In this document: one piece after another, positions 1-64,000 of the stretch
How the letters are laid out: every line of letters starts with the position of its first letter
Numbering within the stretch: the stretch's first letter is position 1
Assembly: GCA_965223735.1 (NCBI GenBank)
Contig: OZ245010.1
Location: forward strand, 916,924 to 980,923
Direction of reading: 5' to 3'
Source: Candidatus Oxydemutatoraceae bacterium
GTDB taxonomy: Bacteria; Pseudomonadota; Gammaproteobacteria; Poriferisulfidales; Oxydemutatoraceae
Length of the DNA: 64,000 nt
The notes under the pieces: generated by a model
What the model saw: only the letters and a program-made list of their open reading frames with translations
What the model was told of the DNA's origin: nothing
Databases searched by the model: none
Made by a program: the position numbers and the translations under genes

Positions 1-1
1 G

Positions 2-865
2 ACCGGCATTGAAAGCAGGCGCCAGAACCCCGGCGCCATCGCCAATGAAGCCTTTCGCAAGGCAGTCTATGGAGACCACCCCTACGGGCATCCGGGATCG
101 GGCACCAGGGAAACCGTCACCGCGTTGACGCTCGGCGACCTCCGCCGCTTTCACCAAAAGCACTACGTCACCTCCAATCTGATCATCACCATGGTCGGCG
201 CAATATCGCGCGGGCAGGCGGCCCGGATTGCCGACCGGTTATCGGCGGCGCTGGCAACCGGCGAACCGGCCGAAGCGTTACCGCCGGCCCCGGCGCTGAA
301 AGAGGCGGTCACCGTACGCATCCCGTTCCCTTCCGAACAGGCTCACGTCAAAATAGGCCAGACACTGGTCAAAAATGATCATCCCGAAAAGCACGCGCTT
401 CTCCTCGGCAACAGAATACTCGGCAGCACCGGTTTCGGTTCGCGTCTGCTCGAAGAGATCCGCGTCAAGCGCGGACTCGCGTACAGCGCCGGCAGCCGCA
501 TCAGGCTGCCCGCCTCCACCGGCGTTTTCCTCGTATCCTTTCAGACCCGGCTGGACCAGGTGGACGAGGCGATCGCCACCGCGCACGAAGTATTGAATGA
601 ATTTGTCGCTTCCGGCCCCACCGAAGAAGAGATTGAACTGGCGCTCGACGGCATCCGCGGCGACAGCGTATTCAAAACGGACAGCAACGGGCGCATCATG
701 GCGGAAGTCAGCAGCATGGCCTTTCACAAGAAAAACCTGGACCACTTCCGGGACTATGTACGAAGGTTTGAAAAAGAAAGCCGCGGATCAGTCGCCGCCG
801 CCTACCGGAAGCACCTGAAACCGGGCAACATGGTCACCGTCATCGTCGGGGGCCCCGCCGAATAG
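2..865 (+). CDS. M16 (insulinase/pitrilysin-like) zinc peptidase, C-terminal part; ORF continues upstream of the window
   Basis: Open frame from position 2 (TGIESRRQNPGAIANEAFRKAVYGDHPYGHPG...) through the listed 125..865 ORF. Inactive C-terminal M16 domain pattern. Confidence 0.55.
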   Translation, partial: TGIESRRQNPGAIANEAFRKAVYGDHPYGHPGSGTRETVTALTLGDLRRFHQKHYVTSNLIITMVGAISRGQAARIADRLSAALATGEPAEALPPAPALKEAVTVRIPFPSEQAHVKIGQTLVKNDHPEKHALLLGNRILGSTGFGSRLLEEIRVKRGLAYSAGSRIRLPASTGVFLVSFQTRLDQVDEAIATAHEVLNEFVASGPTEEEIELALDGIRGDSVFKTDSNGRIMAEVSSMAFHKKNLDHFRDYVRRFEKESRGSVAAAYRKHLKPGNMVTVIVGGPAE

Positions 866-871
866 CCGGCC

Positions 872-1444
872 GTGAACGCCCGCACCAAAGCGCAACTGCG
901 TATCATCGGCGGCCGGTGGGCACGGCACAATCTCAAATTCCTCGACCTGCCGGAAGTCCGCCCGACGCCGAACCGCGTGCGCGAAACGCTGTTCAACTGG
1001 CTCGCGCCGTACATTGAAGGCGCGGCCTGCCTCGACCTGTTCGCCGGCAGCGGCGCCCTGGGCTTTGAAGCGGTCTCGCGCGGCGCAGCCTCGGCAACGT
1101 TGGTCGAGAGCAACCGGCGGATCTGCACGCAGATCAAAAGTGAAATCGCCCGCTTTGATACCGGCGCAATAAAAGTTATCGCCGCCGACGCACACGCTTT
1201 TGTACGGCAAACACGCAACCGGTATGACATCGTCTTTCTCGACCCGCCGTTCGGCGGCGGCGTTGCGCAAAAAACACTGACCGCACTGGCGGAGAACGGG
1301 CATATCCTGTCGCCAGCGTCTTTGGTCTATGTCGAGTGGAGATCAGAAACCGGGATTGCGCCACCCGCCGGTCTGAACATATTGCGTCAAAAGCAGGCGT
1401 CGGAGGTTCAATACGCCCTGCTCGGCGGGCAACGTGTTGCCTGA
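872..1444 (+). CDS. rsmD: 16S rRNA (guanine966-N2)-methyltransferase RsmD
   Basis: RIIGGRWARHNL...RPTPNRVRETLFNWL...LDLFAGSGALGFEAVSRGA...DIVFLDPPF are RsmD signature motifs. GTG start. Confidence 0.8.
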   Translation: MNARTKAQLRIIGGRWARHNLKFLDLPEVRPTPNRVRETLFNWLAPYIEGAACLDLFAGSGALGFEAVSRGAASATLVESNRRICTQIKSEIARFDTGAIKVIAADAHAFVRQTRNRYDIVFLDPPFGGGVAQKTLTALAENGHILSPASLVYVEWRSETGIAPPAGLNILRQKQASEVQYALLGGQRVA

Positions 1445-1498
1445 CATCCGGGGCGCGGCGCGCGAACGCTCGGCTATAATCCGCCGCGAGGACACCCG

Positions 1499-2005
1499 AT
1501 GAAGATCACCGCTGTTTACCCCGGCACTTTCGACCCGATCACGAACGGCCATATAGACCTTGCGCGCAGGGCGGCGACACTGTTCAGCCGGGTGGTGATC
1601 GGCGTCGCTGCCGCCGAGGACGAAAACTCCCTGCTCGACCCACAGACGCGCGTGAGCATTGCGCGGGAGACTTTGTCCGACAACAACAGCATCGAGGTCT
1701 TCAGTTTTGACGGCCTGCTGGTCGATTTCGCAAAGCAACACGACGCGCGCGTGATCCTGCGCGGACTGCGTGCGGTATCGGACTTTGAGTATGAATTCCG
1801 TCTGGCCGGCATGAACCGCCAACTCGACAAGAACCTGGAGTCGGTGTTTCTGACGCCGGCCGATGAATACACTTTCATTTCTTCGAGCCTGATCCGGGAA
1901 ATTGCATTGCTGGACGGGGACATCTCGCGCTTCGTGCCCGCGGCCGTCGCACGGGCTGTTGCTCAAGCCGTCGAACGGCGCCGCAAAAAACCGCCCCGAT
2001 CCTGA
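1499..2005 (+). CDS. coaD: phosphopantetheine adenylyltransferase
   Basis: MKITAVYPGTFDPITNGHIDL N-terminus and overall CoaD length (168 aa). Confidence 0.9.
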   Translation: MKITAVYPGTFDPITNGHIDLARRAATLFSRVVIGVAAAEDENSLLDPQTRVSIARETLSDNNSIEVFSFDGLLVDFAKQHDARVILRGLRAVSDFEYEFRLAGMNRQLDKNLESVFLTPADEYTFISSSLIREIALLDGDISRFVPAAVARAVAQAVERRRKKPPRS

Positions 2006-2076
2006 CACCCGCTTTATCCCTGATCAGCGCAGCGACCGGCCGCGCCGACGACGACGAACTGAAACAAACCTGACCC

Positions 2077-3774
2077 ATGCTCCCGTTCTTCAGCAGATTG
2101 TTCTCCGCAGCTTTGCTGTTGCTTGTCGCCTGTACCGTGCAGGCCGCGCCGGCCGCACCGGCAAAATACGCGCTCGCAACCGCCCACCCTCAAGCCACCC
2201 AGGCGGGCGCAAAGATCCTCGACGCCGGCGGCAACGCGTTTGACGCGGCGGTGGCGGTTGCCGCAATGCTGGCGGTGGTTGAACCGTATTCGTCGGGTAT
2301 CGGCGGCGGTGGATTCTGGCTTCTGTACCGCGCCGAAAACAACCAAGAAGTCATGCTCGACGGTCGTGAACGCGCGCCGTACGCCGCCCACCGCGATATG
2401 TTCCTCGACAAAAACGGAGACGTTATCCCGAAACGCTCGGTTGACGGCGTACTCGCCGCGGGCATCCCGGGGCTGCCGGCCGCACTGGTCTATCTCGCAA
2501 AGCACTACGGCCGCCTGCCGCTTTCAACGACGCTGGCGCCTGCAATTCAATCTGCGATACGGGGTTTCGCCGCCGACAAAAAATTCATCCGCCTGCTGCG
2601 TCTGCGCCTCGACGCGGTCCGCGCCTCACCCGCATCGGCGGGTGTTTTTCTGGCTGACGGCAACCCGCCTGAACCGGGACAACTGATCCGCCAGCCGGAA
2701 CTCGCCGAAGTCCTGAACCGGATCGCGGTACAGGGCAGGGACGGCTTCTACCGCGGCGAAACCGCTGAAAAACTTGTCCGCGGCGTCGCCGCGGCGGGCG
2801 GCATCTGGCGGCGCGAGGACTTGACCGAATACGAGGTCGTCGTCAGAACTCCCGTACGCTTCTCCTACCGGAACGCACGTATCACCAGCGCCGCGCTGCC
2901 ATCGTCCGGTGGCATCGTCATGGCGGAGATATTCAACATCCTCTCGCACTTTGACATCGCGTCGATGAACGAAACTGAAAAGACGCACCATCTGGTCGAA
3001 GCGATGCGTCTCGCCTACCGCGACCGCGCGCGTCATCTCGGCGATCCTGATTTCGTCCCGGTGCCGACAGCGGAACTGACGAGCCCGTCCTACGCCGCCG
3101 GGCTGGCGAAAACGATCGACAAGACACGCGCCGGCGGCAACCCGTCCGGCGACAAAACCGGCGACGCAGATGGCGATGCCGGCGGCGAAGGCAGAAACAC
3201 CACGCATTACTCGATTATTGACGCCGAAGGCAACCGCGTCGCCGCCACACTGTCGATCAACTATCCGTTCGGCTCCGGTTTCACCGCGCCCGGCACCGGC
3301 GTTTTACTGAACAACGAGATGGACGATTTCGTCGCAAAACCCGGCACCCCGAACCTGTACGGCCTGGTCGGCGGCAAGGCCAATTCCGTCGCGCCCGGCA
3401 AGCGCATGCTGTCGAGCATGTCGCCGACCTTCATCGACGACGGACAGCGCGTCGCAATTCTCGGCACGCCCGGCGGCAGCCGCATCATCACAATGGTCAC
3501 GCTCGCGATACTCAGATTCCTCGGCGGAGACAACGCGGAGGCCATCGTGTCGGGAAAGCGCTTCCATCACCAATACCTTCCCGACTCAATCCAGTTTGAA
3601 CCACAAGCGCTCGGCGCGAATGCACAGAAACAGTTAAAAGCAATGGGGCACCGACTGACCCCGCTCAAAAGGAATTACGGCAATATGCAGATCGTGATCT
3701 GGAACTACAAGAACAATACGCTGAGCGCCGCCGCCGACCCCCGCGGCATCGGATCGGCACACATACAACAATGA
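2077..3774 (+). CDS. ggt: gamma-glutamyltranspeptidase (secreted)
   Basis: Signal peptide, then a GGT fold with the TTHYSIIDAEGN autoprocessing threonine region and GGSRIITMV. 565 aa. Confidence 0.85.
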   Translation: MLPFFSRLFSAALLLLVACTVQAAPAAPAKYALATAHPQATQAGAKILDAGGNAFDAAVAVAAMLAVVEPYSSGIGGGGFWLLYRAENNQEVMLDGRERAPYAAHRDMFLDKNGDVIPKRSVDGVLAAGIPGLPAALVYLAKHYGRLPLSTTLAPAIQSAIRGFAADKKFIRLLRLRLDAVRASPASAGVFLADGNPPEPGQLIRQPELAEVLNRIAVQGRDGFYRGETAEKLVRGVAAAGGIWRREDLTEYEVVVRTPVRFSYRNARITSAALPSSGGIVMAEIFNILSHFDIASMNETEKTHHLVEAMRLAYRDRARHLGDPDFVPVPTAELTSPSYAAGLAKTIDKTRAGGNPSGDKTGDADGDAGGEGRNTTHYSIIDAEGNRVAATLSINYPFGSGFTAPGTGVLLNNEMDDFVAKPGTPNLYGLVGGKANSVAPGKRMLSSMSPTFIDDGQRVAILGTPGGSRIITMVTLAILRFLGGDNAEAIVSGKRFHHQYLPDSIQFEPQALGANAQKQLKAMGHRLTPLKRNYGNMQIVIWNYKNNTLSAAADPRGIGSAHIQQ

Positions 3775-3865
3775 CGCTGTTGACACCCGGCGTCCTGACG
3801 CCTCCCCCGGTCCCCTTCCCTCTTCACCGTGGCGGTAAACCAGCGATGACGGCGCGGATAAGCGC

Positions 3866-4744
3866 TCATGGCGCGGGAAGCAGCGCGTCGGTTTTGTCGG
3901 CCAGATAATAAGCAAACAAACCAATCCACCTTTTGACCGCCTCATTAAATTCCCATACACGACTGAAGGAAAACCATTGCGGCGAGAATTGATAACTGCC
4001 GTCGGTCCTGAAATCCACCGGTACAGCGACCACATCCCAACCGGCACGACGGAACACACCGACGCTTCTCGGTATATGTGCCGCCGAAGTCACAAGCAGC
4101 CACACTTCTCCGGGCACGGGACGCGCCAGGCGCTTTGTGTACACTGCATTCTCATAGGTGTTGCGCGCACGGGTTTCATAACGGATCCGGCCACCGTCCG
4201 CCCTCTGCGATTCAAAAAAAGCCTGCGCGACCGTATGGGCACCGGCATCCCCGGGAATAAGGCGGCCCGAGTACCCGCTGAAAAAAACCCGCGCGCGCGG
4301 AAACCGGCGCATCAAAGCCATGGTTTCCGTCAGGCGTTCGGCGTCGCTGCCCAGCGCGGGTTGCCCGCGCCGCCGGCTGATATCAGCGTCCAGATGACCC
4401 GAAAGCACGACGATGCCGGTCACGTTGGCAGGCAGATCGCGCACAACGGGAAACCGATTCTCAAGTACCGTCGTGAGCCAAGCATTCACGGGGAAAATGC
4501 CGAGCAGCAGCACGACAAGTAACACACTCGTGACCAGCAATCGCCCACCCCTTGAAAACTGCGTCCATAAAAGCAGCCCGCCCGCGGCCAACAGCCACAG
4601 CAGAACATTAAGCGGCTGCAACAAATTCCAGAAAACCTTTGAGACGATAAAAAACAGGGTATCCACGGCAATTATTTCTGACACCTCGTGCAATAAAAAG
4701 ACGAGCGCTGCCCGATCACACGGCGCACGATATTGCCCGCACAT
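3866..4744 (-). CDS. DUF218 (YdcF/ElyC/SanA-like) membrane-anchored protein
   Basis: N-terminal TM helices, then a DUF218-like core (VLSGH...GYSG...GDAGAHTVAQ pattern). Confidence 0.5.
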   Translation of the reverse strand: MCGQYRAPCDRAALVFLLHEVSEIIAVDTLFFIVSKVFWNLLQPLNVLLWLLAAGGLLLWTQFSRGGRLLVTSVLLVVLLLGIFPVNAWLTTVLENRFPVVRDLPANVTGIVVLSGHLDADISRRRGQPALGSDAERLTETMALMRRFPRARVFFSGYSGRLIPGDAGAHTVAQAFFESQRADGGRIRYETRARNTYENAVYTKRLARPVPGEVWLLVTSAAHIPRSVGVFRRAGWDVVAVPVDFRTDGSYQFSPQWFSFSRVWEFNEAVKRWIGLFAYYLADKTDALLPAP

Positions 4745-5499
4745 TGCGGGCAGGACAAGCCGCCGCGGCCGTACACCTTCAGGGCATGGCGAAAATAGCC
4801 GGGGCGCCCGTCCTCACGAACAAAGTCCCTCAACGTCGTGCCACCTTGCCTGATCGCGCCTTTCAATACTTCGCGGATTGCCGCGGCGAGCGCGTCATAA
4901 CGCGCCTCCGAGACGCACCCGGCACGGCGCGCGGGATGGATGCCCGCCACGAACAACGCCTCGTTGGCATAAATGTTGCCGACTCCGACCACCACTTTCG
5001 AGTCCATGATGAATGACTTGACCGGCACCGTACGCCCGCGCGACCTGCGGTAAAGATAAGCGCCGTCAAACACGTCGCCCAGCGGCTCCGGCCCAAGCGA
5101 CGCAAGCAGCGCGTGGCGCAGCGGGTCGCGCATGACCCACAGTACGACGCCGAACTTGCGCGGATCCCTGAAACGCAATACCCGATCGCAGCCTCTGTTG
5201 CAGGCCAGCACAAGATCAAAGTGATCGTGCGGCGAAGGCGCAACGTCGGTGGCGATGACGCGCAGGCTGCCCGACATGCCGAGGTGCATGATCAGGGTGC
5301 CGCCGTCGGTGTGGATCAGCAGATATTTGCCGCGGCGCGACACGCGCCCGACGGTGCAACCGACCGCTTTCTTTTCGATCCCCGGCGTCACCGGGCGACG
5401 CAGCCGCCGCTGGCGCACGACCGCCCTGCGGATACGAAACCCCACGAGGTGAGGCTCGACGCCGCGGCGCGTGGTCTCGACTTCCGGCAACTCAGGCAC
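4672..5499 (-). CDS. mutM: formamidopyrimidine-DNA glycosylase (Fpg/MutM)
   Basis: The GTG start gives (M)PELPEVETTRRG. H2TH domain and C-terminal zinc finger (CPQCAGNIVRRVIGQRSSFYCTRCQ). The listed 325-aa ORF over-extends upstream past the true GTG. Confidence 0.85.
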   Translation of the reverse strand: MPELPEVETTRRGVEPHLVGFRIRRAVVRQRRLRRPVTPGIEKKAVGCTVGRVSRRGKYLLIHTDGGTLIMHLGMSGSLRVIATDVAPSPHDHFDLVLACNRGCDRVLRFRDPRKFGVVLWVMRDPLRHALLASLGPEPLGDVFDGAYLYRRSRGRTVPVKSFIMDSKVVVGVGNIYANEALFVAGIHPARRAGCVSEARYDALAAAIREVLKGAIRQGGTTLRDFVREDGRPGYFRHALKVYGRGGLSCPQCAGNIVRRVIGQRSSFYCTRCQK

Positions 5500-5509
5500 G
5501 TCTAAGGGG

Positions 5510-6445
5510 TCAAACAACCAGTGCCTCGATCTCGACACACAGTTCCGGACGACATATCTCTCCCTCGAACAAGGCAACCGATTCGGCCGTGAACTCCGAC
5601 GCGGCAAGCAATTTACGCACCGTGTCGACATAGTCGGCTCGCGCGACATAAATTTTCAAAGAAGTCAGGTGCTGAGACGCGCTGAAATCCGGCATCTCGT
5701 CGATCAGCGCGCGCAGATTGAGAAGCGCCTCGCGCAGTTGCGCCGCCGGATCGCCGGGATGCCGCGACTCATGGCCGACAATGCCCGCGGTGCCCGACAC
5801 GTAAAAATGCGTGCGCCCCTCCCACGCCTTGCAGACTGCGCGCGCGAACAACGGACGTTCCCGCGCCGCCGACAGCGGATAGCGCCAGGCGCTGACCTGG
5901 CGCGGATTCTCAACCATCGTGCCCGACGTGCGCGACGCGAGAAAATACATCACGCCGGAAGCAGCGTGCGTGCCGATCACGGTGGCGGCACAGTAACTCC
6001 GTTTGGGCGACGCCTCGAACGCCGCAAACCGGCCACGGCAAAAGTGCCGGTAGCGCGATACACCCGCCTCCCGCGCGTGAATGTCCGGCAGGTAATGCCA
6101 AGCCCTCAATAAATGAGCAAACCCCAACCCTCCAAACACCCGGAACATGTCCTCATACGCCGCGCGCGTTGCCGCCTCGAGCGACCCGGCGAGGTCAAGG
6201 TACAACCAGCCGAAACAGATCTCTCCGTTATGAGCATAATGGAAAGCGCCGTCGTGGCCGCGCGCAACCGGTGTGGAACTGACCCAGTCCTCGGCGGCGG
6301 CAGTGCCAACGAGCGGACGCAGGCCGGTATGCACCACCGGCTCCCCGCCGCCGCCGTGCGACGGGTCGGGATCAAACGCGACACGGACCAGCAGACCCGT
6401 GTCAGGCTTGTCGTCCCGGTCTGCAGATCGGACATGAATTCGCAT
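5510..6445 (-). CDS. chorismatase-like (FkbO/Hyg5/XanB2-type) protein with C-terminal RidA/YjgF-fold domain
   Basis: The C-terminal ~110 aa (AAQLREALLNLRALIDEM...LKIYVARADYVDTV...EGEICRPELCVEIEALV) look like a YjgF/RidA fold. The N-terminal ~200 aa resemble the chorismatase N-domain. The start is likely the internal Met (MRIHV...). Confidence 0.35.
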   Translation of the reverse strand: MRIHVRSADRDDKPDTGLLVRVAFDPDPSHGGGGEPVVHTGLRPLVGTAAAEDWVSSTPVARGHDGAFHYAHNGEICFGWLYLDLAGSLEAATRAAYEDMFRVFGGLGFAHLLRAWHYLPDIHAREAGVSRYRHFCRGRFAAFEASPKRSYCAATVIGTHAASGVMYFLASRTSGTMVENPRQVSAWRYPLSAARERPLFARAVCKAWEGRTHFYVSGTAGIVGHESRHPGDPAAQLREALLNLRALIDEMPDFSASQHLTSLKIYVARADYVDTVRKLLAASEFTAESVALFEGEICRPELCVEIEALVV

Positions 6446-6556
6446 GGGACGCCGATTATATAGCCGCCGCCAGTGTTCGAGGCCATGTTCGAGGCCACCA
6501 CCTTTGGGACACAAGAGGCAGACGTTTTGCGCGCTTATGGCAGGGCGTCAAGTTTG

Positions 6557-6702
6557 TATCAGGCTGCCTGGGGTCATCCCGAAGTTGACGTGCAGGTTGT
6601 CGGTCGGCGTTGTTGGTTGGCGTGGTGCCCCGCGCGCAGATGTCGCGGCAACCCGGGCAGGCCTGAAACATCGGAGACCAAGTTGCGGGGGCGGTTCAGC
6701 GC
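6557..6702 (-). repeat. ~145-bp IS-derived repeat, copy A (inverted copy of 17413..17555)
   Basis: About 85-90% identical to 17413..17555 in reverse complement (gcgytgaaccgcccccgcaac...cttcgggatgaccc). Copy B lies within the open frame at the 3' end of an rve-type transposase pseudogene. Confidence 0.6.
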
Positions 6703-6832
6703 ATTGCGGCAGAGGCGGCGCAAGTGGAGTACGGGGAGGGGGCCGCGACGGGCGCGGCGTCTTTGGTCTGGCGGAGAAAGAGGGTCTGGCGGAGAACGTG
6801 GAGGAGTGTAGCCGGGAACTGGATTGGTGAGT

Positions 6833-7088
6833 TGGAAGATCGTCTATACAAGGCAGGCGCAAAAAGACGCAAAGAAACCTGCTGGATCGGGATTGAAGCA
6901 CCAAAGCACAGGAATTGCTGGAAACGCTGCGAAACCCGTACCGGGCATTACCACCCTCCGAGAAGCTGGTTGGAGATCTGACCGGCGCTTATGCCCGGCG
7001 GATCGACATCCGGCATCGGCTGGTCTATCAGGCGCCCGATCCCGTGCGCATCGTGAAAGTCATCCGGATGTGGACGCATTACGAGTGA
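6833..7088 (+). pseudogene. YoeB/Txe (RelE/ParE superfamily) toxin gene remnant with frameshift
   Basis: One frame gives (V)SWKIVYTRQAQKDAKK (toxin N-terminus). A second frame gives ...AQELLETLRNPYRALPPSEKLVGDLTGAYARRIDIRHRLVYQAPDPVRIVKVIRMWTHYE*, which is the YoeB-like C-terminus (RRI..HRLVY..HY). A frameshift falls near 6890-6900. Confidence 0.45.
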
Positions 7089-7281
7089 GTCGATGCGACA
7101 ACGGCTTCAAGGAAGGCCAAAAAAGCGCCGGGGTTCGCAGCCGCTACTGCCCGGCGCCCCGTCTTCCTGACAGCACTATTGGGCTGCACTCAAATTCCCT
7201 GTGCAGCCAGGACTGTCGCTCATGGACACCACCCGGCACGCCAGCATCGACCTTGATCGACGCTGTTCCGGCAGCAGGCGG

Positions 7282-7397
7282 CCTGAGCCAACCGGAACCC
7301 GTTATTGTTGTTGCGGTTGTTGCGGTTGTTCCTGTTGCGGTTCGCCGCACGCAGGTTCCCGGCGTTGTTGTTGTTCCAGGAGCCCCCGCGAAGCACG
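7282..7397 (-). repeat. DGR template repeat (TR)
   Basis: 116 bp, co-linear with VR1 (8882..8996) and VR2 (15019..15133). The coding sense is AAC-rich (..SWNNNNAGNLRAANRNRNNRNNRNNNNGFRLAQ). Nearly all TR/VR mismatches sit at TR adenines. Confidence 0.8.
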
Positions 7398-8405
7398 GGC
7401 TCGTATGGCAACAGCCCTCGTAAACTTCACGCCGCCGAAGATATTGCGGCGCAATCCCCACGTCTCGCCATGCCGGGCGTGCCCTATCCAGCTCATCACG
7501 CCGGGCTGAAAATCCGACAATTCACGCCGCCCCGCACGGTACTCTTCCGCCATGCCGCGTAGTCGGCGGCGAAAGCGGTAGCCGTTATCGTTGCGCAGCC
7601 AGCGCCTGCCGGCCGTCAACTGAAACCCCAGCACGTCCTGCTTTTCGCTGGTCCGGCACAGCTGCTGCTTCAGCGGGTGCAGTTGCAGGCCCAAGACGCT
7701 CAACGCTTGACCTGCCCTGTCGCGCAAAGCCCACAGATCAGCCTTGTTGTCGCCGAACAGGAAGAAGTCATCGACATAGCGCATGTAACCCCCCGCCCGC
7801 CGTTGCAGCTCGTGGTCAAGGGCATTCAGGTACAGATTGGCCAGCACCTGGCTGGTCAGATTGCCGATCGGCAGCCCCCGCCTGTCCCCGGCGGAATCAA
7901 CGATGGCGTCGAGCGCCCGCAACGCATATTCATCTTTCAGATAACGCCGGATGCAGGCTTTCATCCCGTCGTGCGGGATCGAGGGGAAATAGGCCGCGAT
8001 GTCGAGATGCAGCACGTAGGCATAACGTCGGGCCTGCGCCTGGTAATAGTCCAGTGCGCGATGCACCCCCATGCCTTTGCGGCAGGCCCAGGATTGATCG
8101 ATCATCGATCGATCCAGCCACGGCTCGATGACGTTCATCAGCGCGTGATGAACCACCCGGTCGGCAAAAGGCGCGCAGGAGATCACTCTCGGCTTGCGTT
8201 CGTAGAGGGTGAATTGCCGGTAGCCGCCCGGCTGCCACGTGTTGCCCGCCAATCGCCGTTGCAACTCGATCAAGTTGGTTTCCAGATCCAGCGCGAAGCG
8301 GGCGACGTCATCGCGCCGGGCCTTGCCCCGCCGGGCTTTGCGCCAGGCGAGATGCAGATTGTCGAAACTGCACACCTGCGGCCAGATCCTGCCCAGGCGC
8401 TTCAT
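7302..8405 (-). CDS. DGR reverse transcriptase
   Basis: RT motifs including RYVDDFFLFG (YxDD). Immediately downstream of avd with a 4-bp overlap. The 3' end of the ORF reads through the TR in another frame (..QQPQQPQQQ). Confidence 0.85.
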   Translation of the reverse strand: MKRLGRIWPQVCSFDNLHLAWRKARRGKARRDDVARFALDLETNLIELQRRLAGNTWQPGGYRQFTLYERKPRVISCAPFADRVVHHALMNVIEPWLDRSMIDQSWACRKGMGVHRALDYYQAQARRYAYVLHLDIAAYFPSIPHDGMKACIRRYLKDEYALRALDAIVDSAGDRRGLPIGNLTSQVLANLYLNALDHELQRRAGGYMRYVDDFFLFGDNKADLWALRDRAGQALSVLGLQLHPLKQQLCRTSEKQDVLGFQLTAGRRWLRNDNGYRFRRRLRGMAEEYRAGRRELSDFQPGVMSWIGHARHGETWGLRRNIFGGVKFTRAVAIRARASRGLLEQQQRREPACGEPQQEQPQQPQQQ

Positions 8406-8764
8406 GCCGGCTTCGCCCGCGAAACACTTTTCAGCCAGCCGCCGATCTGCCTGCCCAGGTCCACCATCAACCGGGCGCCGTGCTGGTAAGCCTTATGCGA
8501 AATGGCCTTCAATTCATAAGCCAGACGCCACAGGTGCTTCAGCACGTTGAGTTTCTGACTGGCGTATTCAAGCGCGCCCGCTTTTCTGGCGCTGAAAGCG
8601 GCCTTGACCAGATGCTCCAGCACCAGCAGCGCGTGGTTCTCCAGCCTCTCCCCGAGGATGAAACGCCGCTTGCGGGGAAAGCGGTCGATCTGAGGGATCA
8701 GCCACCGGATCATCTGGTGGCAGGACTCCACCGCCTGCGGCAATTGGGGCGTTTTTTCGGTCAT
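8402..8764 (-). CDS. avd: DGR accessory variability determinant (Avd; four-helix-bundle protein)
   Basis: 120 aa. Resembles Bordetella phage bAvd (..FPRKRRFILGERLENHALLVLEHL..KLNVLKHLWRLAYELKAIS..DLGRQIGGWLKS). Positioned between target and RT. Confidence 0.7.
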   Translation of the reverse strand: MTEKTPQLPQAVESCHQMIRWLIPQIDRFPRKRRFILGERLENHALLVLEHLVKAAFSARKAGALEYASQKLNVLKHLWRLAYELKAISHKAYQHGARLMVDLGRQIGGWLKSVSRAKPA

Positions 8765-8805
8765 GGCCGCATCATCAGAATTTCCCCCGCTGACGCACGG
8801 GCCGA

Positions 8806-8823
8806 CGCCGCCTCACGGCGGCG
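8806..8823 (-). other. GC hairpin (7-bp stem CGCCGCC/GGCGGCG, GTGA-type 4-nt loop) downstream of VR1/IMH
   Basis: Perfect palindrome cgccgcc-tcac-ggcggcg about 55 nt 3' of VR1 on the coding strand. An identical copy lies at 14943..14960 after VR2. Position and geometry match the DGR homing hairpin. Confidence 0.6.
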
Positions 8824-8873
8824 CGGCTCGCTCACGCTCGCCGTCAAGGGTCCAAGCATCAAGCGCCAAGGGA

Positions 8874-10184
8874 TCATAAGTCCTGAGCCAACCGGAACCC
8901 GAGCTCGCTGAAGCGGTAGCCGCGGAAGAACCCGTAGCGGTCCGCCGCACGCAGGGCCCCGGCGAGGTTGCTGAGCCAGGAGCCCCCGCGAAGCACGACG
9001 CGAATCCTGACGCCCTCAATATCCTTGACATCATCGCACCCGCGCGTCCAGGCACTGCCATCGACAGGCGCCCCCCTGTAATCCTCATGCCAGCAATCCT
9101 CCACCCACTCCCACACGTTCCCATGCATATCATGCAAACCGAACCCGTTCGCCCTGAAACGCCCCACCGGGGACGTGTACTGATACCCGTCATTGCAATG
9201 AAAACTTCCGCACTTGTAACCGACAGGGCAAAGACTATCGTCAAAGCAGTTGGCGTTGCCGCGAAGCGACGCCTCACTGTTGCCGGAATAATACCGGGTT
9301 TCGGTCCCCGCCCGCGCCGCATACTCCCATTCCGCCTCCGTCAGCAGACGGTACCGCTTCCCCATCTCCCGCCTCAGCCACTCGACATACGCTTTGACGT
9401 GATCCCAACTCACGCACACCACCGGGTGTTGACCCGTCTGGCTGAAACCGGGATTGCGCCAGTCGGCATTGGCATCGAAGACCACCTTTCCCTCACCTTG
9501 ATCCCACCTCAAACAACCACTGCCCGCATCGTAGCCCGTCGCCTTGACAAACGCCGCAAACTGCGCCCGCGTCACTTCATGTTTGCTCACCGCGAAGGAC
9601 TTGATCCGAACCGTATGCACCGGACGCTCACCATCGTCGCCCCCGCCCTGAAGGTCCCCCATCCGGAAACTCCCGCCCGGCAACACCACCATCTCCGGCT
9701 CGAAATATCGCGCTGCTCGATGGCCCGGCATGGCCGACGTCAGCCAAGTGCCGATTACATACCCCACTTTGCCGTCCGCCAGTTCAACCTTATGCCAGCC
9801 TGAACCCCCCGACCCAACCACCGACACCGCTTCCGACGCCGAGAGTCTGCCGATGATCTCATGCTTCATCCCCGGCCCCGAACGCACGTTCACGTCCACA
9901 CGCGCATACATCCGCCGGACTTCAGGCCGCTCTGCAACCACCTCGCCAGACCCTTGCCGGGCGGGCGGCTTCTGTGCAACGCGGGCGGCAGCTTCAGGCG
10001 CATAACCTTTCCCGACAGAGGCCGACGAGGCTTTGGCAAGGCAGACAACTTCAGAGGCGAGAACCTGTGACGTTCGGTCTGGCGCGGCGGCGCCGACATC
10101 CATGCTCCAGCAGACGCTCTCAGCCTGCGCGGCCTGATAAAGACCGTGGACAAAAGAGAAAAAAAGCAAGCCGGGCATTATCAT
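8874..10184 (-). CDS. DGR target protein 1: signal peptide + bacterial SH3 domain + FGE-sulfatase/C-type-lectin-fold domain with C-terminal VR
   Basis: MIMPGLLFFSFVHGLYQAAQA signal peptide. SH3b-like segment VNVRSGPGMKHEIIGRL...GWHKVELADGKVGYVIGTWL. FGE-domain motifs (HTVRIKSFAVSKHEVTRAQFAAFV..., WEWVEDCWHEDY, RGGSW). The listed ORF extends further upstream to 10334. Confidence 0.7.
   Translation of the reverse strand: MIMPGLLFFSFVHGLYQAAQAESVCWSMDVGAAAPDRTSQVLASEVVCLAKASSASVGKGYAPEAAARVAQKPPARQGSGEVVAERPEVRRMYARVDVNVRSGPGMKHEIIGRLSASEAVSVVGSGGSGWHKVELADGKVGYVIGTWLTSAMPGHRAARYFEPEMVVLPGGSFRMGDLQGGGDDGERPVHTVRIKSFAVSKHEVTRAQFAAFVKATGYDAGSGCLRWDQGEGKVVFDANADWRNPGFSQTGQHPVVCVSWDHVKAYVEWLRREMGKRYRLLTEAEWEYAARAGTETRYYSGNSEASLRGNANCFDDSLCPVGYKCGSFHCNDGYQYTSPVGRFRANGFGLHDMHGNVWEWVEDCWHEDYRGAPVDGSAWTRGCDDVKDIEGVRIRVVLRGGSWLSNLAGALRAADRYGFFRGYRFSELGFRLAQDL
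8882..8996 (-). repeat. DGR variable repeat VR1 (3' end of target gene 1)
   Basis: Aligns with the TR end to end. The encoded VLRGGSWLSNLAGALRAADRYGFFRGYRFSELGFRLAQDL differs from TR-encoded ..NNNN..N..N.N.NN.NN.NNNN.. only at TR AAC codons. Confidence 0.8.
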
Positions 10185-10249
10185 GGCGCCTGCCTTCCGG
10201 GCGCGGCCCGCCCCCCGCAGCCTCCGTGCAAACGCAGGCTTCCCCGTTC

Positions 10250-13200
10250 TCAGGGCATTTGTACTTTGGTTTGACATTTTGGGCCACCTCCTGTGGGGCA
10301 TCTTGCCGGAAAACTCCGGTTTTGAACTGTCCAATTTATGGGGAAGCCTACGCTTTCTACACCAGTAATCTTCAGACTGACCCTTCTATTCAAGGCGTGT
10401 ATGAAACTGTTTTCACCTTTCAGCATTGTCTCTTCAAACCGTTTCTCCTCTCCCTCATTATTCTCAGGATCCCATTTCACCAGCTTAATTTCGGGTATTT
10501 TCCCGCAAATTTTAAGGGCTTCTGGTTCATTGACCAAGGTTTTCAATTTACGGCACACCGCTTCTGCTCTTCTATTTGCCAGTTCCATATTTGTCTTCAT
10601 TTCGTCTCGGCCTGTATGCGGCCTTTTATCCGCCAGCCCCATCACTTTAATCACCGGATTACCACCTCGACAATTCCCAAAGTGTTCAGTCAGCTCGCTT
10701 GACATTTTCTTCCAATCGTCTTCTTCCACCTTCAGTTCATCTTTGCCGGTTTCAAATAGAGGTAACCAAATCATTGTACTTTTCGACGTTGAGCCCTCGA
10801 CTACAGGAGAATGGTAGTTCACCACGACTTTCGTCGTTGAGCTGCAATGTGTATGAGAACAGCTCTCTACGGCCTTTGGCGTTGAATCCAGGCTTCTCAT
10901 GTATCTGTCAAATTCCTGAACTTCAAATCCTTGCTTTCCATCTTCGATCAATACGGCGTTGCCAAACCGAATGACGCTACTCGGTGCATCTTTGAGATGA
11001 AGATGAAACCTGTCACTATGTTTAATACAGTATCCGCTAAGACAACCGGTCCCCAGTAGTGACAATAAAAGAATACCGATGAACCCATATGTATAACTTC
11101 TCTTTGAGGTGATAAAGAAATCAATCAGAGAGCGCTTTTTGAAAATTGCCTCGTGCGCCAATACCAATGTTTTCTGTTTCGGAATCCTGATTTCCATGCG
11201 CTTTTTTGCACAACGTGCCGTCGCCTGGTAAAATGCCAACAATGCAGTGATAACCAAAAAAACAGAACCAGCTGAATGAACAGGGTATTGCACCAACGCC
11301 TGAAGCCCACTTTCCCAAGTTTGCAAAGGAGCGGTACCGGGTAACACGAATGTGAGTGCCGCAAAGTATATAAACACGGAAAAAATCAATATTATGGATG
11401 GCTTAAAACCATCAATCACCAGGTAACGCCTATAGAACCTCTTCAGATACGGATAGATATCATCTGGCTTCTCGCGATTCACCCAAGTAAGAAGTTTTTT
11501 AAATACTTCTTCCCTTAATTCGGTTATAACTTTAAGTTTTTTCGTCACTCCTCCTAAATTTTCGACCAGTTCCCCACTACTTTCAATTCCCATCTTCAGC
11601 CCACCCACTTCCGCCAATACTCCTTTCAGATTTTTTAATTCTGGTGTTTGGGGGGTACCCCAGTGGCCCTTGCCCGCATTTTTTGATAGTTTCAAATAAT
11701 CATAGATTTCACGCTTCCTATTCTTTTTCATGCCCTCGTAACATTCAGAACATTTTCTAAGTCTGGATTTCAAGTCTTTAAGCCCACTTGACATACCCCC
11801 CTTCAAACTACTTACTGTTTTTTCAAATTCAGATTTAAAGTCTCTAAATCCACTTAACACACTCTCCACTAAACCCTTTGCTGTTTTCTCTGCTTCCTCA
11901 AGTTCAGATTTCAAACCTTCAAGCTTGTCTTGCGCGTTTTTCGTCAGACTTTTCACTTTTTTTTCCACGTTCTCAAATTCCTCTCTCAAGTCCCTAAGCC
12001 TGTTTTGCACGTCCTCCACCCTCCTTAACCATCCCTTTTTTACTCCTGTTGCTTTCTTAAGTTCGGCTTCCACACCTCCAAGTTCGTTTCGCGCGCTCCT
12101 CACCTTGTCCGACCCTTCCCTTTCCACTTTCTCAAATTCATTTTCCAAATCTTCAAGTCTGCTTTGCATATCCCCCGCCAGAGCTTTCTCTTTTGTTTCC
12201 TCAGAGATCTTTCGCACTTCCCTTATTTTCTCAAGTTCAACTTCCACACTTTTAAGCTTGCTTTGCGCGTTTCTCGCCAAGTTCTTCACTTCTTCTTTTG
12301 CTTCCTCAAGTTCAGCCCCCAGATCTTTAAGCTTGCTTCGAGCACCCTTCACCAGTCCCCCCTCTTCCTCTTCTTTAAGTTTCTTTCGTGCCTCTCTTAC
12401 TTTCTCAAGCCCAGCTTCCAGACCTTCAAGCTCGCTTTGTACATACTCCGCCAAACTCTCATTTTCCACTCCCTTAAGTTCAGCTCCCAGACCTTTAAGC
12501 TCGTTTTGTGCATACTTCGCTAAACTCTCATTTTCCACTCCCTTAAGTTCAGCTTCCAGGCCTTCCAGATCTTCTTCCACTCCCTCAACCGCAGATCTCA
12601 AGCCTTTAAGCTTGCTTCGCACATCCTCCACCAAACCTTCCTCTCTTACTTTTTCAAGTCCTTCTCTTGCGCCCCTTACTTCCCCAATTTCAGATCTCAA
12701 GCCTTTAAGCTTGCTTCGTGCGTCCCTCACCAAGTCTTTCACTCCTTTTTTTACTTTCTCAAGTTCAGCTTCCAGACCTTTAAGCTCGCTTTGTGCATCC
12801 CCCACCTTCTTTAACCTCTCCTCTTTTACCTCCTTAAGTCCATCCTTGAATTCAGTTTCCAACCCCTCAAGCGTACTTTGCGCATTCCCCACCAACCCAT
12901 CTTTCTCTACCCCCTCAAGTGCAGCCTTCAAATCTTCAAGCTTGCTTTTCGCATCCTCCATCAACCCCTTCTTTTCAACCTCCTCAAGCGCAGTCTCCAG
13001 GTCTTTAAGCTTGTTTTGCGCACCCTCTACCAAGACACCGCCCTGTTTTACTTTCTCAAGTTCAGCTCCCAGATCTTCAAGCTTGTTTCGCGCGTCCCCG
13101 ACCTTCGTTAACCTCTTTGCTTCTCTCACAAGCCTGTCCTTAAATTCACCCTCCAGCTTTTCAAGCCTGCTTTTCCTCGCATCCCCCACCAGACCCTTCT

Positions 13201-14812
13201 TCTTTATTTCCCCAAGTGCAGTTTCCAAGCTTTCAAGCTTGCTTCGTGCATGCTTTACTTTCTTCAACTCCTCTTCTTCCACCTTTACTTTCTCAAGTCC
13301 GTCCTTAAGTTCAGCTCCCAAACCTTCAAGCTTGTTTCGCGCATCCTCTACCAGCCCCTTCTTCCCCACCTCCTCGAGTGCGGTTTTCAAGCCCTCAAGC
13401 TCGCTTTGCACGTCCCATGCCAGATCCTTCTCTTCTACCTCCCCAAGCGCAATCTCCAGGTCTTTAAGCTTGTTTTGCGCATCCCTCATCAGCCTTTTCA
13501 TTTCTTGTTTTACTTTCTCAAATTCAGCTTCCAAACCTTCAAGCTTGTCTTGCGCATCTCTTACCAGCTCCTTCTCTTCTACCTCCCAAAGTTTGGGTTT
13601 CAGGCTCTCAAGCTTGCTTTGCGCATCTCTTACCAGCCCCTTCTTTTCCACCTTCCCAAGTTTGGTTTCCAGTTCTTCAATCTCGCTCTGCGCGTCCCTT
13701 ACCAGATCCTCCTTTTTCACTTTCTCAAGCTTGGATTTCAAGTCCCCAAGCTTTTCTCCTGTTTCCCGCGTAATACTGTAATCTGCATCTATAGTCTCAA
13801 AAACATTCTTTAAATTTTCGTCTTTAGCAATCTTGACTTTGTGCTTTTTACTTCCTTCAGACCAGTTTGGGTGATCATCAAGAAATTCTAGCGCGCCTTT
13901 TGCACGCTTATTGAAATCTTCCAACTTAAAAAGTAAATCCTTCTGGAAAAGTAAATCCTTCTGGCCCGGGTGATCATCACCGGCACTTGGAGAGGGATCA
14001 GCTCTTATATGTTCCAACAAAATTCGGGAAAGAGGCTTGATTACATTCTTATCAGACCAATATTTGGTGTGACAGCGTAGATTCCATGAAGTAAAAATGC
14101 CTCCTACATTAATAGGGTGATCTTTAATATCCTCGAATGGTTTCCCCAGTTGCTTTAACGGCCAACCCAATACATCATCGGGGTCATAGTAATTATCCCA
14201 CCTGAATTCTTTCTTCGCTGCTATGTCGAAACACTTACGATCATTCTCAGCTATCCCTGAAACGAATACTGGAATATTGCATCCTGTCGTAACCAAGTTC
14301 CTCAACGAATGCAATTTAACAAAAGCCAGTTCATCAGAAGGAAGTCCTGGATTGTTTTTAAAAATATGGTTGCCATTTTCAGCATCCCACAAATAATTTG
14401 AAATCACCTGACAGCCAAGAGATTGAGCAATGATCACAACAGGTTTCGAGTTTTCACCCCCGCTGAGATCCTTATAGGCCTCTTTCAAGGCGTTCATTAT
14501 TTCTGTTTGCGCCTTAATATATGCTTTTGCCTCTTCGGTGCGGGCGCTGCGCTCAAGAGAGCCCGCGTCGCCGAAACCAAACAAGACGAATTTTCTTAGC
14601 GACTTAAAATCAACCTTGTTCTCTGACTTGATCTTTCGCCATAATCGATCCTGATGGCCCTGCAGTGTTGAGTCATACCTCACATTTTGGAAAGAGACCT
14701 TCTCCCACTTATCTTTAAGACGCCTTCTCAGGCCCTTTTCCAAACCTGCATAGTAATTATCCTTGCGTTCTCCCATGCCATGGAGTGTGATCAATGCCAC
14801 CTTTTTACTCAT
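10250..14812 (-). CDS. giant (1520 aa) modular protein: N-terminal alpha/beta-hydrolase-like domain (GxSxG = AQSLG), ~30 tandem ~23-aa coiled-coil repeats, multi-TM segment, C-terminal OmpA/MotB-like peptidoglycan-binding domain
   Basis: One uninterrupted ORF. The N-terminal has ITLHGMGERK...IAQSLGCQV. Its repeats read like LVRDAQSKLESLKPKLEEVEKKG. Hydrophobic helices fall around residues 1125-1260. The C-terminal domain reads VIKVMGLADKRPHTGRDEMKTNMELANRRAEAV. Markedly lower GC than flanking DGR genes. Confidence 0.7.
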   Translation of the reverse strand: MSKKVALITLHGMGERKDNYYAGLEKGLRRRLKDKWEKVSFQNVRYDSTLQGHQDRLWRKIKSENKVDFKSLRKFVLFGFGDAGSLERSARTEEAKAYIKAQTEIMNALKEAYKDLSGGENSKPVVIIAQSLGCQVISNYLWDAENGNHIFKNNPGLPSDELAFVKLHSLRNLVTTGCNIPVFVSGIAENDRKCFDIAAKKEFRWDNYYDPDDVLGWPLKQLGKPFEDIKDHPINVGGIFTSWNLRCHTKYWSDKNVIKPLSRILLEHIRADPSPSAGDDHPGQKDLLFQKDLLFKLEDFNKRAKGALEFLDDHPNWSEGSKKHKVKIAKDENLKNVFETIDADYSITRETGEKLGDLKSKLEKVKKEDLVRDAQSEIEELETKLGKVEKKGLVRDAQSKLESLKPKLWEVEEKELVRDAQDKLEGLEAEFEKVKQEMKRLMRDAQNKLKDLEIALGEVEEKDLAWDVQSELEGLKTALEEVGKKGLVEDARNKLEGLGAELKDGLEKVKVEEEELKKVKHARSKLESLETALGEIKKKGLVGDARKSRLEKLEGEFKDRLVREAKRLTKVGDARNKLEDLGAELEKVKQGGVLVEGAQNKLKDLETALEEVEKKGLMEDAKSKLEDLKAALEGVEKDGLVGNAQSTLEGLETEFKDGLKEVKEERLKKVGDAQSELKGLEAELEKVKKGVKDLVRDARSKLKGLRSEIGEVRGAREGLEKVREEGLVEDVRSKLKGLRSAVEGVEEDLEGLEAELKGVENESLAKYAQNELKGLGAELKGVENESLAEYVQSELEGLEAGLEKVREARKKLKEEEEGGLVKGARSKLKDLGAELEEAKEEVKNLARNAQSKLKSVEVELEKIREVRKISEETKEKALAGDMQSRLEDLENEFEKVEREGSDKVRSARNELGGVEAELKKATGVKKGWLRRVEDVQNRLRDLREEFENVEKKVKSLTKNAQDKLEGLKSELEEAEKTAKGLVESVLSGFRDFKSEFEKTVSSLKGGMSSGLKDLKSRLRKCSECYEGMKKNRKREIYDYLKLSKNAGKGHWGTPQTPELKNLKGVLAEVGGLKMGIESSGELVENLGGVTKKLKVITELREEVFKKLLTWVNREKPDDIYPYLKRFYRRYLVIDGFKPSIILIFSVFIYFAALTFVLPGTAPLQTWESGLQALVQYPVHSAGSVFLVITALLAFYQATARCAKKRMEIRIPKQKTLVLAHEAIFKKRSLIDFFITSKRSYTYGFIGILLLSLLGTGCLSGYCIKHSDRFHLHLKDAPSSVIRFGNAVLIEDGKQGFEVQEFDRYMRSLDSTPKAVESCSHTHCSSTTKVVVNYHSPVVEGSTSKSTMIWLPLFETGKDELKVEEDDWKKMSSELTEHFGNCRGGNPVIKVMGLADKRPHTGRDEMKTNMELANRRAEAVCRKLKTLVNEPEALKICGKIPEIKLVKWDPENNEGEEKRFEETMLKGENSFIHALNRRVSLKITGVESVGFPINWTVQNRSFPARCPTGGGPKCQTKVQMP
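11820..13800 (-). repeat. in-frame tandem coding repeats (~69-72 bp period) inside the giant gene (coiled-coil array)
   Basis: Recurrent nucleotide and amino-acid motif (..GLEAELEKVKK.., ..LVRDAQSKL..). The antisense 618-aa Ser-rich ORF (11925..13781 +) is an artifact of this repeat. Confidence 0.7.
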
Positions 14813-14942
14813 TTTTACTCATTTTTCTCTCCTGCCTGTTGCTTGCCTTCCGGTACAACCACCATCTCCATCTTCAGGCAATGTCTGCCCTTGCACCCCG
14901 CGCCACCCTGTCCCGTCGGCCCACGGCCACGTCACGGGCCGA

Positions 14943-14960
14943 CGCCGCCTCACGGCGGCG
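14943..14960 (-). other. GC hairpin downstream of VR2 (second copy)
   Basis: Same cgccgcc-tcac-ggcggcg palindrome as 8806..8823, within a duplicated 3' flank. Confidence 0.6.
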
Positions 14961-15010
14961 CGGCTCGCTCACGCTCGCCGTCAAGGGTCCAAGCATCAAG
15001 CGCCAAGGGA

Positions 15011-15895
15011 TCATAAGTCCTGAGCCAACCGGAACCCGCCATTGTGGACCCGGTCGACGCGGTTGCTCCAGTTGCGGGCCGCCGCACGCAGGTCCCCGGC
15101 GTCGCCGTCGCCCCAGGAGCCCCCGCGAAGCACGCGAATCCTGACGCCCTCAATATCCTTGACATCATCGCACCCGCGCGTCCAGGCACTGCCATCGACA
15201 GGCGCCCCCCTGTAATCCTCATGCCAGCAATCCTCCACCCACTCCCACACGTTCCCATGCATATCATGCAAACCGAACCCGTTCGCCCTGAAACGCCCCA
15301 CCGGGGACGTGTACTGATACCCGTCATTGCAATGAAAACCTCCGCACTTGTAACCGACAGGGCAAAGACTATCGTCAAAGCAGTTGGCGTTGCCGCGAAG
15401 CGACGCCTCACTGTTGCCGGAATAATACTGGGTTTCGGTCCCCGCCCGCGCCGCATACTCCCATTCCGCCTCCGTCAGCAGACGGTACCGCTTCCCCATC
15501 TCCCGCCTCAGCCACTCGACATACGCTTTGACGTGATCCCAACTCACGCACACCACCGGGTGTTGACCCGTCTGGCTGAAACCGGGATTGCGCCAGTCGG
15601 CATTGGCATCGAAGACCACCTTTTCCTCACCTTGATCCCACCTCCAACAACCACTGCCCGCATCGTAGCCCGTCGCCTTGACAAACGCCGCAAACTGCGC
15701 CCGCGTCACTTCATGTTTGCTCACCGCGAAGGACTTGATCCGAACCGTATGCACCGGACGCTCATCATCGTAGCCCCCGCCCTGAAGGTCCCCCATCCAG
15801 AAACTCCCGCCCGGCAACACCACCATCTCCGGCTCCCAGGCAATCCCATCACCGGAAAGAAGCAGCAGACAACAAGACAGCAACGCGGAACGCAC
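15011..15895 (-). CDS. DGR target protein 2: signal peptide + FGE/C-type-lectin-fold domain with C-terminal VR
   Basis: Paralog of the target 1 C-terminal ~290 aa (about 1 kb of near-identical DNA, 8795..9810 vs 14930..15845) with a different VR. GTG start; N-terminal hydrophobic leader LLSCCLLLLSG. Confidence 0.7.
   Translation of the reverse strand: MRSALLSCCLLLLSGDGIAWEPEMVVLPGGSFWMGDLQGGGYDDERPVHTVRIKSFAVSKHEVTRAQFAAFVKATGYDAGSGCWRWDQGEEKVVFDANADWRNPGFSQTGQHPVVCVSWDHVKAYVEWLRREMGKRYRLLTEAEWEYAARAGTETQYYSGNSEASLRGNANCFDDSLCPVGYKCGGFHCNDGYQYTSPVGRFRANGFGLHDMHGNVWEWVEDCWHEDYRGAPVDGSAWTRGCDDVKDIEGVRIRVLRGGSWGDGDAGDLRAAARNWSNRVDRVHNGGFRLAQDL
15019..15133 (-). repeat. DGR variable repeat VR2 (3' end of target gene 2)
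   Basis: Encodes VLRGGSWGDGDAGDLRAAARNWSNRVDRVHNGGFRLAQDL. Differences from the TR are again at TR adenines, with one cgc>cgg exception. Confidence 0.8.
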
Positions 15896-15948
15896 CGTGG
15901 AGACCAGGCGCGCTTCGAAATCGAAATCGGTTTTTACAGTTTGCTCAA

Positions 15949-15964
15949 GGGGGGGGGGGGGGGG
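15949..15964. repeat. homopolymeric G16 tract (poly-C on the coding strand) ~55 nt upstream of target 2 start
   Basis: 16 consecutive G at 15949-15964, in the presumptive promoter region of the target2-giant-target1-avd-RT gene string. Confidence 0.9.
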
Positions 15965-16023
15965 CAGTCTTTCGGGCCAAGGTCACAAACTGACCTTCGG
16001 GCGCGCCTGCCCGAAAGAAGGTT

Positions 16024-17400
16024 TTGTATGAAGCGACAATGCTCATAAGGGGAACAGCTATACCACCGAAATCAAGTAATATCAACTCAATGTATAAGGC
16101 CGTGTTAGCCCAAAGGTGTGATCGGCTGGAACTGATCCGGCGAGTGCAAGCCGGAGAGCTGAAACAAGCTCGGGCGGCAACCAGGATGGGGGTATCCGAA
16201 CGCCACTTCCGGCGCCTGCTCAAGCGGTTTCGCCGCCACGGGCGGTCAGGGCTGGTCTCCCGGCGGCGCGGCGCACCTTCCAACCACCGTTTGCCCGACG
16301 CGACCCGCCGTCGCGCCCTTGAACTCATCAGGGAACGCTACGCCGACTTCGGGCCGACCTTCGCGCACGAGAAGCTTATGGCGCTGCACCGCGACAAGTT
16401 TGACCGCAGCTTCAGTGTTGAAACGCTGCGACGATGAATGATCCAAGAGCAGTTGTGGAGCAAGCGTTCACGGCGTACGCCCCGCATTCACCAGCCGCGT
16501 TTCGGGGAGATGCTCCAGATAGGCGGCAGCCTGCACGACTGGTTTGAAGGCCGGGGTCGTCCGTGCACCCTGATCGCCTTTATCGACGATGCCACTTCCG
16601 CGGTCACCGAGTGGCGTTTTTGCGAAGCCGAAACCACGTTCAACCACTTCGCCTGCCTGAAGCGGCACCTGCACCGCTACGGGCGCCCGGCCAGCGTGTA
16701 TTCAGACCGCCACGGCATCTTCCGGGTCAATGCCAGGGAACAGTGGCAGCCGCACAAAAAGACACAATTCGCCCGCGCCCCGGGGCAATTGGAGATCAGG
16801 TTGATCTGCGCCAGAACGCCACAGGCCAAGGGGCGCATTGAACGCTTGTTCCAGACCGTCCAGGATCGGTTGGTCAGGGAATTGCGGTTGCAGGGCGTCA
16901 GCACCATTGAGCAGGCCAACGCCTTTATCGATTAATACCGCGAAACCTTCAATGAGAAATTCGCAAAATCCCCGGCAGATCTGAATGACGCGCATCGTGG
17001 GCTGCATTGGAGTGACAGGGAACTGCAACTCATCCTGTCCAAACAACGTTGCAGAATCCTGTCACGGAACCTCATCTGCCAATACCACACCGTCCAATAC
17101 CTGGTGCAGACAAGCAAACCTTGCTATGCCATGCGCGGTGCTGCGGTAACCGTGTGTGAACACGTCGGCGGCGAGGTGGTCATATTATACAAGGGACGCG
17201 AACTGTCCTGCCGGGTTCACGCGCAACACGAGCCGGGGCCCGCACTGGTGGATGAGAAAGAGGTGTCGCAGCGGGTGGACGAGGTGCTGCACCGGCAGGG
17301 GGAAGATGGCCGCAAACCGGCGCCAGCGCATCCGTGGAGGCGCTGGAACCCCGGTTATTTGAGTTCCGGGCGCAGGCTGCTGACCGGACATTTCTACTTT
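16024..17400 (+). pseudogene. rve-type (DDE) transposase, IS481/ISNCY-like, disrupted by two in-frame stop codons
   Basis: An HTH segment (..RMGVSERHFRRLLKRFRRHGRSGLVSRRRGAP..) plus an integrase core (..YSDRHGIFRVN..TPQAKGRIERLFQTVQDRL..) all lie in one frame. The frame is broken by TGA at 16435-16437 and TAA at 16933-16935. The same frame continues past 16935 (..CYAMRGAAVTV..) into the ~145-bp repeat (copy B). Confidence 0.55.
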
Positions 17401-17412
17401 GGTTTGACACAA

Positions 17413-17555
17413 TGCGTTGAACCGCCCCCGCAACCTGGTCGCCGAACCCTGTTTCAGGCCTGCCTGAGTTGCCACGGCACCTGCCCGCGGGGCGTCACCC
17501 CCATCAACAACGCCGACCGGCAACCCGCACGTCAACTTCGGGATGACCCTGATAG
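17413..17555 (+). repeat. ~145-bp IS-derived repeat, copy B
   Basis: Inverted partner of 6557..6702. Lies within the open frame of the transposase pseudogene above, just before the tnpB left flank. Confidence 0.6.
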
Positions 17556-17622
17556 CCGCCGCACAATTCATATTATGGTGGGCAATGATATATTTAACTC
17601 ACGTGTCGATCAAATGAAAACA

Positions 17623-18527
17623 CACAGGACTATCAGATACCGTTTGCCTCCGCGCACACGGGCGAAAGCCGCCGTGTTGCACGGCACGGCGGGTGCCTGC
17701 CGCTTTGCATGGAACTGTTTTACCGGGAAATTGCGCAAGGACTGGACGCCTATCAGGTGGGGCAGGTGTTGTTGTTCGAGGACAATCCCTACGCAAATGC
17801 CAAACCGGTCAGCGGCACGGTCAAGTTTGAAGGTGATAACCGGTATGCCTGCATTATGTACGAAGTGAAGCTTGCGGAGGCGGACGCCGATCCTGCCTGC
17901 GCCGTCGGCATTGACCGGAACGTCGGGCAGATCGCATTGTCGGACGGGACGATTTATCGCCTGCCGGATACGGCAAGGCTGGAAGCCCGCAAGCGGCGCT
18001 GCCAATGAATAATGGTGCGCCGCGACTGCGGCAGCAGAAAGTTGGAGCGCAAGGCGTCAGGCCGTTATCTGCGGGCGCGCCGTTTATCGCAAAAGACTGC
18101 CGCCTGTATTGTTCAGGCACGGACCAACTGATGCCATCAGATCTCAAGAAAGATAGCGAGCAAGTATGGCGTGGTGTATCTGGAGGATTTGAACACGAAA
18201 GGGATGATCGCCTCGGCAAAGGGGACGGCGGAACAGGCGGGCAGGAATGTAAAAGTGAAAGCCGGTTTGAACCGGGCGATACTGGGGAATGGATGGGGTA
18301 AGCTTGAGTGGTATTTGTCGTACAAGGCAGCGGTGGTGGTAAAAGCGCCCGCTGCATATACCGACCGGACCTGCCGCGCCTGCGGATCTGTTGAGGCAGG
18401 CAACCGGACTTCACAGGCTGTATTTCACTGCGTGAAGCGCGGCCATCGGGACAATGCGGATGTAATTGAATGTTCCGGCCCTCGGGAATGGGGCTGCTGC
18501 ACATGGAGGTGGCGGGGTGGCCTGTGA
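17623..18527 (+). pseudogene. tnpB: IS200/IS605-family TnpB (OrfB) with multiple frameshifts
   Basis: N-terminus MKTHRTIRYRLPPRTRAKAAVLHGTAGACRFAWN. A RuvC-I region (VGIDRNVGQIALSDGTIYRLPD) sits in a second frame. The C-terminal part VYLEDLNTKGM...YTDRTCRACGSV...CVKRGHRDNADV sits in a third. Confidence 0.65.
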
Positions 18528-18537
18528 AGCATGAAAT

Positions 18538-18590
18538 GGGTATTTCGGCTTGCGCCCTTGTGACGTGAGCCAAGTATATTATTCCCTGAT
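18538..18590 (+). mobile_element. IS605-family right-end (RE)/omega-RNA-like sequence following tnpB
   Basis: tatttcggcttgcgcccttgtgacgtgagccaagtatatt immediately 3' of the tnpB remnant. A homologous ~130-bp copy sits at 61350..61480. Confidence 0.45.
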
Positions 18591-18596
18591 GACCGC

Positions 18597-20534
18597 ATGA
18601 AACTACTCGGCGTTGACACGGGCGGCACTTTCACCGACCTGATCCTGTTTGACGGCAAGCGGTTCCGGGTACACAAGCAATTGTCAACACCCGATGCCCC
18701 TGAAAATGCGATCGTCAAAGGTCTGCACGCACTCGGCCTTGAACCCGAACAGGCGCCTGATATGGTGCACGGGTCAACCGTCGGCACCAACGCGGTACTC
18801 GAAGGCAGGGGCGTCAAAACCGCCTACGTCACCAACCGGGGCTTCGGCGACGTGTTGACGATCGGGCGCCAGGCGCGACCGGAGATCTACCGACTGACAC
18901 CCGCGCCGGTGCCGCCACCGGTGGCGCCGGCGCTGTGCCTCGAAACCGGCGGACGGCTCGGCGCGTGCGGCGCACTGATCGAAGACCTGAACCCCGACGA
19001 TATCGAAACATTGAAACGGCGCCTCGCCGAACTCGCGCCCGAGGCGGTCGCGATCAATTTACTGTTCTCATTTGTAGAAGATCGTTTCGAGCGGATGATC
19101 GAAGACGCCCTGAAATCAACTTACTTCGTGTCGCGCTCCTCGCGTGTACTCGCCGAGCATCGCGAATACGAACGCGGCATTGCAACCTGGCTGAACAGTT
19201 ATATCGGCCCGATCATGCAGCGCTATCTGAAACGTCTCGACACCCTGCTGCCGACGGCGAAGATCAGCGTCATGCAGAGCCACGGAAAAACCGTCGGCGT
19301 CGAACAGGCCGGCGATTACGCGGTCAACCTATTGTTGTCAGGGCCGGCGGGCGGCGTGATCGCGGCGCGTCATCTCGCGGCAGCGGCCGACATCCACAAA
19401 GTGCTGAGTTTCGACATGGGCGGCACCTCGACCGACGTGTCGATCATCGACGGCGACCCGTACCTAACAACCGAAGGGCGCATCGGGCCTTACCCGGTCG
19501 CGACACCGATGATCGATATCCACACGATCGGAGCGGGCGGCGGTTCGATCGCCTACATAGACGAAGGCGGCCTGCTGCGCGTCGGCCCGCAGTCGGCCGG
19601 CGCCTCCCCCGGCCCCGCCTGCTACGGGCGCGGCGGCGACAAACCGACGGTCACAGACGCCAACCTGCTGCTCGGACGCCTGCCTGAAAAACTCGGCGAC
19701 GCATTAACACTGGACCGCGCCGCCGCTGCGCGGGTGTTTGAACCGCCGGCCAGAGCGCTCGACAAAAGCATCACCGACACCGCGCAGGGTGTCATCGATA
19801 TCGTCAATGAACAGATGAGGCAGGCACTCAGGGTCATGTCGGTGCAGAAAGGGTACGACCCGGCGGAATTCATGCTCGTCGGTTTCGGTGCAGCCGGCGG
19901 CCTGCATATATGTAAACTGGCTGAGGGTCTGAAGATACGCAAGGCGATGATACCGGTTCACGCCGGCGTACTATCCGCGCTCGGAATGCTGGTCGCGCCG
20001 CGCGGCCTGCAACAGTCGCGCACGATCAGCACCAACATCGCCGACGCCGACCAGCAAACGGTTGACACCGTTTACGAGCAACTGCGCAAGGAGGCCCGCG
20101 ACAAAATGCAGATACAGGGAATTCAGGCCATCGACATCGTCGAGACAGCGGAGTTGTACTATCAGGGTCAATCGCACTGCCTGACCCTCGCGCGCTGCCC
20201 CTTGCCGGAACTCGAGCGGGCATTTCACGCCGCGCACGAAAGGCGCCACAACTACACGCTCGATATACCAGTGGAACTGGTCACATTGCGGGTCCGCGCC
20301 TCCTCGGCGTCACCGCTCGAGACCGCCCGCATCAACGCCGACCACGAAGACCGACCAGCGCCCGCACCAAGCCCCAAACCCGGCGCACCGCCGCTGTATC
20401 AACGCGCCGACCTCACGCGCAGGACCGTCACGGGGCCCGCCGTGATCACCGAGGCGACCGCCACCGTTTACGTCGGGCAGGGTTGGCGCGCATCACTCGA
20501 CGATTGCGGCAACCTGTATCTCGAAAACTCATGA
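18597..20534 (+). CDS. hydantoinase/oxoprolinase (HyuA-like) family protein
   Basis: MKLLGVDTGGTFTDLILFDG N-terminus plus Hydantoinase_A-type core. 645 aa. No adjacent HyuB partner. Confidence 0.75.
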   Translation: MKLLGVDTGGTFTDLILFDGKRFRVHKQLSTPDAPENAIVKGLHALGLEPEQAPDMVHGSTVGTNAVLEGRGVKTAYVTNRGFGDVLTIGRQARPEIYRLTPAPVPPPVAPALCLETGGRLGACGALIEDLNPDDIETLKRRLAELAPEAVAINLLFSFVEDRFERMIEDALKSTYFVSRSSRVLAEHREYERGIATWLNSYIGPIMQRYLKRLDTLLPTAKISVMQSHGKTVGVEQAGDYAVNLLLSGPAGGVIAARHLAAAADIHKVLSFDMGGTSTDVSIIDGDPYLTTEGRIGPYPVATPMIDIHTIGAGGGSIAYIDEGGLLRVGPQSAGASPGPACYGRGGDKPTVTDANLLLGRLPEKLGDALTLDRAAAARVFEPPARALDKSITDTAQGVIDIVNEQMRQALRVMSVQKGYDPAEFMLVGFGAAGGLHICKLAEGLKIRKAMIPVHAGVLSALGMLVAPRGLQQSRTISTNIADADQQTVDTVYEQLRKEARDKMQIQGIQAIDIVETAELYYQGQSHCLTLARCPLPELERAFHAAHERRHNYTLDIPVELVTLRVRASSASPLETARINADHEDRPAPAPSPKPGAPPLYQRADLTRRTVTGPAVITEATATVYVGQGWRASLDDCGNLYLENS

Positions 20535-21031
20535 GCAAAGTCACGGGGTTTCCACCGATTCTTCCGCGCAGACCGAAAATACTGATACTCGGCTCGATGC
20601 CGAGCACGGAATCTTTGCGGTGCCGCGAGTACTACGCGCACCCGAAAAACGCTTTCTGGAAGATCATGAGCGCGTTGCTCGGATTTGCGCCGGATCTTGC
20701 CTACGGCAAGCGCGTCGCTGCATTGCGCCGCGCGAACATCGCCCTGTGGGACGTACTCAAGGCCTGCGAGCGCGACGGCAGCCTCGACGCGGCAATCGTG
20801 CCCGCGAGCGAGAAACCGAACGCGATCGCCGCCATCCTGAACGAGAAGACGTCCATCGCTGCGGTGTTCCTGAACGGGAAAAAAGCGGGCGCCTCATTGC
20901 GGCGGCACTTGCGGCTGCCGATCGACGCGGCACCCGACACGATCGAACTGCCGTCCACAAGCCCCGCCCATGCACGGCTGACTTTTGAACAGAAACTCGC
21001 GGCCTGGCGCGTAATCTGCGACTATCTTTGA
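20531..21031 (+). CDS. UDG-superfamily DNA glycosylase (deoxyinosine/hypoxanthine DNA glycosylase-like)
   Basis: Motif A-like ILILGSMPSTESL...YYAHPKNAFW and motif B-like LPSTSPAHAR. Start chosen at MSKVTG; the listed ORF starts earlier and overlaps the hydantoinase. Confidence 0.45.
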   Translation: MSKVTGFPPILPRRPKILILGSMPSTESLRCREYYAHPKNAFWKIMSALLGFAPDLAYGKRVAALRRANIALWDVLKACERDGSLDAAIVPASEKPNAIAAILNEKTSIAAVFLNGKKAGASLRRHLRLPIDAAPDTIELPSTSPAHARLTFEQKLAAWRVICDYL

Positions 21032-22210
21032 CCGGAAAGCCGTCTCTCGGACACGGCGCAATATGCTTTCGAGATATCGATTCCAAGATAACGGCGCCCT
21101 ATTTTCTTGGCAACCACACAAATGGTTCCCGCCCCGTTGAACGGCTCCAGAACAATATCGTTTTTGAAACTGAAAAGAGCCAACGCCCGGTGCACTAATT
21201 CCTCTGGAAACATCGCGGGGTGACCGTATTCGTCCATGTTTCTTTCCGGCGCTACAGACCATTTTGCATAAACCCAGTTTTTGAAATCATCGCCGGATAT
21301 GTCGGCATCCTCTTTTTTGCCTGTTTTCTTAAGTGAACCCTTGCAAAAAACTTCAAGAAATTCCCGGCTGTACTTCATGTACGGATTGGAGGAGCTCTTC
21401 CAGCTTCCCCAAGCCGTGTACTTGCAGTTGTAGTTATTTTTCTCCCACAGGATCTCGCTTTTCCATATCAGTTTTTTCATTGGCCGGGTAATTTCTGATA
21501 ATGTGATGCGAAGGAATATAATTGGAATACAACGGCTGCACATTGATTATCAGCCGACCGCCATAAACTAGAACCCGTACACACTCATCCAGCACTGAAA
21601 ACAGCTTGCCAAAGTAAGCATTCCAATCAACGGCATCATCATCGTCTGTCGCATAGTTCAGCCCGAAGTTATAAGGAGGAGATGTAAATACCAGATCGAT
21701 GCAGTTGTCGGGGAGATTTTTAAGAAACCTTTCACTGTCTTCACAGATGATCTTATTTTCATATTCGAAGGGTAATTGATTCCTTGCTTCCCGATAATTA
21801 TTGTCCTCGGCATAAAAATACTTTCCTCTGGCTTTTTCTTTATCTTTTCTGCCCGTCACTTTTCTTTCTGCGTTATATCCCTGATAGACGCGGCGTTTCC
21901 CGCGTATCCCGTAACTCTTGATGCTCTCTATAGCTCTTAAAATGCTCTCCGCCAACAACTCATCCGAGTCTTCCTTGACAATGGTCTGCAAATATTCCCG
22001 CAAAGCGGTCATATCCACAGAATGCAGATAAAGCACAAGACAACGCCCGCCGGTCTCCCAAGTCAACTTCAGATCCCAATGCTTCTTGCCCGCAACATGG
22101 ATTCCGGCGGCAATTCGCTCGACCGCTTCCTCATCTTCAAATCCGGGCAACGGAATTTCCTTATAGGAGATCCCGCCATTGGAAGAAAAGTTTCCGGCTA
22201 TTTTATGCAT
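21022..22210 (-). pseudogene. beta-class amino (N4-C or N6-A) DNA methyltransferase split by a frameshift
   Basis: The N-terminal ORF (21434..22210) carries motif IV VFTSPPY. The overlapping C-terminal ORF (21022..21543) carries motif I LEPFNGAGT and HPAMFPEEL. The two halves are in different frames. Confidence 0.6.
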
Positions 22211-22289
22211 CAGAAATCCCCGACAGTTACTCTATGACATGATGCTGGTGTATGAGGGCAGAAACATACAGGACCTCCAGCCTGATTAA

Positions 22290-22565
22290 AAAGGAAACCG
22301 ACATGCCGGTCCAGCACGTCAGCTTCCGCCTCAAAGGTTTCTATAAAATCGCCTCTTTATCTACCAAATGGGAGGCGATTATGGGGACTGTAGCCCAACA
22401 GAAACTTGAAGCCCTGACATTCTGGAACAAACACGGCCTGAATGTCACCTTTGATGCATTATAATAACCGGCGCCCATACCGGGGACTCGACAACCTGAC
22501 ACCCAGCCAAATGCTTGCCAAAAATCTGCCCCTGATGTCCCATATGTGGCGGCCGCATACAAGAG
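22290..22565 (+). mobile_element. internally deleted IS481-family element (copy 1)
   Basis: Transposase N-terminus (..FRLKGFYKIASLSTKWEAIMGTVAQQKLEALTFW..) is fused to the extreme 3' end (..nrrphrgldnltps..). Homologous to 24215..24600. Confidence 0.55.
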
Positions 22566-22589
22566 TAAGTATTATCAAGGTATAAAGTT

Positions 22590-23651
22590 ATGTACATCAA
22601 CCAAACGGAACACAAAATACTTTTTGGAGATTCAAGGAATCTAAGTGAAATTCAGGATAAATCTATTGATCTGGTTGTTACTTCACCTCCATATCCTATG
22701 ATAATTATGTGGGATGAGGTATTTTTTGAACAAAATCAAAGGATCAAAGAAAATATTAATAATGAAGATGGATATACTGCCCATACACTAATGCATGAAG
22801 AACTCAATAAAACATGGAAAGAGGTTGACAGGGTTCTGAAAGAAGGCGGCATTGTTTGTATAAATATAGGAGATGCAACAAGAACAATGAATGGCACATT
22901 CAAATTATACCCAAACCACTCACCAGTACTTGAAACATTTTTATCCCTTAGTTTTGATTCACTTCCAACAATTCTGTGGAGAAAGACAACAAATTCTCCC
23001 AACAAATTTATGGGATCCGGCATGCTGCCAGTCGGAGCATATGTAACATTAGAGCACGAAAGGATTTTAATTTTTAGAAAAAAAAGAAAAAGGAAGTTTA
23101 TTGGAGATAAAGAAAAGGAGAATAGGATGAAAAGTGCGTTCTTTTATTCAGAGAGAAATAAATGGTTTTCTGATATATGGGATGATATAAAAGGAACTCA
23201 ACAAGCATTAAAAGAAAAAGGGGTAAGAGAAAGAAGCGGGGCGTATCCATTAGAACTGCCATATAGGTTAATTAATATGTTTTCCGTGAAAGGCGATACA
23301 GTGCTTGACCCATTTCTTGGGACGGGTACCACCTCTGCCGCAGCAATTATCACAGGAAGAAACAGTGTAGGAACAGAAAAAGAGAGAAAATTTGAAAAAA
23401 TTATCGATAAAACAATTACTCACTTTATCAACAATGCGGAACATTTAGTACAGAAGCGTATGGATACTTATATAGACTTTATAGAACAAAGAGAAAGGAA
23501 TGGAAAAATGTGTAAGTATAAAAATATATTTTACTCATTTCCTGTAGTTACTAAACAGGAACAAAAAATATGCTTTGAAGTTCCCACTGAGAAGGTAAAA
23601 AATGGATCGGAAAATTTTTTGATCTCTCATGAGTTTTTTAGTTACAAATAA
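22590..23651 (+). CDS. beta-class amino DNA methyltransferase (N4-C or N6-A)
   Basis: LVVTSPPYPM (motif IV) and LDPFLGTGTTSAAA (motif I). 353 aa, AT-rich. Confidence 0.75.
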   Translation: MYINQTEHKILFGDSRNLSEIQDKSIDLVVTSPPYPMIIMWDEVFFEQNQRIKENINNEDGYTAHTLMHEELNKTWKEVDRVLKEGGIVCINIGDATRTMNGTFKLYPNHSPVLETFLSLSFDSLPTILWRKTTNSPNKFMGSGMLPVGAYVTLEHERILIFRKKRKRKFIGDKEKENRMKSAFFYSERNKWFSDIWDDIKGTQQALKEKGVRERSGAYPLELPYRLINMFSVKGDTVLDPFLGTGTTSAAAIITGRNSVGTEKERKFEKIIDKTITHFINNAEHLVQKRMDTYIDFIEQRERNGKMCKYKNIFYSFPVVTKQEQKICFEVPTEKVKNGSENFLISHEFFSYK

Positions 23652-23965
23652 ACCACTATTCCATCTCTTTTCTTTTCATAAGAAATAATCCTACACGGTA
23701 TTGTTTCTCTAACTCTACTCATCTGTTTATAAGTTTCTGGTTTTATACTAACAGGCATATCATCTATATATCCGTCAATACCACGCGATTCATCATATGG
23801 AGTTGCCAAACGATACTGAGTACTCTCTATCTCAGCAACCTTTTTTAATATTGCTTCTTGAAAGCGCAGTCCGGCAAATGTTTTCGCAATGATTAAATCT
23901 TTTACCCAACGCCTCACTATCTTTTTATCTACCTTGCTTACAGCTTCTTTTAGATTTTCTACCAT
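23642..23965 (-). CDS. small hypothetical protein convergent with the MTase (candidate nuclease/controller; unassigned)
   Basis: 107-aa ORF overlapping the MTase stop tail-to-tail. AT-rich. Weak D..DD...SIK pattern only. Confidence 0.25.
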   Translation of the reverse strand: MVENLKEAVSKVDKKIVRRWVKDLIIAKTFAGLRFQEAILKKVAEIESTQYRLATPYDESRGIDGYIDDMPVSIKPETYKQMSRVRETIPCRIISYEKKRDGIVVYL

Positions 23966-24214
23966 TGGAAAATTTTCTCAACCGCATCATCCAAGGCAGT
24001 AGGGTACCTATTTCTATACTATTTCTCCCATTCACTAATCTTCTTCCCAGAAAATTGTTGTATTAAATCACTCATCTGACCAATCACCTTTGGGCGGGTA
24101 CCTTGTGCATTTTGGTTCGCGAGATTAAGCAGTTGTGTAACGTACTTTGGAAACTTAATATTTTCAATATCAAGCAATGCATTAACCTCTTCGTTTTTTA
24201 TTTTTACTTTTTTC

Positions 24215-24600
24215 TGAAGCCGACATGCTGATTCAACACATCGGCTTCCGCCTCAAGAGTTTCTATAAAATCGCCTCTTTATCTGCTAAATGGGAGGCGA
24301 TTATGGGAACTGTAACCCAACAGAAACTTGAAACCCTGACATTCTGGGACAAACGCGGCCCCGATTGTACTTCAGGGCCACCCTTGACGCATTCAAGGTC
24401 AGCCGTTCCACCCTGTATCGCTGGCGCCAGGCCTACCGCATCGCGGGCTTGAGCGCGCTGCATGACCGCAACCGTTACCCAGGTCGCTATAATAACCGGC
24501 GCCCGCACCGGGGACTCGACAACCTGACACCCAGCCGAATGCCTGCCAAACGTCTGCCCCTGATGTCCCATAAGCGGCGGCCTCATACGCCGAATTGACT
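24215..24600 (+). mobile_element. internally deleted IS481-family element (copy 2)
   Basis: N-terminal fragment, then HTH (RSTLYRWRQAYRIAGLSALHDR), then the extreme C-terminus of the rve core (YNNRRPHRGLDNLTPS) in ~380 bp. Confidence 0.6.
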
Positions 24601-24674
24601 ATGAAGCGACATTCGCTTATCGTACGCCGCACGCTGGTTCTCCGACCGGCTTCTTTTGACCACCGAACAAGCTT

Positions 24675-25877
24675 ATGTTAATGGACGTATTGACCGGCAT
24701 CGGCCTGCTGAATTTGCCGTGGTGGGGCTACATCGCCATCACCCTGATAACGACGCATATCACGATCGCCTGCGTGACACTTTTCCTGCATCGCTCCCAG
24801 GCGCATCTCTCGGTGGAATTTCACCCCGCGGTGACGCACCCGATGCGCTTCTGGCTGTGGATGACAACCGGCATGATCACGCGCGAGTGGGTCGCGATCC
24901 ACCGCAAGCACCATGCCACGGTGGAAACCGAGCACGACCCGCACAGCCCGAAAATACACGGCATCCTGAAAGTGCTGTTCGGCGGTACCGAACTCTATCG
25001 CAGGGAAGCCGCCAACAAAGACACGCTCGAAACTTACGGACGCGGCACACCGCAGGACTGGATTGAAAAAAATCTCTACACCAAACGATCGACCGGAGGC
25101 ATTTGTATACTTTTCGGCGTGTATTACACACTGCTCGGCTTTTGGGGCATCGCGATGTGGGCGGTGCAGATGATGTGGATTCCGTTTTTTGCCGCCGGCG
25201 TGGTCAACGGCGCCGGGCATTTCTTCGGATACCGCAACTACGAGACCGACGACAACTCGACCAATCTGGGTAACATCGGCCTGCTCATCGGGGGCGAGGA
25301 ACTGCATAACAACCACCACGCTTTCCCGGGGTCAGCGAAATTGTCGGCGCAGGCCTGGGAATTTGATATTGGCTGGCTGTACATCAACCTGCTGAAACAC
25401 TTGCGGCTGGCGTGCGTCAAAAGAGTGATGCCGCCGCGCAAAGTCGCGCGGCGCGTGTCGCGCCTTGACTTGGAAACCGTACAGACGCTTCTGCACGGAC
25501 GCCTGCACGTGATGGCGGACTACGTGAACACCGTCATGCACCCCGTGTTCAGGCAGGAACTGAAACTCGCAAAAGGCTCCTACCTGCGCCTTCTGAAAGG
25601 CGTGAAGAAGCCGTTTCTCTATCACGAAAAAAACATCGGGCGCCACGACCTCAACCGCCTGAAAGAAGCGCTAGTGGACAACGAAACACTGAAAACGGTT
25701 TATGAGTTCAGGCATCGCCTGCAATCGCTGTGGCACGATCTGCGCGGCGACCACGAAAAGCTAAGAGTTGCGTTGCTCGAATGGTGCTGGCAAGCCGAAC
25801 AAAGCGGTCTGCACGCGCTTGAGGAATTTGCCCGCAAGATCAAAGGCTGCACCGAGATCAGGCAGACCCCCGCCTGA
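24675..25877 (+). CDS. membrane fatty-acid (acyl-CoA/acyl-lipid) desaturase
   Basis: His boxes HRKHH and HNNHH with N-terminal TM helices. 400 aa. Confidence 0.8.
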   Translation: MLMDVLTGIGLLNLPWWGYIAITLITTHITIACVTLFLHRSQAHLSVEFHPAVTHPMRFWLWMTTGMITREWVAIHRKHHATVETEHDPHSPKIHGILKVLFGGTELYRREAANKDTLETYGRGTPQDWIEKNLYTKRSTGGICILFGVYYTLLGFWGIAMWAVQMMWIPFFAAGVVNGAGHFFGYRNYETDDNSTNLGNIGLLIGGEELHNNHHAFPGSAKLSAQAWEFDIGWLYINLLKHLRLACVKRVMPPRKVARRVSRLDLETVQTLLHGRLHVMADYVNTVMHPVFRQELKLAKGSYLRLLKGVKKPFLYHEKNIGRHDLNRLKEALVDNETLKTVYEFRHRLQSLWHDLRGDHEKLRVALLEWCWQAEQSGLHALEEFARKIKGCTEIRQTPA

Positions 25878-25981
25878 GTGCCGCCCGAAAACCGCGTTAT
25901 TTCAATTGAAATGCAGCCGCCCGCCAAGCGCGGACTGTCCGGTAAATTGCCGGGATGAATAAGCAACGGGACCGGGATTCG

Positions 25982-26143
25982 TTACTTGATCTTGCCTTCC
26001 TTGTAAAGCGTGTGCTTGCGGATAACCGGGTCAAATTTCTTCATCTCAATCTTTTCCGTCGCCGTCCGCTTATTCTTCGTCGTCGTGTAGTAATGCCCGG
26101 TCCCTGCGGTCGAGACCAGTTTTATCTTTTCGCGTACAGCCAT
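25982..26143 (-). CDS. rpmG: 50S ribosomal protein L33
   Basis: [53 protein letters not shown]. Below the 60-aa ORF-track cutoff. Confidence 0.8.
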
Positions 26144-26168
26144 GGTTCGGTGCCCCCCCGGAGTATCC

Positions 26169-26405
26169 TCAGACCTTGATCCCGCGCTTGCGCGCGTCGT
26201 CGAGCGCCGCCTCTATTCCTTTTTTATTGATGATGCGCAAGCCTTTTCTCGACACGCGCAATCTCAACCAGCGGTTCTCGCTCTCGACCCAGAACCTCAT
26301 CTTGTGCAGGTTCGGCAGAAAACGCCGGCGGGTTTTATTGTGCGCGTGAGAGACATTATTGCCGCTCATCGGCTTTTTACCGGTTATTTGGCAGATTCTC
26401 GACAT
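26169..26405 (-). CDS. rpmB: 50S ribosomal protein L28
   Basis: [33 protein letters not shown]. Confidence 0.9.
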
Positions 26406-26470
26406 TAATTCAGTCCCTAGTCTCTCGACTGGCGGCGCAAAATAGCAGAAAATAACCCGACCATCAAGCC

Positions 26471-26821
26471 ATGGACACTGTTTTTCTGAAAGAACTGCGC
26501 GTCGAAACCGTCATCGGCGTCTTTGAATGGGAGCGGCGCGTGCCGCAGACCATCCTGATAGACCTCGAGATGGCGACGGACGCGGCGGCAGCGGCAAAAA
26601 GCGACGAGTTGCAGGACACACTCGACTACAAGGCAATCGCCAAGCGCGTTGAGGACTTCTCCAAGAACAACCCCTGCCGCCTGATCGAAACACTGGCACA
26701 GAAAATCGCCGACATTCTGCTCGACGAATTCAACGTAGCGCAGGCAAAAGTCTCGGTGAGCAAGCCGGGCGCGATCCGGGGCTCGAAAACCGTCGGCGTC
26801 TCAATCGAGAGGCGAAAGTAA
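26471..26821 (+). CDS. folB: dihydroneopterin aldolase
   Basis: 116 aa. ..[21 protein letters not shown]... FolB pattern. Confidence 0.8.
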
Positions 26822-26902
26822 GTCGGAACCACTTTGAACTTTCGCGGAACAGGCGCACGCGGAAAAATCGAAAGACGAAAGCGGGTCGGAGCAACTCCCG
26901 AT

Positions 26903-27409
26903 ATGTCGAAAACAGGCAAGCAGACAGTCTATGTCAGTATCGGCAGCAACATAGACAAAAAACATAACGTCATCTCGTGTATCGCGATGCTACGGGAAAC
27001 TTTCGGCGAATTGAAATTATCCCCGGTGTATGAATCCCGGGCGGTCGGCTTCGACGGCGACAATTTTTACAATCTGGTCGCGTCCTTTGAAACCGCACAA
27101 TCGCCCCGCCACGTGGAAAACGCGCTGAAACTGATTGAGGAACGCCACGGCCGCAGGCGCGGCAAGAACCGCTTTGAGTCAAGAACGCTTGACCTCGACC
27201 AACTGTTGCACGGCGACTTGGTGATTAATGAAAACGGCGTCCGGATACCGCGCGATGACATCGTACAGCACGCTTTCGTTTTGCGTCCGCTCGCCGATCT
27301 CGCGAGCCGGGCGATGCACCCGGTACTCGGCAAAACCTACGCCGGTCTGTGGTCGGATTTCAACCGCGACGCAACAGTGCTCAAGCGAGTTTCACTCGGG
27401 GACATTTAA
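26903..27409 (+). CDS. folK: 6-hydroxymethyl-7,8-dihydropterin pyrophosphokinase
   Basis: TVYVSIGSNI...PVYESRAVGF...RTLDLDQLL... HPPK motifs. Start at the internal Met. Confidence 0.85.
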   Translation: MSKTGKQTVYVSIGSNIDKKHNVISCIAMLRETFGELKLSPVYESRAVGFDGDNFYNLVASFETAQSPRHVENALKLIEERHGRRRGKNRFESRTLDLDQLLHGDLVINENGVRIPRDDIVQHAFVLRPLADLASRAMHPVLGKTYAGLWSDFNRDATVLKRVSLGDI

Positions 27410-27489
27410 GCGTGGGCCGCCCGGTGCCCGCGAATAGGCAATCCGGCCAGGCGCATCGCCGCTCGATCACCCGGGCTGATCACCCGAAC

Positions 27490-28245
27490 TCAATTACTCA
27501 GGGTCCTGCCGCCATCGACCGCAATGATCTGCCCAGTAATGTACCCGGCGTCGCGCACCAGGAAAAGCACCGCTGCCGCCGCGTCCTGCGGCGAGCCTTC
27601 GCGCTTGAGCGCGGTGCGGGTGATGATCTCGCGGTGTTTCTGTTCGTAATGCTCATCTTCCGGCCACAGTAAAGCACCCGGCGCCACCGCGTTGCAACGC
27701 ACTTCGGGCGCGAATTCCCGCGCGAGCGATTTCGTCAGTATATGAACGCCGGCTTTAGCGATTGAATACAGCGCATAGCCCTTCAGCGGACGTTCGGCGT
27801 GAATGTCGCCGATATTGACGATGCACCCCTGGCGGTTGCGCAGTTCGGGCAATAAGCGTTGCGAAAGGAACAGGGCGCTCTTGAGATTGCTGCCGATGAT
27901 CTCGTCCCACTGCGACTCGTCCAATGCGTCGAGAGGCGTGGGATAGAAAGTCGACGCGTTGTTCACCAGCGCGTCGAGGCGGCCCCAGCGCACCACCGCC
28001 TGCTCCGCGAGAGAGTCGATCTGCGGGAGTTGCAGGAGGTCGGCCTGAACGACGCAGGCGGACTCGGGACGCGAGCCGTTAAGCGTCCCGGCAAGCTGCT
28101 CCGCGTCGCCGAGAGACCGGCGGCAATGCAACACGACATTCATGCCGGCGCCGTGGAGCGTCGCCGCGATTACCGCACCGATGCGACGGGAAGCCCCGGT
28201 CACCAGCGCGACTTTGCCTGCAAGGCTGATTGAGATGTGCGTCAT
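27490..28245 (-). CDS. short-chain dehydrogenase, pteridine reductase (FolM/PTR1-like)
   Basis: GKVALVTGASRRIG NAD(P)-binding motif and a YxxxK-type SDR core. Adjacent to folB-folK. Confidence 0.55.
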   Translation of the reverse strand: MTHISISLAGKVALVTGASRRIGAVIAATLHGAGMNVVLHCRRSLGDAEQLAGTLNGSRPESACVVQADLLQLPQIDSLAEQAVVRWGRLDALVNNASTFYPTPLDALDESQWDEIIGSNLKSALFLSQRLLPELRNRQGCIVNIGDIHAERPLKGYALYSIAKAGVHILTKSLAREFAPEVRCNAVAPGALLWPEDEHYEQKHREIITRTALKREGSPQDAAAAVLFLVRDAGYITGQIIAVDGGRTLSN

Positions 28246-28318
28246 TTGAATGCGGTCTCGCTTATACTCTCGTGCAATTACCATCAATTAAATCACATCA
28301 GACACACCGACTCTCCCG

Positions 28319-29104
28319 ATGGATACCTTTCAGGCGATATCGCTGGCGCTGGTACAGGGAATTACCGAGTTCCTGCCGATATCGAGTTCCGCGCACCTGA
28401 TCCTGCTGCCGACGCTGACAGACTGGGCCGATCAGGGACTCGCATTTGACGTCGCCGTGCACCTCGGCACCCTGTGCGCAGTGATCTTCCATTACCGCGC
28501 CCCGCTGACAGACATGCTGTCCGGCCTGCGCCGGGCGCCGGGGCGGCACAATATATTGACCCTGATCGCGGTCGCGAGCATCCCGGTTCTGGCCGCCGGT
28601 TATGCATTCGAACACGCCATAGAGCAGCACTTGCGCGCGCCGCTGGTGATTGCTTCGGCCACTGTCGGTTTCGGGTTGCTACTGTGGGCTGCCGTCCGGC
28701 GCGAAGCGCGAATGTCTCCGTCGCAAGCAAAACCCCTGACGCTGAAATCGGCTTTGATCATCGGCCTGATGCAGACACTCGCGCTGATACCCGGCACGTC
28801 GCGCGCCGGCATCACGATCACGGCGGGGCTTTTTCTCGGTCTGTCGCGCGAGCAGTCGATCAATTTTTCATTTCTTCTGGCAATCCCGGTCATTCTGCTG
28901 GCGTCGCTGTATGAAGCCGCAAAGATCGGAGCACAACCCGACACCGGCGCGTGGCCACTGCTGATAACAGGTTTCGTCGTATCCGCGGTCGTCGCGCTTG
29001 CGACGATCCGCCTGTTCCTGACGCTGACGGGCAAAGTGGGCCTGATGCCCTTTGTCGTCTATCGCCTGGCGCTGGGCGCGCTCTTATTCGCCCTGTTCCT
29101 GTGA
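28319..29104 (+). CDS. uppP: undecaprenyl-diphosphatase
   Basis: [29 protein letters not shown] plus multiple TM helices. Confidence 0.9.
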
Positions 29105-30226
29105 CAAGGCCTCGAGCCGGGCGCGGCGCACGTCGGCGCCGACGTCGCCGCCGCAGGCCTCGACCACGCGCCTGATATCAAGCCGGCTCACCACGTCAAA
29201 AGCCGAACGAATCTGCAGCAGGCACTGTTGCTTGTCGCCGGCGATCGGAAGATCGCAAAAGCGCCAGGCGTCGAGCAGAACATTCAGCCGCGCGTCGCTC
29301 CTGAACGCATCGGCACGCTCGAAGATATTGAGCAGCGTCTGTGCGTCGAGGCGCTGCACCTTGTCCAGAAATTCCCGGCAAGTCGCCGCGGCAACGGCGA
29401 GCTTCAAATAAAACGACGGCGCGCGCAAATGCCGACACGCGGGAACGAGATCGGCGCCGTAAGCCGCCGCCTGGGTTACGAGCGCGACGAATACGGCCTG
29501 CCCCCGCGACGCACACGACTGCGCGCAGTCGTCGAGCGCGCGGAACACCGCGACGACGGCATCCGGAGATTGCAGCAACAGCTTCAGGCCGGGAGCCGAC
29601 GCAGACGGAACAGACGCCAACGCGCCGATGTCATTCAGCGTTGCAAAAAAGCGCGAAGGCGCAGGCTCGGCGAGCGCTGTCTCACATTCTTTCCAGACGC
29701 GCTCGGCCACCAGCGCCCTGATCTCACCGTTGCTCACCATCTCACTCATCAACGCCATCGTCTCAGGAGCAATCCGAAACCCGAGCGGGTGAAACCTCGC
29801 TGCAAAACGCGCAACCCGAAGAACGCGCACCGGATCTTCGGTAAACGCGGAAGAAACATGGCGCAGCATCCGATCTTTGAGATCGCACCGACCGCCGTAC
29901 GGATCGATCAAATTGCCGGCGGCGTCGCGCGCGATGGCATTGACCGTCAGGTCGCGGCGCTGCAGGTCCTCCTCGATCGACACCTCGGGGCCTGCATGAA
30001 ATTCAAACCCGTGATACCCCGGGCCGGTCTTGCGTTCGGTGCGTGCGAGCGCATACTCCTCTTTCGTATCGGGATGCAGAAATACCGGAAAATGGCGCCC
30101 GACCGGCTTGAACCTCTGTGCACTCATCGCCTCAGGCGTTGTGCCGACCACGACCCAATCGCGTTCGCCGACCGGCAAGCCGAGCAGCTCGTCACGAACC
30201 GCACCGCCTACGAGAAAAGTTTGCAT
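29084..30226 (-). CDS. cca: CCA-adding tRNA nucleotidyltransferase
   Basis: [29 protein letters not shown]-terminus. Confidence 0.8.
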
Positions 30227-30393
30227 GAGGAAGAATTCATTTCGAACAATCCGGCAAGTATAGTATCCGGCAATGGTTTATGCTTGGATTGATGATCGAG
30301 ACCATAAACGAGGCTTGTGCCCGAACCGATGAACGGCGCCTGCCGGAAAACGTTTAATATATGCCCCGCCGATCACACAGACTCTGACAGCCC

Positions 30394-31278
30394 GTGAAAT
30401 CATCCACTTTTTCCCGGATCAAGCCCGGCGGCATTGCCGGCGCCCTGGCCGCACTGCTGACCGTCGCGGCGTTTTCCGCCGCCGCCGCAGACAAGATCCT
30501 CGACGACCCCGAATTCAAAAAAGCGGTCGCAGCCTACGCCGAAAACCGTCTCGACGAATCAAAGCGCGGATTCGAGCAGCTCGCGCGGCGTTTTCCGAAT
30601 AATCCGAGTATCCTGAACAACCTCGCGGTGATCGCGGTGAAACAAAATGACATCGAACGCGCGATGAAGCTGCTCAGACGCGCGATTGCGACGGACGCGG
30701 CGATCGACGCCGGTTACCGGAACCTGTCCGCCATTTATGCACGTCTCGCGTCGCAGTCCTACCGCGATGCATTGTCGCTCGAATCCGTGGATCCGCAGCC
30801 GCTGGAGCTCAGCCTGGTCGGCGAAGACGAACGCCCTCCGGATGCACCGGACGCGGAACCCGACGTCGCGGCGCAGGTGGCACAGGCAAAGGAAGTCAAC
30901 GAGCCGATGGTGCGCGACCCCGCCGCACCCGCCCTGTCAGCCCAGAACCGCGACGTCGTATCCGCAATCAAGCGCTGGGCAGGGGCCTGGTCGAGCCGCA
31001 ACATCGACGCTTATTTTGCCAGTTACGCCGACGGATACAGCCCTCCCGATCTCGCGCATCGCGATTGGAAAAGACAACGCACGGAACGCGTGACGGCACC
31101 GCAACACATCGAGGTCAATCTTTCCGAGATCCGTGTGCGCATGAACGGCGAAAACGACACACAGGCAACATTCAGGCAACGCTACCGCTCAAACCTGATG
31201 AAGAGTTCCGTCATCAAGCAACTGCGCATGAAGAGAATAAACAATGAATGGAAGATCGTTGCGGAACGGGTCATTTAA
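30394..31278 (+). CDS. secreted TPR-containing protein with C-terminal NTF2/SnoaL-like domain
   Basis: Signal peptide, TPR-like helices, and a C-terminal ..WAGAWSSRNIDAYFASY.. domain also present at the end of the next gene. Confidence 0.35.
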   Translation: MKSSTFSRIKPGGIAGALAALLTVAAFSAAAADKILDDPEFKKAVAAYAENRLDESKRGFEQLARRFPNNPSILNNLAVIAVKQNDIERAMKLLRRAIATDAAIDAGYRNLSAIYARLASQSYRDALSLESVDPQPLELSLVGEDERPPDAPDAEPDVAAQVAQAKEVNEPMVRDPAAPALSAQNRDVVSAIKRWAGAWSSRNIDAYFASYADGYSPPDLAHRDWKRQRTERVTAPQHIEVNLSEIRVRMNGENDTQATFRQRYRSNLMKSSVIKQLRMKRINNEWKIVAERVI

Positions 31279-32488
31279 GCGCGCCGCCGCAACCTCGGCG
31301 CTGACAGCTGTGCTGCTTGCGGGTATGCCGCTTGCGGATGACGCCGCCGGAGAAACGCAGGTGAGCCCGACGAGCGCCGACGGAACAAGGCCCGAAGCCG
31401 TCGAAAAAACAATGCGCCAGGGACTCAGCGCATTGATCGACGACCACGCCGCACTGTCCTTGAAACATACCAGGTCATTGCTGAAGCGACAGCCCAATTT
31501 TCAACTGGGGCAACTGATCCACGCCGACCTGCTCGCCGCGCGCGCGCACCAGAACACGCTGATGGCGACGTCCGGCGCCTTGAAAAAAACGCGCATCAGA
31601 GGGCTGATTGAAGAAGCGCAGGCAAGAGCGCATTACCGTGAGCCGCCGGACGAGCACCTGCCCGGCGCCATCATGCAATTGTCGCAGTTACATCGACACG
31701 CGCTGATCGTGGATGCGGAGAACTCGCGCCTTTATCTGCTTGAAAATAAAAACGGCGTACCCGAACCGGCGGCCGACTATTACATTTCAACCGGCAACGG
31801 CGGCGTCGGCAAAACCAGCGAGGGCGACGAAAAAACGCCGCTCGGCGTTTATCACCCGACTTTGCGCCTGAACGACAGCGAACTGCCCGAACTGTACGGC
31901 GTGGGCGCGTACCCCCTCAACTACCCGAACAAGTGGGACCAACTGAACCAACGCGACGGTTCCGGCATCTGGCTGCACGGCACGCCGCGCAAGGTGTACA
32001 GTCGGCCGCCAAAAGACAGCCGCGGCTGCATCGTGCTCAGCAACCGACTGCTCACCAGCCTCTCCTCCTATATAGAAGTCGGACGCACGCCAGTCATCCT
32101 CACGCGCAAGATCGAGTGGCTGAAACCCGACGCATGGCAGGCAAAGCGCGGGCAACTGCTGGATGCGATACAGCAATGGCAACGGGACTGGCAGAGTCTT
32201 GACGTCGAGCAATACCTTGCTCACTACTCACGCAACTACCGAACTTCCAAGCAGAACTACGAGCAGATGACGGCCGTCACACGGCGCAACGCCGCAAAAA
32301 AAACCTTCGTCAAGGTCGGCATCAAAGACCTCGACCTGTTTGATTACCCGGAAGAAACCGGCATTGTCGTCGCTGCATTTGATCAGGACTACCGCAGCAA
32401 CAACTACAACATCCACTACCGCAAACAGCAATTCTGGAAATACGAAAACGACCGCTGGATGATTATTTTTGAGGGCCGCGCAGGCTGA
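31244..32488 (+). CDS. L,D-transpeptidase (YkuD) family protein
   Basis: GIWLHGTP and SRGCIVLSN (the catalytic His/Cys pair of the YkuD fold), with a signal peptide. Confidence 0.6.
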   Translation: MNGRSLRNGSFKRAAATSALTAVLLAGMPLADDAAGETQVSPTSADGTRPEAVEKTMRQGLSALIDDHAALSLKHTRSLLKRQPNFQLGQLIHADLLAARAHQNTLMATSGALKKTRIRGLIEEAQARAHYREPPDEHLPGAIMQLSQLHRHALIVDAENSRLYLLENKNGVPEPAADYYISTGNGGVGKTSEGDEKTPLGVYHPTLRLNDSELPELYGVGAYPLNYPNKWDQLNQRDGSGIWLHGTPRKVYSRPPKDSRGCIVLSNRLLTSLSSYIEVGRTPVILTRKIEWLKPDAWQAKRGQLLDAIQQWQRDWQSLDVEQYLAHYSRNYRTSKQNYEQMTAVTRRNAAKKTFVKVGIKDLDLFDYPEETGIVVAAFDQDYRSNNYNIHYRKQQFWKYENDRWMIIFEGRAG

Positions 32489-32546
32489 AACAGGCGAGCG
32501 GCACACCGCGCGAACGGGGTTCAGCACAACCGACAGGCACGGCAGA

Positions 32547-33437
32547 TCAGGGCGACGGCACGCGCGAACGGATGTTCAGGCGCAACCACCTGACCAGGTC
32601 AACCCAGATCCGGCGCAATTCGGCGTCGGACGGCATATAGCGCGAAGACGCCAACTCGATCGTCAGCACCGGAATGTTGAGTTCCTCGCCAGCGTAGCGC
32701 CCGAGCGAACCCGGGAAACTGCCGATGTCGCCAAGTTTGAGTGAGCCGAGGTGAGCGGGCGGCGTGATCTCTTTGGGGCCGTCATAGTCGATGATGTTGT
32801 ACGGCGCGTGCACGGACACAATCACGTCGGGCTTGAACTCGTCTATCTCAGCGGCCAGCCATTGCGTCTCCTTCTCGCTCAGCGGCGATTTCCCCGGGTA
32901 GCGCCGCGGATTACCGCCGGTCTCCTTCTCCCAGTAGAGCATCGCAGCCTTCCGCCAGTCGCCCGCGGTCTTCATGTTGCGGTTCAGATCAACCCCGTTA
33001 TGGTTGACCCGCACCGCCGGGGCTTCAAGCAGGCCGTCGAGGTTCAGCGCCGGCGCGATGCGCCAGTGGAACAGTCCCGAGTGATGGATGTTCAGTATCT
33101 TCATCCACTTCAGCGTGACACTGAACGAAGCATATTCATCGCCGTGCGTGCCACCGATCAGAAGCACCCGCGCATTCGACTTCCTGTCGCCCAACGGCGG
33201 GTATTCCTTGTACAGGATAGAACGCCCCAGTACGGTATAAACGCCGGTCTCGACAAGCCCCAGCGACTGGCATTCCTCAATGCTGACCGAAGTCAACTTG
33301 GCGCCGATCAGTGCACAGGTTTGCCCGACACCGGGCGAACGGGCATCTCGTTCGGGGCCGGGCGCAGCAGTGGAAATGGACGCCGCCAACGCCAGCGTCG
33401 CCAAAACCGACCCGGAAAAATGTGCGTTCGCCGCCAT
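32547..33437 (-). CDS. M14-like zinc carboxypeptidase / succinylglutamate desuccinylase-aspartoacylase family protein (secreted)
   Basis: LIGGTHGDEYAS zinc-binding motif and a signal peptide. Confidence 0.5.
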   Translation of the reverse strand: MAANAHFSGSVLATLALAASISTAAPGPERDARSPGVGQTCALIGAKLTSVSIEECQSLGLVETGVYTVLGRSILYKEYPPLGDRKSNARVLLIGGTHGDEYASFSVTLKWMKILNIHHSGLFHWRIAPALNLDGLLEAPAVRVNHNGVDLNRNMKTAGDWRKAAMLYWEKETGGNPRRYPGKSPLSEKETQWLAAEIDEFKPDVIVSVHAPYNIIDYDGPKEITPPAHLGSLKLGDIGSFPGSLGRYAGEELNIPVLTIELASSRYMPSDAELRRIWVDLVRWLRLNIRSRVPSP

Positions 33438-33571
33438 ATGCCCTTCGCCAATCGCCCCGTCGTGATATACCGCCGATTGATATGGATTATACTAGGCGGA
33501 CGCCAAACGGCGCTCATTCCAATAGTGACCGGATTTTCACATCAACCTCTTTAACACAGGAGCAAACGCAA

Positions 33572-33898
33572 TTGAGCGACCATATAATCAACGTAACCGA
33601 CGAAGACTTTGATCAGCAGGTTTTGCAATCGGAGCTGCCGGTGCTGGTGGACTTCTGGGCCGAATGGTGCGGACCTTGCAAAATGATCACGCCGATCATC
33701 GAGGAAATCGCGCCCGACTACAAAGACCGGATCAAGATGACAAAACTGAACGTCGATGACAACAGAAAAAGTGCCGAACAACACGGCATCCGCGGCATAC
33801 CGACCCTGATCATATACAAAAACGGCAACGTCGAAGCCACCCACGTCGGGGCGCTGAACCGGTCGCAACTTGTTGCTTTCATAGACCAAAATATCTGA
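33572..33898 (+). CDS. trxA: thioredoxin
   Basis: FWAEWCGPCKMI active site. TTG start preceded by aggag. Confidence 0.9.
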   Translation: MSDHIINVTDEDFDQQVLQSELPVLVDFWAEWCGPCKMITPIIEEIAPDYKDRIKMTKLNVDDNRKSAEQHGIRGIPTLIIYKNGNVEATHVGALNRSQLVAFIDQNI

Positions 33899-34112
33899 AC
33901 CCGGAGAAGTCCCGGCGGGGTGATCTTCAGGCGATCGCCATTTTGCCGGGAACCGTGTTATACTGGAGAAATTACGCGCCCGACTGATACTTATAGTCGC
34001 TTTGAACGTCTGAGGCGCATTCCCCCGAACAAAACCGAATACCGGATCGGACCTGATTTCCGATCCTTGGCTTAAAAACCCGATCCATTCCCTTACACCA
34101 ACAACGGCAGTC

Positions 34113-35378
34113 ATGCAAGTGAACCTGACAGAACTCAAAAGAAAACCGGCGCCCGAATTGCTCACAATGGCCGAATCAATGGGCATAGAAAATGTCGCGC
34201 GCGCGCGACGCCAGGACATTATCTTTTCGATCCTCAAAGTCAAAGCGAAAAGCCGCGAAGACATCATCGGCGAAGGCATTCTCGAAATCCTGCAAGACGG
34301 CTTCGGCTTTCTGCGCTCCTCGGACTGCTCGTACCTCGCGGGTCCCGACGACATTTACATGTCGCCAAGCCAGATACGCCGGTTCGGCCTGCGCACCGGC
34401 GACACGATCTCAGGCAAAGTGCGTCCCCCCAAGGAAGGCGAACGCTACTTCGCGATGCTCAAAGTCGAACAGATCAACTACGAGTCGCCGGAGCAGGCGA
34501 GAAACAAAATCCTGTTTGAAAACCTGACGCCGCTGCACGCGGAAGAGCGGCTGAAACTGGAACGCGGCAACGGCAGTTCCGAGGACATCACCGCACGCAT
34601 CATGGACATCATCGCCCCGATCGGCAAAGGGCAACGCGGCCTGATCGTATCGCCGCCGAAGGCCGGCAAGACCATCATGCTGCAGAACATCGCACAGAGC
34701 ATCACGGCGAACCACCCCGAATGTTACCTGATGGTGCTGCTGATAGACGAAAGGCCCGAAGAAGTGACCGAAATGGAACGCATGGTGCAGGGTGAAGTGA
34801 TATCAAGCACCTTTGACGAACCGGCGACACGCCACGTGCAGGTCGCCGACATGGCGATCGAAAAAGCCAAGCGCCTGGTCGAACACAAGCGCGACGTCGT
34901 CATTCTGCTCGATTCAATCACGCGGCTTGCGCGCGCCTACAACACCGTCGCACCGTCGTCGGGCAAAGTTCTGACCGGCGGTGTCGATGCCAACGCACTG
35001 CATCGTCCCAAAAGATTTTTCGGCGCAGCACGCAACGTCGAGGAAGGCGGCAGCCTGACGATCCTCGCGACCGCGCTGATAGACACCGGCTCCAAGATGG
35101 ACGAAGTCATCTACGAAGAATTCAAGGGCACCGGCAATATGGAAGTCCACCTCGACCGGCGCATCTCCGAACGACGCATCTACCCGGCGATCAACATCAA
35201 CCGCTCCGGCACGCGACGTGAAGAACTGCTGATAGAACCGGCTGAACTTCAGAAACTGTGGGTGCTCAGGAAAGTCCTACACCAGATGGACGACCTCGAA
35301 GCGGTAGAACTCCTGCTCGGGAGAATGCAAGCCTCAAAGACCAACGATGAGTTTTTTGAGGCGATGAAGCGTGCTTAG
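34113..35378 (+). CDS. rho: transcription termination factor Rho
   Basis: MQVNLTELK...[10 protein letters not shown]-terminus, RNA-binding and ATPase domains. 421 aa. Confidence 0.95.
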
Positions 35379-35495
35379 TCGAGCGTGCGGCCGTTATTGC
35401 GGCGAAAGCAACAGCAGACAGAACCACAACGATGGGGCAGATGAATCACCCTCTTTCATAGACGGGTGATGCCGCCGGAGCGGGAGAAGAAATGA

Positions 35496-38024
35496 TCACG
35501 CTGCATCAGCCTGATCCTGTCGTATCAGTCTTTCGAATTCCTTCCGGAAGTTGTCCTGAAACAGCATGCTTAAAGACATGCGGTGTTTTTTCCGCTTACT
35601 GCCGGAAAACTTCAAGGTGCCGTATTCCACCGCGTGCGGTTCCGCCGTTTCCAACACTTCGAACAGCTTCTTCTTGTATTCGGTATCGGCATTGCCGGCC
35701 AATTGCAGTCCCTTTGTCTCGATTGCCAGAACGCGCCGGGTATTGCCGTTCCCTCGCTCCACGCAAACGACGAAGTCGGGATATATACGGTTGCGCTTCC
35801 AACCCTGAAGACCGTAATCCTGCCTCGCGGCGAAGCGATGCCACCATGCAACGGCATTGTAACCATCCAGATAAATGGCAAAGTCTTTTTCCAGACCATT
35901 GAATTCCCTGGCATATACCTTTTCGTACAGGGATTTCTCCAAAGGATTCCCATGTTGGCCGAAGAGCGGTAACTGATCTTTTTCCACCAACTTCCTCAAT
36001 TTCTGCTCAAACTCAAACTCGCTCTCGTCGGCGACCAATTCAAACCGGATATCGTGGTTCCGCAACTTGCGGTGAAATATGGTTTGTGCTTCACACTCAA
36101 CAAGTTCAGCCAAGCGCCGTTTCAGGATCTCGGAAAGGTGGTAGCGGCGGTCGAAAATATCGTCTTCCGTACGCCCCTGACCGCGAAGTGAATCCAGCGT
36201 CTTCCCCACGGCCTGTCCCGCCAAAAACGGATTCGGCAAAGTCTCGTAAATACGGCGGCTGAAAAACTCCACAGTGAGCACCTTCTCCACCTCCAGTTTC
36301 TCTTCATCGGTATCGTAGTCAAACCCTGGCAGATCGACGAGAGCGGTGATCTCTCGAATTTCATCTATTGCGGAATAATTCACATCCAACGGCGCCTCCG
36401 CAATCGCGTTCCAGTCAACTCCGCCCAAGATATCGTTTTCATAGTCCAGCGGCCGATAACGCCTGCCGGCGCGATGCAGTACTTGCGGCAGAAAAATCCG
36501 CATGTCGCGGAACCGCTCTCGCCTACGGCTGACGATCAATTGGCTGCCGTCGCCGTTTTGGTTTCTGCCCGACCCGCCACGGATAAATTCAGCCAAGTCG
36601 CTCATGCCTTCCTGTTCCAGCCCCCGCTTGACGTCAACTATTGCCTCCCCGACGTCGCGGTCAAAGCAATAGATATACGACTCATCGAGCTTCGCCCGTC
36701 CGGTCAGCTCCGCATCGGGTTGCCGAAGAACACGCCCGGTCATTTGCGTCAGGGCACGGGTCGTGCTGGTGGAATCGAGCAACGTAAGCACGTAGGCAAA
36801 AGGGCAATCCCACCCTTCGCGCAGCGCGTCCTTCGTCAGGATATAACGGACGGAGGAATAAGGCGAAAGCAGATCCTCATCGGCGATCTCGTCTTTTTCC
36901 GCCGTTTTTCGCCGGATGTGGTTTTCGGGCACCCGCAATTGTCTCATCAGGTAGTCGCGCACGTCCTCGGCATGAATATGTTGGCCATCTCGCTGATCGC
37001 GCCCGACGCGCTCCACGCAGACCAGCATGATCGGACGGATGTAGCGCCCGCTCTCCCCCATCAATTTGCGCGCTTCCTGCTCCAGGCGGCCCAGCCGCTC
37101 CTTGGCCTTGGAGAGCGTGTACTTCCAGTCGGCTTTCTCGAAGTTGTGTATGTTCAGCGGCAACTTGATCATCTCCTCACGCTTCAACGCCGCGCCGCCA
37201 ACGTCCACCAGAATGTTGCTGACACTCGCTTCTGGGGTTGCGGAAAGTTCCAATATGAAACGCGGGTTGAGCTCGTTGAGGCGCGCGCGGCGGTTCTCGG
37301 TATAGGTGTTGTGCGCTTCATCCAGAACGATGATAGGACGGGCTATTTTAAGCACGTTGAACAAGCTGTGCTTGACTGACCCCGGCTTGCCGTCAACGAT
37401 GTCGGTGACTTTCAAATCGGGGTGTTGCTTGATCAATTCATCATTTGCCGACTTGTCGTCTGGCTCTGGAAAAAACGAAGGATAGTGTCCGGTATCCCGA
37501 AAGATCTTAAGAAAGTTCTGGTCTTTCCTATCAGCCGCCTGCAACATGACCGGCATCACGCACAGATGATTTTCCACGTCGGCGAGCGAGAACGGATCAG
37601 TCTTTCTCAACAACTTGACCCTTCCACCACAGGCGCGTTCAAGCGATTGGCGGTAGGGATGCAGGCGATGTGCAAGCGCGCGCCAGGTCTGCCGGAAAAT
37701 AGCGCGCGACGGCGTGATCCAGAGCACCAGCCCGGCAGCCGGCTTCATCCGTTCAATGGCGGCCGCCCCCAATAAGGTCTTGCCGCCGCCGGTCGGTAAC
37801 TTCATGCAAACGTGGGGAATTATCCGGCCATGTTCGTCTTGCCGCCTGACATAAGGGGACGGCGACAAAGCGCCGCTCTTATCTTTGACATGAGGCAAAA
37901 GACCGCGCCGCCCCAGCTCTTCCCAAGTCTTTGCAAAATAATCCCGATCGCTCTCGCCGATAGGCAGGTCGGCGTCCTCCAATGCTTTGATGCGTTTTTT
38001 TGCCTCGTCCTTCTGTTTTTTCAA
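35496..38024 (-). CDS. SF2 helicase (Type III restriction Res-like) with C-terminal PD-(D/E)xK nuclease domain
   Basis: Motif I LPTGGGKT, motif II VLDEAHN, motif III SATP. C-terminal YPDFVV...LAIETKG (PD...ExK). 842 aa, co-directional and immediately downstream of the RT gene. Confidence 0.65.
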   Translation of the reverse strand: MKKQKDEAKKRIKALEDADLPIGESDRDYFAKTWEELGRRGLLPHVKDKSGALSPSPYVRRQDEHGRIIPHVCMKLPTGGGKTLLGAAAIERMKPAAGLVLWITPSRAIFRQTWRALAHRLHPYRQSLERACGGRVKLLRKTDPFSLADVENHLCVMPVMLQAADRKDQNFLKIFRDTGHYPSFFPEPDDKSANDELIKQHPDLKVTDIVDGKPGSVKHSLFNVLKIARPIIVLDEAHNTYTENRRARLNELNPRFILELSATPEASVSNILVDVGGAALKREEMIKLPLNIHNFEKADWKYTLSKAKERLGRLEQEARKLMGESGRYIRPIMLVCVERVGRDQRDGQHIHAEDVRDYLMRQLRVPENHIRRKTAEKDEIADEDLLSPYSSVRYILTKDALREGWDCPFAYVLTLLDSTSTTRALTQMTGRVLRQPDAELTGRAKLDESYIYCFDRDVGEAIVDVKRGLEQEGMSDLAEFIRGGSGRNQNGDGSQLIVSRRRERFRDMRIFLPQVLHRAGRRYRPLDYENDILGGVDWNAIAEAPLDVNYSAIDEIREITALVDLPGFDYDTDEEKLEVEKVLTVEFFSRRIYETLPNPFLAGQAVGKTLDSLRGQGRTEDDIFDRRYHLSEILKRRLAELVECEAQTIFHRKLRNHDIRFELVADESEFEFEQKLRKLVEKDQLPLFGQHGNPLEKSLYEKVYAREFNGLEKDFAIYLDGYNAVAWWHRFAARQDYGLQGWKRNRIYPDFVVCVERGNGNTRRVLAIETKGLQLAGNADTEYKKKLFEVLETAEPHAVEYGTLKFSGSKRKKHRMSLSMLFQDNFRKEFERLIRQDQADAA

Positions 38025-38192
38025 CTCGGAAAGACAACTTTCAAATGTTTCGAGGGCCTGTTCCTGAAACTCCTTGGGCGCACCGCTCAGTCTCCAAAAA
38101 GACGGTGGATGGCATAGGGCAACTGGCAGAAGGTCACTGATATGCGAGATGGATACGGACTTTTGTTCGGCAGCTTTTGGGTAGGTGGCTAC

Positions 38193-40343
38193 TCAATTAC
38201 TAGCAAAAATGTTCGCAATACCATCAAGTGCGTTTTTCAGTTTCGGCACCAATTTGTCTCGCTCTTTCTTATTAAGCCACTTATTTTTTTCGCCTCCTTT
38301 ATGATCGTATGGATGAGAACTTGGCAATGTGTTTCTTCTCTCATGCAGGATTCGGAACACTTCTGCCTCAGACGGGTAAGTGATATCGAATGGAGTGCGT
38401 ACCGCAATAAGAGAACCATAGTTGACACGGTTTCCGCGCCTGTCTTCTGTTTTTGAATGTCCATTGAGTCCTTTTTGCTTGAGAAAATCAAAGAACTGGC
38501 AAACAACTAGATTATTGAAACTATCCTGGGACATTAGCCATTCAGAACGGGCACTTTCAAAGTGTGCTTTCGCTTCTATCAGAATTTGCAGTGCGTGTTC
38601 GTATTCTTCACCAAGCAGCTTATGCCAAATTGATGAGTGTTGGCAACCATAGCGCTCTACCAGAATATCCTTGATATAATCTTTCTCAGCTTTGTGGTGA
38701 CGTCGAATCACCCCAAGAGAACGCAGGGCGATTTTACAATGTCCAGGCAGGTTTCTCTGACGCAACTGAAGTGCATTAAGCGTAACTTCTCGACTTTGCA
38801 ATACACGCGCACCAGCCAACTGTTCCATCAGGTTGCCTTTTAACAGGGTAACAGCGTGCTTCTTAAATTCCTGATCGCTTAATCTGAATTCCTGATTACT
38901 TAATATTATCGGTGCAAGAAGGCTGCGACTGATCGAATAATGTTCCTTTGCAAACCGTTTACTAGTACGGGCAGGCCCTTCACATTTCATGAGGAAATGC
39001 CTCACGCCCCAGGATAAAGCCATACAATGTGATTTGTTTCCAGCATCCTTCCGTGCAATTGGGAGACCACGTCGTAATTCTTCTGGTCCAGCAAGTCGCG
39101 CAATAACATGCCAAAGTTCACCGCGAACGTAGGAATAAGGCACTCCTGTCTCCAAGTAATCAAGTGCTACTCTGGCAATAGTTCGCCGTCTTTCAAAATT
39201 GTTGAAGTAAGCGATAAATGCATCGATGTGTTCCGGATGCCGAGGCAATAACCTAAGAACAGTTTTAAGTAATTCCGTATCTTTCGGTGCCCGATACATC
39301 ACATACCGGAATCGCGTCTTGTCTTTGACCTTCTGTGGCCTGCCACCTATCGCGGGCGTGAGAATGCTACGAGCTTTCTTTGCCGTTATAAACGATTCTG
39401 CAGAATTTCGGTTAGCCCTTGGTGGAATACTTGGTAATGCTCCCATCGCATCTGCGACTGACTTCATCTCACGTATTTCGAACTTTTTCCCTTGCGGTAT
39501 TAGGCCACGTTCATGGCATTTTTGTTCCAAGAGGATTGTTGCTTCCCTGACTTCATTTTCTGTGCGCCCAAACAGTCGAATATCGTCAACATAGCGCAGA
39601 TATTGAAATGGTTGTTTTTGTAAACTAATGTCAATTGGCAGGAAGAAAGCTTCTGCAAGGAAGTTTGACGCGACGGGGCCTTGCGGTATTCCATGATCTT
39701 TCATGGTGCCTTTATTTTCAGCTGACCATTTTCGCAACCATTTTTTCGCAATATCTCTCGCAATATCTCTGGTCTCTGCGCCGACTTGTGACTCAACCTT
39801 CAGCAAAAGATCATGCGATATTGTGTCGTAGAATGCAGACAAATCGAAATGTGCGGACCACTTGTACTCGTTATTAAATACTTCAATGCATTTTTCCTGA
39901 AAGGCGTGATACGTTGTTTGCCAGTGTTCCACGAAGAAAATGGAGCCCTTCTGAGCCAATAATTTATTGCTGAATACCGTCTTTAATTCCACACCTTGTC
40001 TTTTTTTATGCAATTTTTTTGCGAACAGATTAGCGATTGCTTGGAGAAGTATCTGATCTTCAATCCCAAGAAGTGATAGAGGTCTTTGCAACCCAGATGG
40101 CTTGGGAATATATAATCGTGTCGCGTAAGTAGGTTCCCATGCCTTTGCTTTTAGGTCTTTATGAAGTTGCTTGATGTGCTCATCAAGAGCACTTTCGTAA
40201 ACCAAGTAGGATGGACGAAAAAACCGTTTATACTGGAGGTTCGTGCCTGTATTGATCCGTCGCCACGCCAGCTTCAGGTTTTGAGTCGATATCAGAGATT
40301 TCCATTCCATAAGTGTACTTCCGATTCTGTATGAGGCCATCAC
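38193..40343 (-). CDS. Abi/UG-type (defense-associated) reverse transcriptase with ~400-aa C-terminal helical extension
   Basis: RT motifs 1-2 (YIPKPSGLQRPLSL), A (FDLSAFYDTI), B' (GIPQGPVASNFL) and C (YLRYVDDIRLFG). 716 aa, AT-rich. The first ~10 codons overlap an IS481-like end, so the true start may be the internal Met at ~40310. Confidence 0.75.
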   Translation of the reverse strand: MMASYRIGSTLMEWKSLISTQNLKLAWRRINTGTNLQYKRFFRPSYLVYESALDEHIKQLHKDLKAKAWEPTYATRLYIPKPSGLQRPLSLLGIEDQILLQAIANLFAKKLHKKRQGVELKTVFSNKLLAQKGSIFFVEHWQTTYHAFQEKCIEVFNNEYKWSAHFDLSAFYDTISHDLLLKVESQVGAETRDIARDIAKKWLRKWSAENKGTMKDHGIPQGPVASNFLAEAFFLPIDISLQKQPFQYLRYVDDIRLFGRTENEVREATILLEQKCHERGLIPQGKKFEIREMKSVADAMGALPSIPPRANRNSAESFITAKKARSILTPAIGGRPQKVKDKTRFRYVMYRAPKDTELLKTVLRLLPRHPEHIDAFIAYFNNFERRRTIARVALDYLETGVPYSYVRGELWHVIARLAGPEELRRGLPIARKDAGNKSHCMALSWGVRHFLMKCEGPARTSKRFAKEHYSISRSLLAPIILSNQEFRLSDQEFKKHAVTLLKGNLMEQLAGARVLQSREVTLNALQLRQRNLPGHCKIALRSLGVIRRHHKAEKDYIKDILVERYGCQHSSIWHKLLGEEYEHALQILIEAKAHFESARSEWLMSQDSFNNLVVCQFFDFLKQKGLNGHSKTEDRRGNRVNYGSLIAVRTPFDITYPSEAEVFRILHERRNTLPSSHPYDHKGGEKNKWLNKKERDKLVPKLKNALDGIANIFASN

Positions 40344-40450
40344 ATATGGGACAAATGAGGCAGATGTTTGGCAAGCATTTGGCTGGATGTCAAATTGTCG
40401 AGTCCCCGGTGCGGGCGCCGGTCATTATAGCGAGCCAGATACGCCAGCAG
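40344..40450 (-). mobile_element. IS481-family 3'-end remnant (copy 3) abutting the RT start
   Basis: Reverse complement is ~90% identical to 24490..24590. Confidence 0.5.
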
Positions 40451-40504
40451 ACGGGTGTTGAACTCCCGCACATCGCCAGGTAACAGCTCTTCCTCGTAGT
40501 TCAC

Positions 40505-40753
40505 TCATTCTTCCTGTACCGTGCGATTGAACCGTCCGTTGAGGGCATTCATGTTCGGGCTGTGCGGGCAGGTGTGGCAATGACACCACCCCCGCGCTTT
40601 CGTGTAGTCGGGAAAAGCCCCTTGAAATTCGGCGCCGTTGTCACTGAGCACTGGTTCAATGTGTCCTGGAAATACCGTTCCAACCAGCGCCGCGAAGCGC
40701 GACGCGTGGTGGCTGTTGTGGCGCGACACTGCCATCGCAAAAACGGCCGACAT
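40505..40753 (-). pseudogene. rve integrase-core fragment (IS3/IS481-like transposase remnant)
   Basis: ..SDNGAEFQG...CHTCPHSPNMNALNGRFNRTVQEE rve C-terminal pattern with no N-terminus. Confidence 0.45.
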
Positions 40754-41196
40754 GATCGGTCGCCGTGAAAATGTAGCGATGGGTACGATCGATCAGTGTT
40801 CCACTTCAGGCGCACCACCGTATCAAACGCGATGCAGTGACCCGGATAGTCAGCACGGACCTCTTGCCCAGACGTTGCTTCTAGTAGCGACGCCGCGGCT
40901 TGATCTTCTCTTTTAGCATTAAGCAAACCGAGGCGGAACGCATCTTGTCTGGCGCCTCGCCAACGCAGTCATTGCGGTGCAGGTTGCAGCAACCAGTCAC
41001 ACGGCAACTGCTACACAACCGGGTCACCGATCATCGGCAATGGCCGGGGAAGCGGCGCACGACGACCGGCGCCGCAACCGTGTAGCTCCGATCCCGGCCG
41101 GGCATGGTTGGTGAGAGTTGGGATATCCCAATCCACTCCGTGCAGCCTCGATCCTGGCCGGGCATCCTTTGCACTAGCAGACCACAGCTACCGGCC

Positions 41197-41400
41197 GATC
41201 GCGCGATGATCAATGTCGCGACGACCTGGCGGATCTGGCAGTGACGGCGTCACCGGCCGATCGCGCGATGACCGATGTCGCGACGACTTGGCGGATCTGG
41301 CGGTGATGGCGTCACCGGCCGACCACGCGATGATCAATGTCGCGACGACCTGGCGGATCTGGCAGTGACGGCGTCACCGGCCGATCGCGCGATGGCCGAT
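41197..41400. repeat. ~63-bp tandem repeat (about 3.3 copies) derived from the purD 3' terminus
   Basis: Unit caccggccgatcgcgcgatgatcaatgtcgcgacgacctggcggatctggcagtgacggcgt repeats head to tail. The first partial copy is the real purD C-terminus (..[11 protein letters not shown]). Confidence 0.75.
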
Positions 41401-42651
41401 GTCGCGGCGGCAGAACGCCCCCGGCCAACTGATTTCCCCACAAGCGCGATAGGCGCCGGATTGAGCACCAGCAACGGTATCCGCAAGCACCGTCACGCAC
41501 AGCACGCGCCCGCCCGCAGTCACCACTTCGTCGCCGCGCATCCGCGTCCCGGCATGAAACACCTTGACCGCATCGTCGCCGACAGCATCCAGCCCGGTGA
41601 TCACCTCGCCTTTTTCATAAGCCGCCGGATAGCCCCCGGCCGCCATCACGACGCCAAGCGCCGTCCGCTCGTCCCATTCGGCGCATGCGCCGTCGAGCCT
41701 GCCGGCCAGCGCCAAGCGACAAAGTTCGACCAAGTCTGAACGTAACCGCATCAAAATAGGCTGCGCTTCAGGATCCCCCAACCGGCAATTGAACTCGAGT
41801 ACCGACGGACGCCCGGCGCCGTCGATCATCAAGCCCGCGTAAAGAAACCCGACAAACGGCGCACCTTCCTGTCTCAGGCCGTCCACCGCGGGCTGCATCA
41901 CCTCGTCCAGCACGCGCCTCTGCAAAGCATCATCCAACACCGGCGCCGGTGAATACGCGCCCATGCCGCCGGTGTTCGGCCCGCGGTCGCCTTCATCCCT
42001 CGTCTTATAATCTTGCGAAGTCGCAAGCGGCAACACGTGTTCACCGTCAACCATGCAGATGAAACTTGCTTCTTCTCCCCGCAAAAACTCCTCGACCACA
42101 ATGCGCCTGCCGGCGTCTCCGAAATCGGCACCCGAAAGCATGCCACGCGCCGCGTCGATCGCCTGCGCACGAGTATCGGCAACCACCACGCCCTTGCCAG
42201 CCGCCAAACCGTCAGCTTTAACGACCACCGGTAGTTTGCAGGTTTCAAGATAAGGTAGCGCCGCGCTTTCGGCATCGAACACCCCGAAGTCCGCGGTCGG
42301 AATGCCGTGACGACGCATGAACGCTTTGCTGAACTCCTTGGACCATTCGAGTTTTGCCGCCGCGCGCGTCGGGCCGAACACAGCGAGATCGCGTTGCTGA
42401 AAATATTCGACGATGCCCTGCGCAAGCGGCGCTTCGGGGCCGACGAGCGTCAGGTCAACGCCCTGCCGCGACGCAAAATCCCGCAATGCATCAAAGTCGA
42501 GCACGTCGAGCTCAAGATTCTCGACCCCGTCTTCACCGGCGGTTCCGGCGTTCCCCGGCGCCACATACACCTGTTCGACCGACGGGCTTTGCGCGATCTT
42601 CCATGCGAGCGCGTGCTCCCTGCCGCCGGAACCGATGACAAGCACTTCCAT
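41374..42651 (-). CDS. purD: phosphoribosylamine--glycine ligase
   Basis: [19 protein letters not shown]-terminus. Confidence 0.9.
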
Positions 42652-42662
42652 CGACGATCGCG

Positions 42663-44258
42663 TCAATGGCGAAAATGACGCACGCCGGTGAACACCATGG
42701 TGATACCGTGCTCGTCGGCGGCGGCGATCACCTTGTCGTCGTGCACCGAGCCACCGGGCTGGATCACCGCGGTCACACCCGCTTCAACAGCGGCATCAAT
42801 GCCGTCTCGGAAAGGAAAGAACGCATCGGAAGCCATCACCAACGGCTTGCCGGTAAAACCATGTTCACGCGATTTCTCAGCGGCGATTCGCACCGAATCA
42901 ACCCGGCTGGTTTGCCCGGCGCCGATGCCCGTGGTAACGGCGTCATGCGCGAAGACAATCGCGTTGGACTTGACCCATCTCACTACGCGCCAGGCAAACA
43001 GCAGATCCTCGAGTTCACTCTCCCGCGGCGGTTTTTTGGTGGCGACCGTCAGGTCTTTCGCGGTCACTTCATCGCAATCGCACGCCTGCACCAGTACGCC
43101 GCCGAGTACGCTGCGATACTCACAGCCGCCGCCCGATGATGCGGTGTAGGTGAGCACCCGCAACGCGGTTTTCTCGCCCAGAATTTTGAGTACGTCCTTC
43201 GCAACTTCGGGCACAATGACAACTTCCGCAAATTGCCTTGCAACGATCTCGCGCGCGGTTTGCGCGTCGAGCGCGCGATTGAACGCGACGATGCCGCCGA
43301 AAGCCGACGCCGGGTCAGCTTCAACGGCGCGGCGATAAGCCTGATCAGGCGAAGCCGCGCACGCCACGCCACAGGGGGTTGCGTGCTTGACGATCACACA
43401 GACCGGCGCGTCAAAACAGGCAGCACACTCACAGGCGGCGCTCGCATCGGCAATATTGTTATAAGACAGCGCCTTGCCCTGCAACTGCTCGGCGCCCGCG
43501 AGCCCGTCCCCACTGTCGGTGTAGAAAGCCGCGCGCTGGTGAGGATTCTCCCCGTAACGCAACACGGACACCCGCGCGAAAGACGGCTTGAGCGTCGCCG
43601 GCCAATCGCCGCCGGCAACAGCGGCCGGGGGATGCGCCGGCGGCCGGGCCGGTAATTGAACCGGCTGCTGCCCCAACCATTGACCGATGGCGACATCGTA
43701 CGCCGCCGTCCTTTGAAAAGCCCCGGCCGCAAGTTTCAACCGCAGTGTCCGCGATATGCCGCCGCCGTCGCGTATCTCGTGCATGATCATCTCGTAGTCC
43801 GCGGGGTCCACCACCACCGCGACGTGCTCGTGATTCTTGGACGCAGCACGGATCATCGCCGGGCCGCCGACGTCGATGTTCTCGACGCCTTCTTCAAAAG
43901 AGACACCGACCCTGCCCACCGTCCGTTCGAACGGATACAGGTTCACCACCAGCAGGTCAATCGGCTCGATGCCGTGTTCCAGCATCGCGGCACAATCCCG
44001 CTCGCCCCTGCCGAGCAATCCGCCGTGCACCTTCGGATGCAGGGTCTTGAGCCGCCCGTCCATGATCTCGGGAAATCTGGTGTAGTCCGAAACTTCGGCG
44101 ACGGCGATTTGGTGCTTGCGCAACAAGTGCGCGGTGCCGCCGGTGGACAGGATCTGCGTGCCGCGCGAGGTCAGGAATTGAGCCAGTTCGACTATCCCCG
44201 TCTTGTCCGACACGCTGAGCAACGCACGCCGGACTGGAAGTAAATCGCTTTCGCTCAT
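42663..44258 (-). CDS. purH: bifunctional AICAR transformylase/IMP cyclohydrolase
   Basis: ..ALLSVSDKTGIVELAQ.. MGS-like N-domain and a transformylase C-domain. 531 aa. Confidence 0.9.
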   Translation of the reverse strand: MSESDLLPVRRALLSVSDKTGIVELAQFLTSRGTQILSTGGTAHLLRKHQIAVAEVSDYTRFPEIMDGRLKTLHPKVHGGLLGRGERDCAAMLEHGIEPIDLLVVNLYPFERTVGRVGVSFEEGVENIDVGGPAMIRAASKNHEHVAVVVDPADYEMIMHEIRDGGGISRTLRLKLAAGAFQRTAAYDVAIGQWLGQQPVQLPARPPAHPPAAVAGGDWPATLKPSFARVSVLRYGENPHQRAAFYTDSGDGLAGAEQLQGKALSYNNIADASAACECAACFDAPVCVIVKHATPCGVACAASPDQAYRRAVEADPASAFGGIVAFNRALDAQTAREIVARQFAEVVIVPEVAKDVLKILGEKTALRVLTYTASSGGGCEYRSVLGGVLVQACDCDEVTAKDLTVATKKPPRESELEDLLFAWRVVRWVKSNAIVFAHDAVTTGIGAGQTSRVDSVRIAAEKSREHGFTGKPLVMASDAFFPFRDGIDAAVEAGVTAVIQPGGSVHDDKVIAAADEHGITMVFTGVRHFRH

Positions 44259-44301
44259 CGGGCAAACTTAAAACGCGATTATAGCCCGAACGCCGGGGTC
44301 A

Positions 44302-45210
44302 TCAAGGGCGTGCGGCGGGTTCAAGCTCCCTGAAAGGCTTGGCAAACAGACGAAATTCCTCTTCGCGCACCGATCCCTTGCGCCAGACAAACCCGATTTT
44401 ACGATAAGCATTGCCCGGCATATCACTCACTTCAACGCCGGTCTTCGCGAGCAGGCCGCCGGAGACGGCGATCCGGGGAACAAAAGTGATCCCGAGATCG
44501 CTGTTCACCATTTGCACCAACGTATGCAAACTGTTCGTCGTGTAGGGGCTGATCTTGCTGCCGTGCTTGAGCTTGCACGCCGACAGAGCGTGATCGCGCA
44601 GACAGTGACCGTCCTGAAGCAGCAAAATGCTGGCGTCTGGCAATTTTTTCTCGCTGTAACGGCCGGGATCGAACAGCTGAGTGCCGCGCTTGTACGCGAG
44701 CATGAAGTGATCGCGGAACAGCGGCAAAGTCACGGCATCCCTGAAATCAAACGGCAAGGCGACCAGGATCAGGTCGAGCGTCCCGTAGATCAGATCATCG
44801 TATATCTTCTGGGTCAGGTCTTCTTTGACCGACAATTTCAAGTCGGGGTAATTGCGCAGGATTTTTTTCAGCGCCTCGGCCAGCATAAAAGGTGCGATCG
44901 TCGGAATGACTCCGAGGCGCAAGCTGCCCGCAAGCGGCTTGCTCTTGCCGGCGATGACGTCCGTCATGTTTTCGGCCTCGGCCAAGAGCCTGCGCGCATA
45001 TTCCGCCACCTCCCGGCCGAGCGGCGTGAATACCACGCTTCTGCTCGAACGTTCGGCCAGTTTGACGCCGAGCGTTTCTTCGAGTTTCCTGAACGCGACG
45101 CTGAACGCCGACTGGGTGACGCAACATTCTTCAGCCGCCCTGCTGAAGTGCAGGTGCTTCTCAAGGCTGATCAAAAAACGCAACTGGCGCAGGGTCGGCA
45201 GTCTTTTCAT
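44302..45210 (-). CDS. LysR-family transcriptional regulator
   Basis: N-terminal HTH LRQLRFLISLEKHLHFSRAAEECCVTQSAFSVAFRKLE plus an LTTR effector domain. Confidence 0.8.
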   Translation of the reverse strand: MKRLPTLRQLRFLISLEKHLHFSRAAEECCVTQSAFSVAFRKLEETLGVKLAERSSRSVVFTPLGREVAEYARRLLAEAENMTDVIAGKSKPLAGSLRLGVIPTIAPFMLAEALKKILRNYPDLKLSVKEDLTQKIYDDLIYGTLDLILVALPFDFRDAVTLPLFRDHFMLAYKRGTQLFDPGRYSEKKLPDASILLLQDGHCLRDHALSACKLKHGSKISPYTTNSLHTLVQMVNSDLGITFVPRIAVSGGLLAKTGVEVSDMPGNAYRKIGFVWRKGSVREEEFRLFAKPFRELEPAARP

Positions 45211-45225
45211 AATTTATAAAAACTA

Positions 45226-45240
45226 TCAATTCTTTATTGA
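45226..45240. promoter_or_regulatory. candidate LysR-type T-N11-A box (TCAAT-N5-ATTGA) in the divergent lysR promoter region
   Basis: Perfect inverted repeat tcaat tcttt attga, 16 bp upstream of the lysR start and 100 bp upstream of the divergent gene. Confidence 0.35.
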
Positions 45241-45340
45241 CAATAGATTTTACAGAAAATAGTATCCGTTTTGCAAGGTCGGCGGCGACGATCCGAACGG
45301 CGGCACGGCAGCAGCACAGCGTCAAGGCAGGGGGGATCTT

Positions 45341-45850
45341 ATGAAAATCATCAGCGGCGGACAAAGCGGCGTGGATCGCGGCGCGCTCGACGCCGCACGC
45401 ACGCTTGGTCTTGATTACGGCGGCTGGTGCCCGCGCGGCGGCCTCGCCGAAGATCATCCCGCGCCACCCGGCCTGCTCGCGGACTATCCGGCGCTTGAGG
45501 AAACCCCCTCGTCCGACTACCTGCAACGCACCGAGTGGAACGTGCGCGACGCAACGGCCACCTTGATCATCGCGCCGAACGCGGAACGCGCCGGGAGCGA
45601 CGGCACCGGCTACACGCTGGACTGCATCCGGAAGCACCGCAAAGACCACTGCATCGTGTTGCTCGACGACCCCGACCACCGCCGCAAGGCGCTCGAATGG
45701 CTCGCGCGCCTGGATGACGACGCGATCCTGAACGTCGCGGGGCCGCGCGAAAGCAAAGCACCGGACATCGGCCGACAGACACGTGAACTGCTGTGCGACC
45801 TGCTGCGCAATTTGTCGGTGAGCGTGCCCGGCGGAACACCCGGCGGGTAG
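45341..45850 (+). CDS. putative molybdenum-cofactor carrier / SLOG-family protein
   Basis: IISGGQSGVDRGALDAA...GGWCPRG...QRTEWNVRDA pattern. Confidence 0.5.
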   Translation: MKIISGGQSGVDRGALDAARTLGLDYGGWCPRGGLAEDHPAPPGLLADYPALEETPSSDYLQRTEWNVRDATATLIIAPNAERAGSDGTGYTLDCIRKHRKDHCIVLLDDPDHRRKALEWLARLDDDAILNVAGPRESKAPDIGRQTRELLCDLLRNLSVSVPGGTPGG

Positions 45851-45924
<74 letters not shown>

Positions 45925-46165
45925 CCGAATAGGAACGCATAGTTTACCAGCCTCAAAGAGTTAAGTATCACCCTTCATTATCTTCGCCATCGCGCCCGTA
46001 AAGGCTTTGTCATGCTCAACTCGCCGAATTGTTCCCAGCCTTCCGCAATAAATTGTTGGGGGCCAAAATCCATTCGGATTGCAGACGGATCACACGGCGA
46101 GCCAGTCAGTACCTCACAAATCAGGCGTTCCAAGTTACGTTCAGAAATGTCAGCAGGCGATGGCG

Positions 46166-46694
46166 TTATGGGGGTTGCCAACCAAAACTTGCCTTCAGTT
46201 CTCGAAGCATTTCAAATGTACTGACACACGGAACGTGAAATTGTCTGCATACATTGGGCAACGAGATACATCTTTGGGCATCAGGCGTGTATGCTTCCTG
46301 TGTTACCACGGTATGCCCATACACCTTGGCATAAGCGGCAAGCCAACCATCCGCTTTATCAGCAAACTCTGCTTTTGCATCGTCTTTGAATTGTCCGTGC
46401 CCAATAACCCATCGCATTATTTGTTTAAAAACATCATTAACTTCCGGGGGATCGGTTGGTTGAAAAAATGAATCAGATAATGCCGCCCATGTTCTCAGAT
46501 TTTCAGCCACGTTCTCCGGTATGTTTCCCGCAAGGACCTCTCCACGAACCCTGTTGATACTTACCACTCGTTCAGTTTAGTGATAAAAAATCAAACATTC
46601 CCAAAAACCGGGGGCAGAGGTCAAACGCATAGTAACGACGGCACGCTTCTATAAAAACATTGGCATCAAGTACATAAATTGGCGCCTGGTTCAT
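46166..46694 (-). pseudogene. DUF4411-family (PIN-like) toxin-type gene, frameshifted
   Basis: N-terminus MNQAPIYVLDANVFIEACRRYYAFDLCP (DUF4411 start) from the ATG at 46694. Frame is lost at homopolymer runs (ccccc, ttttt) near 46575-46600. C-terminal part ..ADGWLAAYAKVYGHTVVTQE..LPNVCRQFHVPCVSTFEMLRELKASF lies in another frame (listed ORF 46166..46567). Confidence 0.55.
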
Positions 46695-46699
46695 TGTAT

Positions 46700-47848
46700 T
46701 TAAAGATTGATGCGCCGCGCAAACTCGTCAAAAGTTGCACCTTTCATTCCAGTCAAAGAATAAGCGTCCTGATAAAGCAATCTCCCCTCTTTTGTAGCGC
46801 GCACGATCGCGCTACCGAACCGACGCCCAACGCGCACATTCTGATTGTTCCAAAAATCCCCGCCGCTGCGCGTTTTCCGTCCTTTTTGCTGAATGTTGTC
46901 CCGGTATCCACGGTAGAACTCAATAAACTCCGTGCGGCTGATCAAACCAATATCCAGTAGTCTGCGAGCGATGACCAAAGAACTGACTTTGAATTGGCGG
47001 GCAAGAAATTGATATGCATTCCCACTCCGTTCAGCTTCTTGCCACAATTGATGCAACTTATCGGTCGGCACCAGAAATTCAGCTGCAACTTGGTCGCAAA
47101 ATCTTTCTTCAGCAGCTTCAGTCGGCAGCAAGTTGTCAAAATTGGACACTCCCTCTTGCCCAAGCCAGAGATGCGCCATCTCATGCGCAAACGTGAACAT
47201 CTGCGCGCCTTTGAAATCGGCATTGTTGATGAAGATCAGCGGCGCATAACTATCGCCCAAGGCAAAGCCTTGAAACTCTTCTACGTCCAGTTTTCGGCGT
47301 GTGTTGTTGCCCACCACACCATTGATCATGACCAGAATGCCTGCGTCTTCGGCGTCTTGACGCAGGCTTCGCAAGGCATCAGACCAAGACTCTTGTTGTC
47401 GCGCCCAACTATCGTCAACCCTCAAAACGGCACGCATGTCAACTGCCACTTGTTCCGGTTGGCTGTTCAAAGTGGCATTACCTACAAAACCCAGAGGATC
47501 TGCACCTTCCTCAACCAGATATTCCTTCATCCACGCTTGCCTGCGTTGCATTGTGTGCACTGTGTCCAGCAGATCAGGGCTTGGGCGTTGCAATGGAGCA
47601 TTGCCCACGGTGCGAAAATCAGGAATCGACAACCTGTCCTCAAGCGGTTCACGCAAGTACAAATAGCCCAACGGCGTGTGAGTATGATGAGCCAGATTTT
47701 CAACCTGCTTCACGCTCAACTCACCGCGTTGCTCCCACTCAAAAACACGCTTCGGCTTTACCCCCACTTTTTTGGCCAGATCCGCTTCACTCAGGTACGC
47801 GCGCGCTCGCGCCCATTTCAGTACAGACGGTTGCAGGGAAATATTCAT
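46700..47848 (-). CDS. XRE-family HTH fused to ImmA/IrrE-family metallopeptidase
   Basis: N-terminal HTH (..LAKKVGVKPKRVFEWE..) and HEXXH site FTFAHEMAHLWLG. Confidence 0.8.
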   Translation of the reverse strand: MNISLQPSVLKWARARAYLSEADLAKKVGVKPKRVFEWEQRGELSVKQVENLAHHTHTPLGYLYLREPLEDRLSIPDFRTVGNAPLQRPSPDLLDTVHTMQRRQAWMKEYLVEEGADPLGFVGNATLNSQPEQVAVDMRAVLRVDDSWARQQESWSDALRSLRQDAEDAGILVMINGVVGNNTRRKLDVEEFQGFALGDSYAPLIFINNADFKGAQMFTFAHEMAHLWLGQEGVSNFDNLLPTEAAEERFCDQVAAEFLVPTDKLHQLWQEAERSGNAYQFLARQFKVSSLVIARRLLDIGLISRTEFIEFYRGYRDNIQQKGRKTRSGGDFWNNQNVRVGRRFGSAIVRATKEGRLLYQDAYSLTGMKGATFDEFARRINL

Positions 47849-47875
47849 GGCACGGTCACTTTATTCCAGCAGAAC

Positions 47876-48376
47876 TCACGTTAGTGCGTCGCAAGAACCA
47901 GCCATATTTTCTGCGGCTGGCGCACCGCCCAGTTCATAAATAAACACCTGCACATCCGTCAGTTGCTCCATCGCAGATTCAATGCATAGCCTGACTTCAT
48001 CCCAGTCCAGGCCGCCCAATCCGCAACCCAAAGGCGGAATTGCGACTGAACGAATATCATTCACCCGAATGGTTCTGACCAAGTCCTTGAAGCCCGATTC
48101 AATATCGCTTATACGGGTCTTGCCACGCCAATGCCTTTTGGTGGGAAAGTTGATGATGTAATAAGGACAGGTCAACCAACCGGTTTCATACACGAACATT
48201 TGTCCGGGTTGAACTTTCTCCCGCCTGCAAGCCGTTGCATACGCTTTGAAGTTGTCCGGGTAAGATTTTTTGAACTGCAATGCAATGCCGCGCCCCATGA
48301 CGCCAACGCAATTGACTGTGTTCACAAGCGCCTCGGTATCGGCTTTGAGGATGTCACCAGTGGTTAATTCAAGCAT
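47876..48376 (-). CDS. macro-domain (ADP-ribose-binding/processing) protein
   Basis: DTEALVNTVNCVGVMGRGIALQF...SVAIPPLGCGLGGLD macro fold motifs. 166 aa. Confidence 0.75.
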   Translation of the reverse strand: MLELTTGDILKADTEALVNTVNCVGVMGRGIALQFKKSYPDNFKAYATACRREKVQPGQMFVYETGWLTCPYYIINFPTKRHWRGKTRISDIESGFKDLVRTIRVNDIRSVAIPPLGCGLGGLDWDEVRLCIESAMEQLTDVQVFIYELGGAPAAENMAGSCDALT

Positions 48377-48389
48377 GGATGCCTCTTGC

Positions 48390-48734
48390 TTAGTAATACC
48401 AATCTGGTTTTATTGCAAAGCGCGGGGCACGTTCGCTCGTCGCCAATGCATCTGATACCTGATTATAGACTGCCCGTACACAAACCCTGATAGGCATGAC
48501 CGACCAAGGGCAAAAATAAAACGGCACGCAATCACCTACACGCAAGTTCGGATGACTGGTCAATCCCTTTTGTAACCATCGGCGTTTAATGTGGTTCAAG
48601 CCGATGGTTGTACCAGGTAAACCGCACCGGACCACCTCGGCGTCACACCACAAAAATCCACTTGCAATAATCGACGGCAGTCAGTTTATATGAACGATGT
48701 GATAGATTTTCGGTTGCCCTAGGATAGCATTCAT
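48390..48734 (-). pseudogene. DarT-like (DUF4433) ssDNA ADP-ribosyltransferase toxin remnant with in-frame TGA and apparent internal deletion
   Basis: MNAILGQPKIYHIVHIN-TGA-LPSIIASGFLWCDAEVV...GDCVPFYFCPWSVMP...DWYY*. KIYHIVHIN.LPSI and VPFYF match, as far as I recall, the conserved DarT N-terminal motifs. Only ~114 codons. Confidence 0.4.
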
Positions 48735-48803
48735 GTACTGCCAAAGGAATGAAAAGCAGAATCATGCATTATATTCTTTTCATTACCGACCAATAAGCAA
48801 CGT

Positions 48804-49433
48804 ATGACTGATCTCGAAAAAACAGCCCAAACTCCGACTCCAGTTGATAGTTCAAAGTTCAACACTCATTGCGAGTTGCCTTACGGCTTGGAAACAGATC
48901 ATATAGCTCAGGCGATGAAAGAGTTCATCGATTTTCTTGGGTTCCTTAATCAACAGCTAAGTACGAAAGGATTGCCACGGCTCGAAAGCTTTCTGATGCC
49001 CGCTAATTTTAGCGGCATTGTCGGTGAATTCATGAATCTCAGAATTCCTGAACATTGTCTCGGGTTAGTGAAAAATCAGTACCATAATGGCCACCCGGAT
49101 TTAATTCCGTCCGGTCATTTTCCCGATGATGCAGTTCAATATTCAGACGAGGGGGTAGAAATTAAAGGCTCGCGCCGTTCGAGTGGATGGCAGGGCCACA
49201 ACCCGGAGGCTGTATGGTTAATGGTGTTTCATTTTGATAGCAATACATCTAATGACGAGCATAAGAAAATTCCACCAAAACCGTTTCAATTCAAGGGCGT
49301 ATATGCTGCAAAACTTGAAAGTGACGATTGGTCATTTTCAGGACGGTCTGCAACCAGCCGACGGACAATAACCGCGAGCGTGAAACACAGCGGCGTTACA
49401 AAAATGAAGAATAACTGGGTGTATAAGTTCTAA
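48804..49433 (+). CDS. candidate Type II restriction endonuclease (PD-(D/E)xK)
   Basis: GHPDLIP...DEGVEIKGS (PD...ExK). AT-rich and convergent with the MTase below, overlapping it by 4 bp. Confidence 0.4.
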   Translation: MTDLEKTAQTPTPVDSSKFNTHCELPYGLETDHIAQAMKEFIDFLGFLNQQLSTKGLPRLESFLMPANFSGIVGEFMNLRIPEHCLGLVKNQYHNGHPDLIPSGHFPDDAVQYSDEGVEIKGSRRSSGWQGHNPEAVWLMVFHFDSNTSNDEHKKIPPKPFQFKGVYAAKLESDDWSFSGRSATSRRTITASVKHSGVTKMKNNWVYKF

Positions 49434-50368
49434 GCCAATGATAGATACTGCTGAGATTCAAATTCACTCGGTTGCGCCAGCCTTGGTATAGCGCTCTCTG
49501 CGAGCTCATAATAATCACGATACCTCTCAATACCGATACACGAGTAACCAATAGATTCAGCGGCGGCCACGGTTGAACCTGAGCCCATGAACGGATCTAT
49601 AACCACGCCCTCACCCAGCGGGAGCGACGCATAAACGATCTGCCTGAGAAATGACTGGGGTTTAAGGCTCGGGTGGTCTGCTATCCCACGTTCTTCCTGA
49701 GGTGTACGCTCGCTGTATATAACGTCCTCAAACGGATTGCCGTCAGGTTTTCGGCGAAGACCGCCTGTCTGAAAAGTTGCAAGGCAGTCGCTGACCTTCA
49801 TGTTTTTGGGCAACGGCTTTCTGAAGATGCCCCATGGTTCATAGCATCCGCGTGGCATTGAACAAACACCAGAATATTGTTCTTCGGCGTTCTTTGGGCG
49901 GTCGCCACCCCTCAATGTTCGCACGACTCGTATTACGTTCCCGCGATATTCAAGCCCTGAATCCGAAATTGCTGAAAAAATCAATTGAGACAAGAATGAA
50001 TTTGAGGCGACGAATACATGCCCCCCTGGACGAACTGCACGAAATGCGGCCCGTGCCCATTCAAAGAAGAATCTCTTCAGCGAAGCACGTTCTTTTTCAT
50101 TCAGCGCCGTAAACCGTGGCAAAGGAGACCGGGCGCTTCCATCAAATGACGGGGGGAGACGCCAAATTCCGCCATGTCCATTGGCGCGTTTCTCCAGTTG
50201 GTCAAAATCATATTCTTTAACCCCGTATGGGGGATCTGTCACAATGCCATGGACGCTATTTTCGGCGATCCTGCCAAACCACTCCAGACAGTCGGCATGC
50301 ACAATCAAAGAGTTACCAACCATTCTGGATGGATAATCCAAAGAGAAGGAATTTAACTGGCTGCCCAT
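49430..50368 (-). CDS. beta-class amino DNA methyltransferase (N4-C/N6-A)
   Basis: IVTDPPYG (motif IV) and DPFMGSGSTVAAA (motif I). Start set at the internal Met because the listed ORF (to 50503) reads into the IS481-like remnant. Confidence 0.7.
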   Translation of the reverse strand: MGSQLNSFSLDYPSRMVGNSLIVHADCLEWFGRIAENSVHGIVTDPPYGVKEYDFDQLEKRANGHGGIWRLPPSFDGSARSPLPRFTALNEKERASLKRFFFEWARAAFRAVRPGGHVFVASNSFLSQLIFSAISDSGLEYRGNVIRVVRTLRGGDRPKNAEEQYSGVCSMPRGCYEPWGIFRKPLPKNMKVSDCLATFQTGGLRRKPDGNPFEDVIYSERTPQEERGIADHPSLKPQSFLRQIVYASLPLGEGVVIDPFMGSGSTVAAAESIGYSCIGIERYRDYYELAESAIPRLAQPSEFESQQYLSLA

Positions 50369-50454
50369 TCTGGATTCTTGGTTTCGGTTGAAATACCAAT
50401 GGTGATTAAAAGTAGCGCATTCTAGGAGATAAAGCAACCTGTCATTTCCGACCC

Positions 50455-50520
50455 ACCACATTACTGAAACGAACGAGGCAGATGTCTTGCAAGCATCCGG
50501 CAAGGTCTCAGCTTGTCGAA
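50455..50520 (-). mobile_element. IS481-family 3'-end remnant (copy 4, more diverged) upstream of the MTase
   Basis: gaggcagatgtcttgcaagcatccggc resembles gaggcagatgtttggcaagcatttggc at 40365. Confidence 0.35.
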
Positions 50521-50702
50521 TCCCCGACGCAGTCGCCGACTGTTAAAGCGGTACATCCAATCCATGCGAGTGACCGGCAGATGCTCGTTGAACCCCCACA
50601 GGTCATCAATCCACACCATCAAATAGTGTATAATCGCGCCGCCGGACGCGGATAACTCAACCAGCTCTCAATCAATTCCTGCATCCAGACCACGCAGACG
50701 CC

Positions 50703-51173
50703 ATGGAAGACAAACAGTTTGTTAATCAATTTTTGACCGTGCTCGGAATTCTGGTCGGCATCACCATCCTGATCCTGATCATTGCGAGGGTGCTTTCCGG
50801 CACGCACAACGAGCCCGACCAGGCGATGCAGGAAGCCATCGCCGCGCGCATCGAGCCCATCGGTAAAGTCAACGTCGGCACGGTGCCCGTCCCCCCGGCG
50901 GTGCAACAGGCCGAAGTGCAGACTACTGACGCATCAATGAGCCCGGCTGATGTTTATCAGACCGCGTGTGTGGTCTGTCACGCGACGGGTGTCGCCAACG
51001 CACCCGTGTACGGCGACAAACCCGCGTGGGCGACGCGCCTCGGCGACCTCCAAACCCTCTATGCGAATGCACTGAACGGCAAGGGTGCGATGCCCGCAAA
51101 AGGCGGGCGCCCGGACTTGTCAGACGAGACGATCAAGGCGGTCGTTGACTATATGCTCGAAGCGGTGCGTTAA
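50703..51173 (+). CDS. membrane-anchored cytochrome c5-type protein
   Basis: N-terminal TM helix and CVVCHATG heme-binding site. Confidence 0.7.
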   Translation: MEDKQFVNQFLTVLGILVGITILILIIARVLSGTHNEPDQAMQEAIAARIEPIGKVNVGTVPVPPAVQQAEVQTTDASMSPADVYQTACVVCHATGVANAPVYGDKPAWATRLGDLQTLYANALNGKGAMPAKGGRPDLSDETIKAVVDYMLEAVR

Positions 51174-51199
51174 CCTCCTGTTTTTGACCCGCATAAAAC

Positions 51200-52708
51200 T
51201 TAAATCCGAAAAAGTTTATCCATCGAACGATAAGCGATCGCCTCAAGGAGATGCGCGCGGGCAATACGTTCCTCGCCCGCAAGATCAGCAATGGTGCGCG
51301 CTATTTTCAACACCCGGTTCATCGCGCGCGCCGACAAGCCCAACCTTTCAACCGCCTGATGCAGCAGCCGCGTGTCCTGCCGGGGCAACACGCACAGACG
51401 CTTGACGTCGGGGTTGCGCATCCGCGCATTGCAAACTCCCTGACGCGCCAACTGACGCTGGCGCGCCGCGACCACGCGCGCGCGCACGGCCGCACTCGCC
51501 TCACCCGCGCGGGCGGCGCCGGCGTTGCCCCATTTCACGCGCGGCACGCACACCTGAATGTCGATACGATCCAGCAACGGCGCCGACAGGCGGGCGTAAT
51601 AACGCCTGAGTTGCGACTCCGGCCCCGGACAGCGTCCGCGTTCATCCACGTCGCCGCCGTTCGGACAGGGATTCATCGCCGCGATCAACTGAAAACAGGC
51701 GGGATACTCGACGCTGGCCGCCGCGCGCGACAGGTGAACGCGGCCGGTCTCCATCGGCTCGCGCAAGATCTCGAGCGCATGACGGCCAAACTCAGGAAGC
51801 TCATCGAGAAACAGAACGCCGTTATGCGCCTTGGTGATCTCACCGGGGCGGGGGTCGGAACCGCCGCCGGCCAGCGCAGCTGCCGAAGCCGAATGATGCG
51901 GGGCACGAAACGGACGACGGTAAAGTCTCCTGGTCTCGATGTGCTCGGCACACAGAGAACGGATTGCCATCGTCTGCAAAGCCTCCTCTTCATTCATCGC
52001 GGGCAGAATACCCGGCAGGCGGCTTGCGAGCATCGTCTTGCCGCTGCCCGGAGACCCCAGAAGCAGGCAGTGATGCCCGCCCGCCGCCGCGACTTCAATT
52101 GCACGGACCGCATGGTGCTGACCATAAACGTCGGAAAGATCCTCATCTATCGAGTCATCAAGGGGAACCTCGGCAGCCTTCACCGCCTGCAAGCCTTCCC
52201 CGCGTGACAGATGACCGCACACGTCGAGCAGACCGTGCCCGCAATAGACCTTGCCGCGGCGCACCAACGAGGCTTCGGGCGCGTTGTCCTGTGCGATGAT
52301 CAGGGCACGCCCACACCTTGCCGCCGCCAGCATCGCGGGCAGGATGCCGCGCACCCGGCGCAACTTGCCGTCGAGCCCCAGTTCAGCCAGAAACTCATAC
52401 TCGTCAAGCGCGTCGGTCGGCACCTGACTGTTTGCCGCCAGAATACCGAGGGCGATCGGCAGATCAAAACGTCCGCCCTCCTTCGGCAGATCGGCGGGCG
52501 CAAGGTTGACGGTGATCCGCTGCATCGGAAACTCAAACCGGCTTTGCAGGATTGCGGCGCGCACCCGGTACTTGCTCTCCTTCACTTCCTTTTCAGGCAG
52601 GCCGACGATGTGCAGATTGGGCAGGCCGGAGGAGATATGCACCTCGACGCTGACCGCGATGGCCTCGAGTCCGCGCATGGCGCGGCTATGAACGACGGCT
52701 AAAGACAT
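51200..52708 (-). CDS. YifB/ComM-family Mg-chelatase-like AAA+ ATPase
   Basis: MSLAVVHSRAMRGLEAIAVSVEVHIS N-terminus, Walker motifs and a C-terminal ChlI-like domain. Confidence 0.85.
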   Translation of the reverse strand: MSLAVVHSRAMRGLEAIAVSVEVHISSGLPNLHIVGLPEKEVKESKYRVRAAILQSRFEFPMQRITVNLAPADLPKEGGRFDLPIALGILAANSQVPTDALDEYEFLAELGLDGKLRRVRGILPAMLAAARCGRALIIAQDNAPEASLVRRGKVYCGHGLLDVCGHLSRGEGLQAVKAAEVPLDDSIDEDLSDVYGQHHAVRAIEVAAAGGHHCLLLGSPGSGKTMLASRLPGILPAMNEEEALQTMAIRSLCAEHIETRRLYRRPFRAPHHSASAAALAGGGSDPRPGEITKAHNGVLFLDELPEFGRHALEILREPMETGRVHLSRAAASVEYPACFQLIAAMNPCPNGGDVDERGRCPGPESQLRRYYARLSAPLLDRIDIQVCVPRVKWGNAGAARAGEASAAVRARVVAARQRQLARQGVCNARMRNPDVKRLCVLPRQDTRLLHQAVERLGLSARAMNRVLKIARTIADLAGEERIARAHLLEAIAYRSMDKLFRI

Positions 52709-52995
52709 CGCGACACTCCACAGCGCAGATGATGGCGCGGGGAAGATCACCGCCGGGCGCCACCGCGACGAACGGCGGTTGCCATCCGATGAACGGCGGA
52801 GAGTTCAGCCGGATGCACGACACCGGCCCGACGCTGACCGGGGCGCAAGATGAAAGCACAAGTGGTGAACGGCCTCGCTTTGCTCAGTTCAACGCCGACC
52901 CGGGCCGCAAGATGAAAGAACGATTCAACCCGTCGTGTTCCGCGACAACCACCGGCTTGCCGCGGTTCAGCCTGTGCGCAAGATGAAAAAACGTT

Positions 52996-53247
52996 TCAGT
53001 CCGGTGTGTTCCGGTCCTGATCGAGCAGCCGCTCCAACTCGGCGACGCGCTTGCGCAGCCGCTCGAGCAGCGCCACCTGAATGTCATATTCTTCGCGGCT
53101 CACGAGATTCATCTTGTGTAGCAGAGGCTCGATCCCCGCACGCAAATGGTCGGCGAGTTCCTCGCGCAGACTGGAGAACGCGGGCGGCAGTTGTCGCACC
53201 AACTGCCGGATGAATTCCTCGATCTTTTCCCGCTCGCCTCTTTTCAT
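52996..53247 (-). CDS. ubiK: ubiquinone biosynthesis accessory factor UbiK (BMFP/YqiC family)
   Basis: 83-aa coiled-coil protein, ..NLVSREEYDIQVALLERLRKRVAELE.. Confidence 0.65.
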   Translation of the reverse strand: MKRGEREKIEEFIRQLVRQLPPAFSSLREELADHLRAGIEPLLHKMNLVSREEYDIQVALLERLRKRVAELERLLDQDRNTPD

Positions 53248-53265
53248 CGGAACCCGCTCCGCTTT

Positions 53266-54348
53266 TCAGGCGTCCGCCGCACTGCTCAGAGCACCGGTGT
53301 TCTCGCGGCGATCGGCAAAGGCGATCATCCTCTCGGTCGCACGCAGGGCGCACAAACGCACCTCCTCCGGCACTTGTACCTCATTGTCCAGACGATCGAG
53401 CACCGCCTCGAGATTGTGCAGGCCGTTCATCGCCATCCACGGGCAATGCGCGCAACTGCGGCAGGTCGCCCCTTCGCCCTGGGTCGGTGCCTCAATGAAC
53501 TCCTTGTCCGGCGCGATCTGTTTCATCTTGTAGAAGATCCGGTTGTCGGTCGCCACAATAAACCGCCGGTTCGGCAACCGTCTGACTGCCTGTATCAAGG
53601 TGCTGGTCGAACCGACCGCGTCGGCGATGTCGATCACGGCGGCGGGCGATTCGGGATGCACCAGCACCGCCGCATCGGGATAACGCGCCTTGAGGTCAAG
53701 CACACCGCGATATTTGAATTCCTCATGCACCACACAACTGCCCGGCCAGATCGTCATGTCGGCGCCGGTGACTTTTTGCAGATAATTGCCGAGGTAGCGG
53801 TCAGGCGCCCACAAGATCCTGCGCCCCTGATCCATCAGGTGACAGATCACTTCAACCGCAATGCTCGATGTCACCACCCAGTCCGAGCGCGCTTTGACCT
53901 CGGCGCTGGTATTGGCATACACGACGACGACGTGATCGGGGTGGGCGTCGCAAAATTTTGCAAACTCGTCGGCGGGGCAGCTGAGATCCAAAGAGCAAGT
54001 CGCCGCGAGCGTCGGCATCAGAACCCGCTTTTCCGGACTCAGTATCTTCGCGGTCTCTCCCATGAAACGCACGCCCGCAACGACCAGCGTGGAAGCATCA
54101 ACCCGATGACCGAAACGCGCCATCTCCAAGGAATCGGACACCATGCCGCCGGTCTCCTCGGCCAGACGCTGAATGTTCTCGTCGGTGTAGTAATGAGCGA
54201 CCAGCGCCGCATCGAGCGCCTTCAACTTGCGCCCGATACGCTCCATCCTCTCCCGTCGCTCGTCGTCGCCATACACGGGCGTCAACGCGCAAATGTCGGC
54301 GGTGACGGGCGCCCGTATTTCGGGAATATGAACCGTTTGTGCAGTCAT
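53266..54348 (-). CDS. nadA: quinolinate synthase A
   Basis: 360 aa with an iron-sulfur cysteine motif (..[16 protein letters not shown]..). Confidence 0.9.
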
Positions 54349-54407
54349 CCCGTCATTATAAACCGGGTATGGATAAGCGGCGGACGCCCAATAGATGGCC
54401 GACCGGT

Positions 54408-54490
54408 CTGCCGCGCGTCATCGGTCAAAAACGCGAATGCCGGCCGACGAGTCAACTTCTCCGATCACGCAGGCCTGACCGCAACCGTCG
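54408..54490 (-). repeat. 83-bp duplicate of the selD 3' terminus (copy of 56815..56897)
   Basis: catcggtcaaaaacgcga[a/t]gccggccgacgagtcaacttctccgatcacgcaggcctg[g/a]ccgcaaccgtcgtgcctgaa. 81 of 83 positions match the real selD end. Confidence 0.8.
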
Positions 54491-54835
54491 TGCCTGAAAA
54501 TAGACGCCTTCAACGAATACTTGACCAAATGCCCGCAAAACACCCGCCCCGTTTGTCTCATAAATATGGTGATCGCAAACAAAAACTTGCCTGGATCAGA
54601 AGGGGCGTTTATTCTCTAAAATACAATTAAAGAAAATCGCCATCTCTAAAAATCCAAGCAATCTATGACGGAAATGAAAAAAATGAAAAAGTCCAACCAA
54701 CCACTCGCAGAGGTTTTTGGACATTGGCCGACAGATTTCAGCTCGAAAGCGGTACGTTTCCGGAAAAATTAACTCTGCCCATTTAACAACAAAGTCCCAA
54801 GTTGCACAAAAGACAAAGTTAACAACCCACTTGGT

Positions 54836-55567
54836 GTGTGCAGCGTACTGCATGGAAAGAGCCCTGTAATCACCTGCCCTGTAAGATTCCGTGAAAACTG
54901 GATTATTGCAGATGATGCAGCAAATTTCTTCTTTGGTTCTGACACAACATGGACATCGCTCACAGAGGCAAGGTTAACTGATTACTACGGAAACTCTGCT
55001 GGGAATGTTGATGTAGTCCTGGTGGCTTATGACGATGCAGGAAAAATTTATGATCTCGGGGCACTTGAAATTCAAGCGGTTCATATCTCAGGAAATGTAA
55101 GAAAACCATTTGCTTTCTATATGAGTGATTGCCGCAAGAACGCGACAATGAATTGGTTTGATCAGCCAAACTATCCAAGACCGGACTTTCTATCCTCACC
55201 GAGAAAGAGGCTTGCTCCGCAACTCATGTTCAAGGGCGGTATTTTGCACGCCTGGAATAAGAAAATAGCTGTGGCTTTGGACTCGTCTTTTTTCAAAACT
55301 CTCCCAAACTTAGATGAGACCGATCAGACTGAAGCAGATATCGCATGGCTGATTTATGATCTTATCTCTTCGAGTAACAACTTAAGTTATGAGCTTCAGA
55401 GAACCAGAGTGATATACACTAAGTTTACTAAAGCCCTGAACACCATAACAAAACCGAAGATTGGAAAGATAGAGAGCTTCATGAAGTTACTTCAATCAAA
55501 GGCAGATAAAAAGTTAGAGAGTCTTCCTGCCGACAATACCATTGAGACCTCCTTTGGAGGAGGGTAA
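54836..55567 (+). CDS. hypothetical protein, candidate Type II restriction endonuclease partner of the Dam-like MTase
   Basis: AT-rich 243-aa ORF immediately upstream of, and overlapping, the MTase. Weak D..D..E.Q pattern only. Confidence 0.3.
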   Translation: MCSVLHGKSPVITCPVRFRENWIIADDAANFFFGSDTTWTSLTEARLTDYYGNSAGNVDVVLVAYDDAGKIYDLGALEIQAVHISGNVRKPFAFYMSDCRKNATMNWFDQPNYPRPDFLSSPRKRLAPQLMFKGGILHAWNKKIAVALDSSFFKTLPNLDETDQTEADIAWLIYDLISSSNNLSYELQRTRVIYTKFTKALNTITKPKIGKIESFMKLLQSKADKKLESLPADNTIETSFGGG

Positions 55568-56534
55568 TATGCAGAGACCACTTTTCAGTGATGAACCTGA
55601 ACCTTTGAGAGTGGTGAATGTAGCCTCTGTTCCACAGCGTAGCCCATTTCGCTATCCGGGAGGCAAAACATGGTTTATCCCAAGGCTGCGTGAATGGCTC
55701 CTCAGCCAACCTTCAAAACCAAAAGTATTGATTGAACCATTTGTCGGCGGTGGGATTGTGTCGCTGACAGCGGTGTTTGAAAATCTGTCAGATAAAGTTC
55801 TTATGGTTGATCTGGACGAAGAAATTGCGGCAGTCTGGCAAACCATAGTTGATGGTGAGGCAGAATGGCTTGCAAGAAAAATTCTTTCTTTTGAAATGAC
55901 GAAAGACAACGTCATCGCCGAGCTCCAAAAAAAAAGGAGAACTCAGAGAGAAAAGGCATTTCAAACGATAATAAAAAACAGAACATTCCATGGCGGCATC
56001 CTGGCATCAGGCTCAGGCTTTGTAAAAAACGGGGAAAATGGGAAAGGTATTCTTTCGAGATGGTATCCGGGCACACTTGCAAAGAGACTGAGAAATATCA
56101 ATCAAGTGGTCGGGAAGATTCAATTCAAGCAGGGTGATGCTTTCGAGACCATTGATCAATACAAGAATATTCCTGAAACGGTGTTTTTCATCGACCCGCC
56201 ATATACAGCCGGTGGCAAAAAAGCGGGTAGCCGTTTATACACACACTTTGAATTGGATCATAAAGCCTTATTTGGATTATGCACTTCAATCAAGGGGGAT
56301 TTGATAATGACCTGCGATAATACAACCGAGGTTAAGGAGCTGTCCATACAACATGGATTTCAAGCTAAACCCATCTCAATGAAAAACACCCACCATGCTG
56401 CAATGACCGAGCTGGTCGTTGGAAAGAACCTGGATTGGATGCGAGGAATTGATAGGGTGCTTGAAGAACAAGCTCTGTACCAAACCGGAAAAGGAAAGAA
56501 CCCACCACAGCAAAATGATCAAGCTCCCGGGTGA
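55542..56534 (+). CDS. alpha-class (Dam-like) N6-adenine DNA methyltransferase
   Basis: N-terminal motif I EPFVGGG and C-terminal motif IV FIDPPYT. AT-rich. Confidence 0.75.
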   Translation: MRPPLEEGNMQRPLFSDEPEPLRVVNVASVPQRSPFRYPGGKTWFIPRLREWLLSQPSKPKVLIEPFVGGGIVSLTAVFENLSDKVLMVDLDEEIAAVWQTIVDGEAEWLARKILSFEMTKDNVIAELQKKRRTQREKAFQTIIKNRTFHGGILASGSGFVKNGENGKGILSRWYPGTLAKRLRNINQVVGKIQFKQGDAFETIDQYKNIPETVFFIDPPYTAGGKKAGSRLYTHFELDHKALFGLCTSIKGDLIMTCDNTTEVKELSIQHGFQAKPISMKNTHHAAMTELVVGKNLDWMRGIDRVLEEQALYQTGKGKNPPQQNDQAPG

Positions 56535-56817
56535 GACTATTCCAGGCCTTTGACCAAGCGCTCGTCAGAGTGATCGCCTGTATCAAAGACCCGGAGGTTG
56601 TAGATCGGGTGTCGGAGCATCTCGAACAGCGAGCCGGATCACTGTTAACGCGACCTGTTCCGACCCGGCCCTGCCACGGGTCACCAGACCGGATGGATTC
56701 TTAACGTCAGCATTAACACAATACCCCATCCGCGTGATCAGGCGCGCAGGCGACGAGCAGACCGTCATTGATCTACGGATCACAAAGCAGATTGATCGTC
56801 TCTTCTCCGTCGGCTCG

Positions 56818-57858
56818 TCATCGGTCAAAAACGCGAACGCCGGCCGACGAGTCAACTTCTCCGATCACGCAGGCCTGGCCGCAACCGTCGTGCCTGAACA
56901 AGTCCAATACCCGGTCCGCATGATCAGGCGCACAGGCGACGAGCAGACCGCCGTTGGTCTGCGGATCGCAAAGCAGATTGATCGTTCCTTCCCCGACCGG
57001 GCCCTGAAAATCCACGCGCCGTATATAACTGTCGCGGTTGCGTCGCGCGGCGCCGACGATGCCCCCTCCGAGCAACACCCGCGCCGCCCCGATGACCGGC
57101 ACCTGCCGCCGGTACAGCACTGCGCCGACACCTTCGCACATCCCGAGCAAATGCCCGAGCAGACCGTAACCCGTCACGTCGGTCATCGCGTGAACACCGT
57201 CGCAGGCACCGAGTTTTTCGCCGGTCGAGTTCAACAGAGTCGCCCAATGCAACATCTCGCGGTAGGCCTCTTGCGGGACGGCGCCGCGTCTGACCGCGGC
57301 GGCAACGACACCGATACCGAGCGGCTTGCTGAGAACAAGCACATCACCTTTCCGCGCGCCGACGTTCCTCTTGATCCGCCGGGGATGTATGTCGCCGATG
57401 ACGGCGAGACCGTAAATCGGCTCGACCGAATCAATTGAATGTCCACCGGCAATGACGATGCACGCCTGCCCGCACGCACGCCGTCCGCCCTTCAGAACGC
57501 CGGCGATGGCGGCGGGCGGCACCTTGTCCACCGGCATTCCGATGATATTCAGCGCAAACAAAGGCCTCGCCCCCATCGCATAAACGTCGGAGACGGCATT
57601 CGCGGCGGCGATGCGACCAAAGTCTTCCGGAGAGTCAACGATGGGCGTAAAGAAATCCGTCGTCGCGACCAGCGCACGTTCGTCACTCAGCGCAAATACC
57701 GCGGCGTCGTCTCTGGTGTCGTTGCCGACCAGCAGGTGCTCAACCGCGGCGTCGGCAGTCACGCTTTCGAGTAGATCGGCAAGCAGTGAGGGCGCCATTT
57801 TGCAACCGCAGCCGCCGCCGTGAGACAATGCCGTCAATTTGACGGATCCGTTTGACAT
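56818..57858 (-). CDS. selD: selenide, water dikinase (selenophosphate synthetase), Cys type
   Basis: SHGGGCGCK active-site motif and AIR-synthase-like fold. Start at MSNGSVK. Confidence 0.85.
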   Translation of the reverse strand: MSNGSVKLTALSHGGGCGCKMAPSLLADLLESVTADAAVEHLLVGNDTRDDAAVFALSDERALVATTDFFTPIVDSPEDFGRIAAANAVSDVYAMGARPLFALNIIGMPVDKVPPAAIAGVLKGGRRACGQACIVIAGGHSIDSVEPIYGLAVIGDIHPRRIKRNVGARKGDVLVLSKPLGIGVVAAAVRRGAVPQEAYREMLHWATLLNSTGEKLGACDGVHAMTDVTGYGLLGHLLGMCEGVGAVLYRRQVPVIGAARVLLGGGIVGAARRNRDSYIRRVDFQGPVGEGTINLLCDPQTNGGLLVACAPDHADRVLDLFRHDGCGQACVIGEVDSSAGVRVFDR

Positions 57859-57881
57859 ACTGAACAAAAGCGCCCGAAAGG

Positions 57882-58916
57882 ATGTGGACACTAACACAAA
57901 TTGATCAATTTGAAGAGATCATCGACGTGCGCTCGCCCGCCGAATATGACAGAGACCATATCCCCGGCGCGCACAATTTTCCGGTTCTGAACGACGAGCA
58001 GCGCTCGAAAATCGGCGCCGTTTATAAGCGAATTTCTTCTTTCGAGGCGAAAAAACGCGGCGCGGCGCTGGTTGCAGATAACATCTCAAAACACCTGCAA
58101 ACGCATTTTCACGACCGCGGCGGCGACTGGCGTCCGCTTGTTTACTGCTGGCGCGGCGGCATGCGCAGCGCCGCCTTTGTTCACGTGCTGCGCGAAATCG
58201 GATGGCGCGCCGAACAGCTACCCGGCGGCTACAAAGCGTACCGCAAAACGGTGATGCAGATGCTGACGGAACTCGCACCGCAATTTCAGTTCAAGGTGCT
58301 GTGCGGATGCACCGGCACCGGCAAAAGCCTGCTGCTGGCGAGCCTCGCCGAACACGGCGCCCAGACCGTCGATCTTGAAGCGCTCGCCAACCATCGTGGT
58401 TCGGTGCTCGGCGCACCGGTATCGAGTGAACAACCTTCGCAAAAGCGTTTTGAAAGCCTGCTGTGCCGAACCTTGCGCGGCCTCGACCCGCAGTTGCCGG
58501 TATATATTGAGGCGGAAAGCCGACGTATCGGCAAGATCCAGGTCCCGACCGCCCTGCTCAAAAAGATGCGCACAGCGGAATGCGTGCGTATCGAGGCCGA
58601 CGTCGGCGCACGCGCCGAGTTTCTGATGTCGGAATACCGGCATTTTCTGGAAGACGACGAGTTGCTCAGCAATGCGCTGCAAACGCTGACGCGCTATGCG
58701 GGAAAAAGCAAAGTCGAAGACTGGATCAACTGGCGCAAAACGGGCGGCGCGGAAAACCTGGTGCACGATCTGTTACAGACGTATTACGACCCGTTGTATC
58801 TGCGCTCGATGCAAAGGCATTTCAGCGGTTACGCCGACGCCGTACCTGTGCATCTGGATGCAATCAACGCCGATACGCTGAACCGCGCGGCGAAAACGTT
58901 GGCGGGGCGATCGTAG
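57882..58916 (+). CDS. selU: tRNA 2-selenouridine synthase
   Basis: Rhodanese N-domain (..YCWRGGMRSAAF..) and P-loop (GCTGTGKS). Divergent from selD. Confidence 0.8.
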   Translation: MWTLTQIDQFEEIIDVRSPAEYDRDHIPGAHNFPVLNDEQRSKIGAVYKRISSFEAKKRGAALVADNISKHLQTHFHDRGGDWRPLVYCWRGGMRSAAFVHVLREIGWRAEQLPGGYKAYRKTVMQMLTELAPQFQFKVLCGCTGTGKSLLLASLAEHGAQTVDLEALANHRGSVLGAPVSSEQPSQKRFESLLCRTLRGLDPQLPVYIEAESRRIGKIQVPTALLKKMRTAECVRIEADVGARAEFLMSEYRHFLEDDELLSNALQTLTRYAGKSKVEDWINWRKTGGAENLVHDLLQTYYDPLYLRSMQRHFSGYADAVPVHLDAINADTLNRAAKTLAGRS

Positions 58917-58955
58917 AGTTCGCGAAGACGCGCCCGGACGAACGTCGGCGAACGA

Positions 58956-59564
58956 TCAGCGCTTCTTCAGCATGGACTCGATGCCCTGCTTGCGCAGGTT
59001 GAGCCTGATATTATTGACGCGGGACAAATTGTCGTAGGGCCCAAGGCGAACACGGTACCAGACGCTGCCGTCGTCCACCTCGACCGCTTGCACTTCAGAT
59101 TCCAGATTGAGCGCTTTGAGTTTTTCCTGCAGGAACTCGGCCGTGCGTTGCGCCCGAAATGAACCGGCCTGCAGGATATAGGAGGGGCGCGACGCCGCAT
59201 CGACCTCCTCGTACTCGGGTACAACCACCTCCATTTGGGTCAATATCCTGAAAAAGTCGTAGTCGTGCGGCCCCTGATTATGTTCGTCGGTTGTCGCCGG
59301 CTCATTCGCGGCCGTCGCGGGCGGCGCGGCGGATCCACGCTGCCCCACGTGATAAAAGTGTACGGAGACGACCGATACAAGGCCGAGCAACAAACCAAGC
59401 GAAAGACCTGACAAAAAACTGAGTCCTCTTTTATAAGGAGGCACACGCGGCACAGCGGCATCTTTATCGCCGACCCGCTTATAGTCCCTGGTTATCATCA
59501 TCCGCCCGAAACGCTTACATCTTTTGCGGCACCGAAACGCCGAACAAACCGAGGCCGTTGGCAA
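58956..59564 (-). CDS. SPOR-domain cell-division protein (DedD/FtsN-like)
   Basis: N-terminal TM, linker, and a C-terminal SPOR domain (..SVWYRVRLGPY..). Confidence 0.55.
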   Translation of the reverse strand: MPTASVCSAFRCRKRCKRFGRMMITRDYKRVGDKDAAVPRVPPYKRGLSFLSGLSLGLLLGLVSVVSVHFYHVGQRGSAAPPATAANEPATTDEHNQGPHDYDFFRILTQMEVVVPEYEEVDAASRPSYILQAGSFRAQRTAEFLQEKLKALNLESEVQAVEVDDGSVWYRVRLGPYDNLSRVNNIRLNLRKQGIESMLKKR

Positions 59565-61260
59565 ACAACTGCCGCACGACGCTGATCAGGACAAGACGCG
59601 CACTGCGAACGTCGGCGTCGTCAACGAGAAACACGCAATGGTTGTAATAGGAGTGAAACTCCGCCGCGAGTTCGCGCAGAAAATTCAGCAGCAGGTGCGG
59701 CGTCATCTCCGCCGCCGCGGACTCGAGCACGCCGCGATACTGGCACAGGCGCCTTATCAACGCCTCCTCCTGCGGCTGCGTCAGGTATTCCACCGCGTTC
59801 ACTTTCGGTGAAAACCCGAGTCTTCTGTTTTCAAGTTCCCGAAACACGTTGCATATCCGCGCGTGCGCATATTGAATATAGTACACGGGGTTATCGTTGC
59901 TCTGCGACTTGGCGAGCGTGATATCGAAATCCAGATGCTGGCTGGATTTTCGCATGACGTAGAAGAAACGTGCCGCGTCGCACCCGACTTCCTCGCGCAA
60001 TTCACGCAAAGTCACAAACTGCCCGCTGCGGGTAGACATCGGAAGCTTGACGCCGTTACGGTAAAGACCGACGAACTGCACCAAAACAACCTTCATCTTC
60101 TTTTCGTCAACACCCAGCGCTTTGACGACGGCACGAAGACGCGGCAGATAACCGTGATGGTCGGCGCCCCAGACGTTAACGACCAGATCGTAGCCGCGCT
60201 GAAACTTGTTGAGGTGATAAGCGATGTCCGAGGCGAAATAAGTCATCTGTCCGTCTTCGCGCACGACGACCCGATCCTTTTCGTCGCCGAACGCCGAGGA
60301 GCGAAACCACACGGCGCCATCACGCTCGTAAAGATGCCCCCCATCCTTCAGGACCTGCACGGCTTTCTCGACCTCGCCGGAGGCAAACAACTCTTTTTCC
60401 GAAAACCAGCGGTCGTAACTTACACCGAACTTCTCGAGGTCGGCGCGGATATCGCCCAACATCGTTTTGACGCCGACATCCGCGACCGCGGCATACTCTT
60501 CGCCGAGCAGGCGCCTGCAATTCGCGATCAGGCCGTCGATGCGCTTTTCGGCGTCGTCAGAAAGCACACCGGCGAAGGTTTCCGCGACAGGGTGGTGCAA
60601 CGCATCGCCGCGAGTGCGCCTGATCTCTGCGGCGATATCCCAGATGTAATCGCCGCGATAACCGGCTTGCGGAAACTCAAACTCTTCGCCGCCGAGTTCG
60701 AGATAACGCAGCCACACCGACACCGTGAGAATATCCATCTGCCGACCGGCGTCGTTGACGTAATATTCGCGCTCGACTTGATAACCGGCGGCTTCAAGCA
60801 ACGCGGCGATCGTTTCACCGTAAGCGGCGCCGCGGCCGTGGCCGACGTGCAGCGGCCCGGTCGGGTTGGCCGAGACGAATTCAACCAGGGCGCGCGGCGC
60901 GCCCTCGACCCAGCCGCAGCCGTAACGCTCTCCGAGATCGGCGATTTCGGCGAGCACGCCCGAAAACACACTGTTCCCGGCGTCGCTCTTCAAATGGAAA
61001 TTGATGAAGCCGGGGCCCGCGACCACCGCTTTTTCCAGCGCCTCCTGCGGCGGCAGATGCTCGATGATGCGCGCCGCCATTTCGCGCGGTGGCAGGCCGC
61101 TCTGCTCGGCAAGCACCAGCGCAACATTGCTCGCGTAATCGCCGTGAGCCTTGTGTTTTGAGGCCGTCACCTGAGGCTCGACGGTTTCGGTCACGGTGCC
61201 CGCCGTCCGCAATTCTGCAAGACTCTGATCAAGCCACTGTTTAATTGTTTCCTGCATCAA
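59515..61260 (-). CDS. argS: arginine--tRNA ligase
   Basis: HVGHGRGAAYGE (HIGH) and class-I core. 581 aa. Confidence 0.9.
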   Translation of the reverse strand: MMQETIKQWLDQSLAELRTAGTVTETVEPQVTASKHKAHGDYASNVALVLAEQSGLPPREMAARIIEHLPPQEALEKAVVAGPGFINFHLKSDAGNSVFSGVLAEIADLGERYGCGWVEGAPRALVEFVSANPTGPLHVGHGRGAAYGETIAALLEAAGYQVEREYYVNDAGRQMDILTVSVWLRYLELGGEEFEFPQAGYRGDYIWDIAAEIRRTRGDALHHPVAETFAGVLSDDAEKRIDGLIANCRRLLGEEYAAVADVGVKTMLGDIRADLEKFGVSYDRWFSEKELFASGEVEKAVQVLKDGGHLYERDGAVWFRSSAFGDEKDRVVVREDGQMTYFASDIAYHLNKFQRGYDLVVNVWGADHHGYLPRLRAVVKALGVDEKKMKVVLVQFVGLYRNGVKLPMSTRSGQFVTLRELREEVGCDAARFFYVMRKSSQHLDFDITLAKSQSNDNPVYYIQYAHARICNVFRELENRRLGFSPKVNAVEYLTQPQEEALIRRLCQYRGVLESAAAEMTPHLLLNFLRELAAEFHSYYNHCVFLVDDADVRSARLVLISVVRQLFANGLGLFGVSVPQKM

Positions 61261-61349
61261 AATGAATACACGCCGACAGCGAATGATACCGTAAGCAGTA
61301 ATATACTTGATTCACGCGTCGTCTCATGTATAACATTCGGAACAGGTAT

Positions 61350-61480
61350 TGAACCTGATATAACGGCCTTTGGGAACGGGGCTGCCGGACGTGGAGGCGG
61401 CGAGGTTACCCGGCCCGTGAAGCGTCAAATGGATACTTCGGCTTGCGCCCCTGTGGCACGAGCGAAGTATATTGTTTCCA
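61350..61480 (+). mobile_element. solo copy of IS605-family tnpB 3' end + right end (omega-RNA-like module)
   Basis: About 80% identical to 18440..18590 (..ggaggyggcg..gtgaagc.t.aaatgg.ta.ttcggcttgcgccc.tgtg.c..gagc.aagtatatt). No tnpB body. Confidence 0.45.
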
Positions 61481-61654
61481 TGCCGTATATATGCGCCGGC
61501 GAATCAGTCGGCTTCGCCGGACCCGCAAAGGAGGCGACCGGGGAATTCGACCCGGATGCTTCCACATTCGCGGACTTGCCCGGGCCTGTGCCGGAAATTC
61601 AGGCGGACGCGCCGAAAAACGTATCGCGGAACGTGGTTCATCCGGCGAACAACC

Positions 61655-63859
61655 TCATTCAATCTCCATCGGGTCAACGTCAACATGCCACGCGACGCGA
61701 CCGTATCCCTTGAGCTTGCGCACCGCGGGCAACGTTTCTCCGAGGCAGCGGTTCAACGCCGCGCGGCTGGCGGCGCTCAGCAGCAGTTGCGCACGATAAC
61801 GACCGCCGCGCTTTTCGAGGATCATCGGCGAAGGACCGAGCAGACTGACGCCGTGCCGGTCAGCCCCGGGTTTGAGTTTTGCACGCACGACGCTGAGAAA
61901 ATCCGTCGCCGTCTCGGCGTCCTCGGCGCCCGCGCGCACCAGCGAGAGAAAATGATAGGGCGGAAGGCGCGCCTGCTCCCTCGACACGAGCAGGCAGCGG
62001 GCGAATTCCGCGTAGCCGTCGCGCACCAGGCGCAGCAGGTGCGGGTTGTCCGGATGGTAGGTCTGTAGATAGACCTTGCCCGGCAGGCTGCCGCGCCCGG
62101 CGCGCCCCGACACCTGCACCACCAACTGACCGAGGCGTTCGAGCGCCCTGAAGTCCGGAGCGAACAGGCGCTGGTCAACATTCAGAATACCGACCAGCGT
62201 CACCTGCGGGAAGTGATGCCCTTTGGACAGCATTTGCGTGCCGACGAGAATACGCGCCCCGCTTTCACGGATCTTTGCAAGGCGCCTGTCGAGTTCACCC
62301 CTGCGGCGGACCGTATCCGCGTCAATTCGCATGACCTCAACGCACGGAAACACCGACTTCAATTCCTGCTCGATACGCTCGGTTCCGACGCCGGTGTCCT
62401 TAAAATTGCAGCCGTCGCATTGCAGACAGTGTTCGGGCCGGGGCGCCGAATGCCCGCAATGATGACAGCGCATCAGATCGGCGCCCAGATGATAAACAAG
62501 CGGCACGTCGCAGTTGGAACAGACCGCGACTTCCCCGCAATCGTGGCACAAAACCTGCGTTGCGTAGCCGCGCCGGTTCAGAAACAGCAGCACCTGTTCA
62601 TCGCGCGCAACGCACTCCCCGATCTCGGCGAGCAGGCGATCGGACAGGCCGCCCGCGAAACGGCGCCCGCGCAGGTCGAGAACTTCGAATGCCGGTATGG
62701 CCGCGCCACCCGCGCGCCGGCTCAGGCGGTGGTGGCGATACTGGTTGCTCTGCACATTGCACAGCGATTCCAGCGACGGCGTGGCGCTGCCGAGCACAAC
62801 CGGGATGCCGAGCAACTGGGCGCGCTTGATCGCGAGATCACGCGCGTGATACCGCAGGGTATCGTACTGCTTATATGAAGTATCATGCTCCTCATCGACC
62901 ACGATCATCCCCAGCGACTTGAAAGGCAGGAACATCGCCGAACGCGTGCCGATCACAACTCCGGCGGCACCCGTCCTGGCGCGCGACCAGGAATGGAGAC
63001 GCTCCCGATCGCCGATACCGGAATGAAACACCGAGACCACGAGGCCGTGGCGGCGGCGAAAACGGAACACAGTCTGCGAGGTCAGGCCGATCTCGGGCAC
63101 CAATATCAACACTTGTCCACCGCGGTTCAACACCGCCTCGGCTGCACGCAGATAGACTTCGGTCTTGCCGCTGCCGGTGACTCCCTCGATCAGGTGACAT
63201 TCAAACGCGGCACTGGCCGTGATCCGATCCAGCGCCATCGCCTGCTCCCGGTTCAGACGGTGAACCGCCGCTTCCGCGGGCGGCGACGGCAACCGTGTAC
63301 GCGCGGCAACAAGACCCTTCGCGGCCAGTTCCTTCATCGGACGCCGCCACCCGGGCAGGGCGCCATTTAACTCCTCCTCGCTCAACGGCCCGCCGTCGGC
63401 GAGCAAAGCAAACACCCGCTGCTGAAACGGCGCGCGTGCGAGGCGCTCGTGCGCAACCTGAACAACGCAACACGCCGCCCACACGCGCGCCTGCCCCTCA
63501 CACAACGCATCGCCGCGGCGGATCAGCCGTGGAACGGTCTGCTGCAGAACACGGCCGATCGGATACTGGTAATACCGGGCTGTCCATCGCAGCAGATCGA
63601 GAAGATCGGCGGGCAGAGCGGGCTGATCATCCAGCACTTTCTCAACCGTGCGCAACCTGCTCTGATCAACCTCCGCCGCAACGCCAGATTCGATAATGAC
63701 GCCGACTTTCCGCCGTCGGCCGAAGATGACCTGCACACGGCAACCGGGCGTGACCGGTCCACACTCAGGCGGAAGCAGATAATCAAAAAACCGCTCGGGC
63801 GGCGCCGGCGGAAAAATCGCCACGCGCACGACCGTTGTCTGCTGCTCCAGATGACTCAT
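61655..63859 (-). CDS. priA: primosomal protein N' (replication restart helicase)
   Basis: DEEH box (VVDEEHDTSY), Cys-rich zinc-binding region and C-terminal domain. 734 aa. Confidence 0.9.
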   Translation of the reverse strand: MSHLEQQTTVVRVAIFPPAPPERFFDYLLPPECGPVTPGCRVQVIFGRRRKVGVIIESGVAAEVDQSRLRTVEKVLDDQPALPADLLDLLRWTARYYQYPIGRVLQQTVPRLIRRGDALCEGQARVWAACCVVQVAHERLARAPFQQRVFALLADGGPLSEEELNGALPGWRRPMKELAAKGLVAARTRLPSPPAEAAVHRLNREQAMALDRITASAAFECHLIEGVTGSGKTEVYLRAAEAVLNRGGQVLILVPEIGLTSQTVFRFRRRHGLVVSVFHSGIGDRERLHSWSRARTGAAGVVIGTRSAMFLPFKSLGMIVVDEEHDTSYKQYDTLRYHARDLAIKRAQLLGIPVVLGSATPSLESLCNVQSNQYRHHRLSRRAGGAAIPAFEVLDLRGRRFAGGLSDRLLAEIGECVARDEQVLLFLNRRGYATQVLCHDCGEVAVCSNCDVPLVYHLGADLMRCHHCGHSAPRPEHCLQCDGCNFKDTGVGTERIEQELKSVFPCVEVMRIDADTVRRRGELDRRLAKIRESGARILVGTQMLSKGHHFPQVTLVGILNVDQRLFAPDFRALERLGQLVVQVSGRAGRGSLPGKVYLQTYHPDNPHLLRLVRDGYAEFARCLLVSREQARLPPYHFLSLVRAGAEDAETATDFLSVVRAKLKPGADRHGVSLLGPSPMILEKRGGRYRAQLLLSAASRAALNRCLGETLPAVRKLKGYGRVAWHVDVDPMEIE

Positions 63860-64000
63860 CTCATTTAGCCTCCCGCCCTGAGCACATTATCCCGGCTATG
63901 TCGAGTAGCAATCTGATGAACGACAGGGGCTAAGTGACCGACGGTTTCGCACTTTCCACATTTTCTGTGGGTAACTCTGTGTGTTATTTGTCATCAGTGC

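Follow-up and report, generated by a model that had tools for sequence, protein, structure and literature searches.

Why should the 3' ends of decayed insertion sequences lie a short distance upstream of genes that point in the same direction? The question is raised by four IS481-like remnants (c1 to c4) in a 64,000-nt stretch of genomic DNA from a Candidatus Oxydemutatoraceae bacterium (the window), which an initial annotation had described as copies with the whole catalytic core deleted, which might be retained as promoter donors for horizontally acquired genes or else mark the integration junctions of that cargo. Alignment to full-length relatives (L001 and L002 as references) bore out the existence of all four remnants, whereas their extents and deletions had to be redrawn as follows.

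c1, 22249-22561, plus strand: 313-bp internal-deletion derivative with both terminal inverted repeats kept
c2, 24217-24589, plus strand: without about 45 nt of the left end, and with an internal deletion
c3, 40328-40964, minus strand: 5'-truncated transposase pseudogene with an intact right tip
c4, 50453-50616, minus strand: diverged fragment of the last ~50 codons

Remnants and islets

The left inverted repeat (IRL) of c1 reads TGTATGAGGGCAGAAAC and begins 41 nt ahead of the start first given for this copy (22290), while its right inverted repeat (IRR) ends in ...GGCCGCATACA. No target-site duplication was found around c1 (left flank gctgg versus right flank agagt), the only copy in the window for which the comparison is possible, the other three being truncated. 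What remains of c2 is the region encoding the HTH and the final ~100 nt, its frame shifted by an 11-nt indel; this copy has two blocks in common with c1, of 145 nt (89% identity) and 101 nt (91%), and c3 matches both copies over 102-105 nt at 86%. Because the alignment of c3 spans residues about 112-322 of the full-length relatives, most of the rve catalytic core is still there, in a reading frame with at least three frameshifts and an in-frame stop; the loss of the whole core is thus wrong for this copy, as was its former extent (40344-40450). c4 was detectable at the protein level only (42-49% amino-acid identity to relatives over about 40-55 residues), and its homology ends about 9 nt before the element tip, so that it is truncated at both ends.

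The name IS481-like is acceptable, since NCBIfam IS481 is the best model, although the scores (184-199 bits) fall below its cut-off of 224. The closest named IS is ISKpn28, and PGAP names the plasmid relatives IS481-like ISKpn28. The reconstructed remnant matches Pfam HTH_28 and rve_3, and full-length relatives match HTH_32, rve and rve_3. The element ends are TGTATG...CATACA, with terminal inverted repeats that begin 5'-TGT as the IS481 family requires; the reverse complements of the IRR read TGTATGCGGCCGCCACA in c1 and TGTATGAGGCCATCACA in c3, and four inverted-repeat end matches were observed in the window against 0.59 expected. Across the clade, the transposase ORF runs through the IRR without meeting a stop codon within the element. 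For the 1,846,438-bp source contig, the records contain only a 226-aa fragment (P0002) and no intact relative, and the nearest full-length relatives of the window copies are 65% identical in protein. The GC content of the remnants (50-57%) is near that of the backbone (59-62%) and unlike that of the cargo (34-49%). Judged by their sequences, c1 to c4 are fossils of an IS481-family insertion sequence that has no intact copy on record in the source genome.

Comparison with a relative genome (purD 79% identical in amino acids) revealed three islets specific to the window.

Islet A, 21030-24589: from UDG to the desaturase promoter, an interval filled in the relative genome by 1.6 kb of different sequence
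Islet B, 35388-41386: about 6 kb, versus about 200 bp between rho and purD in the relative
Islet C, 45926-50699: about 4.8 kb, versus 437 bp between tRNA-Arg/cpYpsA and cytochrome c in the relative

Each islet has one IS remnant at or near an edge, and to that extent the remnants do mark the junctions of cargo, a proposal that was otherwise only partly supported. The genes concerned are listed below.

21022-22210, minus strand: N6/N4 DNA methyltransferase pseudogene in two ORFs, AT-rich cargo, divergent from c1
22590-23651, plus strand: intact type II DNA methyltransferase, cargo of 34% GC, starting 28 bp past the c1 tip
23642-23965, minus strand: MjaI-type restriction endonuclease reduced to its C-terminal two thirds (positions 59-164 of a 164-position Pfam profile)
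24675-25877, plus strand: fatty-acid desaturase, a backbone gene of 400 aa, the same length as in the relative genome
35496-38024, minus strand: type III restriction enzyme (Res) gene, the rest of islet B
38193-40310, minus strand: complete reverse transcriptase of class UG19 (DRT-type), 44% GC, starting 17 bp past the c3 tip
49430-50368, minus strand: type II DNA methyltransferase at the edge of islet C

AT-rich cargo abuts the IRR tips of c1 and c3 exactly. Decayed genes are abundant in the region (a split methyltransferase, a truncated restriction endonuclease and half of DarG).

All four remnants have the same orientation as the next gene, as first noted, and the spacing, previously put at 0-75 bp, was remeasured as 28 bp from c1 to the methyltransferase ATG at 22590, 85 bp from c2 to the desaturase ATG at 24675, 17 bp from c3 to the reverse transcriptase ATG at 40310 and about 84 bp from c4 to the methyltransferase ATG at 50368. 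The GTG at 40343 that had been taken as the reverse transcriptase start falls within the IS, and public gene calls take 40310. Co-orientation in 4/4 cases has p = 1/16 under random orientation and is not significant alone. Since the gaps behind c1 and c3 are too short for a promoter of their own, the two genes there would be transcribed from or through the remnants, or be silent.

The junction beyond c2 and target choice in relatives

c2 is the sole copy in the window with a canonical junction, in which 5 nt separate the tip from a -35 box.

24590-24623, plus strand: original c2 target junction, 5 nt (ccgaa) and then the native desaturase promoter

The junction reads catacg/ccgaa/TTGACT-17-TATCGT and has a sigma-70 score of 9 at position +6. 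The predicted desaturase promoter (TTGACT at 24595-24600, 17 nt, TATCGT at 24618-24623) lies in backbone DNA outside c2, and the TGA at 24596-24598 closes the old c2 transposase frame. The same promoter is present in the related genome, which has no IS there, and homology between the two ends at the IS tip. At the same register, c1 and c3 score 4 and 3, respectively, which is background level.

The same arrangement was seen in a sample of 68 distinct right flanks and 58 left flanks of relatives. Among the right flanks, T occupies +6 in 91% and +7 in 88%, and G occupies +8 in 78%; TTG begins at +6 in 51/68, as against four or fewer at any other offset. When the -35 was placed exactly at +6, 43/68 right flanks reached a sigma-70 match of 9 of 12 or better, compared with 0-1 at other offsets and 0/58 among left flanks. 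Perfect 5-bp target duplications were found in 10/58 cases (0.3 expected), and a TGA stop at +7 to +9 in 36/68, so that the TTGA of the -35 box often closes the transposase. Because copies of one and the same IS (L016, L018, L022 and L046) keep the motif in unrelated flanks, the motif is a property of the target and not of the element. Similarly, six insertions of a single IS in complete E. coli chromosomes were compared: 5/6 have 5-bp duplications, with one base leaving the sixth ambiguous, and 5/6 have TTG at +6. Insertions of non-canonical type make up about a quarter of the clade. Motif-adjacent insertion, at a distance and orientation that are fixed independently of the copy, thus holds for the clade, and in the window for c2 only.

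Neighbouring genes were assessed from crude, partly validated ORF calls. Downstream of the relatives, Pfam-validated neighbours were co-oriented at 16 loci versus opposite at 8, counts that alone are not significant, while upstream neighbours were evenly split (about 14 versus 15). Many of the downstream neighbours are housekeeping genes (leuS, greA, L25, L11, ddl) that start within about 40 nt of the tip.

Taken together, these data show the promoter-adjacent geometry in the relatives and in c2, whose promoter pre-exists in the IS-free relative. The explanation that we consider probable is that co-orientation stems from the target choice of the clade, that the fossils decayed beside islets in which cargo was exchanged, and that the element carried no promoter. 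On integration, elements of the clade would duplicate 5 bp of the target and come to lie directly 5' of a sigma-70 -35 hexamer, the IRR toward the promoter. As the IRR would face the promoter at insertion, the promoter and its gene would lie downstream and co-oriented, and it is this choice of target, not an element-borne promoter, that would place the 3' ends of the remnants just 5' of co-directional genes. The TTGAca of the -35 box would usually supply the TGA that terminates the transposase ORF. AT-rich defence cargo (restriction-modification genes and the UG19 reverse transcriptase) would then have been exchanged beside the copies in three small variable islets, the copies meanwhile decaying by internal deletion, 5' truncation and frameshifts. 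We infer that c1, c3 and c4 began at the same geometry and that their original junctions were lost when the adjacent cargo was exchanged; for these three the targeting explanation is an extrapolation, as c1 and c3 abut cargo at background scores and c4 has no tip.

Elements of this kind might read the target either from the DNA sequence alone or as a promoter bound or bent by RNA polymerase. The -10 box strongly co-occurs with the -35 box at the register, which suggests that it could have a role; if the -10 box matters too, target capture may read an RNA polymerase-occupied or -bent promoter rather than bare sequence. More broadly, we propose tentatively, with slightly less than even confidence, that a widespread IS481-like clade extending from ISKpn28 on enterobacterial plasmids to the window fossils homes to sigma-70 promoters, integrating upstream of the -35 with a single orientation and a spacing of exactly 5 bp (about -41/-37), sparing the core promoter and borrowing TTGA as its stop. 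No description of such a promoter-adjacent targeting habit was found in the literature searched.

An account without any mechanism, in which the remnants are ordinary IS debris in variable hot spots and their co-orientation reflects chance and the survival of intergenic insertions, is unlikely. Such an account would fit the p value of only 1/16, a region full of decayed genes and the lack of a canonical junction at c1, c3 and c4, but it leaves unexplained both a c2 that fits the clade register to the base (5 nt, -35 box, TGA stop) and a register that is overwhelmingly non-random in relatives.

Promoter donation, cargo capture and mobility

Less likely still is the donation of promoters, whereby the retained 3' ~100 nt would carry or complete an outward promoter for the adjacent acquired gene and selection would have kept that part. 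Consistent with this idea, the 3' part is kept in all four copies while other retained parts vary, the gaps of 28 bp (c1 to the methyltransferase) and 17 bp (c3 to the reverse transcriptase) are too short for an independent promoter, and relatives lie a few tens of nt 5' of essential genes; transcription from the IS481 transposase promoter of B. pertussis also reads through into genes downstream (PMC6161684). However, c3 and c4 are without the 5' end, the expected place of a transposase promoter, and the documented IS481 Pout of B. pertussis is located at the 5' end, antisense to the transposase, rather than pointing out of the 3' end (PMC6161684). Promoter prediction at the four junctions likewise argues against donation. 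The one outward consensus match in c1 (CTGACA-18-AAAAAT, 22496-22525) rests on c1-specific bases, and match counts equalled the shuffle expectation in the consensus scan, a weak test; by the same scan, no promoter-like site was present in c3 or c4 and none was common to the copies. No hybrid -35/-10 was found at the c1 or c3 tips. The gene that follows c2 has a promoter that lies outside the IS and is conserved where the IS is absent, and the methyltransferase at 50368 probably also has one, to judge by a near-consensus ATGACA-15-TAGAAT in the 84-bp gap that separates it from c4. In relatives, too, the promoter beside the tip is target DNA, not IS DNA. That truncations are 5'-sided in 3/3 copies has p = 0.125. 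With the desaturase promoter outside c2 and no outward motif common to the copies, the role of promoter donors for cargo is unsupported.

Capture by the IS appears improbable. Here, defence cargo beyond the right end would have been mobilised, either one-endedly in the manner of ISEcp1 or as a composite of c1, the restriction-modification genes and c2, and the junctions between IRR tips and cargo would be transposase products. This would account for the cargo that begins exactly at the tips of c1 and c3, for c1 and c2 as direct repeats around the MjaI-like restriction-modification module, and for a remnant in every islet. Nevertheless, a second IRR-like end was not found at the far side of the islets (the only other match in the window is inside bacA), the units are without flanking duplications, c1 and c2 differ by 9-11%, the GC content of the remnants is host-like and not cargo-like, and the IRR of c2 faces backbone. 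Finally, although c1, 313 bp long and lacking a transposase but with both inverted repeats, resembles a MITE, it is very improbable that c1 (and c2) are non-autonomous elements still mobilisable in trans, given that c1 has no target duplication and c2 no left tip, that their deletion junctions differ and they are about 10% diverged, that an intact clade transposase is not on record from the source contig, and that metagenomes yielded no copies in a degenerate DNA-pattern scan.

Implications and comparison with known systems

For the window, an adaptive story, with remnants retained as promoters for defence genes, gives way to a mechanistic one, in which elements would have gone to promoters and then decayed beside three small defence islets with turned-over content. 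If the proposed targeting is true, the clade would represent DDE insertion sequences that prefer, to the base and in one orientation, the position just 5' of -35 boxes, and a tractable system for how a transposase reads an asymmetric target. It would also account for ISKpn28-type positions on resistance plasmids and beside hok/sok loci, give a simple rule for regulatory effect (UP elements and activator sites cut off, core promoter spared) and provide a computational promoter marker for uncultured bacteria.

The nearest known systems are ISKpn28 and its E. coli relative, which have a transposase of the same clade (41% identical in amino acids to P0001, which is the full-length relative nearest to the window copies), ends TGTGTAAG...CCCATACA, a length of about 1.09 kb, 5-bp duplications and an ORF that runs through the IRR. 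A TTG-type -35 box lies 5 bp downstream of either element; the sites include the sok side of hok/sok loci, both in F-like plasmids and in E. coli chromosomes. No paper stating a promoter-adjacent target rule for ISKpn28 was found, and the element has been reported inside the mgrB ORF under colistin selection (PMC6101004). The window copies differ in being distantly related to ISKpn28 and all defective.

IS481 of B. pertussis (Pin / Pout), which belongs to the same family as the window remnants, targets NCTAGN and makes 6-bp duplications. Duplications of 6 bp are made by most IS481 members (PMC10045372), and the B. pertussis element alters neighbour genes by outward transcription, read-through and hybrid promoters (PMC6161684). 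Here, by contrast, the promoter beside the 3' tip belongs to the target. The ISAba32 subgroup (IS1202 family), from a related DDE transposase lineage, targets XerCD sites in a fixed orientation, exactly 5 bp from the motif, which is the duplication length (bioRxiv 10.1101/2022.12.17.520857). This geometry is the same as in the present clade, with the difference that in ISAba32 the IRL abuts a XerC/D recombination site, whereas here the IRR abuts the -35 hexamer of a promoter.

ISEcp1 (IS1380 family) resembles c1 and c3 in its layout of transposase, right end and co-oriented downstream gene. ISEcp1 carries its own promoter and mobilises the downstream gene via alternative right ends, whereas the window remnants yielded no internal outward promoter and no alternative end. 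A eukaryotic likeness is offered by yeast Ty3, an LTR retrotransposon that integrates at Pol III transcription starts, guided by TFIIIB. Common to both are a fixed promoter register and a safe site that leaves the gene intact; guidance by a host factor is a feature of Ty3 and would be hypothetical for the present clade. Should the clade read a promoter marked by RNA polymerase, it would parallel, in bacteria, Ty3 at Pol III promoters.

The remnants and their relatives

The initial annotation had described four IS481-like copies, and all four were recovered by repeat searches and tblastn, with limits that needed correction. In a repeat search of c1 against c2 (the two + strand remnants), 22294-22438 paired with 24216-24360 at 89% and 22460-22560 with 24488-24588 at 91%, while 40328-40433 on the opposite strand (c3) matched the 3' segments of both at 86%. 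The fourth remnant, c4, was missed by the repeat finder, its divergence being too great; its region 50452-50616 was matched by proteins of the element's relatives (tblastn), and its translation contains ...FNEHLPVTRMDWMYRFNSRRLRRGFDKLRPCRMLARHLP.. Limits were revised by alignment to two full-length relatives from public assemblies (L001 and L002), together with a terminal-motif search.

Remnants of the element, with revised limits
22249-22561, + strand: c1, two inverted repeats kept, internal deletion
24217-24589, + strand: c2, left end short by ~45 nt, HTH part retained, internal deletion, 11-nt indel
40328-40964, - strand: c3, limits from alignment to relatives
50453-50616, - strand: c4, ends ~9 nt before the element tip

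At the c4 tip, the last ~9 nt of the right inverted repeat (IRR) are missing. The earlier statement that the whole catalytic core had been deleted is wrong for c3, which covers residues ~112-322 of the 324-aa relatives, with rve-region motifs readable over three frames (..YIFTATDHVGRF.., ..LSDNGAEF.., ..PNMNALNGRFNRTVQEE..). Co-orientation with the next gene was borne out for 4/4 remnants (p = 1/16, alone not significant). The distance from element end to start codon, put at 0-75 bp in the initial annotation, is 28 bp for c1 and 17 bp for c3, but 85 bp for c2 and ~84 bp for c4. With a GC content of 50-57%, the remnants are near the backbone (59-62%), unlike the AT-rich defence genes of the cargo (34-49%).

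The reconstructed remnant protein matched HTH_28 and rve_3, and the full-length relatives HTH_32, rve and rve_3. IS481 was the best NCBIfam model, at 184-199 bits and thus under its 224-bit cut-off. The nearest proteins (P0001) are 65% identical, and among named elements in annotated plasmids ISKpn28 comes nearest, its gene product being annotated there as 'IS481-like element ISKpn28 family transposase'. For the source contig (1,846,438 bp, recognised by its 100% identical PurD and hydantoinase), just one relative is recorded, the 226-aa fragment P0002, which suggests that the element is extinct in this genome. A contig scan with a mini-protein query for close full-length copies or identical deletion derivatives gave a single weak match, in an Arenicellales MAG, and metagenomes gave no match to a degenerate DNA pattern built on the conserved coding stretch at the 3' end. 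The element's 5' part contains a hairpin over an upstream ATG (window 22295-22327 and 24218-24250; about 95-130 in L001), which is kept in c1, c2 and L001 with both stem sides changed (GAAGCCGA/TCGGCTTC vs GTAGCCAA/TTGGCTAC) and may control transposase translation. The remnants are in themselves ordinary.

Islets, cargo and surrounding repeats

The window is chromosomal backbone (rho, purD, purH, a LysR regulator, bacA, folB and others) into which low-GC patches break. Comparison by blastn with the syntenic loci (L086, L087) of a related genome (1.94 Mb; PurD 79% identical) delimited three window-specific islets. One remnant lies at or near one edge of each (3/3), which lends partial support to the earlier suggestion that the remnants mark integration junctions.

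Islets and diversity-generating retroelement in the window
21030-24589: islet A, UDG-desaturase interval, with unlike fillers in window and relative; split methyltransferase, c1, intact methyltransferase, truncated MjaI-type endonuclease, c2
35388-41386: islet B, rho-purD gap, ~200 bp in the relative vs 6 kb in the window; type III restriction enzyme gene, UG19-class reverse transcriptase, c3, 62-bp tandem repeats
45926-50699: islet C, tRNA-Arg/cpYpsA to cytochrome c, 437 bp in the relative vs 4.8 kb in the window; Peptidase_M78/HTH gene, half of DarG, candidate REase, methyltransferase, c4
7302-8405, - strand: retroelement reverse transcriptase
7282-7397, - strand: template repeat
8882-8997 and 15019-15134, - strand: variable repeats, at the 3' ends of FGE-sulfatase-domain genes

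Within islet B, the UG19-class reverse transcriptase lies immediately upstream of the type III restriction (Res) gene (35496-40310, - strand), and no Mod gene was seen between rho and purD in the window. The 62-bp tandem repeat (41190-41409, 3.5 copies) overlaps the purD 3' end, of which 185 bp are duplicated at this position in the related genome. In islet C (46700-48376, - strand), the Peptidase_M78 and HTH protein, with RmrA/CapP-like matches, adjoins the DarG-matching ORF, which covers profile positions 1-153 of 329 only; no DarT was seen. Elsewhere, 86-bp direct repeats (54413-54498 and 56813-56898, 97% identical), copies of the end of a purM-like gene, surround a ~2.3 kb low-GC block absent from the related genome, with an additional 91-bp repeat pair at 56719-56995. 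The two copies of a 68-nt direct repeat (18519-18586 / 61412-61479, 82% identical) stand 43 kb apart, the first directly upstream of a hydantoinase gene.

The retroelement (7282-15895, - strand) is a textbook diversity-generating one, in which the variable-repeat mismatches fall on template adenines in 23/24 and 19/20 cases. Between its two targets, a low-GC ORF of 1520 aa (10250-14812, - strand) consists of ~20 units of ~75 nt (25-aa repeats) and gave no solid Pfam match; short repeats of a similar kind occur in a 248-aa protein of the related genome at the UDG-desaturase spot, where its filler measures 1.6 kb. The retroelement region is bracketed by inverted repeats 100 nt and 41 nt long with 87-88% identity (6486-6711, 17405-17549), and 6486-6572 has a weak match (E = 0.002) to the IS481-like transposase C-terminal motif.

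A reading of the desaturase gene beside c2 as a pseudogene with a piece of ISL3 joined to it was rejected, since the relative encodes this protein at an equal 400 aa and with an unchanged Pfam pattern. The DDE_Tnp_ISL3 match in its C-terminal third occurs in both genomes at equal length (window 24675-25877; L087 14119-15321), so that it reflects either a conserved feature or a spurious match of the profile rather than the relic of an IS. An ARAGORN 'tRNA-???' with a two-base anticodon within this gene (25540-25629) is most likely a false positive.

Promoters at the remnant ends

The initial annotation had proposed the remnants as promoter donors that drive the adjacent acquired genes. This we consider unlikely in general, and for c2 it is contradicted. 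The promoter near c2, TTGACT-17-TATCGT (24595-24623), is outside the element and precedes the same 400-aa desaturase in the related genome, which has no IS at the site; homology between window and relative stops exactly at the c2 tip. The desaturase would therefore be served by its own promoter and not by c2. Promoter prediction at the other junctions, by consensus scan, gave a single outward site in c1 (CTGACA-18-AAAAAT), built from c1-specific bases, and none in c3 or c4, with scan totals equal to shuffle expectation. Nor were hybrid promoters, with a -35 in the IRR and a -10 in the flank, found by inspection at the c1 and c3 tips. In Bordetella pertussis, the outward promoter (Pout) of IS481 is just within the 5' end and antisense to the transposase, and genes past the 3' end are affected by transposase-promoter read-through or rare hybrid promoters (PMC6161684); the 5' ends of c3 and c4 are gone. 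What favours donation is spacing: the methyltransferase and the reverse transcriptase start 28 and 17 bp from the c1 and c3 tips, too close for either gene to have its own promoter. Either these genes are silent or transcription passes through the remnants, and the reverse transcriptase could be reached by transcription running on from purH-purD, which share its strand.

Target choice in the clade, and the remnant junctions

In both L001 and L002 a co-oriented gene comes next, starting 23 and 75 bp past the transposase stop, and a wider sample of 80 further metagenome loci was therefore collected with a profile of the clade. With crude ORF calls, downstream neighbours were co-oriented in ~23 cases vs 8 opposite, and upstream neighbours in ~14 vs 15; after Pfam validation, the downstream counts were 16 and 8. 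Co-oriented leuS, greA, rplY, rplK, ddl and lrgA start tens of bases from the transposase stop. A conserved C-terminal motif (...GW.HT = ...CATACA) closes every element, its Thr codon being the last before the tip; outside, a TTGACA-like hexamer follows after 5 nt and a TATAAT-like one after another 16-18 nt. Across 68 distinct right flanks (loci L005-L084), positions +6 (the sixth nucleotide beyond the tip), +7 and +8 hold T, T and G in 91%, 88% and 78%, respectively; TTG begins at +6 in 51/68 flanks and at any other offset in at most 4. A sigma-70 match of at least 9/12 with its -35 exactly at +6 was present in 43/68 right flanks, compared with 0-1 at other offsets and 0/58 left flanks.

In 10 of 58 cases (0.3 expected), the 5 nt past the tip recurred directly before the left end, and copies of single ISs with unrelated flanks all retained the motif (L016, L018, L022, L046). 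An IS with 75% nucleotide identity to ISKpn28 was compared at six sites in complete E. coli chromosomes: 5-bp duplications flank 5/6 of its copies, the sixth being ambiguous by one base, and TTG stands at +6 in 5/6. Because of these duplications and motif-bearing unrelated flanks, the motif belongs to the target DNA and not to the element. As a by-product, the transposase ORF has no stop codon within the element: a TGA at +7..+9, lying in the TTGA of the target's -35 box, terminates it in 36/68 flanks, and elsewhere it continues for up to ~30 codons. Roughly a quarter of clade insertions are non-canonical.

Three of the six E. coli copies adjoin hok genes, on the side of the expected sok promoter as drawn from the hok/sok layout, and ISKpn28 has the same placement in hok/sok of F-like plasmids. 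In L091, L092 and L095 (E. coli chromosomes) and L089 and L090 (plasmids), the IS separates the toxin gene hok from the presumed sok promoter, its tip 5 bp from TTGCCT, TTGCAA or TTGCTC. Insertion there would cut hok off from the promoter that serves it and leave sok unharmed. One report places ISKpn28 within the mgrB ORF under colistin selection (PMC6101004), so the promoter-adjacent preference is not absolute.

Among the remnants, the c2 junction (catacg, ccgaa, TTGACT-17-TATCGT) has the clade geometry to the base, with a promoter score of 9 at +6, and its old frame terminates as ...PHTPN* at the TGA at 24596-24598. At c1 (agagtaagtat.. beyond the tip, score 4) and c3 (gaatcggaagt.., score 3), AT-rich cargo begins at the exact tip; a target duplication was sought at c1 and is absent. 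A duplication shared by the c1 left and c2 right ends, as for one IS split by the R-M module, is likewise absent. For c4, the junction may be canonical through ATGACA-15-TAGAAT just past its end, but the last ~9 nt of the IRR are gone and the spacer is 15 nt. The c1 and c3 flanks were either non-canonical from the outset or have replaced the original ones, and such replacement could be by transposase-mediated rearrangement, inter-copy recombination or deletion to the gene start. ISEcp1-style capture of cargo by an alternative right end is very improbable, since a terminal-motif search of the window found no second IRR-like end on the far side of any islet, which argues against it.

The shared orientation is best explained by clade target choice, demonstrated in the relatives and c2 and extrapolated to c1, c3 and c4: the element would insert 5 bp upstream of a -35 box with its IRR toward the promoter, leaving the downstream gene co-oriented. 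It is this clade-level rule, not the window feature, that merits follow-up. The literature searched, with ISfinder and TnPedia (which may record the rule) outside its scope, held no description of promoter or -35 targeting by IS481-like elements. A close formal precedent is the ISAba32 subgroup of IS1202, an IS481-related lineage, whose members insert in fixed orientation 5 bp from XerC/D sites, a distance equal to their duplication length (bioRxiv 10.1101/2022.12.17.520857).

Follow-up and report, generated by a model that had tools for sequence, protein, structure and literature searches.

The locus raises the question of how a string of toxin-antidote genes came to have two decayed toxin genes beside antidote-type genes that are still open. 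It lies on the minus strand of the window, the stretch of 64,000 nucleotides that was analysed. The original prediction placed a DarT remnant, a macro domain gene, an ImmA/IrrE gene, and a DUF4411 gene in that order, and the ORFs and their frames are as it claimed. The domain families that it named were all matched (PF14487 for DarT, PF01661 for Macro, Peptidase_M78 for ImmA/IrrE, and PF14367 for DUF4411), and the lesions and HMM assignments agree with decay of the toxin genes next to open antidote-type genes. The description of the string as one toxin-antitoxin-like operon needs revision, as there are two adjacent modules, DarT/DarG and ImmA/DUF4411, both carried as cargo by a type I restriction operon. 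In the first, DarT modifies thymidine in single-stranded DNA with ADP-ribose, which the DarG macrodomain takes off again. In the second, DUF4411 is a PIN-like predicted nuclease. Overall the locus is likely a horizontally acquired, decaying defence islet derived from the type I restriction-modification operon to which both toxin-antidote modules belonged.

Lesions in the two toxin genes

The DarT gene (a DNA ADP-ribosyltransferase toxin; 48390..48734, minus strand) is a pseudogene with an in-frame TGA and an in-frame internal deletion. The remnant matches PF14487 with 80.6 bits (cut-off 22.5), covering only positions 1-74 of the 201 in the profile. It matches the PADLOC DarT model with 83 bits and NCBIfam toxin_DarT (NF048013) with 90.6 bits, which is below the equivalog cut-off of 150 and covers positions 1-72 of 204. 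The sequence belongs to the family and lacks the uninterrupted ORF of ~210-220 aa with a catalytic glutamate. The TGA is codon 18 (48681-48683), and the peptide that the original prediction quoted around it is exact. The gene is also about half the expected length, as predicted, because of the internal deletion. About 93 codons (~280 bp) are gone, with the junction at about 48486-48495. In tblastn, residues 1-83 of an intact DarT align to 48734-48495 and residues 177-216 to 48509-48393. Alignment with 13 DarT proteins shows that the GKQAEFL segment is absent from the window copy, while the C-terminal ...KPDWYY is present. The catalytic glutamate (KQAEFL), which is E160 in Thermus DarT (PMC5179494), falls inside the deleted segment. 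Among 34 near-invariant columns six are changed, including D17N, R53W, and R77W. The early stop, the loss of the catalytic segment, and these substitutions indicate that darT is dead.

It is very improbable that the short DarT is a functional or regulatory variant. Half-length ORFs ending in DWYY adjoin full-length DarG at two other loci, L035 (110 aa) and L040 (108 aa). Each deletion keeps the frame and spares the terminal ...DWYY right before darG, a segment that might maintain translational coupling to darG or act as a DarG-binding peptide. However, the boundaries differ among the three deletions, which makes them independent events and not a conserved form, and the segment with the catalytic glutamate is removed in all of them. 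In addition, the window copy is interrupted at codon 18 and has radical substitutions at a conserved Asp and at conserved Arg positions.

The DUF4411 gene (46166..46694, minus strand) is a pseudogene of a PIN-like toxin-type protein, and PF14367 matches both of its pieces. Of the 159 profile positions, the N-terminal piece covers 1-26 with a score of 32.1 bits, and 40-159 are covered by the C-terminal piece with 97.4 bits. The original prediction of a frameshift holds, but the frame is lost through a +1 insertion in a C5 run at 46610-46614, outside the T runs of 46575-46600. The gene also has an in-frame TAA at 46577-46579 (alignment position 39), a lesion that had been missed. Removal of one C gives an end-to-end, gap-free alignment with 11 intact homologues (168-178 aa; 48-56% identity). 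The family match and the place downstream of an HTH-M78 gene are those of DUF4411; a continuous ORF of ~170 aa with the N-terminal acidic residues (LDANV...E) is absent. A product made by restarting translation would be without the acidic residues that the N-terminus contributes to the PIN-like site, and the frameshift together with the TAA indicates that this gene is dead as well. None of its 16 near-invariant columns is violated, suggesting that the inactivation is very recent; as such it says little about long-term "selective" decay.

Two explanations would leave the toxin genes working. The first is that they are truly intact and that the breaks are base-calling errors at homopolymers, which is extremely improbable. 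One of the four lesions is an extra base in a C5 run, and the source contig of 1.85 Mb suggests long reads, which are error-prone at homopolymers. The remaining three lesions (the TGA, the TAA, and the in-frame deletion of ~280 bp) are not homopolymer errors, however. A separate Logan contig from run ERR13605531, which may share the same reads, agrees with the window at every base of 45875-48299 (100% identity) and has both DUF4411 lesions. Furthermore, homopolymers of 5 or more bases occur 108 times in 15 long intact ORFs without a frameshift.

The second is programmed recoding, in which read-through or selenocysteine insertion at TGA and +1 frameshifting would give low levels of full-length toxins. 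The DUF4411 shift does lie within a slippery-looking CCCCCGG run. This explanation is effectively refuted by the TAA, which lies 31 nt downstream in the corrected frame, and by the deletion, which leaves DarT without its catalytic core whatever the TGA decodes to. No shift is needed in the intact homologues. TGA is also the commonest stop codon in the window, terminating 13 of 24 long ORFs, and selenocysteine or an altered genetic code at the DarT TGA was rejected.

The antidote-type genes

DarG is reduced to its macrodomain (47876..48376, minus strand, 166 aa). The protein matches PF01661 with 94.1 bits, NCBIfam antitoxin_DarG (NF048014) with 262.8 bits (cut-off 250), and PADLOC DarG with 256.9 bits. 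The two DarG matches cover only positions 2-158 of 338 and 1-153 of 329, respectively. The original prediction called this gene intact. The ORF is indeed open, but it is a DarG truncated in the linker, since 76 of the 77 nearest homologues have 344-363 aa. The DarG-type motifs NTVNCVGVMGRGIA, NFPTKRHWR, and GCGLGGL are kept, and the likeness to DarG stops in the linker after the macrodomain, at ...GAPAAENM. The N-terminal macrodomain is therefore present and the C-terminal DarT-binding domain of the full-length protein (~345-360 aa) is missing. A tblastn search of the whole window with four such domains gave no match at E values up to 1. A separate ORF for this domain, as occurs in L084, was therefore rejected for the window. 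There was also no exact match to the macro protein in the contig index. The macrodomain of EPEC DarG alone removes ADP-ribose from single-stranded DNA and rescues cells (PMC7003065), and by analogy the macro-only DarG may still reverse DNA ADP-ribosylation. The antidote side of the string is damaged too: half the length of DarG has been lost, and 4 of 66 near-invariant columns differ, all by conservative changes.

The ImmA-type gene (46700..47848, minus strand) is intact, as predicted, and encodes a protein of 382 aa in which an XRE-like HTH is fused to an M78 (ImmA/IrrE) zinc peptidase. Peptidase_M78 scores 63.2 bits, and HTH_3 scores 22.1 bits, marginally below the cut-off of 23. The zinc site HEMAH (HExxH) is invariant in the alignment, and none of the 63 near-invariant columns defined with 76 homologues is violated. 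The protein has the M78 domain with HExxH and the N-terminal HTH that characterize HTH-M78 proteins, and it probably still binds DNA through the HTH and keeps its protease site. PADLOC models for RmrA (best 64.8 bits) and CapP (50.7 bits) also match, mostly through the peptidase domain. No neighbour of the gene matches RmrT, and its partner is DUF4411.

An islet probably derived from a type I restriction operon

The string lies in an inserted islet of low GC content (about 45929..50699, ~4.8 kb), with tRNA-Arg(CCG) on one side and a cytochrome c gene on the other. The GC content of the islet is 0.487, whereas the window outside it has 0.568 and the flanks have 0.60-0.65. Two related loci, L167 and L168, have no insert, and in these the cytochrome c gene is followed by tRNA-Arg, cpYpsA, LysR, and purH. 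Their homology to the window ends at 45925/45928 and restarts at 50700/50703. The tRNA gene (anticodon CCG; 45850..45924, minus strand) abuts the 5' side of the islet. It was found by ARAGORN and is the sole match in an Rfam scan of the whole window (Rfam tRNA, 67.2 bits). A "tRNA-???" that ARAGORN reported at 25540-25629 was discounted, as the Rfam scan has no match there. A repeat search over the islet gave only short, probably chance matches and no flanking direct repeats that would be candidate attachment sites. From 45850 to 50750 there are fewer promoter-like sites than in shuffled sequences (2 versus 5.7), and predicted terminators are at chance level.

A remnant of a restriction subunit points to the origin of the string. 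An N-terminal stub of hsdR, the R subunit of a type I restriction enzyme, is found at 46086..46154 on the minus strand, within an ORF at 45978-46181. In tblastn with the 1003-aa HsdR of locus L069, residues 3-25 align with 65% identity (E = 2.8e-5), and the same motif heads the intact hsdR 3' of the cassette in L082. The stub therefore suggests descent from a type I restriction operon that carried darTG and immA-DUF4411. A type I system with hsdM, hsdS, and hsdR is not present, as residues 3-25 are all that is found of HsdR. Of the subunit genes, hsdR and hsdS had queries of their own, and hsdS has no match within the window.

The rest of the islet is occupied by two genes outside the toxin-antidote string. 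A restriction-endonuclease-like gene (48804..49433, plus strand, 209 aa) is apparently full length; residues 2-208 align to residues 2-208 of its best homologue (213 aa) with 57% identity. Its PADLOC REase_II match is weak (E = 1.1e-6), and PDB sequences gave no meaningful match. The gene is convergent and overlapping with a type II DNA methyltransferase gene (N6_N4_Mtase; 49430..50503, minus strand), which is intact and matches PF01555 with 70.9 bits and PADLOC MTase_II with 320.7 bits. The restriction enzyme is also a toxic partner and yet it is intact, which counts against selective decay of toxins.

Relatives and the course of decay

Comparison with intact homologous operons, which the original prediction had proposed, is provided by locus L162, where the order is hsdS-darT-darG-immA-DUF4411 and all four cassette genes are intact. 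In L069 the DarTG pair lies between hsdS and hsdR. Nearly all of the 80 metagenomic relatives of ImmA are paired with DUF4411. In most, the gene right after immA is an intact DUF4411, and many of the loci are flanked by hsdS and hsdR. darG is directly upstream of immA in L157, L162, L164, and L090.

Three sister loci (L082, L083, and L086) have the same macro-only/immA arrangement as the window. Their macro-only DarG proteins have 159-161 aa and 69-71% identity to the window copy, and their immA products are 51% identical. Since the junction is shared at 51-71% protein identity, it appears to be old. Splitting of darG by a recent ImmA-DUF4411 insertion in the window was therefore rejected. DUF4411 is truncated in all three, with ~30 codons left, and darT is deleted in two and intact only in L086, where it stands alongside a macro-only DarG. 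Linker truncations of DarG immediately behind the macrodomain appear to have arisen repeatedly and independently, in the window lineage, L065, L158, and L084. These sequences indicate that toxin loss in the three sister loci is independent of that in the window, and that toxin genes have been lost at least twice independently in each module. The antidote genes of the sister loci appear to be under purifying selection. Their dN/dS estimates range over 0.17-0.31 in macro and 0.28-0.35 in immA, including the pair in which darT is already deleted; these values come from few substitutions (9-31 non-synonymous and 14-25 synonymous) and describe the sister lineage, not the window genome.

The original prediction saw the same pattern elsewhere in the window, in a yoeB-like toxin gene. 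This gene (6824-7088) is frameshifted, and its reconstruction scores 37 bits on PF06769. It has no recognisable antitoxin upstream in any frame, and the restriction-enzyme-like gene is full length, so that part of the claim is weak. The recurrence of antidote retention is far better seen across homologous loci than inside the window.

The ancestral operon would have had the DarT/DarG and ImmA-type HTH-M78/DUF4411 modules between hsdS and hsdR. In the present state hsdR is a short stub, hsdM and hsdS appear to be gone, and darT and DUF4411 are dead. The DarG macrodomain and the HTH-M78 protein are the two surviving ORFs of the string. Toxin-first decay was probably the only viable order, because loss of the antidote first kills the lineage. 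Surviving loci would look like cases of "selective" toxin decay as a result. Among non-functional chromosomal toxin-antitoxin systems, most have truncated toxin ORFs (PMC13617665). The two remaining genes may be retained for protection against related toxins on other elements, or they may simply not have decayed yet.

Neutral decay of the whole islet, with macro and immA open only for want of time, is unlikely. It would fit the loss of the C-terminal half of DarG and of hsdR, hsdS, and hsdM, the changes in conserved columns of macro, and the recent look of the DUF4411 loss. On the other hand, ImmA is free of lesions and of conserved-column changes over 382 codons, whereas each of the toxin remnants, of 115 and 175 codons, has two lesions, and macro-only DarG and immA are intact in the three sister genomes with dN/dS of 0.17-0.35. 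It is possible, although rather doubtful, that selection keeps macro-only DarG and the HTH-M78 protein as an "antidote-only" pair (anti-addiction), or that the macrodomain is a general repair enzyme for ADP-ribosylated DNA. If so, the pair would give immunity to DarT-type and DUF4411-type toxins from phages, plasmids, and other islands, and the repeated truncation of DarG in the linker would be adaptive, as a way to obtain a stand-alone antidote at low cost.

The decaying islet resembles several known systems. DarTG of the DarT2/DarG macrodomain type, found in Thermus aquaticus, EPEC, and M. tuberculosis, is a toxin-antitoxin and phage defence system with the same darT-darG order, and the N-terminus of DarT and the macrodomain in the window match its family models. 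A location inside a type I restriction-modification operon is typical for DarTG (PMC5179494). In the window, by contrast, the DarT pseudogene is interrupted by a stop and has no catalytic core, and DarG is without the C-terminal domain that sequesters DarT. Unlike DarTG, the window system, judged from its genes, can neither poison the cell nor abort infection. A fused HTH-DUF955 followed by DUF4411 was described as a predicted three-component toxin-antitoxin system (Matelska et al. 2017, PMC5499597). The pair has the same order in the window; the function of the family is a prediction, and the window DUF4411 is broken by the frameshift and the stop. ImmA is similar to RosmerTA (RmrT/RmrA) and CapP-type M78 regulators only at the domain level. 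Its partner is DUF4411 and not an RmrT toxin or a CBASS operon, and the locus was not filed as Rosmer.

Orphan antitoxins, including phage-borne DarG-like proteins and NADAR enzymes, neutralise DarT (PMC11825919, PMC11481870, PMC13309987). Like these, the window has a stand-alone antidote-type enzyme without a working cognate toxin. Unlike the phage examples, it is chromosomal and would have become an orphan through the decay of its own toxin; its protective role is putative. Classical type II pairs with truncated or interrupted toxin ORFs have been described in Photorhabdus, where pseudogenisation recurs independently in small variable genomic spots, as it does here (Belot et al. 2026, PMC13617665). 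The window differs in having DarTG and ImmA/DUF4411 modules in an uncultured gammaproteobacterium with a small genome. The locus is a known kind of erosion in known families and involves no new mechanism.

The locus is nevertheless a well-resolved case of the death of a chromosomal toxin-antidote system, with an intact cassette, an empty site, and three sister loci for comparison. DarG can persist as a macrodomain only, and in L086 it does so alongside an intact DarT. Annotators should avoid labelling such strings as active DarTG or active defence. Orphan DarG macrodomains in bacterial chromosomes are candidates, open to experimental test, for proteins that confer immunity to foreign DarT toxins.

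Lesions of the toxin genes

Four consecutive reading frames lie on the minus strand of the window at 46166-48734. The families named in the original prediction (DarT, macro, ImmA and DUF4411) were all matched by profile searches against Pfam and, for DarG, also against NCBIfam and PADLOC. The DarT remnant (48390-48734, minus strand, 115 codons) scores 80.6 bits with Pfam DarT over profile positions 1-74 of 201, and 90.6 bits with NCBIfam toxin_DarT, which is under the cut-off of 150. Its translation, MNAILGQPKIYHIVHIN*LPSII...PFYFCPWSVMPIRV...KPDWYY, is identical to the peptide first quoted for it. The macro gene (47876-48376, minus strand, 166 aa) scores 94.1 bits with Pfam Macro and 262.8 bits with the NCBIfam DarG equivalog, above the cut-off of 250 and spanning 2-158 of 338; the PADLOC DarG profile agrees, spanning 1-153 of 329. 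The immA gene (46700-47848, minus strand, 382 aa) encodes a protein whose M78 peptidase domain scores 63.2 bits and whose N-terminal HTH falls slightly below cut-off at 22.1 bits. The DUF4411 gene is found as two halves in differing frames (46572-46694 and 46166-46567, minus strand, 32.1 and 97.4 bits).

The darT gene carries a large deletion and a stop codon. Aligned against DarT of related loci (13 proteins), the remnant retains residues 1-80, followed by an in-frame jump to the last ~30, which end in the ...PDWYY typical of the family. An intact 216-aa DarT used as a tblastn query places only residues 1-83 (48734-48495) and 177-216 (48509-48393), and therefore about 93 codons are missing. 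The deleted segment includes GKQAEFL, whose glutamate is the residue changed in E160A, a substitution that abolishes toxicity of the Thermus enzyme (PMC5179494). Codon 18 (48681-48683) is TGA where the aligned homologues (n=13) have Arg, with Asn in one. TGA terminates 13 of the 24 long ORFs in the window, showing that the standard code holds. Six of 34 near-invariant columns are altered in the remnant, including D17N, R53W and R77W.

The DUF4411 gene has a frameshift and a nonsense codon, with 31 nt between them. When the C5 run at 46610-46614 is shortened by one C, the gene reads ...AFDLCPGFWECLIFYH*TERVVSINRV..., the asterisk marking a TAA (46577-46579). In this form it can be aligned gap-free with 11 intact homologues (168-178 aa) at 48-56% identity. 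Loss of frame had been predicted near 46575-46600; the frameshift is real, and its site is the C5 run. None of the 16 near-invariant columns is altered, suggesting that function was lost recently. The breaks in the toxin genes are not artefacts. Three of the four lesions in darT and DUF4411 are of a non-homopolymer type, and the 108 homopolymer runs of at least 5 bases inside 15 long ORFs of the window contain no frameshifts. An independently assembled Logan contig (run ERR13605531), which may share source reads, is 100% identical across 45875-48299.

Truncated DarG and the related loci

The sequence of the macro gene identifies it as a truncated DarG. Its protein parallels homologues up to ...GAPAAENM, the inter-domain linker, and then ends. 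Four queries with the DarG C-terminal domain found no match in the whole window at E up to 1. Among the 80 nearest loci in species-representative genomes, the DarG ORF was measurable to its stop in 77, the contig ending inside it in 3; its length is 344-363 aa in all but L065 (165 aa). The gene originally called intact thus has an open reading frame, but at 166 aa is not a whole DarG. The macrodomain itself looks sound: it has the motifs NTVNCVGVMGRGIA, NFPTKRHWR and GCGLGGL, and its changes at near-invariant columns (4 of 66) are all conservative. In EPEC DarG the macrodomain by itself strips ADP-ribose from ssDNA and saves cells from DarT; DarT binding by the C-terminal domain is a separate activity (PMC7003065).

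Three sister loci (L082, L083 and L086), on three contigs larger than 1 Mb from one ENA sample, encode the proteins most closely related to the macro protein. They share the gene arrangement of the window, showing that DarG truncation and its junction to immA are old. Their macro-only DarG has 159-161 aa (69-71% identity) and their immA 393 aa (51% identity). An intact darT (214 aa) is found in L086 only, with fragments in L082 and L083. In the sister DUF4411 genes (~5694-6232) similarity stops at codon 30-32 (...AFDIC-S-G), at most 3 codons from the window frameshift site, which may reflect coincidence or a fragile site. An unrelated ORF of 135/154 aa without a Pfam match fills the rest of the region, followed by hsdR or an hsdR stub. 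The darT and DUF4411 genes were each lost at least twice, through differing events. Both macro and immA have uninterrupted frames in each of the four genomes. Comparison of the sister loci with one another gives dN/dS values of 0.17-0.31 (macro) and 0.28-0.35 (immA), estimates that rest on small counts and include the pair that had already lost darT. A NADAR-domain gene and a Fic gene lie immediately upstream of the intact darT of L086 (802-3064); NADAR is the antidote type in DarT1 systems.

Intact cassettes are found elsewhere. Almost all of 80 metagenomic ImmA relatives (45-60% identity) have an intact DUF4411 directly downstream, in agreement with the predicted HTH-DUF955-DUF4411 module (PMC5499597), and many lie in the hsdS-hsdR interval. 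Full-length darG is directly upstream of immA in L157, L162, L164 and L090. Comparison with an intact operon, as first suggested, is provided by L162, where hsdS is followed by darT, darG (367-aa ORF), immA (383 aa) and DUF4411 (164 aa); all are open, making it the reference cassette. In L157, a conserved Trp codon of darT (2995-3633) is replaced by an in-frame stop; the gene adjoins full-length darG, immA and intact DUF4411 and represents a further independent inactivation.

Broken darT genes beside full-length DarG occur in further loci, although some may be MAG assembly errors. Those of L035 (5649-5981, 110 aa) and L040 (5660-5986, 108 aa) carry internal deletions that keep the frame but differ in their boundaries, and both retain the C-terminal DWYY just upstream of darG. 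DarT is also shortened in L005, L007, L021, L029 and L062. Macro-only DarG has arisen independently in L065, L158 and L084. The genes of L065 (6001-6498, 165 aa) and L158 (6657-7142, 168 aa) are orphans with no darT detectable nearby, the latter between immA-DUF4411 and hsdR. In L084 (4001-6828; Planctomycetes MAG, GCA_019456145.1) DarG is split: an intact DarT precedes a 165-aa macro ORF, and an inserted 263-aa ORF without a Pfam match parts it from the C-terminal domain (6277-6819, inside a 382-aa ORF).

The islet and its restriction genes

The gene string lies in a low-GC islet. GC is 0.45-0.53 across ~45930-50600 compared to 0.60-0.65 in the flanks. In two host relatives, whose PurH is 68% and 72% identical, cytochrome c, tRNA-Arg(CCG), cpYpsA, LysR and purH occur without the insert, and DNA homology between these relatives and the window ends at 45925/45928 and restarts at 50700/50703. 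Two more low-GC patches (0.41-0.46; ~40000-40500 and 54500-56000, flanks ~0.60-0.65) could be other small acquired islets. A tRNA of odd anticodon called by ARAGORN ('tRNA-???', 25540-25629, minus strand, 90 nt) is probably false: the Rfam search gave no tRNA at this place, which is within ORF 24675-25877.

The islet holds parts of two restriction systems. A methylase (49430-50503, minus strand, PADLOC 320.7 bits) and a restriction-enzyme-like gene (48804-49433, plus strand, 209 aa, full length against a 213-aa homologue) form an apparently intact type II pair. Downstream of DUF4411, an ORF (45978-46181, minus strand) starts with an HsdR N-terminal motif, which is matched at 65% identity by residues 3-25 of the 1003-aa HsdR of the related locus L069, where darT-darG lies between hsdS and hsdR. 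The same placement within a type I operon was remarked when DarTG was discovered (PMC5179494). The tail of the hsdR-stub ORF (46010-46037) resembles the HTH-coding region of immA (47710-47737) in direct orientation over 28 nt (82%), which may be chance or the trace of a second HTH gene.

Proposed decay of toxins before antidotes

The string probably represents the leftovers of two toxin-antidote modules carried by a type I restriction operon and acquired by horizontal transfer. The killing components of operon and modules alike are destroyed, and the separate type II pair alone is intact. Loss of the antidote first should kill the cell, so that module logic permits loss of the toxin first and survivors would show this order alone. 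In chromosomal toxin-antitoxin systems that fail functional tests, the toxin ORFs are mostly truncated (PMC13617665).

Toxin decay with antidote retention was proposed to recur in the window. It is well supported for the cassette across genomes and weakly as a window theme, because the islet restriction enzyme is intact and the second case, a yoeB-like gene (6824-7088, plus strand; 37 bits on PF06769 when reconstructed), is indeed frameshifted but has no recognisable antitoxin upstream in any frame. It directly adjoins a reverse transcriptase gene (7302-8405, minus strand, 367 aa, Pfam RVT_1 71.5 bits). The product of the latter has a C-terminal tail rich in Gln and Pro, and it may belong to a retron, a group II intron or a defence-associated RT class.

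The surviving macrodomain and ImmA may still be useful to the cell. This is favoured by the clean ImmA sequence (none of 63 near-invariant columns altered), the sister dN/dS and the intact DarT beside macro-only DarG in L086, and disfavoured by the fact that DarG is reduced to half its length. Families, architecture and type of decay were all previously known, and the case is a clean and well-documented one.

What the first reader, a model, noticed from the sequence alone, without database searches (positions are those of the whole stretch)
54408..56897. Dam-like R-M module bracketed by duplicated selD 3'-end sequences
The last 83 bp of selD (56815..56897, encoding ..FRHDGCGQACVIGEVDSSAGVRVFDR*) recur with 2 mismatches at 54408..54490. 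An ~85-bp copy of the preceding selD segment (56913..57000) sits immediately after the selD stop (56727..56812). Between the two downstream copies lies an AT-rich pair: a 243-aa hypothetical (possible REase) and an alpha-class Dam-like MTase (FVGGG...DPPY). This arrangement (gene-X-Y-stop-X'-[cargo]-Y') looks like the scar of a site-specific insertion into the selD 3' end, or a tandem duplication later split by cargo insertion. No recombinase is left.
Basis: seen in the sequence. Interest (0 to 1): 0.6.

Follow-up and report, generated by a model that had tools for sequence, protein, structure and literature searches.

The report
Restriction-modification genes inside duplicated selD end
A small piece of foreign DNA carrying a restriction-modification gene pair (the restriction gene now dead) sits between selD and nadA inside a duplicated copy of the selD 3' end; this is a known, integrase-free way for such genes to enter genomes, so the finding is real but fairly ordinary.

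Summary
The repeats are real. Y' (54413-54498) matches Y (56813-56898) over 86 nt at 97%. X' (56719-56809) matches X (56905-56995) over 91 nt at 87%, offset 186 nt. Neither has any other copy in the window.

Relatives (SelD 65-73% identical) have selD followed by nadA, after about 60 nt in three contexts and 371 nt in a fourth, with no duplicate. Y' plus its 64-nt spacer is therefore the ancestral junction.

The 42% GC cargo is a conserved Type II operon:
- The REase gene is NotI-family (54665-55567) and is dead. An in-frame TAA at 54770-54772 replaces a Lys codon of an 80%-identical intact 297-aa homologue.
- The D12/Dam-like m6A MTase gene (55569-56534) is intact.

A 62-nt vestige of an IS481-family transposase 3' end lies at 54523-54584. 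No integrase is present.

The structure is a 186-bp head-to-tail duplication of the selD end, with the cargo splitting the spare downstream copy. This fits "R-M insertion with long target duplication" (Furuta 2010). X' appears older than Y', which I could not explain.

Verdict: a new member of a known kind, of low to moderate interest.

The parts
53266..54348 (-). nadA (quinolinate synthase), the gene that directly follows selD in relatives
   Evidence: PF02445, E 1e-100. The order selU(-)/selD/nadA/BMFP/comM is conserved in L083-L087.
54349..54412 (-). Ancestral selD-nadA intergenic spacer (64 nt). It ends in GGTTTATAATG, as in relatives.
   Evidence: Relatives have 58-63 nt spacers ending in GGTTTATAATG or CTTATACT just before the nadA start.
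54413..54498 (-). Y': displaced copy of the last 81 nt of selD plus 5 nt, in the ancestral position next to the spacer and nadA
   Evidence: 86 nt, 97% identical to 56813-56898. The differences are V->I, one synonymous change and one change after the stop.
54499..54595 (+). Left spacer of the insert. It is not shared with other copies of the R-M unit. It contains a vestige of the 3' end of an IS481-family element at 54523-54584, pointing towards the REase gene.
   Evidence: R-M homology to L090 starts at 54596. nhmmer with a profile of five other window copies gives E 1.8e-7. The longer copies match NF033577 (IS481 transposase), E 1e-17.
54665..55567 (+). NotI-family Type II restriction endonuclease pseudogene. 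In-frame TAA at 54770-54772 (codon 36).
   Evidence: PF12183, E 1.8e-55, covering profile positions 3-238 of 238 across the stop. 80% identical over 296 aa to an intact 297-aa homologue that has Lys at that codon. There is only one stop in the frame.
55569..56534 (+). D12-class (Dam-like, alpha) N6-adenine DNA methyltransferase. Intact, so now a solitary MTase.
   Evidence: PF02086 and TIGR00571. FVGGG and DPPY motifs and all invariant columns are kept against six homologues. An identical protein is present in the databases.
56535..56718 (+). Right spacer of the insert (GC about 0.58), origin unknown. 56564-56668 weakly resembles the C-terminal tail of IS91-family transposases.
   Evidence: No nucleotide match in any locus or elsewhere in the window. 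tblastn against plasmids gives E 0.06-0.5, all hits to IS91/ISVsa3 tails. Pairwise identity is 43% over 35 aa. There were zero hits among 1.84 billion representative proteins and zero in NCBIfam.
56719..56809 (-). X': decayed copy of the selD segment that precedes Y. It has an in-frame TAG at 56773-56775.
   Evidence: 91 nt, 87% identical to 56905-56995, offset 186. 11 of 12 differences are transitions. At least 5 changes are derived in X', and at 3 sites X' keeps the outgroup base.
56810..56812 (.). Head-to-tail junction (TCG) between X' and Y. At most 2-3 nt of microhomology.
   Evidence: Read directly from the sequence. No homology extends across the junction.
56813..56898 (-). Y: the functional 3' end of selD (last 27 codons including the stop, plus 5 nt)
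56899..56904 (-). CAAGTC: the 6 nt of selD between Y and X that are absent from both X' and Y'. This marks the cargo insertion point in the spare copy.
   Evidence: Repeat edges.
56905..56995 (-). X: the functional selD segment that was copied to give X'
56818..57897 (-). selD (selenide, water dikinase), intact
   Evidence: PF00586 and PF02769. 100% identical to the database protein P0001. Closest other relatives are 65-73% identical.

Best explanation
A 186-bp head-to-tail duplication of the selD 3' end has its downstream, redundant copy split by about 2.2 kb of foreign AT-rich DNA.

The insert contains, in order:
- a vestige of an IS481-family element end;
- a NotI-family restriction endonuclease gene;
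- a Dam-like m6A methyltransferase gene;
- 184 nt of unknown origin.

Most likely history:
1. An illegitimate unequal exchange, with at most 2-3 nt of microhomology, duplicated the last ~185 nt of selD. This left an intact gene followed by a spare copy, X'-Y'.
2. The foreign segment, probably travelling next to an IS481-family element, was joined into the spare copy between X' and Y', with 6 nt lost.

The net result is an R-M unit flanked by an 86-bp 'long target duplication'. Nothing is broken. selD keeps its own end, and nadA keeps its ancestral upstream region (Y' plus the 64-nt spacer). No integrase is involved.

While the endonuclease was active, post-segregational killing would have opposed loop-out through the 86-bp repeats. 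Later an AAA->TAA mutation killed the endonuclease and left a solitary methyltransferase.

Shown here: the anatomy, the foreign origin of the cargo, the pseudogene, and the empty site in relatives.

Inferred: the order of the two steps, the role of the IS481 element, and the addiction phase.
For: - Repeat geometry: X' abuts Y, offset 186. Y' and X' have complementary inner edges. Y' lies next to the ancestral spacer.
- Relatives have a single selD end. It is followed by nadA after 58-63 nt in three contexts and 371 nt in L087, and there is no selD fragment downstream.
- The cargo GC is 0.42 against 0.60 in the flanks.
- The same R->M pair, 1 nt apart, occurs in unrelated genomes and on a Thermus plasmid. 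It is found in about 75 of 80 metagenome loci, and the REase is intact in 59 of the 64 loci where it is fully covered (including three non-metagenome loci, L088-L090).
- The REase has a nonsense codon at a conserved Lys. The MTase is intact.
- There is no integrase. The only mobility trace is the IS481 3'-end vestige.
- All criteria of Furuta et al. 2010 for 'insertion with long target duplication' are met: R and M both inside the insert, insert under 20 kb, duplication over 30 bp, no mobility gene (PMC2853133).
- In the same R-M family, 4-5 of 43 loci with both flanks show direct repeats on either side of the pair, against one locus with inverted repeats.
Against: - X'/X differ at 12 of 91 nt, while Y'/Y differ at only 3 of 86 (Fisher p = 0.03). 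X' keeps ancestral bases at 3 sites where the functional X has changed. The two halves of the supposed single duplication therefore do not look the same age. Gene conversion of Y', or selection on Y' as nadA upstream sequence, has to be invoked and was not tested.
- No short target-site duplication or IS terminus marks the cargo edges, so the way the cargo was joined is unknown.
- No close relative (over 75% SelD identity) was available to show an intermediate state.
Confidence: 0.5

Rival explanations
1. Insertion first, then rescue. The cargo first inserted between X and Y of a selD allele, in this lineage or a close relative, and disrupted the gene. A molecule carrying X'-cargo-Y was then joined to an intact selD in one of two ways: one homologous crossover in Y plus one illegitimate joint (Campbell-type integration of a circle), or homology-facilitated illegitimate recombination after DNA uptake. 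This regenerates an intact selD and creates the 86-bp duplication in one step.
For: It gives exactly the observed order X-Y-X'-cargo-Y'. It explains why X' carries ancestral bases and more decay than Y': X' is an older, or foreign-allele, passenger, whereas Y/Y' are remade at integration. Furuta et al. propose a cycle of insertion with long duplication, amplification and release for R-M units.
Against: It needs more steps, including a tolerated selD knockout. If the donor's X was about 10% diverged, its Y should be too, so the 97% Y/Y' identity still needs mismatch correction. No disrupted-selD relative or circle junction was found. The Logan contig ends are explained by k-mers shared between the repeats.
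Confidence: 0.27
2. One complex replication-based event. A template-switching, microhomology-mediated break-induced replication copied selD to 5 nt past its stop, jumped back to the start of X, copied X, jumped into foreign DNA, then returned to the start of Y. All three junctions would have been made at once.
For: There are three novel junctions with little or no microhomology, and the edges of X' and Y' are complementary.
Against: X' and Y' would be the same age, which is at odds with 87% against 97% identity. Foreign DNA would have to be available as a replication template. The idea is not testable from a single genome.
Confidence: 0.1
3. A degenerate integrase-type genomic island. Y and Y' would be attL/attR cores of an element that targets the selD 3' end and has since lost its integrase and most of its genes.
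For: Direct repeats made from the 3' end of a gene flank foreign low-GC DNA.
Against: There is no integrase or integrase remnant in 54499-56812. X', a copy of chromosomal sequence upstream of the core, sits inside the 'island' directly against attL, which att recombination does not produce. The same R-M pair elsewhere is not next to integrases in the loci inspected.
Confidence: 0.07
4. Assembly artefact or a chimeric contig.
For: Repeats can cause mis-joins.
Against: Independent short-read contigs from two runs are 100% identical across Y'-cargo and cargo-X'-Y, and across nadA-Y'. Y and Y' differ at 3 positions, so they are distinct loci.
Confidence: 0.02

Closest known systems
Insertion of restriction-modification gene units with long target duplication (Nobusato et al. 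2000, cited as ref. 37 in Furuta, Abe & Kobayashi 2010, PMC2853133)
   Same: R and M genes form a short, compositionally foreign insert with no mobility gene. The insert is flanked by direct repeats over 30 bp (here 86 bp) that correspond to a single-copy sequence at the empty locus of other genomes.
   Different: An extra 91-nt copy of the adjacent upstream target segment (X') lies between the intact target and the cargo. The cargo therefore sits inside the second copy of a 186-bp duplication, not at its edge, and the two halves differ in apparent age. The empty site is known only from distant relatives.
Solitary (orphan) Dam-like methyltransferases derived from decayed Type II R-M systems
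   Same: An intact D12-class MTase sits next to an inactivated REase gene. The same decay is seen in homologous loci L088, L089, L114, L147 and L160.
   Different: Here the REase is only one nonsense codon away from intact, so the loss is recent. The specificity is unknown.
Homology-assisted capture of circular or linear DNA that creates partial duplications. Examples are ISCR1 complex class 1 integrons with a duplicated 3'-CS, and homology-facilitated illegitimate recombination (de Vries & Wackernagel 2002). Both are cited from my own knowledge.
   Same: One homologous crossover plus one illegitimate joint leaves the cargo flanked by a long direct duplication of the target. A weak IS91-like tail and an IS481 vestige lie in the insert.
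   Different: No intact rolling-circle or DDE transposase is present, no ori/ter ends can be recognised, and the IS91 similarity is not statistically supported.
Integrase-mediated islands inserted in the 3' ends of genes (tRNA or protein genes), with att direct repeats
   Same: Direct repeats derived from a gene's 3' end bracket foreign DNA.
   Different: There is no recombinase. The X' fragment and a third junction are not expected from att recombination.

Membership tests
R-M insertion with long target duplication (criteria of Furuta et al. 2010) | Both an R and an M gene homologue lie within the inserted sequence | tested here: met
   PF12183 NotI-family REase (pseudogene) and PF02086 MTase between the repeats.
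R-M insertion with long target duplication (criteria of Furuta et al. 2010) | Insert shorter than 20 kb and target duplication longer than 30 bp | tested here: met
   The insert is 2314 nt (54499-56812, including X'). The repeat is 86 nt at 97%.
R-M insertion with long target duplication (criteria of Furuta et al. 2010) | The repeated sequence aligns to a single copy at the empty locus of a comparison genome | tested here: met
   L083-L087 have one selD 3' end followed by nadA, after 58-63 nt (L083-L086) or 371 nt (L087), with no selD fragment downstream. Caveat: these relatives are only 65-73% identical in SelD. No same-species genome was available.
R-M insertion with long target duplication (criteria of Furuta et al. 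2010) | No other mobile element or mobility gene is responsible | tested here: inconclusive
   There is no intact mobility gene. However, a 62-nt IS481-family 3'-end vestige lies at 54523-54584, and a weak IS91-like tail lies at 56564-56668.
Type II R-M system (NotI-family REase + D12-class m6A MTase operon) | REase and MTase domains are adjacent in a conserved R->M order | tested here: met
   The REase lies directly upstream of the MTase in about 75 of 80 homologous metagenome loci.
Type II R-M system (NotI-family REase + D12-class m6A MTase operon) | Intact REase reading frame | tested here: not met
   TAA at codon 36 (54770-54772), where an 80%-identical 297-aa homologue has Lys. Restarting at GTG 54836 would remove the N-terminal CPFNNKVPSC segment.
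Type II R-M system (NotI-family REase + D12-class m6A MTase operon) | MTase catalytic motifs (FxGxG, DPPY) present and frame intact | tested here: met
   Alignment A1: all invariant columns are retained.
Type II R-M system (NotI-family REase + D12-class m6A MTase operon) | Recognition sequence and enzymatic activity | not testable with these tools
   Needs methylome data or biochemistry. There is no sequence-level PDB match for the REase.
Integrase-type genomic island with att repeats | Tyrosine or serine recombinase gene, or its remnant, inside the element | tested here: not met
   The ORF list and the Pfam and NCBIfam scans of the insert show none.
Integrase-type genomic island with att repeats | Only two novel junctions, with the att core as the sole duplicated sequence | tested here: not met
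   There are three novel junctions. X' duplicates sequence upstream of the core and abuts Y.
IS481-family insertion sequence or transposition unit | Transposase gene, terminal inverted repeats and a short target-site duplication | tested here: not met
   Only the last ~62 nt survive. No duplication or homology is found at the cargo edges.
IS91/ISCR rolling-circle element | HUH-Y2 transposase and an oriIS end next to a GTTC/CTTG target | tested here: not met
   Only a 35-aa similarity at 43% identity to the transposase tail. It is not significant database-wide. Only 14 nt lie between its stop and X'.
Simple tandem duplication | Head-to-tail copies with a constant period and one novel junction | tested here: met
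   The X'-to-X offset is 186. X' is separated from Y by 3 nt. The second unit is interrupted by the cargo.

The most novel reading that the evidence does not exclude
The 2.4-kb unit (X' + cargo + one Y) could be a recombinase-free, homology-armed mobile R-M element. It would loop out through the 86-bp selD repeats and re-enter intact selD genes of related cells by a single homologous crossover. X' would be a fossil of the selD allele in which the unit was first assembled. This would be sequence-level evidence for the 'insert, amplify, release' life cycle that Kobayashi's group proposed for R-M units but never observed.
Probability: 0.1. Interest if true: 0.55.

Novelty: new member of a known kind. 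Interest (0 to 1): 0.28.

Why it matters
This is a clean case of how a restriction-modification operon can settle in a compact genome (the source contig is about 1.85 Mb) without a recombinase and without breaking the tightly packed selD-nadA junction. The overlapping end of the target is duplicated, so both neighbours stay whole.

The three-junction anatomy and the unequal decay of the two duplicated pieces add some mechanistic detail to the poorly understood 'long target duplication' mode of R-M insertion.

It also documents a very recent step from R-M system to solitary methyltransferase, by a single nonsense codon.

None of this changes current understanding.

Tried and rejected
1. Hidden longer homology. 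I tested for a decayed X'' to the right of Y' and a decayed Y'' to the left of X'. Local and anchored alignments scored no better than shuffles or random window segments. Rejected.

2. IS91/ISCR remnant in the right spacer. tblastn hits were only to IS91-family transposase tails, at E 0.06-0.5, with 43% identity over 35 aa pairwise. There were no hits in NCBIfam or among 1.84 billion representative proteins. The expected GTTC/CTTG-adjacent end is absent. I kept this only as a weak lead.

3. Site-specific att island. No recombinase is present and X' is in the wrong place. Rejected as the main reading.

4. The other long direct repeats in the window are different things, not further cases of the same mechanism:
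- 8796-9297 / 14933-15431 / 7282-7397 belong to a diversity-generating retroelement.
- 22294-22560 / 24216-24588 are IS481-derived miniature elements.

5. Known RNA or structure in Y' and the spacer (for example a nadA-type riboswitch). There were no Rfam hits at E <= 0.4, and the fold z-score was 0.15.

6. Promoter and terminator scan of 54200-57100. Nothing above the shuffle expectation.

7. Close relatives or the source genome:
- Exact look-ups of SelD found nothing.
- The genome-contig scan gave at most 54% identity.
- An exact 30-mer from Y had no match in JGI metagenomes.

8. Phage origin. No match in the phage collection. The one plasmid match is a Thermus brockianus plasmid carrying the same gene pair.

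9. Circular form from Logan contig L081. Its ends are explained by the 39-nt stretch that is identical in Y and Y', so it is not evidence for a circle.
Full report
OBSERVATION

selD lies on the minus strand at 56818-57897, and nadA lies on the minus strand at 53266-54348. Repeat finding over 53500-58500 and over the whole window recovers two direct repeats.
- Y (56813-56898) is the last 81 nt of selD, including the stop, plus 5 nt beyond it. It matches Y' (54413-54498) over 86 nt with 3 mismatches, at an offset of 2400.
- X (56905-56995) matches X' (56719-56809) over 91 nt with 12 mismatches, at an offset of 186.

BLAST of the selD 3' end against all 64 kb finds only these two copies (E 2e-36 and 4e-27). 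Everything else is at E >= 0.45.

Local and anchored alignments beyond all four repeat edges are no better than shuffles or random window segments, so the edges are sharp. The 6 nt CAAGTC (56899-56904) that separates Y from X in selD is the only sequence missing from both copies. X' and Y' are therefore the two halves of one X-Y unit, cut at one point.

Read in the selD direction, the order is: selD body, X, Y (with the stop), 3 nt, X', 184-nt spacer, MTase gene (antisense), REase gene (antisense), 97-nt spacer, Y', 64-nt spacer, nadA.

Short-read Logan contigs from two runs are 100% identical across Y'-cargo, cargo-X'-Y and nadA-Y'. They break only inside the 39-nt stretch that Y and Y' share. 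The arrangement is therefore not an assembly artefact, and these contigs are not evidence for a circular form.

THE EMPTY SITE

No close relative of the source genome was reachable. The exact SelD look-ups failed. The species-representative genome scan gave at most 54% identity. A 30-mer from Y has no exact match in JGI metagenomes.

The protein search found SelD relatives at 65-73% identity on large contigs. Their contexts share the order priA, argS, SPOR, selU(-), selD, nadA, BMFP ... comM with the window.

In those relatives the selD stop is 58-63 nt from the nadA start; in L087 the gap is 371 nt. The spacer ends in GGTTTATAATG or a close variant, exactly like the 64 nt to the left of Y' in the window. 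None of the relatives has any selD fragment downstream of selD.

Y' plus its spacer is thus the ancestral selD-nadA junction. The window has gained 2400 nt relative to that state.

THE CARGO

GC falls from about 0.60 to about 0.42 between 54500 and 56500.

Restriction endonuclease gene:
- The '243-aa hypothetical' is a NotI-family restriction endonuclease (PF12183, E 1.8e-55). The profile match runs through an in-frame stop.
- The real frame starts at ATG 54665 and has a single TAA at 54770-54772.
- An intact 297-aa homologue (L090) is 80% identical over 296 residues and has Lys at that codon. The REase gene is therefore a one-mutation pseudogene.
- A restart at GTG 54836 would remove the conserved N-terminal Cys-containing segment.

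Methyltransferase gene:
- The MTase (55569-56534) is D12 class (PF02086, TIGR00571).
- It keeps every column that is invariant among six homologues, including FVGGG and DPPY.

Conservation of the gene pair:
- The pair, in R-then-M order and 1 nt apart, is a conserved unit. It recurs at 66-84% nucleotide identity in unrelated genomes (L088-L091).
- It also occurs on a Thermus brockianus plasmid, annotated 'NotI family restriction endonuclease | DNA adenine methylase'.
- It is found in about 75 of 80 metagenome loci retrieved with the MTase.
- The REase is intact in 59 of the 64 loci where it is fully covered (these include L088-L090) and broken in 5. Decay to a solitary MTase is therefore recurrent.

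Nucleotide homology to those copies covers only about 54596-56499. The 97-nt left spacer and the ~219 nt from the end of that homology to X' (the MTase tail plus the 184-nt right spacer) are specific to this locus.

TRACES OF MOBILITY GENES

No integrase or intact transposase is present.

The left spacer contains, at 54523-54584 and pointing towards the REase gene, a 62-nt match to a ~110-nt sequence with five other copies in the window. The match has E 1.8e-7 against a profile built from those five copies. The longer copies encode the C-terminal part of an IS481-family transposase (NF033577, E 1e-17).

The right spacer has a 57-codon ORF. Residues 12-46 resemble the tail of IS91/ISVsa3 transposases at 43% identity. 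This similarity is not significant database-wide, and I treat it only as a lead.

HOW IT AROSE

The sequence shows three novel junctions: Y|X', X'|spacer and spacer|Y'. A simple insertion or att recombination makes only two. X' also lies on the wrong side of Y to be part of an attP-like mimic of the selD end. Together with the lack of a recombinase, this argues against the site-specific reading.

The topology is exactly a 186-bp head-to-tail duplication of the selD end, with at most 2-3 nt of microhomology at its junction, in which the downstream spare copy carries the cargo.

The locus meets the published operational criteria for 'insertion of R-M genes with long target duplication': R and M inside the insert, insert under 20 kb, duplication over 30 bp, no mobility gene, and repeats that are single-copy at the empty locus (Furuta et al. 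2010, PMC2853133). That paper reports such insertions for all R-M types in many bacteria, with the mechanism unknown.

In the present R-M family, 4-5 of 43 loci with both flanks also have direct repeats on either side of the pair, against one with inverted repeats. I could not show that those repeats are target duplications.

WHAT REMAINS UNEXPLAINED

X'/X differ at 12 of 91 nt and Y'/Y at 3 of 86 (Fisher p = 0.03). I polarised the X/X' differences with three outgroup selD genes:
- X' has at least 5 derived changes, including Gln->TAG at 56773-56775.
- X' keeps the outgroup base at 3 sites where the functional X has changed.

The X/X' split is therefore not very recent, and Y/Y' look younger. 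Three explanations are possible:
- Y' was homogenised by gene conversion.
- Y' is constrained as nadA upstream sequence.
- X' is an older, or foreign-allele, passenger, and Y/Y' were remade by a later homologous crossover (a Campbell-type integration of an X'-cargo-Y circle, or homology-facilitated illegitimate recombination).

I rank the scenarios as follows:
- duplication first: 0.5;
- insertion first followed by rescue: 0.27;
- a single template-switching event: 0.1;
- a decayed integrase island: 0.07;
- an artefact: 0.02.

WHAT IT DOES NOW

The locus most likely provides only adenine methylation at an unknown motif. The endonuclease is dead.

The arrangement leaves selD and the nadA upstream region intact. 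It can in principle revert precisely to the ancestral state by recombination between Y and Y'.

While the endonuclease was active, post-segregational killing (established for Type II R-M systems; cited from my own knowledge) would have opposed that loss. This step is inferred, not shown.

VERDICT

The finding is real and well delimited. It is an instance of a known kind of R-M-linked rearrangement, with a small structural twist and an unresolved order of events. Interest is low to moderate.

Noticed in passing
window 7282-15895: A probable diversity-generating retroelement. It comprises a reverse transcriptase (7302-8405, minus strand) and two FGE-sulfatase/C-type-lectin-fold target genes (8874-10334 and 15011-15895, minus strand). 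The 3' ends of the target genes repeat each other (8796-9297 vs 14933-15431, 87-99%). A 116-nt third copy at 7282-7397 (79-83%) looks like the template repeat. A low-GC 1520-aa repeat protein (10250-14812, built of ~75-nt repeats) lies between the two targets.
   Followed up: partly
window 54523-54584, 22457-22566, 24484-24597, 40322-40433(-), 50447-50551(-), 6483-6575(-): Six copies of the 3' end of an IS481-family element, all remnants. The copy at 40.3-40.9 kb retains about 600 nt of the transposase gene. Four of the six lie directly upstream of foreign low-GC genes, in the same orientation as those genes: two MTase units, a reverse transcriptase, and the NotI-like R-M pair. This could reflect IS-linked gene capture or outward promoters.
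   Followed up: partly
window 21022-24600: A second decayed R-M island. It holds a frameshifted N6_N4 MTase (21022-22210, minus strand), an intact N6_N4 MTase (22590-23651) and an N-terminally truncated MjaI-family REase fragment (23642-23965, minus strand). The latter two are flanked by two direct copies of an IS481-derived miniature element (22294-22560 and 24216-24588, 89-91% identical).
   Followed up: partly
window 38193-40343: A low-GC 716-aa reverse-transcriptase protein (PF00078) immediately downstream of an IS481 remnant. A ResIII/DEAD helicase-like 842-aa ORF lies next to it (35496-38024). This may be a defence-associated RT.
   Followed up: no
window 45850-50550: A low-GC region starting at tRNA-Arg (45850-45924). 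It contains an HTH plus peptidase-M78 (IrrE-like) gene (46700-47848), a 209-aa ORF with no Pfam match (48804-49433) and a convergent N6_N4 MTase (49430-50503). Relatives lack this MTase at the position after the cytochrome c gene (L084, L087).
   Followed up: no
window 41190-41409: Three and a half tandem copies of a 62-nt GC-rich unit. They overlap the called 3' end of, and extend just downstream of, the 430-aa minus-strand ORF 41374-42666.
   Followed up: no
window 18519-18586 and 61412-61479; 52906-52942 and 52977-53013: A 68-nt direct repeat (82% identical) with copies 43 kb apart, and a 37-nt repeat with copies 71 nt apart between comM and the BMFP gene. Neither is explained.
   Followed up: no
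L138 3795-4064 and 5990-6406; L117/L118 (L118 913-1498 and 4634-5219): In other metagenome loci the same R-M pair is flanked by long non-coding direct repeats (97-574 nt, 89-98% identical). In L138 the two repeat blocks are in swapped order on the two sides of the pair.
   Followed up: partly
L089 (same 1.94-Mb contig as relative L087): A relative of the host carries a 67%-identical homologue of this MTase elsewhere in its genome. The REase upstream of it has a stop. It lies next to IS3-family transposase genes and a BsoBI-type R-M pair.
   Followed up: no
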